Positions 1 to 64,000 of a DNA stretch of 64,000 nt are shown here, one piece after another. Position 1 is the stretch's first letter; each line of letters opens with the position of its first letter. Under the pieces are notes generated by a model, which was not told the DNA's origin, ran no database searches, and saw nothing but the letters and a program-made list of their open reading frames with translations. The position numbers were made by a program, and so were the translations under genes. Origin of the DNA: Eledone cirrhosa (lineage: Eukaryota); the NCBI GenBank assembly GCA_964016885.1, contig OZ024753.1, positions 22,010,001-22,074,000 of the forward strand. The letters are read 5' to 3'.

Positions 1-3000
1 CAGTGATGGAAGATTTAATTAATGTGGCCAGTGATGGAAGGTTTAACAAATGTGGCCAGTGATGGAAGGAATAACACCTGTGGCCAGTGATGGAAGGTTT
101 AATAAATGTGGCCAGTGATGGAAGATTTAATAAATGTGGCCAGTGATGGAAGGTTTAATGAATGTGGCCAGTGATGGAAGGTTTAATAAATGTGGCTAGT
201 GATGGAAGGTTTAACAAATGTGGCCAGTGATGGAAGGTTTAACAAATGTGGCCAGTGATGGAAGGTTTAACAAATGTGGCCATTGATGGATGGTTTAATA
301 AATGTGGCCAGTGATGGAAGGTTTAACAAATGTGGCCAGTGATGGAAGGTTTAATTAATGTGGCCAGTGATGGAAGGTTTAACAAATGTGGCTAGTGATG
401 GAAGGTTTAACAAATGTGGCCAGTGATGGAAGGTTTAACAACTGTGTCCAGTGATGGAAGGTTTAACAAATGTGGCCAGTGAGTGAAGGTTTACCAAATG
501 TGGCCAGTGATGGAAGGTTTGAAAACTGTGGCCATTGATGGAAGGTTTAATGAATGTGGCCAGTGATGGAAGGTTTAACAAATGTGGCCAGTGATGGAAG
601 GTTTAACAAATGTGGCCAGTGGTGGAAGGTTTAATAACTGTGGCCAGTGATGGAAGATTTAATGAACGTGGCCAGTGATGGAAGGTTTAACACATGTGGC
701 CAGTGATGGAAGGTTTAACAAATGTGGCCAGTGATGGAAGGTTTAATGAATGTGGCCAGTGGTGGAAGGTGTAATAACTGTGGCCAGTGAGGGAAGATTT
801 AATGAATGTGGCCAGTGATGGAAGGTCTAACGAATGTGGCCTGTGATGGATGGTTTAACAAATGTGGCCAGTGATGGAAGGTTTAACAAATGTGGCCAGT
901 GATGGTGGGTTTCATGAATGTGGCCAGTGATGGAAGGTTTAACAACTGTGGCCAGTGATGGAAGGTTTAACAAATGTGGCCAGTGGTGGAAGGTTTAATA
1001 ACTGTGGCCAGTGATGGAAGGTTTAATGAATGTGGCCAGTCATGGAAGGTTTAATAACTGTGGCCAGTGATGGAAGGTTTAACAAATGTGGCCAGTGATG
1101 GAATGTTTAACAAATGTGGCCAGTGATGGAAGGTTTAACACCTGTGGCCAGTGATGGAAGGTTTAACAAATGTGGCCAGTGATGGAAGGTTTAACAAATG
1201 TGGCCAGTGATGGAAGGTTTAATAACTGTGGCCAGTGATGGAAGGTTTAACAACTGTGGCCAGTGATGGAAGGTTTATTGAATGTGGCCTGTGATGGAAG
1301 GTTTAACAAATGTGGTCAGTGATGGAAGGTTTATTGAATGTGGCCAGTGATGGAAGGAATAACACCTGTGGCCAGTGATGGAAGGTTTAATAAATGTGGC
1401 CAGTGGTGGAAGGTGTAATAACTGGGGCCAGTGATGGAAGATTTAATGAATGTGGCCAGTGATGGAAGGTTTAATGACTGTGGCCAGTGATGGAAGGTTT
1501 AATAACTGTGGCCAGTGATGAAAGGTTTAATGAATGTGGCCAGTGATGGAAGGTTTAATAAATGTGGCCAGTGATGGATGGTTTAACAAATGTGGCCAGT
1601 GATGGAAGGTTTAATAAATGTGGCCAGTGATGGAAGATTTAATAAATGTGGCCAGTGATGGAAGGTTTAATGAATGTGGCCAGTGATGGATGGTTTAACA
1701 AATGTGGCCAGTGATGGAAGATTTAATAAATGTGGCCAGTGATGGATGGTTTAACAAATGTGGCCAGTGATGGAAGGTTTAATAAATGTGGCCAGTGATG
1801 GAAGATTTAATAAATGTGGCCAGTGATGGAAGGTTTAATGAATGTGGCCAGTGATGGAAGGTTTAATAAATGTGGCTAGTGATGGAAGGTTTAACAAATG
1901 TGGCCAGTGATGGAAGATTTAACAAATGTGGCCAGTGATGGAAGGTTTAACAAATGTGGCCAGTGATGGAAGGTTTAACAAATGTGGCCATTGATGGATG
2001 GTTTAATAAATGTGGCCAGTGATGGAAGGTTTAACAAATGTGGCCAGTGATGGAAGGTTTAATGAATGTGGCCAGTGATGGAAGGTTTAACAAATGTGGC
2101 TAGTGATGGAAGGTTTAACAAATGTGGCCAGTGATGGAAGGTTTAACAACTGTGTCCAGTGATGGAAGGTTTAACAAATGTGGCCAGTGATGGAAGGTTT
2201 ACCAAATGTGGCCAGTGATGGAAGGTTTGAAAACTGTGGCCATTGATGGAAGGTTTAATGAATGTGGCCAGTGATGGAAGGTTTAACAAATGTGGCCAGT
2301 GATGGAAGGTTTAACAAATGTGGCCAGTGGTGGAAGGTTTAATAACTGTGGCCAGTGATGGAAGATTTAATGAACGTGGCCAGAGATGGAAGGTTGAACA
2401 CATGTGGTCAGTGATGGAAGGTTTAACAAATGTGGCCAGTGATGGAAGGTTTAATAACTGTGGCCAGTGGTGGAAGGTGTAATAACTGTGGCCAGTGAGG
2501 GAAGATTTAATGAATGTGGCCAGTGATGGAAGGTCTAACGAATGTGGCCTGTGATGGATGGTTTAACAAATGTGGCCAGTGATGGAAGGTTTAACAAATG
2601 TGGCCAGTGATGGAGGGTTTCATGAATGTGGCCAGTGATGGAAGGTTTAACAAATGTGGCCAGTGATGGAAGGTTTAATGAATGTGGCCAGTGATCGAAG
2701 GTTTGAAAACTGTGGCCATTGATGGAAGGTTTAACAAATGTGGCCAGTGGTGGAAGGTTTAATAACTGTGGCCAGTGATGGAAGGTTTAATGAATGTGGC
2801 CAGTCATGGAAGGTTTAATAACTGTGGCCAGTGATGGAAGGTTTAACAAATGTGGCCAGTGATGGAATGTTTAACAAATGTGGCCAGTGATGGAAGGTTT
2901 AACAAATGTGGCCAGTGATGGAAGGTTTAACAAATGTGGCCAGTGATGGAAGGTTTAATAACTGTGGCCAGTGATGGAAGGTTTAACAACTGTGGCCAGT

Positions 3001-6000
3001 GATGGAAGGTTTATTGAATGTGGCCAGTGATGGAAGGTTTAACAAATGTGGTCAGTGATGGAAGGTTTAATGAATGTGGCCAGTGGTGGAAGGTTTAACA
3101 ATTGTGGCCAGTGATGGAAGGTTTATTGAATGTGGCCAGTGATGGAAGGTTTAATAACTGTGGCTAGTGATGGAAGGTTTAACAAATGTGGCCAATGATG
3201 GAAGATATAATGAATGTGGCCAGTGATGGAAGGTTTAAAGAATGTGGCCATTGATGGATGGTTTAATGAATGTGGCCAGTGATGGAAGGTTTAACAAATG
3301 TGGCCAGTGATGGAAGGTTTAATGAATGTGGCCAGTGATGGAAGGTTTAACAAATGTGGCCAGTGATGGAAGGTTTAATGAATGTGGCCAGTGATGGAAG
3401 GTTTAACAAATGTGGCCAGTGATGGATGGTTTAACAAATGTGGCCAGTGATGGAAGGTTTAATGAATGTGGCCAGTGATTGAAGGTTTAACAAATGTGGT
3501 CAGTGATGGAAGGTTTAATGAATGTGGCCAGTGGTGGAAGGTTTAACAATTGTGGCCAGTGATGGAAGGTTTATTGAATGTGGCCAGTGATGGAAGGTTT
3601 AATAACTGTGGCCAGTGATGGAAGGTTTAACAAATGTGGCCAGTGATGGAAGGTTTAACAAATGTGGCCAGTTGTGGAAGGTTTAATATCTGTGGCCAGT
3701 GATGGAAGGTTTAATGAATGTGGTCAGTGATGGAAGGTTTAATAACTGTGGCCAGTGATGGAAGGTTTAACAACTGTGGCCAGTGATGGAAGGTTTAACA
3801 AATGTGGCCAGTGATGGAAGGTTTAATGAATGTGGCCAGTGATGGAAGGTTTAACAAATGTGGCCAGTGATGGAAGGTTTAACAACTGTGGCCAGTGATG
3901 GAAGGTTTAACAAATGTGGCCAGTGATGGAAGGTTTAACAAATGTGGCCAGTTGTGGAAGGTTTAATAAATATGGCCAGTGATGGAAGGTTTAATAACTG
4001 TGGCCAGTGATGGAAGGTTTAACAAATGTGGCCAGTGATGGAAGGTTTAACAAATGTGGCCAGTGATGGAAGGTTTAATAACTGTGGCCAGTGATGGAAG
4101 GTTTAACAAATGTGGCCAGTGATGGAATGTTTAACAAATGTGGCCAGTGGTGGAAGGTTTAACAAATGTGGCCAGTGATGGAAGGTTTAATAACTGTGGC
4201 CAGTGATGGAAGATTTAATGAATGTGGTCAGTGATGGAAGGTTTAATAACTGTGGCCAGTGATGGAAGGTTTAACAAATGTGGCCAGTGATGGAAGGTTT
4301 AACAAATGTGGCCAGTTGTGGAAGGTTTAATAACTGTGGCCAGTGATGGAAGGTTTAATAACTGTGGCCAGTGATGGAAGGTTTAACAAATGTGGCCAGT
4401 GATGGAAGGTTTAACAAATGTGGCCAGTGATGGAAGGTTTAATAACTGTGGCCAGTGATGGAAGGTTTAACAAATGTGGCCAGTGATGGAATGTTTAACA
4501 AATGTGGCCAGTGGTGGAAGGTTTAACAAATGTGGCCAGTGATGGAAGATTTAATGAATGTGGCCAGTGATGGAAGGTTTAACAAATGTGGCCAGTGATG
4601 GAAGGTTTAATGAATGTGGCAAGTGATGGAAGGTTTAACAAATGTGGCCAGTGATGGAAGGTTTAATGAATGTGGCCAGTGATGGAAGGTTTAACAAATG
4701 TGGCCAGTGATGGAAGATTTAATGAATGTGGCCAGTGATGGAAGGTTTAATAACTGTGGCCAGTGATGGAAGATTTAATGAATGTGGCCAGTGATGGAAG
4801 GTTTAACAAATGTGGCCAGTGATGGAAGGTTTAATAACTGTGGCCAGTGATGGAAGATTTAATGAATGTGGCCAGTGATGGAAGGTTTAATGAATGTGGC
4901 AAGTGATGGAAGGTCTAACGAATGTGGCCTGTGATGGATGGTTTAACAAATGTGGCCAGTGATGGAAGGTTTAACAAATGTGGCCAGTGATGGAAGGTTT
5001 AATAACTGTGGCTAGTGATGGAAGATTTAATGAATGTGGCCAGTGGTGGAAGGTTTAATGAATGTGGCCAGTGATGGAAGGTTTAACAAATGTGATCAGT
5101 GATGGAAGGTTTAACAAATGCGGCCAGTGATGGAAGGTTTAACAAATGTGGCCAGTGATGGAAGGTTTAATGAATGTGGCCAGTGATGGAAGGTTTAATG
5201 ACTGTGGCCAGTGATGGAAGGTTTAATAACTGTGGCCAGTGATGGAAGATTTAATGAATGTGGCCAGTGATGGAAGGTTTAATGAATGTGGCATGTGATG
5301 GATGGTTTAATGAATGTGGCCAGTGATGGATGGTTTAATGACTGTGGGCAGTGATAGAACGTTTAATGAATGTGGCCAGTGATGGATGGTTTAATGACTG
5401 TGGGCAGTGATAGAACGTTTAATGAATGTGGCCAGTGATGGAAGGTTTAACAACTGTGGCCTATGACGGAAGGTTTAACAACTGTGGCCAGTGATGGAAG
5501 GTTTAACAACTGTGGCCTATGACGGAAGGTTTAACAAATGTGGCCAGTGATGTAAGGTTTACAAAATGTGGCCAGTGATGGAAGGTTTAATGAATGTGGC
5601 CAGTGATGGAAGGTTTAACAACTGTGTCCAGTGATGGAAGGTTTAATGAATGTGGCCAGTGATGGAAGGTTTAACAACTGTGTCCAGTGATGGAAGGTTT
5701 AATGACTGTGGCCAGTGATGGAAGGTTTAATAACTGTGGCCAGTGATGGAAGATTTAATGAATGTGGCCAGTGTTGGAAGGTTTAATGAATGTGGCCAGT
5801 GATGGATGGTTTAACAAATGTGGCCAGTGATGGAAGGTTTAATAAATGTGGCCAGTGATGGAAGATTTAATAAATGTGGCCAGTGATGGAAGGTTTAATG
5901 AATGTGGCCAGTGATGGAAGGTTTAATGAATGTGGCCAGTGATGGAAGGTTTAACAACTGTGGCCTATGATGGAAGGTTTAACAAATGTGGCCAGTGATG

Positions 6001-9000
6001 GAAGGTTTAACAAATGTGACCAGTGATGGAAGGTTTAATGAATGTGGCCAGTGATGGAAGGTTTCATGAATGTGGCCAGTGATGGAAGGTTTCATGAATG
6101 TGGCCAGTGATGGAAGGTTTCACAAATGTGGCCAGTGATGGAAGGTTTCATGAATGTGGCCAGTGATGGAAGGTTTAATGAACGTGGCCAGTGATGGAAG
6201 GTTTAACAAATGTGGCCAGTGATGGAAGGTTTAATAATTGTGGCTAGTGATGAAAGATTTAATGAATGTGGCCAGTGATGGAAGGTTTAACAAATGTGAT
6301 CAGTGATGGAAGGTTTAACAAATGAGGCCAGTGATGGAAGGTTTAACAACTGTGGCCAGTGATGGAAGGTTTAATAAATGTGATCAGTGATGGAAGGTTT
6401 AATGAATGTGGCCAGTGATGGAAGGTTTCACAAATGTGGCCAGTGATGGAAGGTTTCATGAATGTGGCCAGTGATGGAAGGTTTAATGAACGTGGCCAGT
6501 GATGGAAGGTTTAACAAATGTGGCCAGTGATGGAAGGTTTAATAACTGTGGCTAGTGATGAAAGATTTAATGAATGTGGCCAGTGATGGAAGGTTTAACA
6601 AATGTGATCAGTGATGGAAGGTTTAACAAATGTGGCCAGTGATGGAAGGTTTAACAACTGTGGCCAGTGATGGAAGGTTTAATAAATGTGGCCAGTGATG
6701 GAAGGTTTAATAGCTGTGGCCAGTGATGGAAGATTTAATGAATGTGGCCAGTGACGGAAGGTTTAATGAATGTGGCCAGTGATGGAAGGTTTAACAAATA
6801 TGGCCAGTGATGGAAGGTTTAATAACTGTGGCCAGTGATGGAAGGTTTAACAAATGTGGCCAGTGATGGAAGGTTTAACAAATGTGGCCAGTGATGGAAG
6901 GTTTAACAAATGTGGCCAGTGATGGAAGGTTTAATGAATGTGGCCAGTGATGGAAGGTTTAATGAATGTGGCCAGTGATGGAAGGTTTAATAACTGTGGC
7001 CAGTGATGGAAGATTTAATGAATGTGGCCAGTGATGGATGGTTTAACAAATGTGGCCAGTGATGGATGGTTTAACAAATGTGGCCAGTGATGGATGGTTT
7101 AATAAATGTGGCCAGTGATGGAAGATTTAATAAATGTGGCCAGTGATGGAAGATTTAATGAATGTGGCCAGTGGTGGAAGGTTTCACAAATGTGGCCAGT
7201 GATGGAAGGTTTCACAAATGTGGCCAGTGATGGAAGGTTTAATGACTGTGGGCAGTGATAGAAGGTTTAATGAATGTGGCCAGTGATGGAAGGTTTAATG
7301 AATGTGGCCAGTGATGGAAGGTTTAACAACTGTGGCCAGTGATGGAAGGTTTAACAACTGTGGCCAGTGATGGAAGGTTTAACAAATGTGGCCAGTGATG
7401 GAAGGTTTCATGAATGTGGCCAGTGGTGGAAGGTTTAACAACTGTGGCCTATGATGGAAGGTTTAACAACTGTGGCCTATGATGGAAGGTTTAACAACTG
7501 TGGCCAGTGATGGAAGGTTTAACAAATGTGGCCAGTGATGGAAGGTTTAATGAATGTGGCCAGTGATGGAAGGTTTCATGAATGTGGCCAGTGGTGGAAG
7601 GTTTAACAACTGTGGCCTATGATGGAAGGTTTAATGAATGTGGCCAGTGATGGAAGGTTTAACAAATGTGGCCAGTGATGGAAGGTTTAACAAATGTGGC
7701 CAGTGATGGAAGGTTTAACAACTGTGGCCAGTGATGGAAGGTTTAATAAATGTGGCCAGTGATGGAAGGTTTAATAACTGTAGCCAGTGATGGAAGATTT
7801 AATGAATGTGGCCAGTGACGGAAGGTTTAATGAATGTGGCCAGTGATGGAAGGTTTAACAAATATGGCCAGTTATGGAAGGTTTAACAAATATGGCCAGT
7901 TATGGAAGGTTTAACAAATATGGCCAGTTATGGAAGGTTTAATAACTGTGGCCAGTGATGGAAGGTTTAACAAATGTGGCCAGTGATGGAAGGTTTAACA
8001 AATGTGGCCAGTGATGGATGGTTTAATGAATGTGGCCAGTGATGGAAGGTTTAACAAATGTGGCCAGTGATGGAAGGTTTAACAACTGTGGCCAGTGATG
8101 GAAGGTTTAACAAATGTGGCCAGTGATGGAAGGTTTAATGAATGTGGCCAGTGATGGAAGGTTTAACAAATGTGGCCAGTGATGGAAGATTTAATGAATG
8201 TGGCCAGTGATGGAAGGTTTAACAAATGTGGCCAGTGATGGAAGGTTTAATGAATGTGGCAAGTGATGGAAGGTTTAACAAATGTGGCCAGTGATGGAAG
8301 GTTTAATGAATGTGGCCAGTGATGGAAGGTTTAACAAATGTGGCCAGTGATGGAAGATTTAATGAATGTGGCCAGTGATGGAAGGTTTAATAACTGTGGC
8401 CAGTGATGGAAGATTTAATGAATGTGGCCAGTGATGGAAGGTTTAACAAATGTGGCCAGTGATGGAAGGTTTAATAACTGTGGCCAGTGATGGAAGATTT
8501 AATGAATGTGGCCAGTGATGGAAGGTTTAATGAATGTGGCAAGTGATGGAAGGTCTAACGAATGTGGCCTGTGATGGATGGTTTAACAAATGTGGCCAGT
8601 GATGGAAGGTTTAACAAATGTGGCCAGTGATGGAAGGTTTAATAACTGTGGCTAGTGATGGAAGATTTAATGAATGTGGCCAGTGGTGGAAGGTTTAATG
8701 AATGTGGCCAGTGATGGAAGGTTTAACAAATGTGATCAGTGAGGGAAGGTTTAACAAATGCGGCCAGTGATGGAAGGTTTAACAAATGTGGCCAGTGATG
8801 GAAGGTTTAACAAATGTGGCCAGTGATGGAAGGTTTAATGAATGTGGCCAGTGATGGAAGGTTTAATAACTGTGGCCAGTGATGGAAGATTTAATGAATG
8901 TGGCCAGTGATGGAAGGTTTAATGAATGTGGCATGTGATGGATGGTTTAATGACTGTGGCCAGTGATGGAAGGTTTAATGAATGTGGCCAGTGATGGAAG

Positions 9001-12000
9001 GTTTAATGACTGTGGCCAGTGATGGAAGGTTTAATAACTGTGGCCAGTGATGGAAGATTTAATGAATGTGGTCAGTGATGGAAGGTTTAATGAATGTGGC
9101 ATGTGATGGATGGTTTAATGAATGTGGCCAGTGATGGATGGTTTAATGACTGTGGGCAGTGATAGAACGTTTAATGAATGTGGCCAGTGATGGATGGTTT
9201 AATGACTGTGGGCAGTGATAGAACGTTTAATGAATGTGGCCAGTGATGGAAGGTTTAACAACTGTGGCCTATGACGGAAGGTTTAACAACTGTGGCCAGT
9301 GATGTAAGGTTTACAAAATGTGGCCAGTGATGGAAGGTTTAATGAATGTGGCCAGTGATGGAAGGTTTAACAACTGTGTCCAGTGATGGAAGGTTTAATG
9401 AATGTGGCCAGTGATGGAAGGTTTAACAACTGTGTCCAGTGATGGAAGGTTTAATGACTGTGGCCAGTGATGGAAGGTTTAATAACTGTGGCCAGTGATG
9501 GAAGATTTAATGAATGTGGCCAGTGTTGGAAGGTTTAATGAATGTGGCCAGTGATGGATGGTTTAACAAATGTGGCCAGTGATGGAAGGTTTAATAAATG
9601 TGGCCAGTGATGGAAGATTTAATAAATGTGGCCAGTGATGGAAGGTTTAATGAATGTGGCCAGTGATGGAAGGTTTAATGAATGTGGCCAGTGATGGAAG
9701 GTTTAACAACTGTGGCCTATGATGGAAGGTTTAACAACTGTGGCCAGTGATGGAAGGTTTAACAAATGTGACCAGTGATGGAAGGTTTAATGAATGTGGC
9801 CAGTGATGGAAGGTTTCATGAATGTGGCCAGTGATGGAAGGTTTCACAAATGTGGCCAGTGATGGAAGGTTTCATGAATGTTGCCAGTGATGGAAGGTTT
9901 AATGAACGTGGCCAGTGATGGAAGGTTTAACAAATGTGGCCAGTGATGGAAGGTTTAATAAATGTGGCCAGTGATGGAAGGTTTAATGAATGTGGCCAGT
10001 GATGGAAGGTTTAACAACTGTGGCCAGTGATGGAAGGTTTAACAACTGTGGCCAGTGATGGAAGGTTTAACAAATGTGGCCAGTGATGGAAGGTTTAATG
10101 AATGTGGCCAGTGATGGAAGGTTTCATGAATGTGGCCAGTGGTGGAAGGTTTAACAACTGTGGCCTATGATGGAAGGTTTAACAACTGTGGCCAGTGATG
10201 GAAGGTTTAACAAATGTGGCCAGTGATGGAAGGTTTAATGAATGTGGCCAGTGATGGAAGGTTTCATGAATGTGGCCAGTGGTGGAAGGTTTAACAACTG
10301 TGGCCTATGATGGAAGGTTTAACAACTGTGGCCAGTGATGGAAGGTTTAACAAATGTGGCCAGTGATGGAAGGTTTAATGAATGTGGCCAGTGATGGAAG
10401 GTTTCATGAATGTGGCCAGTGGTGGAAGGTTTAACAACTGTGGCCTATGATGGAAGGTTTAACAACTGTGGCCAGTGATGGAAGGTTTAACAAATGTGGC
10501 CAGTGATGGAAGGTTTAACAAATGTGGCCAGTGATGGAAGGTTTAACAACTGTGGCCAGTGATGGAAGGTTTAATAAATGTGGCCAGTGATGGAAGGTTT
10601 AATAACTGTAGCCAGTGATGGAAGATTTAATGAATGTGGCCAGTGACGGAAGGTTTAATGAATGTGGCCAGTGATGGAAGGTTTAACAAATATGGCCAGT
10701 TATGGAAGGTTTAACAAATATGGCCAGTTATGGAAGGTTTAACAAATATGGCCAGTTATGGAAGGTTTAATAACTGTGGCCAGTGATGGAAGGTTTAACA
10801 AATGTGGCCAGTGATGGAAGGTTTAACAAATGTGGCCAGTGATGGAAGGTTTAATGAATGTGGCCAGTGATGGAAGGTTTAACAAATGTGGCCAGTGATG
10901 GAAGGTTTAACAACTGTGGCCAGTGATGGAAGGTTTAACAAATGTGGCCAGTGATGGAAGGTTTAATGAATGTGGCCAGTGATGGAAGGTTTAACAAATG
11001 TGGCCAGTGATGGAAGATTTAATGAATGTGGCCAGTGATGGAAGGTTTAACAAATGTGGCCAGTGATGGAAGGTTTAATGAATGTGGCAAGTGATGGAAG
11101 GTTTAACAAATGTGGCCAGTGATGGAAGGTTTAATGAATGTGGCCAGTGATGGAAGGTTTAACAAATGTGGCCAGTGATGGAAGATTTAATGAATGTGGC
11201 CAGTGATGGAAGGTTTAATAACTGTGGCCAGTGATGGAAGATTTAATGAATGTGGCCAGTGATGGAAGGTTTAACAAATGTGGCCAGTGATGGAAGGTTT
11301 AATAACTGTGGCCAGTGATGGAAGATTTAATGAATGTGGCCAGTGATGGAAGGTTTAATGAATGTGGCAAGTGATGGAAGGTCTAACGAATGTGGCCTGT
11401 GATGGATGGTTTAACAAATGTGGCCAGTGATGGAAGGTTTAACAAATGTGGCCAGTGATGGAAGGTTTAATAACTGTGGCTAGTGATGGAAGATTTAATG
11501 AATGTGGCCAGTGGTGGAAGGTTTAATGAATGTGGCCAGTGATGGAAGGTTTAACAAATGTGATCAGTGATGGAAGGTTTAACAAATGCGGCCAGTGATG
11601 GAAGGTTTAACAAATGTGGCCAGTGATGGAAGGTTTAACAAATGTGGCCAGTGATGGAAGGTTTAATGAATGTGGCCAGTGATGGAAGGTTTAATAACTG
11701 TGGCCAGTGATGGAAGATTTAATGAATGTGGCCAGTGATGGAAGGTTTAATGAATGTGGCATGTGATGGATGGTTTAATGAGTGTGGCCAGTGATGGAAG
11801 GTTTAATGAATGTGGCCAGTGATGGAAGGTTTAATGACTGTGGCCAGTGATGGAAGGTTTAATAACTGTGGCCAGTGATGGAAGATTTAATGAATGTGGC
11901 CAGTGATGGAAGGTTTAATGAATGTGGCATGTGATGGATGGTTTAATGAATGTGGCCAGTGATGGATGGTTTAATGACTGTGGGCAGTGATAGAACGTTT

Positions 12001-15000
12001 AATGAATGTGGCCAGTGATGGATGGTTTAATGACTGTGGGCAGTGATAGAACGTTTAATGAATGTGGCCAGTGATGGAAGGTTTAACAACTGTGGCCTAT
12101 GACGGAAGGTTTAACAACTGTGGCCAGTGATGTAAGGTTTACAAAATGTGGCCAGTGATGGAAGGTTTAATGAATGTGGCCAGTGATGGAAGGTTTAACA
12201 ACTGTGTCCAGTGATGGAAGGTTTAATGAATGTGGCCAGTGATGGAAGATTTAACAACTGTGTCCAGTGATGGAAGGTTTAATGACTGTGGCCAGTGATG
12301 GAAGGTTTAATAACTGTGGCCAGTGATGGAAGATTTAATGAATGTGGCCAGTGTTGGAAGGTTTAATGAATGTGGCCAGTGATGGATGGTTTAACAAATG
12401 TGGCCAGTGATGGAAGGTTTAATAAATGTGGCCAGTGATGGAAGATTTAATAAATGTGGCCAGTGATGGAAGGTTTAATGAATGTGGCCAGTGATGGAAG
12501 GTTTAATGAATGTGGCCAGTGATGGAAGGTTTAACAACTGTGGCCTATGATGGAAGGTTTAACAACTGTGGCCAGTGATGGAAGGTTTAACAAATGTGAC
12601 CAGTGATGGAAGGTTTAATGAATGTGGCCAGTGATGGAAGGTTTCATGAATGTGGCCAGTGATGGAAGGTTTCACAAATGTGGCCAGTGATGGAAGGTTT
12701 CATGAATGTGGCCAGTGATGGAAGGTTTAATGAACGTGGCCAGTGATGGAAGGTTTAACAAATGTGGCCAGTGATGGAAGGTTTAATAAATGTGGCCAGT
12801 GATGGAAGGTTTAATGAATGTGGCCAGTGATGGAAGGTTTAACAACTGTGGCCAGTGATGGAAGGTTTAACAACTGTGGCCAGTGATGGAAGGTTTAACA
12901 AATGTGGCCAGTGATGGAAGGTTTAATGAATGTGGCCAGTGATGGAAGGTTTCATGAATGTGGCCAGTGGTGGAAGGTTTAACAACTGTGGCCTATGATG
13001 GAAGGTTTAACAACTGTGGCCAGTGATGGAAGGTTTAACAAATGTGGCCAGTGATGGAAGGTTTAATGAATGTGGCCAGTGATGGAAGGTTTCATGAATG
13101 TGGCCAGTGGTGGAAGGTTTAACAACTGTGGCCTATGATGGAAGGTTTAACAACTGTGGCCAGTGATGGAAGGTTTAACAAATGTGGCCAGTGATGGAAG
13201 GTTTAATGAATGTGGCCAGTGATGGAAGGTTTCATGAATGTGGCCAGTGGTGGAAGGTTTAACAACTGTGGCCTATGATGGAAGGTTTAACAACTGTGGC
13301 CAGTGATGGAAGGTTTAACAAATGTGGCCAGTGATGGAAGGTTTAACAAATGTGGCCAGTGATGGAAGGTTTAACAACTGTGGCCAGTGATGGAAGGTTT
13401 AATAAATGTGGCCAGTGATGGAAGGTTTAATAACTGTAGCCAGTGATGGAAGATTTAATGAATGTGGCCAGTGACGGAAGGTTTAATGAATGTGGCCAGT
13501 GATGGAAGGTTTAACAAATATGGCCAGTTATGGAAGGTTTAACAAATATGGCCAGTTATGGAAGGTTTAACAAATATGGCCAGTTATGGAAGGTTTAATA
13601 ACTGTGGCCAGTGATGGAAGGTTTAACAAATGTGGCCAGTGATGGAAGGTTTAACAAATGTGGCCAGTGATGGAAGGTTTAATGAATGTGGCCAGTGATG
13701 GAAGGTTTAACAAATGTGGCCAGTGATGGAAGGTTTAACAACTGTGGCCAGTGATGGAAGGTTTAATGAATGTGGCCAGTGATGGAAGGTTTAATGAATG
13801 TGGCCAGTGATGGAAGGTTTAATAAATGTGGCCAGTGGTGGAAGGTTTAATAACTGTGGCCAGTGAGGGAAGATTTAATGAATGTGGCCAGTGATGGAAG
13901 GTCTAACGAATGTGGCCTGTGATGGATGGTTTAACAAATGTGGCCAGTGATGGAAGGTTTAACAAATGTGGCCATTGATGGAGGGTTTCATGAATGTGGC
14001 CAGTGATGGAAGGTTTAACAAATGTGGCCAGTGATGGAAGGTTTAATGAATGTGGCCAGTGATGGAAGGTTTGAAAACTGTGGCCATTGATGGAAGGTTT
14101 AATGAATGTGGCCAGTGATGGAAGGTTTAACAAATGTGGCCAGTGGTGGAAGGTTTAATAACTGTGGCCAGCGATGGAAGGTTTAATGAATGTGGCCAGT
14201 CATGGAAGGTTTAATAACTGTGGCCAGTGATGGAAGGTTTAACAAATGTGGCCAGTGATGGAAGGTTTATTGAATGTGGCCTGTGATGGAAGGTTTAACA
14301 AATGTGGTCAGTGATGGAAGGTTTAATGAATGTGGCCAGTCATGGAAGGTTTAACAACTGTGGCCAGTGATGGAAGGTTTAACAAATGTGGCCAGTGATG
14401 GAAGGTTTAACAACTGTGGCCAGTGATGGAATGTTTAACAAATGTGGCCAGTGATGGAAGGTTTATTGAATGTGGCCAGTCATGGAAGGTTTAACAACTG
14501 TGGCCAGTGATGGAATGTTTAACAAATGTGGCCAGTGATGGAAGGTTTATTGAATGTGGCCAGTCATGGAAGGTTTAACAACTGTGGCCAGTGATGGAAT
14601 GTTTAACAAATGTGGCCAGTGATGGAAGGTTTATTGAATGTGGCCAGTCATGGAAGGTTTAACAACTGTGGCCAGTGATGGAATGTTTAACAAATGTGGC
14701 CAGTGATGGAAGGTTTATTGAATGTGGCCAGTCATGGAAGGTTTAACAACTGTGGCCAGTGATGGAATGTTTAACAAATGTGGCCAGTGATGGAAGGTTT
14801 AACAAATGTGGCCAGTGATGGAAGGTTTAATAACTGTGGCCAGTGATGGAAGGTTTAACAACTGTGGCCAGTGATGGAAGGTTTATTGAATGTGGCCTGT
14901 GATGGAAGGTTTAACAAATGTGGCCAGTGATGGAAGGTTTAATAACTGTGGCTAGTGATGGAAGGTTTAACAAATGTGGCCAATGATGGAAGATTTAATG

Positions 15001-18000
15001 AATGTGGCCAGTGATGGAAGGTTTAAAGAATGTGGCCATTGATGGATGGTTTAATAAATGTGGCCAGTGATGGAAGGTTTAACAAATGTGGCCAGTGATG
15101 GAAGATTTAATGAATGTGGCCAGTGATGGAAGGTTTAACAAATGTGGCCAGTGATGGAAGATTTAATGAATGTGTCCAGTGATGGAAGGTTTAATGAATG
15201 TGGCCAGTGATGGAAGGTTTAACAAATGTGGCCAGTGATGGAAGGTTTAACAAATGTGGCCAGTGATGGAAGGTTTAATGAATGTGGCCAGTGATGGAAG
15301 GTTTAACAACTGTGTCCAGTGATGGAAGGTTTAACAAATGTGGCCAGTGATGGAAGGTTTAATGAATGTGGCCAGTGATGGAAGATTTAATGAATGTGGC
15401 CAGTGATGGAAGGTTTAACACATGTGGCCAGTGATGGAAGGTTTAACAACTGTAACCTGTATGGAAGGTTTAATAACTGTGACCAGTGATGGAAGGTTTA
15501 ATGAATGTGGCCAGTGATGGAAGGTTTGAAAACTGTGGCCAGTGATGGAAGGTTTAACAAATGTGGCCAGTGATGGAAGGTTTAACAAATGTGGCCAGTT
15601 GTGGAAGGTTTAATAACTGTGGCCAGTGATGGAAGGTTTAATGAATGTGGTCAGTGATGGAAGGTTTAATGAATGTGGCCAGTGATGGAAGGTTTAACAA
15701 ATGTGGCCAGTGATGGAAGGTTTAACAAATGTGGCCAGTTGTGGAAGGTTTAATAACTGTGGCCAGTGATGGAAGGTTTGACAAATGTGGCCAGTGATGG
15801 AAGGTTTAATGAATGTGGTCAGTGATGGAAGGTTTAATAACTGTGGCCAGTGATGGAAGGTTTAACAAATGTGGCCAGTGATGGAAGGTTTAACAAATGT
15901 GGCCAGTTGTGGAAGGTTTAATAACTGTGGCCAGTGATGGAAGGTTTAATGAATGTGGTCAGTGATGGAAGGTTTAATAACTGTGGCCAGTGATGGAAGG
16001 TTTAACAAATGTGGCCAGTGATGGAAGGTTTAATAACTGTGGCCAGTGATGGAAGATTTAATGAATGTGGCCAGTGATGGAAGGTTTAACAAATGTGGCC
16101 AGTGATGGAAGGTTTAATAACTGTGGCCAGTGATGGAAGATTTAATGAATGTGGCCAGTGATGGAAGGTTTAATGAATGTGGCAAGTGATGGAAGGTCTA
16201 ACGAATGTGGCCTGTGATGGATGGTTTAACAAATGTGGCCAGTGAAGGAAGGTTTAATGAATGTGGCCAGTGATGGAAGGTTTAATGAATGTTGCCAGTG
16301 ATGGAAGGTTTAATGAATGTGGCCAGTGATGGAAGGTTTAACAAATGTGGCCAGTGATGGAAGGTTTAATGAATGTGGCCAGTGAAGGAAGGTTTAATGA
16401 ATGTGGCCAGTGATGGAAGGTTTAACAAATGTGGCCAGTGATGGATGGTTTAATAACTGTGGCTAGTGATGGAAGATTTAATGAATGTGGCCAGTGGTGG
16501 AAGGTTTAATGAATGTGGCCAGTGATGGAAGGTTTAACAAATGTGATCAGTGATGGAAGGTTTAACAAATGCGGCCAGTGATGGAAGGTTTAACAAATGT
16601 GGCCAGTGATGGAAGGTTTAATGAATGTGGCCAGTGATGGAAGGTTTAATAACTGTGGCCAGTGATGGAAGATTTAATGAATGTGGCCAGTGATGGAAGG
16701 TTTAATGAATGTGGCATGTGATGGATGGTTTAATGAATGTGGCCAGTGATGGATGGTTTAATGACTGTGGGCAGTGATAGAACGTTTAATGAATGTGGCC
16801 AGTGATGGAAGGTTTAATGAATGTGGCCAGTGATGGAAGGTTTAATAAATGTGGCCAGTGATGTAAGGTTTACAAAATGTGGCCAGTGATGGAAGGTTTA
16901 ATGAATGTGGCCAGTGATGGAAGGTTTAACAACTGTGTCCAGTGATGGAAGGTTTAATGAATGTGGCCAGTGATGGAAGGTTTAATGACTGTGGCCAGTG
17001 ATGGAAGGTTTAATAACTGTGGCCAGTGATGGAAGATTTAATGAATGTGGCCAGTGTTGGAAGGTTTAATGAATGTGGCCAGTGATGGATGGTTTAACAA
17101 ATGTGGCCAGTGATGGAAGGTTTAATAAATGTGGCCAGTGATGGAAGATTTAATAAATGTGGCCAGTGATGGAAGGTTTAATAAATGTGGCCAGTGGTGG
17201 AAGGTTTCACAAATGTGGCCTATGATGGAAGGTTTAACAACTGTGGCCAGTGATGGAAGGTTTAATGAATGTGGCCAGTGATGGAAGGTTTAACAACTGT
17301 GGCCTATGATGGAAGGTTTAACAACTGTGGCCAGTGATGGAAGGTTTAACAAATGTGACCAGTGATGGAAGGTTTAATGAATGTGGCCAGTGATGGAAGG
17401 TTTAATGAACGTGGCCAGTGATGGAAGGTTTAACAAATGTGGCCAGTGATGGAAGGTTTAACAACTGTGGCCAGTGATGGAAGGTTTAATAAATGTGGCT
17501 AGTGATGAAAGATTTAATGAATGTGGCCAGTGATGGAAGGTTTAACAAATGTGATCAGTGATGGAAGGTTTAACAAATGTGGCCAGTGATGGAAGGTTTA
17601 ACAACTGTGGCCAGTGATGGAAGGTTTAATAAATGTGGCCAGTGATGGAAGGTTTAATAGCTGTGGCCAGTGATGGAAGATTTAATGAATGTGGCCAGTG
17701 ACGGAAGGTTTAATGAATGTGGCCAGTGATGGAAGGTTTAACAAATGTGGCCAGTGATGGAAGGTTTAATAACTGTGGCCAGTGATGGAAGTTTTAACAA
17801 ATGTGGCCAGTGATGGACGGTTTAACAAATGTGGCCAGTGGTGGAAGGTTTAATAACTGTGGCCAGTGATGGAAGGTTTAACAAATGTGGCCAGTGATGG
17901 AAGGTTTAACAAATGTGGCCAGTGATGGAAGGTTTAATGAATGTGGCCAGTGATGGAAGGTTTAATAACTGTGGCCAGTGATGGAAGTTTTAACAAATGT

Positions 18001-21000
18001 GGCCAGTGATGGAAGGTTTAATGAATGTGGCCAGTGATGGAAGGTTTAATGAATGTGGCCAGTGATGGAAGGTTTAATAACTGTGGCCAGTGATGGAAGA
18101 TTTAATGAATGTGGCCAGTGATGGATGGTTTAACAAATGTGGCCAGTGATGGATGGTTTAACAAATGTGGCCAGTGATGGATGGTTTAATAAATGTGGCC
18201 AGTGATGGAAGATTTAATAAATGTGGCCAGTGATGGAAGATTTAATGAATGTGGCCAGTGATGGAAGGTTTAACAAATGTGGCCAGTGGTGGAAGGTTTC
18301 ACAAATGTGGCCAGTGATGGAAGGTTTCACAAATGTGGCCAGTGATGGAAGGTTTAATGAATGTGGCCAGTGATGGAAGGTTTAATAAATGTGGCCAGTG
18401 ATGGAAGATTTAATGAATGTGGCCAGTGATGGAAGGTTTAACAAATGTGGCCAGTGGTGGAAGGTTTCACAAATGTGGCCAGTGATGGAAGGTTTCACAA
18501 ATGTGGCAAGTGATGGAAGGTTTAATGAATGTGGCCAGTGATGGAAGGTTTAATAAATGTGGCCAGTGATGGAAGATTTAATGAATGTGGCCAGTGATGG
18601 AAGGTTTAACAAATGTGGCCAGTGGTGGAAGGTTTCACAAATGTGGCCAGTGATGGAAGGTTTCACAAATGTGGCCAGTGATGTAAGGTTTAATGAATGT
18701 GGCCAGTGATGGAAGGTTTAATAAATGTGGCCAGTGATGGAAGATTTAATGAATGTGGCCAGTGATGGAAGGTTTAACAAATGTGGCCAGTGGTGGAAGG
18801 TTTCACAAATGTGGCCAGTGATGGAAGGTTTCACAAATGTGGCCAGTGATGGAAGGTTTAATGACTGTGGGCAGTGATAGAAGGTTTAATGAATGTGGCC
18901 AGTGATGGAATGTTTAATGAATGTGGCCAGTGATGGAAGGTTTAACAACTGTGGCCAGTGATGGAAGGTTTAACAACTGTGGCCAGTGATGGAAGGTTTA
19001 ACAAATGTGGCCAGTGATGGAAGGTTTAATGAATGTGGCCAGTGATGGAAGGTTTCATGAATGTGGCCAGTGGTGGAAGGTTTAACAACTGTGGCCTATG
19101 ATGGAAGGTTTAACAACTGTGGCCAGTGATGGAAGGTTTAACAAATGTGGCCAGTGATGGAAGGTTTAATGAATGTGGCCAGTGATGGAAGGTTTCATGA
19201 ATGTGGCCAGTGGTGGAAGGTTTAACAACTGTGGCCTATGATGGAAGGTTTAACAACTGTGGCCAGTGATGGAAGGTTTAACAAATGTGGCCAGTGATGG
19301 AAGGTTTAATAAATGTGGCCAGTGATGGAAGGTTTAACAAATGTGGCCAGTGATGGAAGGTTTAACAACTGTGGCCAGTGATGGAAGGTTTAACAACTGT
19401 GGCCAGTGATGGAAGGTTTAATAAATGTGGCCAGTGATGGAAGGTTTAATAACTGTAGCCAGTGATCGAAGATTTAATGAATGTGGCCAGTTATGGAAGG
19501 TTTAATAACTGTGGCCAGTGATGGAAGGTTTAACAAATGTGGCCAGTGGTGGAAGGTTTAATAACTGTGGCCAGTGATGGAAGGTTTAACAAATGTGGCC
19601 AGTGGTGGAAGGTTTAATAACTGTGGCCAGTGATGGAAGGTTTAATGAATGTGGCCAGTGATGGAAGGTTTAACAAATGTGGCCAGTGATGGAAGGTTTA
19701 ACAAATATGGCCAGTTATGGAAGGTTTAACAAATATGGCCAGTTATGGAAGGTTTAACAAATATGGCCAGTTATGGAAGGTTTAATAACTGTGGCCAGTG
19801 ATGGAAGGTTTAACAAATGTGGCCAGTGATGGAAGGTTTAACAAATGTGGCCAGTGGTGGAAGGTTTAATAACTGTGGCCAGTGATGGAAGGTTTAATGA
19901 ATGTGGCCAGTGATGGAAGGTTTAACAAATGTGGCCAGTGATGGAAGGTTTAACAACTGTGGCCAGTGATGGAAGGTTTAATGAATGTGGCCAGTGATGG
20001 AAGGTTTAATGAATGTGGCCAGTGATGGAAGGTTTAATAAATGTGGCCAGTGGTGGAAGGTTTAATAACTGTGACCAGTGATGGAAGGTTTAATGAATGT
20101 GGCCAGTGATGGAAGGTTTAATGAATGTGGCCAGTGATGGAAGGTTTAACAAATATGGCCAGTGATGGAAGGTTTAACAAATGTGGCCAGTGGTGGAAGG
20201 TTTAATGACTGTGGCCAGTGATGGAAGGTTTAATAACTGTGGCCAGTGATGGAAGGTTTAACAACTGTGGCCAGTGATGGAAGGTTTAATGAATGTGGCC
20301 AGTGATGGAAGGTTTAATGACTGTGGCCAGTGATGGAAGGTTTAATGAATGTGGCCAGTGATGGAAGGTTTAACAAATGTGGCCAGTGGTGGAAGGATTA
20401 ATAACTGTGGCCAGTGATGGAAGGTTTAATAAATGTGGCCAGTGATGGAAGGTTTAACAACTGTGGCCAGTGATGGAAGGTTTAATGAATGTGGCCAGTG
20501 ATGGAAGGTTTAATGACTGTGGCCAGTGATGGAAGGTTTAATAACTGTGGCCAGTGATGGAAGGTTTAACAACTGTGGCCAGTGATGGAAGGTTTAATGA
20601 ATGTGGCCAGTGATGGAAGGTTTAATGACTGTGGCCAGTGATGGAAGGTTTAATGACTGTGGCCAGTGATGGAAGGTTTAACAAATGTGGCCAGTGATGG
20701 AAGGTTTAACAACTGTGGCCTATGATGGAAGGTTTAACAAATGTGGCCAGTGATGGAAGGTTTAACAACTGTGGCCAGTGATGGAAGGTTTAATAAATGT
20801 GGCCAGTGATGGAAGGTTTAACAACTGTGGCCAGTGATGGACGGTTTAATGAATGTGGCCAGTGATGGAAGGTTTAATGACTGTGGCCAGTGATGGAAGG
20901 TTTAATGACTGTGGCCAGTGATGGAAGGTTTAACAAATGTGGCCAGTGATGGAAGGTTTAACAACTGTGGCCTATGATGGAAGGTTTAACAAATGTGGCC

Positions 21001-23649
21001 AGTGATGGAAGGTTTAACAATTGTGGCCAGTGATGGAAGGTTTACAGAATGTGGCCAGTGATGGAAGGTTTAACAAATGTGGCCAGTGATGGAAGGTTTA
21101 ACAAATGTGGCCAGTGATGGAAGGTTTAACAAATATGGCCAGTGATGGAAGGTTTAATAACTGTGGCCAGTGATGGAAGGTTTAACAAATATGGCCAGTG
21201 ATGGAAGGTTTAACAAATGTGGCCAGTGATGGAAGGTTTAACAAATGTGGCCAGTGGTGGAAGGTGTAATAACTGTGGCCAGTGATGGAACGTTTAATGA
21301 ATGTGGCCAGTGATGGAAGGTTTAACAAATGTGGCCAGTGATGGAAGGTTTAACAAATGTGGCCAGTGATGGAAGGTTTAACAACTGTGGCCAGTGATGG
21401 AAGGTTTAACAACTGTGGCCAGTGATGGAAGGTTTAATGAATGTGGCCAGTGATGGAAGGTTTAACAAATGTGGCCAGTGATGGAAGGTTTAACAACTGT
21501 GGCCAGTGATGGAAGGTTTAATGAATGTGGCCAGTGATGGAAGGTTTAACAAATGTGGCCAGTGATGGAAGGTTTAATGAATGTGGCCAGTGATGGAAGG
21601 TTTAACAAATGTGGCCAGTGATGGAAGGTTTAATGAATGTGGCCAGTGATGGAAGGTTTAACAACTGTGGCCAGTGATGGAAGGTTTAATAACTGTGGCC
21701 AGTGATGGAAGGTTTAACAACTGTGGCCAGTGATGGAAGGTTTAACAACTGTGGCCAGTGATGGAAGGTTTAACAAATGTGGCCAGTGATGGAAGGTTTA
21801 ACAAATGTGGCCAGTGATGGAAGGTTTAACAACTGTGGCCAGTGATGGAAGGTTTAACAAATGTGGCCAGTGATGGAAGGTTTAATAAATGTGGCCAGTG
21901 ATGGAAGGTTTAACAACTGTGGCCAGTGATGGAAGGTTTAATAAATGTGGCCAGTGATGGAAGGTTTAACAACTGTGGCCAGTGATGGAAGGTTTAATGA
22001 ATGTGGCCTATGATGGAAGGTTTAACAACTGTGGCCAGTGATGGAAGGTTTAATGTATGTGGCCTATGATGGAAGGTTTAACAAATGTGGCCAGTGATGG
22101 AAGGTTTAACAACTGTGGCCAGTGATGGAAGGTTTAACAAATGTGGCCAGTGATGGAAGGTTCAACAACTGTGGCCAGTGATGGAAGGTTTAATGAATGT
22201 GGCCAGTGATGGAAGGTTTAACAACTGTGGCCTATGATGGAAGGTTTAATGTATGTGGCCAGTGATGGAAGGTTTAACAACTGTGGCCTATGATGGAAGG
22301 TTTAACAAATGTGGCCAGTGATGGAAGGTTTAACAAATGTAACCAGTGATGGAAGGTTTAACAAATGTGGCCAGTGATGGAAGGTTTAACAACTGTGGCC
22401 AGTGATGGAAGGTTTAACAACTGTGGCCAGTGATGGAAGGTTTAACAACTGTGGCCTATGATGGAAGGTTTAATGTATGTGGCCAGTGATGGAAGGTTTA
22501 ACAACTGTGGCCTATGATGGAAGGTTTAACAAATGTGGCCAGTGATGGAAGGTTTAACAAATGTAACCAGTGATGGAAGGTTTAACAAATGTGGCCAGTG
22601 ATGGAAGGTTTAACAACTGTGGCCAGTGATGGAAGGTTTAACAACTGTGGCCAGTGATGGAAGGTTTAACAACTGTGGCCTATGATGGAAGGTTTATTAA
22701 ATGTGGCCAGTGATGGAAGGTTTAACAAATGTGGCCTGTGATGGAAGGTTAACAAATGTGGCCAGTGATGGAAGGTTTAACAAATGTGGCCAGTGATGGA
22801 AGGTTTAATAACTGTGGCCAGTGATGGAAGGTTTAAAAACTGTGGCCAGTGATGGAAGGTTTAAAAACTGTGGCCAGTGATGGAAGGTTTAACAAATGTG
22901 GCCAGTGATGGAAGGTTTAATAACTGTGGCCAGTGATGGAAGGTTTAACAAATGTGGCCAGTGGTGGAAGATTTAACAAATGTGTCCAGTGATGGAAGGT
23001 TTAATAAATGTGGCCATTGGTAGAATGTTTAATGAATGTGGCCAGTGGTGGAAGATTTAACAAATGTGGCCAGTAATGGAAGGTTTAATGAATGTGGCCA
23101 GTGATGGAAGGTTTAACAAATGTGGCCAGTGGTGGAAGATTTAACAAATGTGGCCAGTGATGGAAGGTTTAATGAATGTGGCCAGTGATGGAAGGTTTAA
23201 CAAATGTGGCCAGTGGTGGAAGATTTAACAAATGTGGCCAGTGATGGAAGGTTTAATGAATGTGGCCAGTGATGGAAGGTTTAACAAATGTGGCCAGTGG
23301 TGGAAGATTTAACAAATGTGGCCAGTGATGGAAGGTTTAATGAATGTGGCCAGTGATGGAAGGTTTAACAAATGTGGCCAGTGGTGGAAGATTTAACAAA
23401 TGTGGCCAGTGATGGAAGGTTTAATGAATGTGGCCAGTGATGGAAGGTTTAACAAATGTGGCCAGTGGTGGAAGATTTAACAAATGTGGCCAGTGATGGA
23501 AGGTTTAATGAATGTGGCCAGTGATGGAAGGTTTAACAAATGTGGCCAGTGGTGGAAGATTTAACAAATGTGGCCAGTGATGGAAGGTTTAATGAATGTG
23601 GCCAGTGATGGAAGGTTTAACAAATGTGGCCAGTGGTGGAAGGTTTAAT
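1..23649. repeat. 28-bp tandem satellite, consensus TGTGGCCAGTGATGGAAGGTTTAA(CAAA/TGAA/TAAC/CAAC/TAAA), ~840 monomers, open at the left window edge
   Basis: CAGTGATGG recurs at 1, 29, 57 and onward; the period holds except for 1-nt deletions near 15460 and 22750. Confidence 0.99.
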
Positions 23650-23659
23650 TACCTGAACC

Positions 23660-23838
23660 ACATACATAGGTTTCCACAGGTAACAACATACATCCTTCCA
23701 CAGGTAATAACATACATACTTCCACAGGTAATAACATTCATACTTCCACAGGTAACAACATACATACTTCCACAGGTAACAACAACATACTTCCACAGGT
23801 AACAACAACATACTTCCACAGGTAACAACATACTTCCA
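23660..23838. repeat. ~24-bp minisatellite (CTTCCACAGGTAACAACATACATA), ~7 units, abutting the satellite
   Basis: TTCCACAGG at 23672, 23696, 23720, 23744, 23768, 23791, 23814. Confidence 0.95.
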
Positions 23839-24042
23839 GCTTTATCATTGTTTTCAGTCACTGTGAACCATCTATTCTCATAAATATCATTCAGTTTCGA
23901 GAATTGCCATCAAATCTGTGTTAATTAAGGCTCAAATCACAGAAACGTGTACACTCCACTTAATTCCCAAACACAATGAGTGTGGAAGTGTGTGTAAAGA
24001 AAGTCTCTTTTAATTAGAAGAACATTCCATCTTACAGGTTTC

Positions 24043-24316
24043 TACGAGGGTTGGCTGAAAAGTTCATAGGCTGGACAAGATACTCTCATTGAATGTGACC
24101 AAATGAGGTTTATATTTCAACATAGTCCCCCTTGCGGCCCACACAGTTCTTCCATCGGTGTTGCTGTTCTTAAATCCCGTTGGTGAAGATGCTTTCATCC
24201 TGTTGGTAAAAAAATGTCAGCAATAGCAGATATGATGTCATTATCACTGCGATACTGGTTCCCAGCCATGTTGGGAGAGCAGATGATAATCAGATGGGGC
24301 CAAATCGGGAGGATTT
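24043..24316 (-). mobile_element. Mariner DNA transposon remnant (transposase C-terminus plus right TIR)
   Basis: Minus strand gives PPDLAPSDYHL, AGNQYRSDNDII and QQDESIFTNGI*EQQHRWKNCVGRKGDYVE, matching mariner YSPDLAPSD and RW..C...G.Y motifs; ends in TA-CGAGGGTTGGCTGAAAAG. Confidence 0.88.
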
Positions 24317-24654
24317 CGCTTATACATGTTGGGTGGAGCCAAGGCTATGCTAATAGACAGTAACCCAGTGGGATTGAAACCGGTACCTCGTGGCTTACAC
24401 AACTAACTTCATAACAACGTGGTTATTCAAAAGAACTCTCACAGTACACTATATTTGTACGGTGACACCAGAACAATCTCTATACTATACATCACTCCGG
24501 GGGTGTTTTTCTTTCAGAATTTAGATAACACTGTCCTACATCGCTTTCGTCCCCTAAACAGAATTAAAGCTTGGCAGCAACAGCAGTGCCAGGCGGTTAT
24601 TTTCGTGTCGTTACAGTTAGTAGATACGATTTTTATCTCTATTGCATCAATTTA

Positions 24655-24787
24655 ACGCACGCGCACACACACATATACACACAGACAGACAGACATACAG
24701 ACACAGAAAACACACACACACACACACACACACGCATACAAACACCCACAGGCACCCAAACACAATAAAAAAATTCAGTCACACAGG

Positions 24788-24829
<42 letters not shown>

Positions 24830-24857
24830 CACACACCCACATACACTCTCACACACA
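24655..24857. repeat. (CA)n / CAGA compound microsatellite
   Basis: Direct inspection. Confidence 0.95.
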
Positions 24858-25221
24858 ATTAAGAAACCCAAACGAACATTTTCAACGATGTCAAGCGCAA
24901 TAAATCCATTTTCAAAAGAATTTATCAACTCGAGTTAATACTTTAACAAAGATAAAGTATTTATTTACAAAAGATTAAGATAAACTCTAATCCAAAGTTC
25001 GGTATAAAAATAAGAAAAAAACCGAAAGATTACTTTTTCTTCTAATTAATCATTAGAAAAGATTTTCTAGACAAATAATCTGTCACAACTATTGGATTCC
25101 CATTGGCTGCTTTCAGTTGATTTATAAATCTCCATTTATAAAGTCTTCTTCATACATCGGGTGGTGGTTCCGATTACTTTTGCATATCTAGGTCTATATG
25201 AATTGTGTGTGTGTGTATGTA

Positions 25222-26374
25222 TGTTCTTCTGGTTTTATAATTTCACAAAGTTTTCCCAATAGCGAGAGAGTCGGTTTCTAACATAGACACAAGACTCTCT
25301 CATTGGAATTTACACAATATCAACTAGGTAGATATGTATGTATGCATGCATGTGTAGATATGGATGTTATTGTATGTGTGGATGTGTATGTTTTGAGTTG
25401 TATGTGTGCATGTGCATATGCTTTGTATCTGTACCTGTGTATATGCAGTAAATTAGATGCAAAGTTTTTGGAATGTTTTACATATTTTTACTGTTCCATT
25501 AATGGATTGTACTTGTAATTTCCTAACTAGTTGTGTTCTTACTGTTCCCGTGAAGCCTAGCTACTCAAGATTTGTATTGAGACAGTTACTAACATATCCC
25601 AGTGCCCAAATAATCACAGGCATAAATCTGAAGGTGTAATCAGGGTGGAGTATCTGCAGATTTCTCATCAGTTCTGCATAAATATTCTCCTTTTCACTAA
25701 TCTTTGATATTATATTGGCATCTGCTGGGCAGCTAATTTTCACTACTGTGCATACTTTCTTCTCCCTGTCCCATATCATAATATCTGGTCTGTTATGCCT
25801 GCATTTTATTAGGGTTTTCCAACTGCTCGGATTTCGTCTATCGTCCAATTGAGTATTCCAAACGTTGGTGTTAGGATAGGCACAGCAAACACATTGTGAG
25901 CCACTGTTTTGTTTTGCGCAGAGAGTTCCGATGACCAGATCTTTCTTAATAGGGTGTAGTATTCCCTGGTTACGCGTTCTTTATTACAGATACCATTATA
26001 GGATATATTCTCATCTATCCCCAGGTATCTGTAGCAGTCCTCATCAGATATCAGTGAAACAGTTAGGCCATTGATGACAATGCTGCTAGATTGGGTTGTT
26101 GTTTTTCCCCGCTTTACAGTCATGTATGAGCATTTATCTTGGCCAAACTCCATTCCTATATCCTTTGAGAACGTTGTAACCAGGTCAATATTTTTCTTCA
26201 TCCCATCCATGTTCTTGGCATACAGTTTCAGATCGTCCACAAAGAAATTATGGGTTAGGTTCGTATTTCTGTCCTCCCGTGAGCCAATGATGTATCCCTC
26301 ACATTTCTTGAGCAGAAAGGACAAGGCGTTTAATGGCAAGATGAATAAAATTACAGAGAGACTGTCCCCCTGAA

Positions 26375-26376
<2 letters not shown>
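25222..26376 (-). mobile_element. R4/Dong-like non-LTR retrotransposon, copy A (5'-truncated, internally deleted)
   Basis: RT motifs HNFFVDDLKLY and YRYLGI are joined directly to the RLE motif HNRPDIMIWD...KISCP; 3' UTR homologous to 26474-26790. Confidence 0.85.
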
Positions 26377-26377
<1 letters not shown>

Positions 26378-26407
<30 letters not shown>

Positions 26408-26468
26408 TGTATGTATGTATGTATGTATGTATGTATGTATGTATGTATGTATTGTATTGTATGTATGT
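26378..26468. repeat. (TATG)n microsatellite between the two R4-like copies (tail or target)
   Basis: Direct inspection. Confidence 0.95.
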
Positions 26469-26473
26469 GTGAA

Positions 26474-28632
26474 TGTTCTTCTAGTTTTATAATTTCACAA
26501 ATTTTTCCAAATAGAGAGAGAGTCGGTTTCTAACATAGACACAAGACTCTCTCATTGGAATTTACACAACATCAACTAGGTAGATATGTATGCATGTCTG
26601 CATGTGTAGATATGGATGTTATTGTATGTGTGGATGTGGATGTTTTGAGTTGTATGTGTGCATGTGTATATGCTTTGTATCTGTACATGTGTATATGCAA
26701 AATTTTTGGAATGTTTTACATATTTTTACTGTTCCAGTTTTTGTACTTGTAATTTCCTAACTAGTTGTGTTCTTTCTGTTCCTGTGAAGCCTAGTTTCCC
26801 AAGATTTGTATTGAGGCAGTTACTAACATATCCCAGTGCCCCAATAATCATAGGCATAAATCTGAAGGGATAATCAGGGTGGAGTATCTGCAGATTTCTC
26901 ATCAGTTCTGCATAAATATTCTCTTTTTCGCTAATCTTTGATTATTGACATCTGCTGGGCAGCTAATTTCCACTACTGTGCATGCTTTCTTCCCCCTGTC
27001 CCATATCATAATATCTGGTCTGTTATGCCTGCATTTTATTGGGTTTTTTTCTGGAACATTCCACCAGTGCTCTTTCATATTATGTACATGAATGTCTTCC
27101 ACATTGCTGTAGCTTTTAATGTTTATTATCGGGGCTACCTTTTTTACGAACTGCACTGTACAGTGATTTAGCCACTACATTATGCCTCATAGGTAGATAG
27201 TACCGCGAAGACATCTTTGGACAGCTGCTAATGACATGGGTGATATACTCGATGTTAGTTCTGCAGAGTCTGTACTTGTTATCACATTTAGGTGTTTTGC
27301 CTGCATCCCTATCTCTTTTGTGAATCAGGTATTTCGTGCTAATCTCCTGTTCCTGGATTGCAAAAGCGTATCCTTCAAACTGGGACCAATATAGCGGTTG
27401 CTGGTCCAAGATAGACTACTTTCCTTATCTATATTACTCTCACTCTGGAGCTTCCTGGCAACATATCCATGCATGATTTTTTGCTGATAGGCATGCAGTT
27501 TTTCATCCATGGATTCATTCCGATACTGCTGAGCGACTTACCTGGGAGTGAGTTTTTGATTATCACAAAGGGAATATCTCTCGAGGAATTCCTTCCCAAC
27601 TCTCATGATCTTATCTGTTTCATGCAGATAGACTTGGTCGAGAAACGGGCTCCTACGCTTCGAGGTTCGTAGATGTCGGAGAGATATGATGCGACATTCA
27701 AATGTTGTCTGGACTGATGTTAGGCCTCTGCCCCCCCCCCCCCTGCTTACGTTTCAAGTAAAGGCGGTCTATGTCACTGTTGATGTGGAAGTTTCCGGTG
27801 TTGTTTAGTATTTTTTGAGTTCCAACATCAACTGCTCGGATTTCGTCTATGGTCCAATTGAGTATTCCAAACGTTGGTGCTAGGACAGGCACAGCAAACA
27901 CATGGTGAGTCGCTGTTTTATTGTGCGCAGAGAGTTCCGATGACCAAATCTTTCTTAACCGGGTGTAGTTTCCCTGGTTTCGCGTTCCTTATTACAGATA
28001 CCATTATAGGATATGTTCTCATCTATCTCCAGGTATCTGTAGCAGTCCTCATCAGATATCGGTGAAACAGTTAGGCCATTGATGACAATGTTGCTAGATT
28101 GGGTTGTTGTTTTTCCCCGCTTTACAGTCATGTATGAGCATTTATCTTGGCTAAGCTCCATTCCTATATCCTTTGAGAATGTTGTAACCAGGTCAAGATT
28201 TTTCTCATCCCATCCATGTTCTTGACATAGAGTTTCAGATCATCCACAAAGAAATTATGGGTTAGGCTCGTATTTCTGTCCTCCTGTGAGCCAATGATGT
28301 ATCCCTCACATTTCTTGAGCAGAAAGGACAAGGGGTTTAATAACTGTATGAATAATATCACAGAGAGACTGTTTCCCTGAAATATACCCCTGCGATATTT
28401 TATTTTATCAGTGAAAATAGAGTCTTCCCTCTCTTTCTTTAACTTTAGGAGAGTAGCCCAAGAAGAAAACAGCCTCTCTATGGCTCTGACAATAATGTCT
28501 GGGACTTTAGCAAGTTGGAGGGCCTCTATCATCTAAGAGTGGGGAACAGAATCGAAAGCTTTCCTGTAGTCCAGCCAGACTGTAGCCATATTCCTCCTAA
28601 GTTGTCGCACCTCCGATATCGCAGTTTTGTTA
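26474..28632 (-). mobile_element. R4/Dong-like non-LTR retrotransposon, copy B (frameshifted RT, CCHC knuckle, restriction-like endonuclease)
   Basis: WLDYRKAFDSVPH, RGIFQG, FVDDLKLY, AIQEQEI, RLC..EYITHVISSC...RHN and RPDI..EISCP occur in order across several frames. Confidence 0.88.
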
Positions 28633-29320
28633 TAACTCCGATATAAAACCTACAGCTGAGTACTTACCGATGATGTTGATCTTTTCTTCCTTTCGGGTTA
28701 TAGTTACTGTCGCTCAGAGAGTGGGATTGGCTCAGTGCACAGTCTTTCCTCACTTAAAAAAAAATCTTCACGCACAGGCATTGCACGATAGCATTAATTG
28801 AAAATAAATGGAGAAAGACTGTACATGAGGGGAAAGTTGCTTTTGAAGCATCTCGAATCGCATAAGAGAACGTAAAAAGGGGTGTGAGCAAAGGCATTGC
28901 TGTTGCATTTCGAGACAGCAAAGTTCCCCCCATGGTGCTGACATGCAGCGTCTGTGCGAGACTCTGCCTCAGCAAAGCTGGACTCGAAAGTCATCTTCGT
29001 AGTCATAAAGTAAGACCAGTAGTTGACTACCAGGCTGCTGTTGGAGATGCTACTCATCATGCTTGACAAGCATGTGGTAGAGAATGTAAATCAGCAGGAG
29101 GGCTCAAACGACATGCAAAAGAACATGAAATCCAACCATAGCTGGCTACTGCCAGGGAATGTTTTGGTTGCCGACTCTGTGCAAGACATTTTAGATCATT
29201 GTCTGGGCTAAAGAGCCACATTCGATCGCAGCACCTTTAATTGTTAATATATATGTTTTGTTTTTGTTGTTGTTTTCGTGGAATGGCCATACTCGATAAC
29301 GGCGGTGGTGCCAGCCATCA
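28632..29320 (+). mobile_element. Internally deleted non-autonomous RTE derivative (5'-UTR piece fused to the 3' zinc-finger end and 3' stem-loop)
   Basis: 28632-28793 matches 35165-35327 in reverse; 28803-29240 aligns with 53807-54244 (CSVCARLCLSKAGLESHLRSH); ends TGGCCATACTCGATAACG..GCCA. Confidence 0.9.
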
Positions 29321-29360
29321 TGTTTGTATGTCTTTACATGGAATAGAAATATATAATAAT

Positions 29361-29362
<2 letters not shown>

Positions 29363-29448
<86 letters not shown>

Positions 29449-29489
29449 GGTATGTATATAGGTATGTATATAGGTATGTATATATATAT
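29363..29489. repeat. (TA)n microsatellite, representative of many long TA-rich tracts (e.g. 29915-29971, 31089-31298, 36750-36870, 40780-40864, 43968-44290, 49819-50151)
   Basis: Direct inspection; these tracts produce most of the YIYI-type ORFs in the track. Confidence 0.97.
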
Positions 29490-29912
29490 TCCGTTTATCG
29501 TTTTCGGTGCACCCGGCCGATTAACCGACTCGATATGCAAATTGAGCTACTCAGCCGTTAATATGCATAAGGTAAGTATATACGTTCAACAATCTGGCAG
29601 GAATGTATACGTTGCTGACGATAGCTAATAAGCTTGAAACTAGTACAGCGTTCCTTTGTCAGTGTTGAACAAACGAGCAACGATGGTTGCTAGACACTAC
29701 GGCTTAATACGGGATGGTTGTTTACAAACACACCGAGCATTATAATAAATGTTCGATGAATCCATACGTACATATATATAGGTGTGCATGTATGTATATA
29801 TATATACATACTACTGTACGTCTGTATACATATAAGTATGTACCTGTACATACTTATATTTAAGTAACAGCCGTACTAAGAGTGGGAAATGAAATTTCGT
29901 TTCATTTTTTCC

Positions 29913-29971
<59 letters not shown>

Positions 29972-29975
<4 letters not shown>

Positions 29976-30863
29976 CGAAAACATAAGTCAATTGCATGAA
30001 CTCATAATCCTTTATTTACTGCTATATATATTTCGATGATAGCCATTGAATGGCTATGACTCACTAGGCAGTTAGTCAGTTCTTAGATATCCCAGCTCTG
30101 TGTTTATAGTGTTGATGGTATCAGAGTCTTGGGACATATGAGCTTGTTAGGAATAATTTAATGTTGTCAGCAGGAATAGTCTTAATTCTCATTGGTCAGT
30201 TTGTAGATGCTAGTAGGGTTGGTATTTGACCTCAAAGAGGCAGGTGGTGTTGTAAAGTTCAAACCGTCAGGCAAGATGACAATAGTTCCATATGACTGAT
30301 TTTCACACAACGGATTCCTGGTCAGATATATATTCAATTAAGGTTAATAGTATGAAATAGATACTACATGTCATTCTTAAATTGAGGAATTTATGTGGAG
30401 TGGTGCTACTGAAAATTATGGTTAGAGTAGAAAATTTACTTATGTAGGTTGGCTTGCACTACACTCATACCCACCTCCACAGACACACACACACATCCAC
30501 ACATACAAATTGAGGAATTAATGTGGGGTGGTAATACTTAAAATAATGGTTAGAATCAAATACTTAGATAGTTTAGAAAATTTAGAAATAAAAGGCACGC
30601 ACAAGTATATATATATATATACATAAAATATATATATATACTGAAAAAATATATATATATATATAAATAAAATACATATATATATATATAAATATATATA
30701 CATACATAAAATATACACACACATAAAATATACACATATATAAAATATACATACACACATATATATAAAATGCGCACATACATACACATATATATAAAAT
30801 ATATACATATATATAAAATATATACATATATATATATATATAAAATACACACATATACACATA

Positions 30864-30870
<7 letters not shown>
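29972..30870 (-). mobile_element. PLE pseudo-LTR-type element, copy 1, with a mutated hammerhead (30018-30072)
   Basis: Colinear with 37838-38890 from the same terminus GTGACGAAA; core reads CUAGUGA instead of CUGAUGA. Confidence 0.7.
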
Positions 30871-30917
<47 letters not shown>

Positions 30918-31101
30918 TAAATCATGTCTTTAGAATCATCAGATAAAATAAATATTATTTCTTCTTCTAATTAGCATAATTAACCATATAAAAAATCAAT
31001 TAGATCAAGCTATAAGAAGAAAGGCTCTTATGGAGAAATCTCCGACAAATAACCGAACGTAGCCTCTTCGCGGTGGCCCCAATCGGGTATATATATATAT
31101 G

Positions 31102-31134
<33 letters not shown>

Positions 31135-31135
31135 G

Positions 31136-31196
<61 letters not shown>

Positions 31197-31237
31197 GTAT
31201 ATATATCTGTATATATATATATATGTATATATATATG

Positions 31238-31302
<65 letters not shown>

Positions 31303-32410
31303 ATAAGAAAGTACGACGAGTTAAAGAAATGTATGGTACATATACAGCCGGCACAGATGTGCGGAAATTGAAAACACGCCAGGTCCGCAGAAACTGGCAT
31401 TCCCCAAAATCCTCACGTTCGGTCGCTCAATCCAATGTGCCAGGTGAAATTCACTGCATGTCCAAGTTGGCGTTCAACCAATGTACCGCACCGCATACAA
31501 CTATACCGCAGTAAATACAAATCGTGATGGCTATTCCGTTAGATATAGAGAAAAGTGTATATAGGAAACTCCGCTTCCAGAATCACATATAGCAAAATGA
31601 GCAGATATTGTTATAATAATAGGCGGGTTTATTATAGTGAGTGCAAATTTCTGTAGAATATATAATATATATAGATTTTTATTTTTTATTTTAGATTTTG
31701 GGTGTATATCCCAGACCGCCTATGGTGATAAATCCCCTGGGTATAGGTTTTGGAAAAATAGTGTTATCTCACTTAACGTCGGAACTGGAACATGTGATTG
31801 GTAGGGTGCGGATATGATAAGGAGAATCGACCTGTTACAAGGCGTTATAATTGGAGTACACCATCCCTCATATGGACTATCATACATGTAAGGCTGCACC
31901 ACTGCTAACCAACTATTCTTTTCACAGACTCATGCTTGCAAACTCTATTGATCTGCCTGTACACCTTCTTTTTGCACTGCTTGTGCTCTGATGCAGCTAT
32001 GCTTTGCTTTGTCTTATATTTTTGTGGGGTTTCCGGGCTTTTTGTTCCTTTATTGTTTTGTATTTTTATATTTATCTCTTTTCTTATCCCTGTATTTTTG
32101 CACTTTTTTATTTTTTTTAAATATTATTTTCTTATTGTTTCTGATCATGCTGAGTAATACCCTCACTCATCCCTTGATACCCTCTCCCAACCTCTTTATC
32201 ATCTATTGCACCATTTAAGTGATAAATTTTTGGTGCAATTTTTAATTTTTAATTTTTAAATTTTTAAGACATTTTATGACATTATGTGCATCATGTATTC
32301 TGTCTTTTTCCATATAGCGCTGGCCTCGGGACCACCCTGCTGGTCCTTTAACCTTGTTCTGGTGACGCAGCTCGATGGAGCATGCAACTACTGATATACT
32401 CATGTTTATA

Positions 32411-32457
32411 GGCTCTGATGATTCCTGCCATGGTGTATGGATGAAACACCGTTAGCT
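32411..32457 (+). ncRNA. Minimal type-I hammerhead ribozyme candidate (PLE pLTR type)
   Basis: GGCU-CUGAUGA-UUCC..GGAU-GAAAC-ACC-GUU-AGCU; stem I GGCU/AGCU; AATAAA follows immediately. Confidence 0.65.
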
Positions 32458-33361
32458 AATAAAACAATGTATTTCTAAGCACTCTTTGGTTATTCCTATA
32501 ACTATATGTATATATATATATATATACGTATATATATGTATATATGTATATATATATATATATCAACGTATATATATATATTTATAAATGCGTGTATATA
32601 TATATGTATATACACATGTATATATGCACGTGTAAGTTTGTGTGTGTATATATATATATTCATTTATTTATGAAAGTATATAAAGATGCGTAGGTGAGTG
32701 CGTTTGCACACACAAAGGTAGCTCCCCCCCAACATGTATATACACATACATACACTCATGTATATATACATACATACACACATGTATATATACATACATG
32801 TATATATACACAGACATTTATAAAGTAATATATAATTTTGTTTATTCAGCTCTTTTTCGTTGAGCATTATTTTGTTGTTTTCAAGCAAGAAATATAAAAA
32901 GTATATTTATGTCTATCTTGTCATGGAGAGGAAATTTAGTTTCCGATGGTTAATGGACTTTTTGTATATCTGTAATTAGTTTACGTATTAACTAACCCTC
33001 TACCATAAATCCCACTCAAGCCAACGCAGCTCAATTTATCTCTTTTGTAGTGGATATGAAATACATAAAAACGACATATAATTGGACTGCATCCATTGTT
33101 ATCGTCTCTTTCACGACATTAGAATGTCAATTCTGGCAGGGTCACAGCTGGTATGCCATAGCAACTGAAACCGGGGGGGGGGGGGGCGTCACACGGAAAG
33201 GGCGGGAAAAAACCGGGAGGTATTACAGTCTTTCATGTACGAGGGTGTTAAGCCTCGGACGTTGGATGCAACCTGTGGTGTTGCTCTTTCCCCCGGCATT
33301 TAGTGTCAGACACAGGTTTCGTTGGCCACCAAACTGAAGATAACAAGCTGACATTTCTGGT

Positions 33362-34195
33362 TATCACAAGATGGATATGTTGCCCTTTTCCATGACTGTT
33401 TTTGGTTGATGTTCATACTATGTTAGAAGTTTGGATGTCATGAGAGCGGTAGAGCATCCAGTGCACATATTTAGCAATGCAATTGTGTCTTTTGATATAG
33501 TCAGTTTTTGCCAGCTCTGGACACCTGGTGATAATATGATCTACCGTTTCTTCATGTTTATAGCATATTCTGCAGTTCCATCTTTCATTATTCTGTATCT
33601 ATAGACCTGAGTGTTTAAAGATTGGTCTTGTGCAGCAACTAAGAGGCCCCCAGTCTCTACTTTCAAACCAGCACTTCTGAGACAGGATAGTGAGCCATGC
33701 TGATTGTCAGAAAGTTGTTCTGGGGATCTACCATGTAGTGGTTTTGACTTCCATTCACGGCTTATTTCCTCTGTTTGGAGTTTCTTTGCTTTGATCTTCA
33801 CAGTCATAGCTAGCTGTGCAACACTTGTTTTTTTTTCTATGGGTATGTCTTGTTTCATATTCAGTTTTTGCCTAAATTTTCTTGCCTCTTTTGTTATTGA
33901 GGGTAGTTTCTTAATTTGTTTATGCTTAAGTACAGACATAAGGAGTTAATCTCAGGTGTAGTAGAGGTAGATATCCAATCCAATGGTTGCTATTTTGTTT
34001 ACAGCTTCCAGTTGGCTTGAGAGTGGTGCATGTTTTCTGTTGTCAATAGTTTCCTTGTCTCAGTCTCCAACCTTTGTAGTTCTTACAGGTTCCAGTTTAT
34101 GATGTTAAAGCTGTATGTTACAACTGGTACTGCTAGACTGTTAATGGCTGTGAACTTGTTGCAGAGGCTTAGCTCACGTTTTGTTACCAATCTTA
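33362..34195 (-). pseudogene. Second R4/Dong-like LINE fragment (RT thumb to CCHC knuckle)
   Basis: WKSKPLHG, LKVETGGLLVAAQDQSLNT, ETVDHIITRCPELAKTDYIKRHN, YEHQP, with frameshifts and stops. Confidence 0.8.
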
Positions 34196-34384
34196 CTCTC
34201 CTTATGTAACCCGTCAGCATTCATTTTCTCAATGGCCGTATCTTTGTTCCAGATGTTATTTAATTCAGCATTCAGTTCATTATCTGCTTCGGTTGCTTCC
34301 TCAAGTCTCTCAGCCTCCTCACCCTCATTCCCTACTACTATTATTATTATTGTTTTTATTTTCTTTCATTATTGTTTCTAGGAT

Positions 34385-34830
34385 ATATGCCGAGTGTCTT
34401 CCTGACACCTAGGGCAAATAAATTCACATTGTACATTGGTAAGCCAGTTAATACAGCACATTGATTATAATAAAAAAAAAGCCAGTATACATATATACAC
34501 ATGTGCATATGCGTATGTAAATACAAGGAGGGATATCAATCTTACAGAGATAGTGCTCTTCTCAATACTTGTGCAGTACCAGTCGAACAATTTTTTGCAT
34601 CTCGTGCAGAGAGGGCAAACCAGGAATCATTCGCAAATATTGCTCTGTTCCTTTCTTGATCATACCCAGTCCTCCCACAATCACTGGTATTGTAACGGCC
34701 TTGAGGTGCCACATTTTCTCAATTTCAATAAGCAGATCTTTATATTTTCGTAGATTGTCAAATTCTTTTGCCGCGATATTGTAATCACATGTGATGCTCA
34801 TACTTATCAATAAACAGACCTTGTTATGTT

Positions 34831-34832
<2 letters not shown>
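34385..34832 (-). pseudogene. R4/Dong-like LINE 3' end (RLE C-terminus plus 3' UTR)
   Basis: CLLI...KE....KYKDL.IEIEKMW....TIPVIVG.LG motif; flanked by (TAT)n/(TAC)n on the left and (TC)n on the right. Confidence 0.8.
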
Positions 34833-34882
<50 letters not shown>

Positions 34883-35096
34883 CCTCTCTCTGTCCCCCCT
34901 CTCTCTCTCTCTCTTATACACCACCTAGAAAAGCTATAATGTTATCGATATAAAGACATTTTTGAAAACCAACTACGTCGTCGTAATTTTATATATGAGA
35001 ATACACACATTTTGTCAATACAACAAACTTAATTTTCCATATCTTTTCATAAATTTACCACTCACTTTTAAACTTTGAACGTCTTATACATATATT

Positions 35097-35445
35097 ATGG
35101 CTACCCCCTCGTTATCGAGTATGGCCATTGCACGATATACCATTATTAATAATTATTAATTAATTCTATCGTGCAATGCCTGTGCGTGAAGATTTTTTTT
35201 TTAAAGTGAGGACAGACTGTGCACTGAGCCAATCCCACTCTCTGAGCGACAGTAGCTGTAACTCGAAAAGAAGAAAAGATCAACATCATCAGTAGCTACT
35301 GAGACGCAGGTTCTACATCGGAGTTATCCAAGTTTCCTGAGTTACCTTCTCCTAGAAGAATGCCCTGACAAAGGCTAGGGTCCTTCACTCCCAGTAGTTT
35401 AACCGGGCGATTGGGTGTCCAGCCCGACTATTTCTATGTTCCCGC
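35097..35445 (-). mobile_element. Minimal (~350 bp) bipartite RTE-derived SINE-like element
   Basis: RTE 5'-UTR motif GTCAGGGCA..CTAGGAGAAGGTAACTC to CACAGGCATTGCACGATAG, an AT-rich linker, then GTGCAATGGCCATACTCGATAACGAGGGGG as at 54518-54547. Confidence 0.85.
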
Positions 35446-36447
35446 GCATATATATGCACATGCATATATATACACATGCATATCTATACACATGCATATA
35501 TATATACATGAGCACATTCACACACACATATATACATATATATATACATATATATACATGTATACATGTATATACATATTTACACGTTTAAATCACCAAA
35601 CCTTCCCCGAAATATGGGATCTTGTGCAAATGTTTGAAATTAATGTTAAAAATCTTAAAACAAAGATTGTAAATTGCCAGATCATTGAGAAGTGTGTAGA
35701 AGGAAACGGTGCATTATTAGGTTAGGTTTCGATCTCGACTTTGCTTTTAACCATTCCCGGGTCAACAAAACAATTATTCTTAGTCAAGATATGAGGCAGT
35801 TCTAATCGGCAGCACCGGAATATCGCTCTTAACAAATTTGTGGAATATTTTTCCTGAAAAAGGATCTCAGCGAAGCAATTGTATCCACTTTCTCGGGCTT
35901 CATTGCCATGTCACAAATGATTATCCATTTCGTCTCACATTTCCTTACACTGTCAATTGATAATGTATTTGTTATGTTATTTATTGGCTAGTTCTTGTAT
36001 CAACTGCGATAACATCGTCTCTTCTCTTTCTTTATATAATTATTTCTGATCATTTCAATTTGCTCGCTCGCCTTCTCAATTTCTGACTCTCTCTCTCTTT
36101 TGTAATGTAATTTGATAACTTGTTTAAATGGAAATACTACCAAATGTTAGCATAATCATTAGGATAACCAATAATATTCCACCAATAATATATATAGAGA
36201 GAATAATTACAGAAACGTAGATTCATTGTAATATATAGCAATAGAAACATAAATATAGTCGTGCTTACGCTACACATGCACATATATATATCTAAACGTA
36301 TATATACTTATACATATAAATGATGAATATATATCTTTTCATTCTGTTAGTTAATCATGGTGTGTTAGTATGAAAAGCACTCAACGTGACGCAACTCAAT
36401 CATCTTTGGTGTAAGATTCTGTTGGTGGTGTATGGACGGAGTTAAAC

Positions 36448-36744
36448 ATTATTGAATAAAGCGACAGGAGGACGGAAATTAAAAATTCCTTTAAAGTTTT
36501 TATTCTGCAGTTACTATATATATTTTAATGACTAGTAAGATTCCAGTGACATCATCAGGTGTATTTCATAACAGTTATAAAGGAAACATGGTGGACACAG
36601 AGTGTGTACATGGAGAAAAAAACAAAGATAAAAATACTTGATCCGAGGGGCCCTATGTCCAGTTCTTTAGACTTACTTCCCTCTGTTCCTGCAGAATAAA
36701 AACTTTAAAGGAATTTCAACTTTCCGGCCGCCTATGGCTTTATT

Positions 36745-36751
<7 letters not shown>
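36448..36751. repeat. ~62-bp inverted repeats (36448-36510 / 36689-36751) enclosing a decayed hammerhead (36510-36563, minus); PLE-type inverted pLTR remnant
   Basis: Arms are reverse complements (AATTCCTTTAAAGTTTTTATTCTGCAG / CTGCAGAATAAAAACTTTAAAGGAATT); the minus strand shows CUGAUGA..UAAAAUAUAUAUA then AATAAA. Confidence 0.7.
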
Positions 36752-36842
<91 letters not shown>

Positions 36843-36870
36843 CATACATACATACACTTATATATATATA

Positions 36871-37795
36871 TTGAAAATCCAAGTCTCCACTTACGTGGTT
36901 TACCATCCAATTAATTGGTGAAATATATTTCTTTAATGGAATATATACAGGGAAGATTAATCATATTATAAGGTATCTATTTTTGAAGTTCTGGTCAACT
37001 TTATTTAGTTACCTACCTAGCTATGTGTGGTTACACACTTGTAAAAATTATATCCTGTGATTACTCATGTTTATTTATATGTTAATCAATTTCTAGTTAT
37101 TATAAAAATGCTCGGACCTACTCGTTAGAATCTTAGAGCTTATTTTGCGGGTGATATGGCGCATGTCTTTCTGGCATGACACCCATAATTTTGATTTAGA
37201 TTAATTTCATTTAATTTATCTTAATTTTGGATATAGATATATAAATACGGCTCCTTAATTGTAGAGCTAACTCTTTTGAATGGACTCGACTGCTGTTTCT
37301 AGTTTTCGATAACCCTATTCACGCCCCTGGGACGAAGCTAGTATGATGTGTGTATTTCTAGTAAATATAGCACGTGTTGCTGGTCAGTCGCTGATTTGAA
37401 CTTGAAGTGTAAACACAGATCGCTGGAACTTCTTCCTTGTTGAAAATCCAAGTCTCCACTTCCTTGGTTTACCATCCGATTAATTGGTGAAATATATTTC
37501 TTTAATGGAATATATACAGGGAAGATTAATCATATTATAAGGTATCTATTTTTGAAGTTCTGGTCAACTTTATTTAGTTACCTACCTACCTATGTGTGGT
37601 TACACACTTGTAAAAATTATCTCCTGTGATTATTCATGTTTATTTATATGTTAATCAATTTCTAGTTATTATAAAATGCTCGGACCTACTCGTTAGAATC
37701 TTAGAGCTTATTTTGCGGGTGATATGGCGCATGTCTTTCTGGCATGACACCCATAATTTTGATTTAGATTAAATTCATTTGATTTATCTTAATTT

Positions 37796-37797
<2 letters not shown>
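36871..37797. repeat. Near-identical direct repeat of ~360 bp (36871-~37229 and 37440-37797) with a ~210-bp spacer
   Basis: TTGAAAATCCAAGTCTCCACTT at 36871 and 37440, colinear to ATCTTAATTTTG. Confidence 0.93.
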
Positions 37798-37837
<40 letters not shown>

Positions 37838-37841
<4 letters not shown>

Positions 37842-38890
37842 CGAAATATAAGTCAATTGCATGAACTCATAATCCTTTATTTACTGCTATATATATTTCG
37901 GTGTTAGCCATTGAATGGCTATGACCTCATCAGGCAGTTAGTCAGTTCTTAGATATGCCAGCTCTGTGTGTATAGTGTTGATAGTATCAGAAACTTGGGA
38001 CATATGAGCTTGTTAGGAATACTTTAATCTTGTCAGCAGGAATAGTCTTGATTCTCATTGGTCAGTTTGTAGATGGTAGTAGGTTGGTATTTGACCTCAA
38101 AGAGGCAGGTGGTTCTGTAAGGTTCAAACCATCAGGCAAGATGACAATAGTTCCACATGACTGATTTTCACAAAAGGCATTCCTGGTCAGATATATATTC
38201 AATTAAGGTTAATAGTATGAAATAGATACTACAGGTCATTCTTAAATTGAGGAATTTATGTGGAGTGGTGCTACTGAAAATTATGGTTGGAGTAGAAAGT
38301 TTACAAATAAAAAGGCTTATGTAGGTTGGCTTGCACTACACTCACACCCACCTCCACAGACACACACAGACATCCACACATACAAAAAGTGGGGTGGTAA
38401 TACTTAATATAATGGTTAGAGTCCAATACATAGATAGTTTAGAAAATTTAGAAATAAAAGGTTTATGCTGGTTCACTTTTACATACACCCACACCTACCC
38501 CCCCAAACACTCACACATCTGAACACACAAATCCATACAGGTGTGTATATATATATATATATGCATGCATGCATGTACGCACAAGTATACACACATATAT
38601 ATATATATATATATAAAATATATATATATACACAGAACATACATATATATAAAATATATACATACAAAAATCTAAAAAATATATATATACATAGAATACA
38701 CACACACACACACACACAAAATATATACACACGTAAAACATACATATATATATATATATGAAAAAAAAAAAATACACACACACATACACATATATATATA
38801 AAATATATACATACATAAACGCACATATATATAAAATACGCATACATACATATATAAAATACACATATATATACACATGATACATATATA
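37838..38890 (-). mobile_element. PLE pseudo-LTR-type element, copy 2, possibly the 3' end of the PLE at 38900-40779
   Basis: Homologous to 29972-30870; intact hammerhead and AATAAA near the 3' terminus. Confidence 0.72.
37883..37938 (-). ncRNA. Minimal type-I hammerhead ribozyme
   Basis: ACUGC-CUGAUGA-GGU..UAGCCA UUCAA UGGCUA..ACC-GAAA-U AUAU A-UA-GCAGU; 5-bp stem I and palindromic stem-III loop. Confidence 0.85.
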
Positions 38891-38899
38891 TATATATAA

Positions 38900-40777
38900 A
38901 ATCAGGTTTAATAAAACATGGTTTAGATGACTCCTAACCAGTAGAGGATACGGTGGACCATCAACCATAGGGACCGCAAACCATGGGTGGTTGTTGTTGT
39001 CCATTGGTCATTGGTACGGGGTGTAGGGGACTTACCGGGGGGGGGGGGGGAGTTGTGGGAGGTCGTAACCGGGGTTTATCCATATAGCTTGAGGAAAGTT
39101 CCCGTCCTTACGTGTCTGCAGGCACCGAATAAGTCGGCCCTTCTGTTTAATAGCTTGGTTCCGCCATGAAGAATCTCGAGTGTCACACTAAGACAGAGTT
39201 TCCAAATACCAGACCCGCCTCTGTCTGGGGGAACCTTTCTAACCACGGACCAGACCAGAAAATGCGGGGTCTTTTCGAGTTTGAGCTTCCAGATCAATTC
39301 AGAAAGGGCCGTACACTTCCTCTTATCTATTCTGTTAAAGTAATGGCAATGGTTATGCCACCGAACTTTGAAGCTCGTCGCTGTGGATCCTATGTAGTGG
39401 TGCTCCGAGTTAGGGGTTGTGACCTTCGCACCTGTAGACCACGTTTTTGGTCATGCATTCATTACTCAGGGGGCATAGCGATGGGTCTCTGCAATTACAT
39501 GACTTCTTAATCCCCACCACATGTACCGCGTGGTTAGCATCACTCGGGGTTGGCTGGGTAGCCTCCGCAATCAGCACAGGGTCGTGGTGTAGTGACAGAT
39601 AGGGGTCTGGGAGTGTTACTACTGGTCACCGAGGTATTAGGTGGGCGACTCATGCCCCTGAGGGTATTGGTCCGGGGTACCCTTGGGTCATCTCGATCAT
39701 GTCCCTTAGGGTTATAGCTGATCCTATCGCTGTGGGACGCCTTAGCTCCTTAGCTAGAGCTGGGTTATAGTAATCAGCGTTACTATTGAATATTTCTTTA
39801 TTGGCCGACAAGTTAGAGATCCTGTCAGAGACACTCTTAATTACGGCCTTAACTATAGATCTAGGGTGATTAGACTCAGCGTTGATATACACCAGCTTCT
39901 CATTGGGTTTATGATATGGGTGGTGTAGATTGGTGTTGAGGTTGAGGGTGGTGTCCAGGAAATTCACTACTTTTCTATTGGGTTCCATCTCTACCTTAAG
40001 TCCTACCTTGCTAAAGAAGTGCCTAATTCTCCTCTTCATATTTTCGACCATTGTGGTGCTGTGGTCCACCACGGTGAAGAGTGCGTCGTCTCGGTACAGC
40101 CCGCCGCACAGGCTGGGTATTTCTCTCCTGATCTCGTAGAGTATGTATATCCCAACCAAGTCCGTTAGCTGCGTGGAGTCACTGGAGCCCATTGTAATGT
40201 CAAAATTATTTGACCAGTCACTCCGGGTCCATATGTCCCCACCGAATCGGATCAGGGTCTTTCTGGCGGTGTGTATGATTCGGACCTCGTTGCGTGTTAG
40301 GTCTGTCCTATTCATCGCGAATATGAGTGCTTTGTTAAGGACCATGGGCGAGATAGAGGAGTAGTAATTATTGATGTCTAGTTGTATGAAGCTAGTCCTA
40401 TGTTTTTCACCATGCTGGTGCAGGACCAGAGTTGTAACCTTATTTTACTCTTAAGTGTGGGCAGGATTCTATCTAAAATGCTTTTGCTAATAACCTCCAT
40501 GTCTGACCGGGAGGGGTCTATCAGTCTGACCGGCAGTTTGGTTTGTGGTCCTTAATGGTAATCCTCCGCTCCCTTGGTTGGTATGGGGCCGTCCTATCAT
40601 CTATACCAAGACCAGAAACGATCTCATAAGCCTTGATGTTGATATCCTCCAGGGTGGCTTCGGGCGTCTTTTTGTAGCTTTTTCTCAATTCCATGAGGAT
40701 TAGCTCATGGTAAAGTTGAACGTCCATGCTGTAAAGGTTGTTGGTTTTGTCGGCATGGACGAGTATTCCTGTAGATT

Positions 40778-40779
<2 letters not shown>
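38900..40779 (-). mobile_element. Penelope-like element, decayed RT plus GIY-YIG endonuclease (Naiad-like motif style)
   Basis: ITIKDHK, FIQLDINNYYSSI, FDITMGS, GLYRDD, FLD, YINAESNHP; endonuclease end IWKLK...LCL...LLNRR..FGACRH. Confidence 0.85.
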
Positions 40780-40864
<85 letters not shown>

Positions 40865-40868
<4 letters not shown>

Positions 40869-41570
40869 TCTAGCCATTTCCTTTTCCTATCCTCGGGCCC
40901 CGTTCCCTGGATATGACTCGAACACCTTCTCTTCCTCCCTGTGATCTCGTTGTTGATCATCCAGCTCTCCTTACATCCAGATCTGTCAACCGCTCTCTCC
41001 ACACTTCTGATCTTCTCTATCAGTGCCTCCTCTCTGACCACAGTGTAAGCGGTACAGAGCTCTTCCCTCATCACCTCCACAGTCTCCATCCTCTCCTCCG
41101 TAGGATCAGCATAGAATTGGTCCCTGGCAGCTTTCAGGTGTTCTCTGTCTGCACACACTTTTGGGTTTGCAGAGCTGGCGTGCCTCCCTTTGTCCTTTTT
41201 CCTCGGCACCAGGGTTTCACTTGCTTCCGCCACTGCATTGGTGAAGTGCCCGTACCTCCTCGTCACACTCTCCTCAGTCCATCCAATCTCTCTCTCCTCT
41301 GACTCTCCACACAGAGCACTAAACCTGTTTCTCACTTCCACTGTGAACCTCTCCTGTAGCTTATCATCTTCCTTGAAAGCTCCCCAGTCATAGATTGTTT
41401 TCCGGGGCTGAGCCTTCTCTTTCTTAAGCTCACGCGGACCTCACTCATAACAAGCCGGTGGTCACTACCCAGTGTACTGAAATAGCTGTATGGTTCCGTG
41501 TTCAGAACACTATTCCGCCACTTTTTCCTCACCAGAATGAAATCAATCTGGGACTTGGACAGGTGCATAT
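40865..41570 (-). pseudogene. Inverted 5' segment of an RTE-like LINE (APE C-terminus plus linker)
   Basis: SQIDFILVRKKWRNS and SDHRLV are APE motifs; the segment ends at ...KRKWLDH. Confidence 0.85.
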
Positions 41571-43173
41571 CTGAGGACCCTACTAGGAGAGCCACCCTCC
41601 ACAGCCCAGAGCACCGGGGAGATCAGGCGGCTGTTTGAGGAACTGGATGTTGAGACAGAGCCCTTCACCAGAGAGGAGCTTCAGAGAGCCAAGAAGAGGA
41701 TCAAGGAGGGCAAGGCTCATGGAGAAGATGGAGTGGCATCAGAGGTGATGAAGAGGTGTGATTTTGATGATATCATCCTGGGGTTCTGTAACGGGGCACT
41801 GGAGAAAGGAGTTGCCCCGAATCAGTGGAGGATCAGTAACATCGTCCCAGTGCCAAAGAAGGGAGATCTCTCTAACACCAACAGCTACCGGGGGATCTCA
41901 CTGACGTCACTTGTGGCAAAGACCCTCAACAGGATGATTCTTAACAGGATCCAGCCTGAGATGGAGAAGAAGCTCACGGACAACCAGAACGGCTTCAGAG
42001 AGGGTAGATCAACCACCAGTCACATCCTGATGCTGAGGAGGATATTAGAGGGAGCTAGAGCAAAGTGTCTTCCTGCGGTCATGGTGTTCATTGACTTTAG
42101 GAAGGCCTTTGATTCTGTGGACCGTTACTGCCTGATGAAGATCTTACAGGCTTATGGAATCCCCAAGAAGATAGTGGATCTGATATCACTGCTCTACAGC
42201 AACACCAAAGCCCAAGTCATTACACCTGATGGGATGACAGAGTTCTTTGAGATACTGGCTGGAGTGCTGCAGGGAGATACAGTGGCTCCCTACCTTTTTA
42301 TCATCGTAGTGGACTATTGTATGCGCCTTGCACTGGAGAAACACCAGGACTCTGGCTTTACTGTAGCACCGGCTCAGAGCAGGAGAGTTAGGGCGAAAAA
42401 GGTATCGGATGCTGAATTTGCCGACGACATAGTTTTGGTGACAAATACAGTGAAGGAGGCAGAGGATTTGATGCGGGAGGTTGAGACTGTGTCGATGAGT
42501 GTGGGGCTGAGAATGAATGAGACTAAAACAAAATATCTGGTAGAGAATGTTGAGAAGCCAGAGGGGATCACTAATGTAGGCGGGAGGCCGCTGGAATTGG
42601 TTGAGGACTTCCTGTATTTGGGAGCAAAGATTGGGAATACGGAAGATGATGTGGTTGAGAGGAAGAGCAAGGCCTGGGCGGCGTGCCACAGCTTGAGATC
42701 GGTGTGGAAGTCGGACCTTCGTAGAGACCTGAAGATCCGCCTCTTCATTGCTGTAGTGGAGTCTGTGCTGCTGTATGGGTCTGAGACTTGGACACTGACC
42801 AAGAAACTCACTCAGATGGTGGATGGGTGCTACACGAGAATGCTGAGGATGGCTCTGAACATTAATCAGTATACACTGAGGATGAAAAACTCAGAGCTGT
42901 ATGGGAGCATCCCAAAAGTCAGCTCAAAAGTGACACAGAGGAGACTGAGGTTGGCTGGACATGCTCACCGACATCCAGAGTTGACATTGCACTCAGTGCT
43001 CCTGTGGGAGCCCCTACATGGACACACTAGAAGGGGAAGACCAAGGTTAACGTATGTTGATGTCCTAAGGACAGAAACTGGTATGTTGTAGATGCAGGAC
43101 ATGGCAGCGATAATGAGGGACAGAGACCGCTGGAGAGAACTCGTCCATGGATCTCGGGGATTTTATCCGCCTT

Positions 43174-43175
<2 letters not shown>
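41571..43175 (+). mobile_element. RTE-like LINE 3' segment (RT to C-terminus, premature stop at 43089-43091, natural stop ~43175)
   Basis: YRGISL, QNGFR, FIDFRKAFDS, GVLQGD, FADD, FLYLG, LLYGSETW, RRLRLAGH, RGRP; reading resumes MQDMAAIMRDRDRWRELV; (TA)n tail. Confidence 0.93.
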
Positions 43176-43228
<53 letters not shown>

Positions 43229-43231
<3 letters not shown>

Positions 43232-43822
43232 CAATTATCAAAGTTCTGTTCAAATCATTTAATAGCTGACAATCGTTTCTTCCAAACTCTCGTTTGTAGT
43301 CATTGGAGCATTATCAATGTTTGCACATATAATTACCCTCCTATTCAACTGAACAATAATATAGCTACATATAAATTGATGTTGTGACCAACAGTTTCGT
43401 ATTTACAGGGTGGAATTGATGTGACATATATTTTACGAGAATTGTACAATAATTGTACAAACATTCAAGTTAAAATTCAAATCAAAATAAAAATAAAAAT
43501 AAAAATAAAAATAAAAATAAAAATAAAAATAAAAATAAAAATAAAAATAAAAAGCACGGAGTGGAATACATGCAACAGTTAAAATAAGGGAATAGTCCAA
43601 ATATTAAAGAGGCGTTGGGGAAGCAGTTTTGAGAAAGGAAGAGTGCGATAACAAATCATAAGCAGGCGTGTGGATAGTGCGACTGCGTAAGTCATATACA
43701 TGAGAAGGAGACAAGCAAAGCTATTATGCATATATTGATAATGCTCCGATGACTCCAAACGAGAGTTGGGAAGAAACGATTGTCAGCTATTAAATGATTT
43801 GAAGACAACTTTGATAATTGTA
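43229..43822. repeat. ~100-bp inverted repeats (43229-43320 / 43731-43822), each with a hammerhead-like fold; (AAAAT)n inside; PLE pLTR remnant
   Basis: Arms are reverse complements; the plus arm reads GCU-CCGAUGA-CUCC..GGGAA-GAAAC-GAUU-GUC-AGC then ATTAAA. Confidence 0.75.
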
Positions 43823-43993
43823 TAATTTATTTATTTAACTGCTCTGTAAAACAACTGATGTTCATACATTGAGCTATTTCTCTTACTGGTAATAAGGTAA
43901 TTAAGAAATTACTGACCTTCCTGTTTATAGTTGTTTATACTATATACATAACTATAAGTAGTATTATTATATATATGTATATGTATGTATATG

Positions 43994-44071
<78 letters not shown>

Positions 44072-44213
44072 TATATGTATGTATGTATATGTATATATAT
44101 ATGTATATATATATACATATATATATATATATGTAAGTATATATATGTAAGTATATATATGTAAGTATATGTATGTATGTATATGTATATATCTATGTAT
44201 ATATATGTATATA

Positions 44214-44273
<60 letters not shown>

Positions 44274-44369
44274 TATATGTATGTATATTTATATGCACAC
44301 AACACACAAAAACAAGATGGCGTAGGACAGAACAAAGGAGAGGTTCAAAAACAAAGAAAAGAATCCCCA

Positions 44370-44412
44370 GTCACTGAAGAGGTCACAGAATGTGTGACGA
44401 AAGAACTTTGAC
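44370..44412 (+). ncRNA. Minimal hammerhead ribozyme candidate
   Basis: GUCA-CUGAAGA-G-GUCAC..GUGAC-GAAA-G AA C-UU-UGAC; stem I GUCA/UGAC; one unpaired G before stem II. Confidence 0.55.
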
Positions 44413-44619
44413 AATATATGAACAATCATCTGGTTGTGGAACCAACCAACCAACCGGAAATTTATAAATTCCTAAATTTATAAATTTAATTTATAATAAA
44501 TTGGAGTGAAACAACTGGTGCGTGTGTTTCTTATTGGCAACATGACCCTCCCAAAGTATAACAATAATGGTTTCAACACACGTTTTCAGATAAAGAATCT
44601 TGCTAAACAAATTCAGAAA

Positions 44620-44659
<40 letters not shown>

Positions 44660-44904
44660 AAAGGATAACAAGTACGATTGGTTACTCCTTCATTACATTT
44701 ATTGGTAGGTGACGCGCGTTTCGCCACTGATCAGCTCAAGGTTCGATCTGTATCGATCCTACCTGAAACTCAATGATCGGCAGCTCGAGGGACCCTTTGA
44801 AATGCTATAAGAAAATGAAATACATGCTATGTGGTAAAGACAGAGTTTCAAGAGTTTTCAATATGAGTTGTTTTGATTGGTGGGAAAGATCAAAGGGATG
44901 TACT

Positions 44905-45652
44905 GGCCTGTAGTGTATGTGAGGGTGGATGTGATGATAAGATGTTGGTGACGGTCGCTGGCTGTGATGGTCTGTGGTGTGGTGGTGGCGGATTGGCTGT
45001 CTTGTAGTGTATATGGTGGTGGATGTGATGATAAGATGTTGGTGACGGTCGCTGGCTGCGATGGGCTGTGGTGTGGTGGTGGCGGATTGGCTTTGTCCTG
45101 CTGTGTATGTGGGGGTGGATGTGATGATAAGATGTTGGTGACGGTCGCTGGCTGCGATGGGCTGTGGTGTGGTGGTGGCGGATTGGCTTTGGCCTGTAAT
45201 GTATGTGGGGGAGGATGTGATGATAAGATGTTGGTGACGGTCGCTGGCTGCGATGGGCTGTGGTGTGGTGGTGGCGGATTGGCTTTGTCCTGCTGTGTAT
45301 GTGGGGGTGGATGTGATGATAAGATGTTGGTGACGGTCGCTGGCTGCGATGGGCTGTGGTGTGGTGGTGGCGGATTGGCTTTGTCCTGCTGTGTATGTGG
45401 GGGTGGATGTGATGATAAGATGTTGGTGACGGTCGCTGGCTGCGATGGGCTGTGGTGTGGTGGTGGCGGATTGGCTTTGTCCTGCTGTGTATGTGGGGGT
45501 GGATGTGATGATAAGATGTTGGTGACGGTCGCTGACTGGGATGGGCTGTGGTGTGGTGGTGGCGGATTGGCTTTGGCCTGTAATGTATGTGGGGGAGGAT
45601 GTGATGATAAGATGGCGGTGACGGTCGCTGACTGGGATGGGCTGTGGTGTGG
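44905..45652. repeat. 96-bp minisatellite, 8 units, inside the PLE arm
   Basis: GTGATGATAAG at 44931, 45025, 45121, 45217, 45313, 45409, 45505, 45601. Confidence 0.97.
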
Positions 45653-46246
45653 GGGTAGTGGGTTGTCGGTAGACGGGTTGGCGTGTGTGGGGTGTGGTTG
45701 TGGTGTTGTTGTTTATGGTAGTGGCGTTTGTGGTGGTGTGGTGGATGTGTCGGTGGTGTTGAGTCCATGGGGAGATACATACCTAGACACTCTTAGTCTG
45801 ACAAATACGCTGTATATATACATACATATACATGCGCACATATACTGATATATATACATACGTACACACTTATATACACGCACATACACGCGCCCACATA
45901 GATCCACACATACATATATCTATATTCATATATACGCACATGTATGTGCATGCGCGCGTGTGGATATATACAGAGAGAGTGGAGGAGTATCGGTGGGGTG
46001 GCGTAGAACAAAGATAGAGGGAAGATTTGAGCCAATGGAGTTGGTGTTGTACATCTAGACATACACATACATACATACACACATACACACATACACACAC
46101 ACATACTCACATATATGGATATGCACACATACACGTACACACACGTATACATAAACATACACACATACATACATACACACATATATATATATACATATAT
46201 ATATATATTTATATATATATATATTTATATATATACATACATACAT

Positions 46247-46852
46247 ATGGTGGCTGCCAACTCGTTTTCGAGTACGGCCGCTACTTTTTATCCATGTAGG
46301 AGAACCCCTACCGATGCGCTGAACGAATGTGACTTTTTAGTCCAGCCACCGACTTGAAAACTCTGGTCCAAACACTACACTTGTGACAATTATTGACACA
46401 TAGTGCTGGGCCCAGTGTACCATGTGACGACAAGTGCAGAGAGATCTCCAGATATAAAGCAATGCCTGTGCCGTGAAGCTTTTAGAGTGAGCAAAGGCAC
46501 TGCACAAAGCCAGTCCCACTCTCTTAACCAAGATGATATTTACCAAAAAGAAGAACAAGTCAACATCATTTCATACCATCAGAGTTGCAGGTGTTATATA
46601 AGAGTTTTCCTTCTCCTAGAATTCTGCCTTGACAAGGCTAAGGGGTCATCTCTCCCGGTGACTTTGGATGGCCATTGACTCTTAAGACCTCCTTTTCCCT
46701 TTGACAGGTTTTGTTTTTAGTCCTGCAGGATGTCCAAAGTCACCCTCCTCACCAAGAAACCTTGGTGGGGTTGCCAGTTTAGTCGCCAACGACCCGACCA
46801 TGAGACAGGTTGTACTGGGATACATGTTACCAGTAGCACCAACTGGTGACCT
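46247..46852 (-). mobile_element. ~600-bp bipartite RTE-derived SINE-like element nested in the PLE arm
   Basis: Reverse complement of 50152-50758; absent from the matching position in the right arm. Confidence 0.9.
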
Positions 46853-47694
46853 GACATACATACATATACATACATGTATACGCACATATATATAAAAAGT
46901 ACTTACACACAGACACACGCACTTGCGTTGGTTCGAGAGGGAAGGTATGTGTTGGCGGTGTTGATGAAGTTAATGGAAGTTGAGGTATGGAGTTGTGTCT
47001 TGTGGTGGTGGTGGTGGAGTTGTGAGTGACAAAAATATACAGGATCGAATAATACGATGGGTTACAGGTTAAAAGGTGACATAGGGAACGCAGGGGAAAA
47101 CAAGTTTATGGACGTATAGCGATGTGTGTTGTGGTCATGGTGGTGGTGCTGGGGTGATATGTTCAACAAAATGATTACATGATCAGATGTTACGGTGGGT
47201 TACAGGGTAAGGCAGACGGAGGGCGGATATAACACAGTCGATCTGGGAGTGAGCGATGATATGTGTTGATGATGTTAATGATTGTTGAAGTATGTGGATG
47301 TATCTAGTGGTGGCGGTGGTGTTGTGTGCGACAGTACATTTACAGGGTCGAATTTAGTGTGGGGTTGTAGGTTAGGGTAGACAGAGGGAATATGGGGGAA
47401 TATGGTTGCGGGTGTGGATGGTAGACATATGACGATGTGTGCTGTGGTGGTGGTGGCGATGGTGTGATATGATCGACATTGTATTTTCTGGATCAGATGT
47501 TATTATGGTTTGCAAGGTAAAACCTGACAGAGAGAACAGATAGAACACAATGTTGCAAGGATGAGGGGTGTATGGCGAAGTGATTTTTGGTGGGGGTGAT
47601 GTATGCGGCATGATATACAAAATGGTTACATGCAATACAATAAAATAAATTCACTGAGATGGGCGATGGTGAGACGGGGCAGAGGTGGTTATTA

Positions 47695-48435
47695 TTATGC
47701 TGAGTCATGGTTAGTGTGTGGCCCTCCCCCGAATGTTTGTGCGGAAAATGTGTTCAGCCCGGTGTGTCTGCAATTGATAATTATGTCCGACCTATAGTTT
47801 ATGGCAGATTTTAATTTAATTATTTCTACCGCCTCAGCCAGGCATAACCTGCAGTGGTTTCTGTCACTGGTGAGTTGTGCCACGCGTCTTTTCACTGACC
47901 ACGAGATCTGGGGTTCGATGTTCCTGTCCTTGAGGTCCCAGATCAAATCGGCCAGTCTGGTTTGTGATTGTTTCAGGCTATGTTTAAAGGAGCTTCTTGG
48001 TTATACCAGCGCTCCTTAAACATAGTGGATGTCGCACCTATATATGAGTACTCTTTATTGCCGGCTGTGACATCGCACCGGTAAACAATGTTTTTAACGA
48101 GGCACACCCCGTTTAGTGGGCATTCGGCCCGTTTTTTGCAGTTGTAGTTGGGTGTAACCGGTGTGGTGGCACGTTGGTGGCATGCGGTGTGGATCTGGTA
48201 TGTGGGTTGTTGTGATGTGTTGTGTGTGTGGTTTCGTTCTGGGTTGTGGTGGTGGTTTGTTGTGGGGCAACCATGTGTTTTCGTATTTTTGTCCTATTAG
48301 TGTGTGCTATTGTGTGGCCTAGATTTGGGCTGTGGAGAAAGAGAATTTTACAGTGTGTCTATTGAAGAGCTTGTGGTATTTATGTGTGCGTGGAAAAGAT
48401 TGTTCGAGAGCCCTGAAGAAGGTTCCCGGTATATT
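47695..48435 (-). pseudogene. PLE RT C-terminal/linker region and GIY-YIG endonuclease (frameshifted)
   Basis: [13 protein letters not shown]; NCKKRAECPLNGVCLVKNIVYRC..YIGATSTMFKERWYN; IWDLKD..CRLCLAE..IN.RSD....CRH. Confidence 0.85.
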
Positions 48436-48561
48436 GGTGGCGACGTGTATAGAATATACACCGGGAACCTTCTTCAGGGCTATCGAACAACCTTTTCCAC
48501 GCACACATATATACCACAAGCTCTTCAATAGACACACTGTAAAATTCTCTTTCCCCACAGC
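48328..48561. repeat. Fold-back palindrome, ~107-bp arms with a ~17-bp spacer
   Basis: 48328-48435 is the near-perfect reverse complement of 48453-48561; both strands encode PGTFFRA(L/I)[21 protein letters not shown]. Confidence 0.95.
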
Positions 48562-48706
48562 ACCAACAAGACACAACTCCACACCTCAAAATCCATTAAC
48601 TTCAGCAACACCGCCAACACATACCTTCCCTCTCGAACCAACGCAAGTGTGTGTGTCTGTGTGTAAGTATTTTTTATATATATGTGCGTATACATGTATG
48701 TATATG

Positions 48707-48769
<63 letters not shown>

Positions 48770-49815
48770 GTGTGAGTATATATGTATGTGTGTGTATGTG
48801 TATGTTTATGTATACGTGTGTGTACGTGTATGTGTGCATATCCGTATGTGTGAGTATGTGAGTACAACACCATCGCCATTGGCTCAAATCTTCCCTCTAT
48901 CTTTGTTCTACGCCACCCCACCGATACTCCTCCACTCTCTCTCTATATATCCACACGCGCGCATGCACATACATGTGCGTATATATGAATATAGATATAT
49001 GTATGTGTGGATCTATGTGGGCGCGTGTATGTGCGTGTATATAAGTGTGTACGTATGTATATATATCAGTATATGTGCGCATGTATATGTATGTATATAT
49101 ACAGCGTATTTGTCAGACTAAGAGTGTCTAGGTATGTATCTCCCCATGGACTCGACACCACCGACACATCCACCACACCACCACAAACGCCACTACCATA
49201 AACAACAACACCACAACCACACCCCACACACGCCAACCCGTCTACCGACAACCCACTACCCCCACACCATAGCCCATCCCAGTCAGCGACCGTCACCGCC
49301 ATCTTATCATCACATCCTCCCCCACATACATTACAGGCCAAAGCCAATCCGCCACCACCACACGGCAGTCCATAGCCAATCCGCCACCACCACACCACAG
49401 ACCATCACAGCCAGCGACCGTCACCAACATCTTATCATCACATCCACCCCCACATACACTACAGGCCAGTACATCCCTTTGATCCTTCCCACCAATCAAA
49501 ACAACTCATATTGTCAAACTCTTGAAACTCTGCCTTTACCACATAGCATGTATTTCATTTTCTTAAAGCATTTCAAAGGGTCCGTCGAGCTGCGGATCAT
49601 TGAGTCGGGTAGGATCGATACAGAACGAACCTTGAGCTGATCAGTGGCGAAACGCGCGTCACCTACCAATAAATGTAATGAAGGAGTAACCAATCGTCCT
49701 TGTTATCATTTCAATATATTACACTCTGTATAGCTCTACACCTCATCACAGAAGTGAACCAAAACATCGAGTGCTCTCCCGGGTGAACCTGCAGTAATTC
49801 CAAGTTACACCTCCT

Positions 49816-49850
<35 letters not shown>

Positions 49851-49867
49851 TATATGTATGTATGTAA

Positions 49868-49942
<75 letters not shown>

Positions 49943-49952
49943 TATATGTATG

Positions 49953-49984
<32 letters not shown>

Positions 49985-50002
49985 TATATAAGTATATGTA
50001 TG

Positions 50003-50088
<86 letters not shown>

Positions 50089-50151
50089 TATATGTATGTA
50101 TATGTATATATATATTTATATATACGTATATATATATATATGTATATGTAT

Positions 50152-50758
50152 AGGTCACCAGCTGGTGCTACTGGTAACATGTATCCCAGTACAACCTGTC
50201 CCATGGTCGGGTCGTTGGCGACTAAACTGGCAACCCCACCAAGGTTTCTTGGTGAGGAGGGTGACTTTGGACATCCTGCAGGACTAAAAACAAAACCTGT
50301 CAAAGGGCAAAGGAGCTCTTAAGAGTCAATGGCCATCCAAAATCACCGGGAGAGATGACCCCTTAGCCTTTGTCAAGGCAGAATTCTAGGAGAAGGAAAA
50401 CTCTGATATAACACCTGCAACCCTGATGGTATCCAATGATGTTGACTTGTTCTTCTTTTTGATAAATATCATCTTGGTTAAGAGAGTGGGACTGGCTTTG
50501 TGCAGTACCTTTGCTCACTATAAAAGCTTCACGGCACAGGCATTGCTTTATATCTGGAGATCTCTCTGCACTTGTCCTCACATGGTACCATGGGCCCAGC
50601 ACTATGTGTCAATAATTGTCACAAGTGTAGTGTTTGTACCAGAGTTTTCAATACGCTGGCTGGACTGAGAGGTCACACTCGTTCAGCGCATCGGTAGGCG
50701 TTCTCCTACATGGATATGAGGTAGTGGCCGTACTCGAAAACGAGTTGGCAGCCACCAT
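50152..50758 (+). mobile_element. ~600-bp bipartite RTE-derived SINE-like element
   Basis: RTE 5'-UTR motif TGTCAAGGCAGAATTCTAGGAGAAGGAAAACTCTGA; relic finger HKCSVCTRVFNTLAGLRGHTRSAHR* (~50620-50697); 3' TGGCCGTACTCGAAAACGAG..GCCA. Confidence 0.9.
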
Positions 50759-50959
50759 ATGTATATGTATATATATGTAAGTTTTTTACATTCATTTAAA
50801 TTATTGATTTATTGATATTTTATTTGAGTGACTCGAATCTTCCTAGTCGTTCTTTTTCGGCTGTACGGGTGATTTTTAGGCACAATCTCTATGTGTTGGT
50901 AATTTAACGATGGTTATAGCTCTGATGCGAAGGAGCTTCGACGTTACGATCTTGACATC

Positions 50960-53900
50960 GTGGCTTTGTCTGAGACGAGGTTAGCTGGAGATGGTCATCT
51001 TGCGGAATTTTGTGGAGAATATACATTCTTCTGGAAAGGAAGAGATGAAGGAACCAGAAGAGAGGCTGGGGTGGGATTTGCTGTTAAGACTGTACTGGTG
51101 AATAAATTAGAAGAATTCCCAGTGGGGATTAGTGAGCGTCTTATGTCCATGAGAGTTCCGCTGGACAAGGGAAGATATGCTACCCTGGTGAGTGTGTATG
51201 CTCCAACTATGAATTCTGTCGATGAAGAAAAACTGTCCTTTTACCATGCCTTGAAAGGTGTTTTAAGAAATATCCCTCAGGCAGACAAAGTCATCGTGCT
51301 TGGTGACTTTAATGCTAGAGTGGGTAGGGATTTTAACACATGGAATGTAATCGGAAGGCATGGGGTGGGAAAGTGTAACAGCAATGGTATGCTCTTGCTG
51401 CAGATGTGTGAGGAGCTGGATCTGTGTGTTACCAACACCATGTTCCAACAAAAGAACAAATTCAAGACCACATGGATGCATCCTGCATCTAAGGAATGGC
51501 ATCTTTTGGACTACGTCCTAGTCAGGATGCGTGACAGACAGGATGTGCAGTGTGTTCGTGTTCTTCGTGGAGCTGAGTGCTGGACGGACCACCGCCTGGT
51601 GCGCGCAAAAGTGAATCTAATCACCAAACGTAAAATCCGGGCTCCTGGTGTTACCCTGCCCAAAAGATTGAATGCTGCTCGTCTTAAGGATAAAAATGTG
51701 AAGAGGACATTGGAAGAAGAGATGCAGGCTGCAGATCTTGGTGAGGATTGGCCGACCCTTAAAAAGTCGGTTTATGATGTAGGCAGGCGTGTTCTGGGAT
51801 TGGTGCAGAGAAAACATCAGGACTGGTTTAATGAGAATGATGTACATATAGAAGACTTGTTGGCTGATAAGAGGCGTGCTCTGTCACGCTACTTGACGGC
51901 AAAACCACAGGAGAGGAATACGTTGCATGAGGAGCTCAGGGATGTAAAATCACGTGTTAGGCGGAGTCTTTCTCAGATGAAGGATCAGTGGTGGAGTGAG
52001 AAGGCTGGTGAGATACAAACTGCGTCTGATTGCAATAACACAAAGCTGTTGTACAGTCTCTTGCGTGAGGTTTATGGACCGTCTTCTTCTCTGGTGACAC
52101 CGATTCGCAGCAGGGATGGCAAAGAACTTCTTCGTGACTCACAGGGAATTCTACGAAGGTGGCGAGAGCACTTTGATGATCTTTTGAATCAGCCGTCTGT
52201 CGTCAGTGAAGATTTCCTCAATCTCATTCCGGAAAGTCCTGTGAAAGTAGCTCTCGCAGAACCTCCGACACTTGTGGAGGTTGCAGTGGCTATTTCGAAG
52301 CTGAACAGTGGAAGATCTCCAGGTATGGATGGCATACATGCTGAGCTCCTACAATATGGTGGTGAGAGACTCCTGCAACATCTTCACTCTCTGTTTGGAA
52401 GGATATGGGCTAATGAATCCGTGCCTGAGGACTGGAGAGATGCAGTAATGGTGGTCTTGTACAAGGGAAAGGGTAACAGGAATGATTGTGGGAACTACAG
52501 AGGTATATCATTGCTTTCTGTCGTGGGGAAAGTTTTATGTAGGGTGCTTCTGGACCGTCTGCTGACACACATTGCAGATTGTGTCCTTCCTGAAAGTCAA
52601 TCTGGTTTTCGTGTTGGACGCGGCACTACTGATATGATCTTCTCAGCTAGACAGCTCCAGGAGAAGTGCATTGAACAGGGCTTGGATCTGTATCAGGTTT
52701 TTGTCGATCTGACAAAGGCTTTCGATACTGTCAACAGAGATGCATTATGGAAGATTCTCCAGAAACTTGGTTGCCCTGATAAGTTCCTTGCTTTAGTTAG
52801 GTCTTTCCATGACGACATGAAGGCTTGGGTTAATGTCGGAGGTAACATGTCGGAGCCTATCTCAGTAAAAAATGGAGTGAAACAGGGGGATATTCCAGCA
52901 CCGACCCTGTTTGCCATATACTTTGCAATGGTTTTCTGTGTTGCATTCAGGAATTGCGAGCATGGTGTTTACATCCGATATCGAACCTCAGGCAGCATAT
53001 TTAACATCAGGCGCTTTGCTGCGAAGACAAAGGTATTTACATCGGTCATAAGAGACCTCTTGTATGCAGATGATTGCGATCTTGTAGCGCACACAGAGAG
53101 TGATATGCAGCACATTTTGAATGTATTTTCTGACGCTTGCACTGCCCTGGGTTTGACTGTCAGTCTCAAGAAAACCGTCGTCATGTACCAACCTGCACCT
53201 GGTGGGCAGTACACTGAACCAAACATCTATGTGTATGGCAAACGACTTGGAGTGGTTGATCAGTTTGTCTACCTGGGAAGCACTGTCAATCGATACGGCA
53301 ACCTTGACAGTGAAATCTCACTTAGGATTAGGAAAGCAAGTGATGCTTTCGGAAAGCTAGAAAGGCGACTCTGGGGTCGGCGAGACATATGCAGGAGGAC
53401 AAAGGTAAGGGTGTACAGGGCATGTGTACTCTCTTGTCTTCTTTATGCCTGCGAGACCTGGGTCACATATCGACGCCACCTTAGGCAATTGGAGCGTTTC
53501 CATCAGATGTGTCTCAGACGGATACATGGCGTTCGCTGGAGGGACCACATCAGTGATGTCGAGATTTTGGAAAGCTCTATGTGTGACAGTATAGAAGCTC
53601 TTGTGCTTAGGCAGCGACTCCGTTGGAGTGGTCACCTTGCCAGGATGAAGGATTCTAGAATACCAAAACAACTCTTCTATGGAGAGTTGGTTAAAGGAAA
53701 ACGACCGCCACATAAACCAAAAAAGAGGTATAGGGATTCCTTGAAGGCCTCTCTGAAAGACGCTAACATCTCTGCTGATACATGGGAAAATATTGCTGCT
53801 GATCGTAATAAATGGAGAAAGACTGTATATGAGGGAAAAGTTGCCTTTGAGGCATCTCGAATCGCACACGAGAAAGTAAAGCGGGACGTGAGGAAGGGTA

Positions 53901-54244
53901 TTGCTGTTGCACTTCCAGACGGCGAGGGTCCTCCTATGTTTCTGACATGCAGCGTCTGTGCGAGACTCTGCCTAAGCAAAGCTGGACTCGAAAGTCATCT
54001 TCGCAGTCATAAAGTAAGACCAGTGGTTGACTACCAGGCTGCTGTTGGAGATGCTACTCATCATGCTTGCCAAACATGTGGTAGAGAATGTAAATCAGCA
54101 GGAGGACTCAAGCGACATGCAAAAGTACACGAACTCCAACCACAGCCGACTATTCCCAGTAAATGTTTTGGTTGCCGACTCTGTGCAAGACATTTTAGAT
54201 CATTGGCTGGGCTAAAAAGCCACATTCGATCGCAGCACTGTTAG
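50960..54244 (+). CDS. RTE-clade (BovB-like) LINE ORF: APE endonuclease, reverse transcriptase and three C-terminal C2H2 zinc fingers; slightly 5'-truncated
   Basis: 1094 aa uninterrupted: ALSETR, SVYAPT, LGDFNARVG, TDHRLV, YRGISLL, QSGFR, FVDLTKAFD, GVKQG, YADD, YLGS; homology extends upstream to AKELRRYDLDI (~50927) with no native start. Confidence 0.95.
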   Translation: MALSETRLAGDGHLAEFCGEYTFFWKGRDEGTRREAGVGFAVKTVLVNKLEEFPVGISERLMSMRVPLDKGRYATLVSVYAPTMNSVDEEKLSFYHALKGVLRNIPQADKVIVLGDFNARVGRDFNTWNVIGRHGVGKCNSNGMLLLQMCEELDLCVTNTMFQQKNKFKTTWMHPASKEWHLLDYVLVRMRDRQDVQCVRVLRGAECWTDHRLVRAKVNLITKRKIRAPGVTLPKRLNAARLKDKNVKRTLEEEMQAADLGEDWPTLKKSVYDVGRRVLGLVQRKHQDWFNENDVHIEDLLADKRRALSRYLTAKPQERNTLHEELRDVKSRVRRSLSQMKDQWWSEKAGEIQTASDCNNTKLLYSLLREVYGPSSSLVTPIRSRDGKELLRDSQGILRRWREHFDDLLNQPSVVSEDFLNLIPESPVKVALAEPPTLVEVAVAISKLNSGRSPGMDGIHAELLQYGGERLLQHLHSLFGRIWANESVPEDWRDAVMVVLYKGKGNRNDCGNYRGISLLSVVGKVLCRVLLDRLLTHIADCVLPESQSGFRVGRGTTDMIFSARQLQEKCIEQGLDLYQVFVDLTKAFDTVNRDALWKILQKLGCPDKFLALVRSFHDDMKAWVNVGGNMSEPISVKNGVKQGDIPAPTLFAIYFAMVFCVAFRNCEHGVYIRYRTSGSIFNIRRFAAKTKVFTSVIRDLLYADDCDLVAHTESDMQHILNVFSDACTALGLTVSLKKTVVMYQPAPGGQYTEPNIYVYGKRLGVVDQFVYLGSTVNRYGNLDSEISLRIRKASDAFGKLERRLWGRRDICRRTKVRVYRACVLSCLLYACETWVTYRRHLRQLERFHQMCLRRIHGVRWRDHISDVEILESSMCDSIEALVLRQRLRWSGHLARMKDSRIPKQLFYGELVKGKRPPHKPKKRYRDSLKASLKDANISADTWENIAADRNKWRKTVYEGKVAFEASRIAHEKVKRDVRKGIAVALPDGEGPPMFLTCSVCARLCLSKAGLESHLRSHKVRPVVDYQAAVGDATHHACQTCGRECKSAGGLKRHAKVHELQPQPTIPSKCFGCRLCARHFRSLAGLKSHIRSQHC

Positions 54245-54377
54245 TTGCTATCGTGTGTTTGTGTGTGTATGTGTGTATATATGTGTGAGTGTATGTGTAT
54301 GTATGTGTGTGTGTATATATGTATGTATGTGTATGTATGTGTGTGTGTATATATATGTGTATGTATATATATATGTA

Positions 54378-54412
<35 letters not shown>

Positions 54413-54443
54413 CTTTTCCCTTTTTTTTTTTTTTTTTTTTTTC

Positions 54444-54491
<48 letters not shown>

Positions 54492-54510
54492 TTTTTTTTT
54501 TTATTTTTTT

Positions 54511-54558
54511 TGTTATTGTGCAATGGCCATACTCGATAACGAGGGGGCAGCCATCATA
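54511..54558 (+). other. RTE 3'-terminal stem-loop (TGGC..CTCG-ATAA-CGAG..GCCA) followed by a (TA)n tail
   Basis: Same motif ends the elements at ~29284, 35097(-), 46247(-) and 50725. Confidence 0.8.
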
Positions 54559-54750
54559 TATATATATACATTTTGTATATATATATATATATACACATTT
54601 TGAGTATATGTTGGTTGTTCACCGACACCTCAATACGCAGATTGGAGCACTCGACGAAGTACGCAGGTTGGTTTGTTTACTCCGGTGTAATGTAAAATAA
54701 GTAAGTCAAATATGTAAAATTTGGCTTCGTTTATTATAAATTATAAATAT

Positions 54751-54805
54751 ACTGCTATATGCATTTCGGTGACAGCCATCATTGGCTGTGACCTCGTCAG
54801 GCAGT
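54751..54805 (-). ncRNA. Minimal type-I hammerhead ribozyme in a pLTR-like element (~54700-55100)
   Basis: ACUGC-CUGACGA-GGU..ACAGCCA AUGA UGGCUGU..ACC-GAAA-U GCAU A-UA-GCAGU; compensated stem-II changes relative to 37883. Confidence 0.85.
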
Positions 54806-55648
54806 CCGAATTGGTTGTTGAAGTGTGTTTTACTCCGTCAATACATCGATATGTCCAGCTCCTGGTTGTATTGTTATTCTTCTGAGGAACTGGAATCATA
54901 TGAATTAGAACAAACGAATTTCGGTGTCATAGGACACGCTCGCATCCCATTGGTCAGTTGTGGGAACATTTCTCAGTCAAAAGTCTATAGAAATTTTTCT
55001 GAGGCAGGACAATCTGTTATAGTTGTTTTTCTTTAAGTACAGCTGACCTGCTCCATTGTGTTGGTAATGGTAGTGGTGTTAAGGGATCAGCTGGCAGGTC
55101 AGCTTTAGTTCGGCTGCTGCTATGTTTCGAAGAATTTGTGTGTGTAGGTTGGCATCTATCCTGTCACTATTTCACGTGGTGAGAGAGGGGGTGGGGTGCC
55201 AAACAAATAAAAAAAATAAAAAATGCGTTTGTGTTACAACCAATATCAAAATTTGAGAGATTTGAAAAATATTAACTGAAGTAGAAAACCTGTTTCAGAA
55301 TCGAGATGTGTAAAGAATTACAATTCTTATTTTATCATCGAGTGGTGCGTTTTAAGAGCAAATAAGATAAAGTGCAGTGTAAAACACCAGAACCTGAGTG
55401 TCAAAATCCTGAAAAGCAGAGGACGACAGTTCCTATTTCCGCATAAAGTACATATGTGTGTAAGTCAACGCACATCGTTGCAAGCACACACGCACAAACA
55501 CAGGCTCAGTTGTATTCCATATATATATATATATTATGTATAAATATTTCGTATCTTCAAGGAAATACGGTTTTAGGAAGTCGTATCTATGCAAACACCG
55601 GGGGGCTAACGCCCTCTGGTGATGTCCAGCAGAAGCAAAGGGGACAAG

Positions 55649-55688
55649 CGTCTATGCATTTCAGGCTTAACTGGCCTTCGTCAGGACG
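55649..55688 (-). ncRNA. Minimal hammerhead ribozyme downstream of a PLE endonuclease
   Basis: CGUC-CUGACGA-AGGC CAGUUAA GCCU-GAAA-U GC A-UA-GACG. Confidence 0.8.
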
Positions 55689-55859
55689 GCCCCTCCCACC
55701 ATACAGGCAAGTATCTATGTATGTATAATTTTAAACAACAGTATCTATTATGGACATATGTATAAGTATGTGTTGCTATAGGAGTCGATCGAGGCGGAGT
55801 AGGGGTAGTGAGTGTGTAAGGCGTGCTTTACCTTGGGCTCAATGTGACGGGGCTACTGT

Positions 55860-56180
55860 CCCTATAGCTTGAGGAAGGTCCCGGCCCTGATGTGTCTACA
55901 TGTACCGAAGAAGTCGGTCCTGGGGTTTATTAGGCTGCTTCCACCGCTGAGTATCTCGAGAGTCTCGCTCAAACATAGTTTGCAGATGCCAGATCCCCCT
56001 CTATGAGGTGGAACTTTCCTGATTTTGGCCAGAGAGTACGGGTTCCTGTCCAGCTTCAGCTTCCAGATCAGTTCGGAAAGAGCCGTACTTTTCCTTTTGT
56101 CCTCCTATTAAAGGAATGGCGATGGTTATACCATCTGTCTTTGAAGCTCGTTGATGTGGCTCCTATGTAAAGGTGCTCAG
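55860..56180 (-). pseudogene. PLE GIY-YIG endonuclease fragment, relative of 39076-39400
   Basis: YIGATSTSFKDRWYNH; STALSELIWKLKL; ICKLCLSETLEIL..LINPRTDFFGTCRH. Confidence 0.85.
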
Positions 56181-56204
56181 ATTGTTTTTTCATATATGAG
56201 TGAA

Positions 56205-56590
56205 ATTTGGTTGGTTGATGCAGTCACGTGAATAAATACATCAACTTTCGCGCCAGTTTAAGGTTGAATTTCTTTTTACTTAAAAAAGTGGCTCAAGAAG
56301 GTTTTTTTTAAATAAATGTAATTTGATTGGTTATAAATGAAATTAATTCTGTCACGTGAACAAGTACATTAAATTTCGCGCCCGTATTTGTGAATTTCTT
56401 TTTTGTAGCCATTTAGAGAATTTTGTGCCAAACAAAAGATAATGGTCAAGAAAATTGGATGGGAGAATTGTTCTGGTTCAGTGAATATGACTAACATCAG
56501 CAATCTATAATCCACAGTTATCTCCCTCACGCCGATCTATCGTGGGTTTACCTCCCCCAGGATAAGTGGCTGTTTCTGCGCATGCGTATT
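56205..56590. promoter_or_regulatory. Candidate Pol II promoter: duplicated GTCACGTGA + TTTCGCGCC module, CCAAT-like box, NRF1-like TGCGCATGCG
   Basis: CACGTG at 56225 and 56353; TTTCGCGCC at 56246 and 56374; ATTGG at ~56326; TGCGCATGCG at 56577. Confidence 0.4.
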
Positions 56591-56699
56591 CGTACGATGT
56601 TTTTCCTTTCCCGTACAACTTCATTCAGACCGAGCTGAGGATCCGAATAAGATGAAACATTTGTTCTCGGTATGGTGAACTAACTGTTTTGGAACTACT

Positions 56700-56761
<62 letters not shown>

Positions 56762-57211
56762 CGAAATATAGGTATATTTTATTTCTGAAATCAAGCGAAT
56801 TAATCTATTGAAGGAAAATATCGTGAAATATTATATTGCTGTCTGTGTATTTGGAAGCGAAATGTTTAACTTTTGAAAAGACAAAAATACATATTTCTAT
56901 ATAAGTGTAATATGGTAGGAGAGTAGATAGCTGCTGTTGACATATCGTATTGCGTCTTGGGAATGTAATGTAGACACATCGCTAAAATGATGTCATAGCG
57001 ACGTGTGGTGAAGATGTGTGGGTAGATCACCGTTTTATGAACCAGATGCCACCAACGAAATAATCGTTAATTTTAAGATAGTTAATTAAGGTCCTTAATT
57101 AAATGTTGAATCTACATAAGATTTCCGCGTATACACACGCACGCACACATATATATATACATATGCAGCCACGCATATATGCACATATATATATCACCCT
57201 ATATTTATGTA

Positions 57212-57261
<50 letters not shown>

Positions 57262-57322
57262 CATATATGCACTCGCACACAAAGACACATATATATACAT
57301 ATATTTATGTGTTTATAATATG

Positions 57323-57359
<37 letters not shown>

Positions 57360-57957
57360 TCGCACACACACACACACACACATGTGTATATATATATATA
57401 TATGTGTGTATACTTAATTTGAAACACGAACACAGACACAAACATTCAAGCCGGCATATATTTACGTGTGTAATTTTAATATATTAGAAAAATAAAACAC
57501 TTCCACAATCCGTGAAATTTCAAAATATCTTTAAAACTATCATTTTCGCTTCCAATTATTTCTAGTTTATGAAATTGTGATCAATAACGTTGCATTGTTT
57601 GTACAATCTGCTTCGATTAATATATGCATTAAATATAATTCTCTGGTATTTAATCATTGAACAGTCAAACCATCTGCGAATTAATTTGAATTATCACAGC
57701 ATTAAACGAATCAATTTTAGAACGTCTCTTGAAATGGACAAGATTTATTTGCCCTAAACTACCACCAGATGGAGCGCGTCTCTTAATGTGATGTATGTTT
57801 GTCGATAATAAGTGATTTCGATTCGGCTGCACTCGCAGAATTACTATTCAAAAACTTTCTATGAATTAATTTAGTAATCTATCATGAGATCACAATTGAA
57901 CACAGAAAACAATGTTTCCATTGGTCTTTTCATTGTTGATCTGCTGGCTGGTCGTAA

Positions 57958-58072
57958 TTTCTGGCAGAAGTAGTTAGGGGGCTTAACTCACGATCGCAAA
58001 TTCTAGGTGCGATTCCTAGACTGAACGGCTACTTGTGTTCTTAAGCAAAATATTTTATTTGATGTTTCTCCT
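57958..58072 (+). mobile_element. Degenerate tRNA-derived SINE head
   Basis: A-box-like TGGCAGAAGTAGTTAG, B-box-like GGTGCGATTCC, then TTGTGTTCTTAAGCAAAA resembling a common SINE body. Confidence 0.45.
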
Positions 58073-59051
58073 GCCTGGCATTGCCAACGGCAGAGCATAT
58101 CACCAACGGGAAGACCAGCGGAAACGTTGTATACTTGGTCCGATATAATGACCAGTTTCCTGCGTATTTCTTTAACAAGAACGTGAGTTGCTAGAGTGGA
58201 GGATGGAACGCTTTGGTCCGGCTCTTTGCAATCTGAGTTGAAATTATTTAGAGAGCAATTTTGTCTCCAATTAATTTTGATGTGAATTTGAATAATTCCA
58301 ATTAATCATGATGTGAATTTGAATAAATTTCGTTATAATCTTTTTATAAAGTCTACAATCTATTATTAGTTGTTTGGCAATATTTTCATTTACACTGATT
58401 TCTGGTAACATGGAGGTAATATATTTTTTCTATACAGGTAAAATCCTGACAGCGGTGACACGTGGTTTCAGCTGTTAGGTTCAGCAAAACGTTTCTATAG
58501 ATTTAGTCTTGATTTAGCTAAAGTTATCTCTGTTTCTGTGCATATAGAAACCAGATTCCAGAGAGATTAGAAAGGTACGACTAGTATATGTTGTTTACTA
58601 GATAGGTTTTGAATATCGAATAGTGAGCTTCAGAGAGAGAGAGAGAGAACATGCTATAGGCTTCATGGTTCGGTAGGTCAATGGTGTAACGTTATTTAAA
58701 TCCCTGATCGAAGACATTATAACTTAACGACGCCGTTCAAACTATTGAGAATTGAAGGAATATTCCAGTTTTTCATTTATCCCCACCTCTGTCAATTCTT
58801 TATCGTCAAAGTGAAAACCACGAAACGATGTACTATTCCAAGCTCAGGATATAAGTCTCTGTCGGGCAGATTTCATAAATAGATATCAGATCATAACTAA
58901 AGTAAATTAATTTCTCGGTTGGTAACGACTTTAAGAAAGCTATGAACATCATTCATAAAATCTCTTCCAAAAAAAAAGAAGTGTACAAGAATAGGAGATT
59001 ACTAAAGCAGTATAACAGTAAGAGCACTATATTAAATCTATTACTCTATAC

Positions 59052-59172
59052 CAGCGTTCCTCAACATTTTTACCCTTATGGAACTCGTGCATAAATATCA
59101 TATTTATCACTGTTTCTCGTGGAAACCCTAGCAAGTGTTGTGGAACACTAGAGCTCAGTTGAGAAGCGTTAT
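59052..59172. mobile_element. Possible small hAT (Charlie-like) MITE
   Basis: Imperfect TIRs CAGCGTTCCTCAAC / GTTGAGAAGCGTT; no clear TSD. Confidence 0.35.
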
Positions 59173-59514
59173 GAGATTGTGTTTGCTCTGTATTCTTAGT
59201 TCACACTCCGCTGGAGTATATTTGACTTTAACCAATAGTAACTGGTCTTGTTGTTTCCTGACAACTTTAATATGTCGAGATGATTTTCAGTGTGAGAGCG
59301 GCCTCTCTACTTTCTTTTTAGTAGTGTATGAACCTTAATATCCGAGATAATGAAGTGTAAAGATTATTTTTAAAGATGTTGTAAGTATACTAAACTTGAC
59401 AAATGGAAAGTTATTAATATTTCTTAAGATTCTTTCCATGGCATCTCTATAAAATATTTGTCTACATCACATTACCTCACTTCGTTTCTCTTCGTATCTT
59501 CTATTGATTTCAAC

Positions 59515-62500
59515 TGATGTGGTATATATACCATAAGTGGTGTGGTGGTATATATACCATTAGTGGTGTGGTGGTATATATACCATTAGTGGTGTGATGG
59601 TATATATACCATTAGTGATGTGGTGGTATATATACCATTAATGGTGTGATGGTATATACACCATTAGTGATGTGGTATATATACCATTAGTGATGTGGTG
59701 GTATATATACCATTAATGGTGTGATGGTATATACACCATTAGTGATGTGGTATATATACCATTAGTTATGTGGTATATACACCATTAGAGATGTGGTATT
59801 TACAACATTAGTGATATGGTATATACACCATTAGTGATGTGGTATATACACCATTAGTGATGTGGTATATACACCATTAGTGGTGTGGTATATACACCAT
59901 TAGTGATGTAGTATATACACCATTAGTGGTGTGATGGTATATACACCATTACTAGTGTGGTGGTATATACACCATTAGTGATGTGGTATATACACCATTA
60001 GTGATGTGATGGTATATACACGATTAGTGGTGTGGTATATACACCATTAGTGATGTGGTATATACACCATTAGTGATGTGGTATATACGCCATTAGTGGT
60101 GTGGTATATACACCATTAGTGAATGTGGTATATATGCCATTAGTGTTGTAGTATATACACCATTAGTGATGTGGTATATACACCATTAGTGATGTCGTAT
60201 ATACACCATTAGTGATGTAGTATATACACAATTAGTGATGCTGTATATACACCATTAGTGATGTGGTATAAACACCATTAGTGGTGTGGTATATATACAC
60301 CATTAGTAGTGTGGTATATACACCATCCAGTGATGTGGTATATACACCATCAGAGATGTAGTATATATACCATTATTGATGTGGTATATACACCATTAAT
60401 GATGTGGTGCTATATACAGCATTAGTGATGAGGTATATACACCATTAGTGATGTGGTATATACACCATTAGTGATGTGGTATATACACCATAAGTGGTGT
60501 GATGGTATATACACCATTAGTGGTGTGGTATATGGACAATTAGTGATGTGATGGTATATACACCATTAGTGATGTGGTATATACACCATTAGTGGTGTGG
60601 TATATGGACAATTAGTGATGTGGTGGTATATACACCATTAGTGATGTGGTATATACACCATTAGTGATGTGGTATATACACCATCCAGTGATGTGGTATA
60701 TACACCATTAGTGATGTGGTATATACACCATTCAATGATGTGGTATATACACCATTAGTGATGTGGTATATACACCATTAGTGATGTGGTATATACACCA
60801 TTATTGATGTGGTATATACACCATTAGTGATGTGGTATATACACCATTAGTGATGTGGTTTATATACACCATTAGTGATGTGGTATATACACCATTAATG
60901 GTGTGTTATATACACCATTAGTGAAGTGGTATATACACCATTAGTGATGTGGTATATACGCCATTAGTGATGTGGTATATACACCATTAGTAATGTGGTA
61001 TATACACCATTAGTGATGTAGTATATACAACATTAGTGATGTGGTATATACACCATTAGTGATGTGGTATATACACCATTAGTGATGTGGTATATACACC
61101 ATAAGTGATGTGGTATATACACCATTAGTGATGTGGTATATACACCATTAGTGATGTGGTATATACACCATACAGTGATGTGGCATATACACCATTAGTG
61201 ATGTGGTATATACACTATTAGTGGTGTGATGGTATATACTCCATTACTAGTGTGGTGGTATATACACCATTAGTTATGTGGCATATACACCATCAATGGT
61301 GTTGTATATACACCATTAGTGATATGGTATATACACCATTAGTGGTGTGGTATATCCACAATTAGTGGTGTGATGGTATATACACCATTAGTGATGGTAT
61401 ATACACCATTATTGGTGTGGTGGTATATACACCATTAGTGATGTGGTATATACACCATTACTGATGTGGTATATACACCATTAGTGATGTGGTATATACG
61501 CCATTAATGGTGTGGTATATACACCATTAGTGAATGAGGTATGTACGCCATTAGTGATGTAGTATATACACCATTAGTGATGTGGTATATACACCATTAG
61601 TGATGTGGTATATACACCATTACTGATGTGGTATATACACAGTTTGTGATGTGGTATATACGCCATTAATGGTGTGGTATATACACCATTAGTGAATGAG
61701 GTATGTACGCCATTAGTGATGTAGTATATACACCATTAGTGATGTGGTATATACACCATTAGTGATGTGGTATATACACCATTAGTGATGTCGTATATAC
61801 ACCATTAGTGATGTAGTATATACACAATTAGTGATGTTGTATATACACCATTAGTGATGTAGTATAAACACCATTAGTGGTGTGGTATATATACACCATT
61901 AGTGGTGCGGTATATACACCATCCAGTGATGTGGTATATACACTATCAGAGATGTAGTATATACACCATTATTGATGTGGTATATACACCATTAATGATG
62001 TGGTGGTATATACAGCATTAGTGATGTGGTATATACACCATTAGTGATGTGGTATATACACCATTAGTGTTGTGGTATATACACCATTAGTGATGTAGTA
62101 TATACACCATTAGTGATGTGGTATATACACCATTATTGATGTGGTATATACACCATCCAGTGATGTATATATATACAAAATTAGTGATGTAGTATATACA
62201 CCATTAGTGATGTAGTATATACACCATTAGTGATGTGGTATATACACCATTAGTGGTGTGGTATATATACCATCAGTAATGTGGTATATACACCATTAGT
62301 GATGTGGTATATACACCATTAGTGATGTGGTATATACACCATTAGTGATGTGGTATATACACCATTAGTGATGTGGTATATACACCATTAGTGGTGTGAT
62401 GGTATATACACCATTAGTGTTGTGGTATATACAAAATTAGTGATATGGTATATACACCATTAGTGATGTGGTATATACGCCATTAATGGTGTGGTATATA

Positions 62501-64000
62501 CACCATTAGTTAATGAGGTATGTACGCCATTAGTGATGTAGTATATACACCATTAGTGATGTGGTATATACACCATTAGTGATGTCGTATATACACACTT
62601 AGTGATGTAATATATACACAATTAGTGATGTTGTATATACACCATTAGTGATGTGGTATAAACACCATTAGTGGTGTGGTATATATACATCATTAGTGGT
62701 GTGGTATATACACCATCCAGTGATGTGATATATACACCATCAGAGATGTAGTATATACACCATTATATATGTGGTATATATACCATTAATGATGTGATGG
62801 TATATACAGCATTAGTGGTGTGGTATATACACCATTAGTGATGTGGTATATACACCATTGGTGATGTAGTATATATAACATTAGTGATGTGGTATATACA
62901 CCATTATTGATGTGTTATATACACCATCCAGTGATGTGGTATATACACCATTAGTGATGTAGTATACACACCATTAGTGATGTAGTATATACACAATTAG
63001 TGATGTGGTATATACACCATTAGTGGTGTGGTATATACACCATTAGTGATGTGGTATATACACCATTAGTGATGTAGTATATACACCATTTGTGATGTGG
63101 TATATAAACCATTAGTGATGTGGTGGTATATACACTATCAGTGATGTAGTATATACACCATTAATGATGTGGTATATACACCATTAGTGGTGTGATAGTA
63201 TATACACCATTAGTAGTGCAGTGGTATATACACTATTAGTGATGTGGTATATACACCATTAATAGTGTGGTATATACACCATTAATGATGTGGTATATAC
63301 ACCATTAGTTATGTGGTATATACACCATTAGTGGTGTGATAGTATATACACCAGTAGTAGTGCCGTGGTATATACACCATTAGTGATGTGGTATATACAT
63401 CATTAGTGATGTAGTATATACACCATTAGTGATGTGGTATATATACCATTAGAGATGTAGTATATACACCATTAGTGATGTGGTATATAGAGCATTAGTG
63501 ATGTGGTATATTCACCATCCAGTGATGTAGTATATACACCATTAGTGATGTGGTATATACACCATTAGTGATGTGGTATACACATAATTATTGATGTGGT
63601 ATATACACCATCCAGTGATGTGGTATATACACCATTAGTGACGTGGTGGTATATACACCATCCAGTGATGTGGTATATACACCATTAGTGATGTGGTATA
63701 TATACCATCAGTGATGTGGGATATAAACCATTAGTGATGTTGTATATACACAATTAGTGATGTGGTATATACACCATTAGTGATGTGGTATATACACCAT
63801 TAGTGATGTAGCATATACTCCATTAGTGATGTGGTGGTGTATACACCATTAGTGATGTAGTACATACACCATTAGTGATGTGGTATATACACCATCAGTG
63901 GTGTGGTATATACACCATTAGTGATGTGGTATATACACCATCAGTAGTGTAGTATATACACCATTAGTGATGTGGTATATAGACCATTAGTGATGTAGTA
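59515..64000. repeat. 23-bp tandem satellite GTGGTATATACACCATTAGTGAT with 24-26-bp variants, ~190 units, open at the right window edge
   Basis: GTGGT at 62281, 62304, 62327 and onward. Confidence 0.98.

Follow-up and report, generated by a model that had tools for sequence, protein, structure and literature searches.

Bipartite short retroelements derived from RTE LINEs are a known architecture (PMC5786205, PMC4844689, PMC7245038, PMC13023118), and the Bov-A, AfroSINE, WALLSI, MAR4 and AviRTE SINEs, like the short elements described here, join a piece of 5′-untranslated region (5′-UTR) to an RTE LINE 3′ end (Kojima 2018, PMC5786205). According to the same paper, few LINE groups yield bipartite derivatives, "for unknown reasons", while the term "bipartite recognition region" is used in PMC13023118. 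The 5′ module of the present elements matches by eye that of RTE-3_AMi, RTE-1_PSi and WALLSI (PMC5786205); the main text of that paper, however, is silent on pairing between the two parts and contains neither "palindrome" nor "stem". The 3′ terminus resembles that of stringent LINEs, in which a terminal hairpin, including the RTE/Au-SINE hairpin, stands before a short tandem tail and is held to be recognised by the reverse transcriptase (RT) (PMC6007223; PMC5135761). Those structures involve the 3′ end alone; in the present elements a second helix would be completed by sequence from the 5′-UTR.

Long-range pairing between RNA ends has been described for Ty1, in which the CYC5/CYC3 interaction is required for reverse transcription and was seen in particles but was absent from RNA assembled in vitro (PMC3592414). 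Ty1, however, is an LTR element that is tRNA-primed and undergoes strand transfer, whereas RTE is a non-LTR element primed at its target. The R2 SIDEs and trypanosome RIME are likewise internally deleted non-LTR elements with both ends, but R2 retains its 5′ end in the form of a self-cleaving ribozyme, with the two ends folding separately (PMC3414825). Among cephalopods, RTE-2_OV of Octopus vulgaris, compared here by description only, is an RTE LINE with a C2H2 finger and a microsatellite-filled 3′-UTR, with a reported open reading frame (ORF) of 1109 amino acids versus 1181 in the family A LINE described below (PMC9115989).

Within the open literature, key subscription papers and figures being outside its scope, no description of pairing between the 5′ and 3′ parts of RTE elements was found, and a word search of the accessible text of PMC13295347, PMC3414825, PMC12222951, PMC13708176 and PMC9115989 gave no mention of it. 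There is an appreciable chance, though we think it the smaller one, that the junction hairpin of SINEs has already been drawn in Gogolevsky 2008, Gilbert 2008, Okada and Hamada 1997, Nikaido 2003 or patents; that the long-range covarying form in autonomous LINEs is already in print is less likely.

Bipartite elements in the Eledone cirrhosa window

The window is a stretch of 64,000 nucleotides of contig OZ024753.1 from Eledone cirrhosa. Its plus strand carries a 5′-truncated copy of the family A RTE LINE (50919..54560), which encodes an endonuclease, RT and C2H2 fingers up to a stop at 54244, has a microsatellite-filled 3′-UTR and is 99% identical to the full-length copy L091. The 3′ arm of this copy (54516..54525), pairing 10/10 with the 5′-UTR arm of full-length copies, is directly followed by the 3′-terminal hairpin (54526..54552), which was read from the sequence and also obtained by folding. 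On the minus strand, a short bipartite element of family A (35090..35509) consists of a 5′ module and a 3′ tail, with the 5′ arm at 35167..35178, the 3′ arm at 35126..35137 and 29 nt between them; the 12/12 pairing claimed for these arms in an earlier note, drawn from the letters of this stretch, was recovered in full and is Watson-Crick throughout. A short bipartite element of family B (50143..50760, plus strand) comprises a 5′ module, the last ~130 nt of an ORF, including a zinc-finger remnant, and a 3′ tail. Its arms (50541..50554 and 50713..50726) do pair 14/14 with four G-U as the note had it, but two of those G-U pairs are private mutations. A second family B copy on the minus strand (46245..46862) pairs at 12/14, as reported, between 46451-46464 and 46279-46292. 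Both family B copies lie inside long inverted repeats at 45541-46852 and 48675-50780 (segments of 699, 411 and 219 nt, 90-98% identical) and may not be independent insertions.

A further element on the plus strand (28632..29318) is a single-copy chimera of a truncated family A 5′ module, 444 nt of the LINE ORF end and a tail. Its arms (28779-28793 and 29271-29285) do show the 13/15 pairing first noted, but its junction occurs once in the whole 3.0-Gb genome, so that this 28.8-kb element is not an amplified family. The 15/15 match with two G-U proposed between 28779-28793 and 54511-54525 is also present in the letters, but it takes its arms from two different elements; neither match, therefore, is independent evidence, and the chimera was rejected in that role. 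A conserved hairpin of the 5′ module, obtained from a consensus fold of 13 such modules, lies just upstream of the arm at 28717..28756 and again at 50482-50520.

The remainder of the window holds other repeats. Positions 1-23649 are a satellite array of a 28-bp unit in about 845 copies with 90% matches. An unrelated second LINE with an RVT_1 match (40700-43176) has its 5′ part (about 40700-41540) inverted relative to its RT part (41541-43091), an arrangement that we take to resemble L1 twin-priming inversions. Two broken frames on the minus strand at 39076-40444 presumably resemble a Penelope-type RT and nuclease, and a Pfam search with the 264-aa frame among them returned no match. Another non-LTR family is represented by broken frames at 25561-28532 and 33541-34924 (minus), one of which adjoins the 28.6-kb chimera.

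The full-length family A LINE

The window copy starts at 50919 and has no 5′ arm of its own in the window. In full-length copies, the 5′ module ends in CATTGCACGA, which pairs 10/10, contiguously and with one G-U, with TTGTGCAATG, located 4.1 kb downstream of the 5′ arm at the foot of the terminal hairpin. Among 50 long family A loci (20 of the 40 best DNA matches and 30 of 41 protein matches), the exact 5′ arm is present in 46, the exact 3′ arm in 44 and both in 41, so that the full-length parents do carry the 5′ arm, as the earlier note would require. AT-rich sequence and microsatellite start directly outside both arms, which means that the conserved UTR blocks end at the helix.

Family A is a young family: the best 40 genome matches to the window LINE have 99-100% identity, and all 41 protein matches to the homolog P0002 are stop-free. 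The single 1181-aa ORF of L091 places an AP-type endonuclease before the RT, without an ORF1 (Pfam Exo_endo_phos and RVT_1), and the 3′ end consists of a hairpin and short tandem repeats with no poly(A). Together with the by-eye UTR match to Repbase RTE entries in PMC5786205, this architecture points to the RTE clade, the RT tree being one that held no named RTE references. In the older family A LINE ends L260, L269, L289 and L301, the 3′ arm is fully Watson-Crick with the 5′ arm, whereas the young subfamily has one G-U at that point.

Two amplified short families

Short family A elements are 92% identical to the family A LINE, in the 5′ module and the tail alike, and a first look gave 2,502 (A) and 3,124 (B) candidate copies of bipartite short elements. 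The usual family B 3′ arm is GATATAAAGTAGTG, found in 23 of 26 parsed copies (30 were taken, and 4 did not parse), and it pairs 14/14 with the 5′ arm CATTGCTTTATATC, with two G-U. Between families A and B, three adjacent pairs are altered on both sides, which bears out the proposal that the letters change while pairing is preserved. The helix measures 12-14 bp in the short families versus 10 in the LINE. Mutations in single genomic copies arise post-insertion and were rejected as covariation.

The tail motif occurs 37,786 times in the genome, and 74 of these tails depart from both arms at four diagnostic bases; the 30 of the 74 that were inspected are either A or B copies altered by deletion, mutation or truncation, or tails lying in unrelated flank. 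Among the first 70 listed tails, a small sample from one contig (C1) and with one tail motif, 53 have both arms (49 B and 4 A), 9 belong to truncated short copies and 8 to LINE ends, and no other head was found. Five of these 70 (L269, L270, L272, L290 and L295) are truncated close to the distal end of the 3′ arm, within 17-32 nt upstream of the hairpin; the RT could have stopped at the helix, or the truncation could reflect microhomology between element and microsatellite target.

When an autonomous family B parent was sought by pattern, there were 0 matches, and in a search with the 60% homolog P0002 the 30 fetched loci were family A (one did not parse). The family B head (50143-50340) resembles the extreme 5′ ends of the distant RTE relatives L137 and L182. 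The distal half of the family B arm is complementary to a conserved motif further upstream in the 5′ module (50401-50412 with 50548-50559), which makes an alternative fold possible. An Rfam scan of three loci, one per family, found no ribozyme or tRNA family, and its matches were to microsatellite only, far below gathering scores.

Covariation of the arms in distant relatives

An alignment of 40 homologs led to 80 metagenome loci, of which 24 were apparently full-length; exclusion of duplicates (L121, L131), of loci without a 3′ end (L141, L190) and of one without a 5′ region (L169) left 19. The 5′-UTRs of these relatives have three features in common, namely a hairpin, a linker rich in A and a short motif. 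Beyond the motif the sequences diverge, and the consensus fold of 13 modules leaves this region unpaired. It is after this same motif that the arm of the relatives is placed, which differs in sequence and pairs with the 3′ end of the same element. The anchor is present in 13 of the 19, and these, together with L091 and L064, make up the swap test (n=15), in which the RT regions of 14 full-length elements are 44-73% identical. In four relatives without the anchor (L127, L136, L137 and L140) a compact helix is the best 5′-UTR site; of the other two, L119 comes with no more than 251 nt of upstream DNA, and in L128 the 5′-UTR scan reveals no clear helix. A scan of viral contigs gave 3 pattern matches, none of them a relative.

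In the swap test, the 34-nt window after the anchor was paired with the 30 nt before the terminal hairpin for every 5′ × every 3′ end; the anchor patterns and register were fixed after the sequences were viewed, with the same windows serving test and control. For eight elements (6 metagenome elements plus families A and B), the cognate mean was -20.1 kcal/mol versus -11.7 kcal/mol for non-cognate pairs, and among 40,320 permutations the observed energy was reached by the true matching alone. When the pattern was relaxed and a second anchor added, the 15-element test gave -19.1 versus -11.1 kcal/mol, a difference that 0 of 1,000,000 permutations reached. The cognate partner was the best in its own row for 10 of 15 elements; against shuffles at the 5% level, 12 of 15 passed and 3 failed. 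When the window was slid from -120 to +120 nt, the pairing excess was lost at offsets of more than 10 nt from the anchor. Two-strand ensembles, which took local 5′ structure into account, had at least 5 arm pairs in 14/15 cognate versus 1/45 non-cognate combinations.

Covariation was scored by these swap tests and by a hand-set register, not by R-scape. In that one register, pairs form in 55 of 60 cells across six elements, and a double-sided change is found in 9 of 10 columns; compensatory change thus occurs at homologous helix positions. The covariation across families that the earlier note called for is accordingly seen as a preference for the true arm matching, and its core claim, a conserved, covarying 5′-3′ helix ending at the foot of the 3′ hairpin, is supported by the swap tests and the full-length copies. 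Arm position, complementarity and covariation are established at the level of sequence, as is the occurrence of the arms in young, intact LINEs and in the two short families that have amplified.

Published consensuses

Comparable helices can be read by eye in printed consensuses. In the PMC5786205 supplement, the printed ends of RTE-3_AMi and RTE-1_PSi pair 10/10 and 9/9 in the same place, with an A-U to U-A swap between the two, BovB pairs 10/10 and BovB_VA, _Ta and _Plat 9/9, with three double-sided changes among these, and RTE1_LA pairs 8/8; the helix of RTE-11_AMi is interrupted, and that of RTE-4_PPo has only 6 bp. Short elements in the same supplement include MonoRep87A (9/9), MonoRep87B (12/12), WALLSI1 (9/10) and BOVA2 (11/11). 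Both ManaSINE1 consensuses pair 7/7 and GymnSINE has a bulged helix (PMC4844689 data file 5), CoeSINE4/5, HaSE1 and SINE2-2_ACar show weaker hairpins, and in the Ceph-SINEs displayed in the published supplements no helix was seen by eye. The platypus MonoRep87 tail, listed as of unexplained origin (PMC5786205 supplement), closely matches the 3′ ends of L115 (4540-4590) and L133, with the helix in register.

In plants, Au-like and TS SINEs are reported to have only the last 76-100 nt in common with RTE (PMC6007223, PMC3747384), and the 5′-UTRs of tobacco RTE are described as highly variable (10.1101/2022.11.04.512097), from which it follows that the helix rule may fail there. The proposal that the helix is kept by every non-autonomous derivative is thus supported only for the two amplified short families here and for most animal SINEs read in the two supplements, and the reports on plant RTE-partner SINEs speak against it.

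Folding predictions

Predicted stability gives a less favourable picture. The helix forms in 5/5 short A copies with pair probabilities mostly above 0.9, which is trivial given the 29-nt loop. Whole-RNA folding of family B, however, assigns it a probability of 0.00-0.02 in 5/5 copies, and the minimum free energy structure of the full-length LINE has no 5′-3′ helix, the A arm lying in a local hairpin instead; forcing the helix where the whole-RNA fold omits it costs 4.0 and 5.5 kcal/mol. An unanchored 20-nt scan ranks the arm first among 5′-UTR partners for only 9 of 20 elements, and first over the entire element for 4 of 20. Folding whole UTRs as unrestricted duplexes was dropped, since it produced sprawling hybrids and called several hairpins wrongly. 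Thermodynamics alone fails to single out the helix.

Interpretation and alternative explanations

Covariation indicates selection for pairing and is silent on which step needs it. We consider it rather probable that the RTE arms, 7-16 nt at the end of the 5′-UTR module that covary with the bases before the 3′ hairpin, close a helix in the RNA and so create a composite site that the element's protein would need for starting insertion; the covarying helix is likely to be part of the RTE RNA recognition site. Pairing in RNA is suggested by the tolerance of G-U pairs, bulges and internal loops, and the composite role by the fact that the helix always ends at the hairpin foot and that families lacking a protein of their own keep or lengthen it. 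Weak predicted stability suggests that the helix would close with the help of protein. One composite recognition or priming site would then be built from the 5′ module and the 3′ hairpin, and RNAs without the 5′ arm would be poor templates, so that new families would be founded by internal deletions sparing both arms. The shorter loop of deleted elements would make the helix easier to close. The helix may, in addition, promote the very deletions from which bipartite families arise, although intact LINEs would not retain it for that reason alone.

The main rival holds that the helix is real and selected but serves another step instead of RT recognition: it could keep the 5′ end close to the priming site for 5′-junction formation or second-strand synthesis, or control translation or stability of the single-ORF RNA. 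The covariation data fit any step that requires pairing, end-to-end pairing is required for reverse transcription in Ty1 (PMC3592414), and the competing local pairing of the family B arm could be a switch. We nevertheless regard this explanation as unlikely, if worth serious attention: the helix end is always at the foot of the 3′ hairpin, 5′-truncated insertions are common, so that the helix does not ensure full-length products, and a role in translation only is difficult to reconcile with protein-less short families whose helix is not just retained but extended (12-14 bp versus 10).

It is improbable that the complementarity is a functionless by-product of RT template switching or repair that copied one end onto the other, or of deletions at inverted repeats. 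Such an origin would suit the deletion junctions of short elements, which fall no more than about 20 nt from the 5′ arm, and the local inverted copy of the B arm in one copy (L245), but the match is kept in intact autonomous elements whose arms are about 3.5-4 kb apart and whose RTs are 44-73% identical, copying would not leave G-U pairs, bulges and internal loops, and arm position is fixed relative to two conserved motifs. Chance complementarity from post hoc window choice, for which it can be said that equally stable duplexes arise by chance somewhere in a 4-kb element and that the anchors were written once the sequences had been viewed, is highly improbable, since the swap controls used identical windows for cognate and non-cognate pairs and consensuses from two papers, unused for anchor setting, pair in the same register.

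Implications for RTE elements

Beyond the composite site favoured here, a broader reading, which is attractive but which we hold only tentatively, is that animal RTE LINEs may cyclize their RNA, with a protein binding site split between the ends and assembled only when the arms meet. Such a site would act as a full-length checkpoint, force parasites to keep both ends and supply a design rule for RTE-based gene-insertion templates. In gene insertion with RTE-1_MD, templates are flanked by both cognate UTRs and have been tuned by screening (PMC13708176); the helix predicts that the 5′- and 3′-UTRs of insertion templates must match, and which bases cannot change alone. The pairing also offers a route to match orphan SINE tails with their 5′ parts. 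For RTE biology, why parasites keep a piece of the 5′-UTR besides the 3′ tail is unexplained according to PMC5786205, and a helix at the junction is a candidate answer; if true, it would revise the model in which stringent LINE proteins read the 3′ end only.
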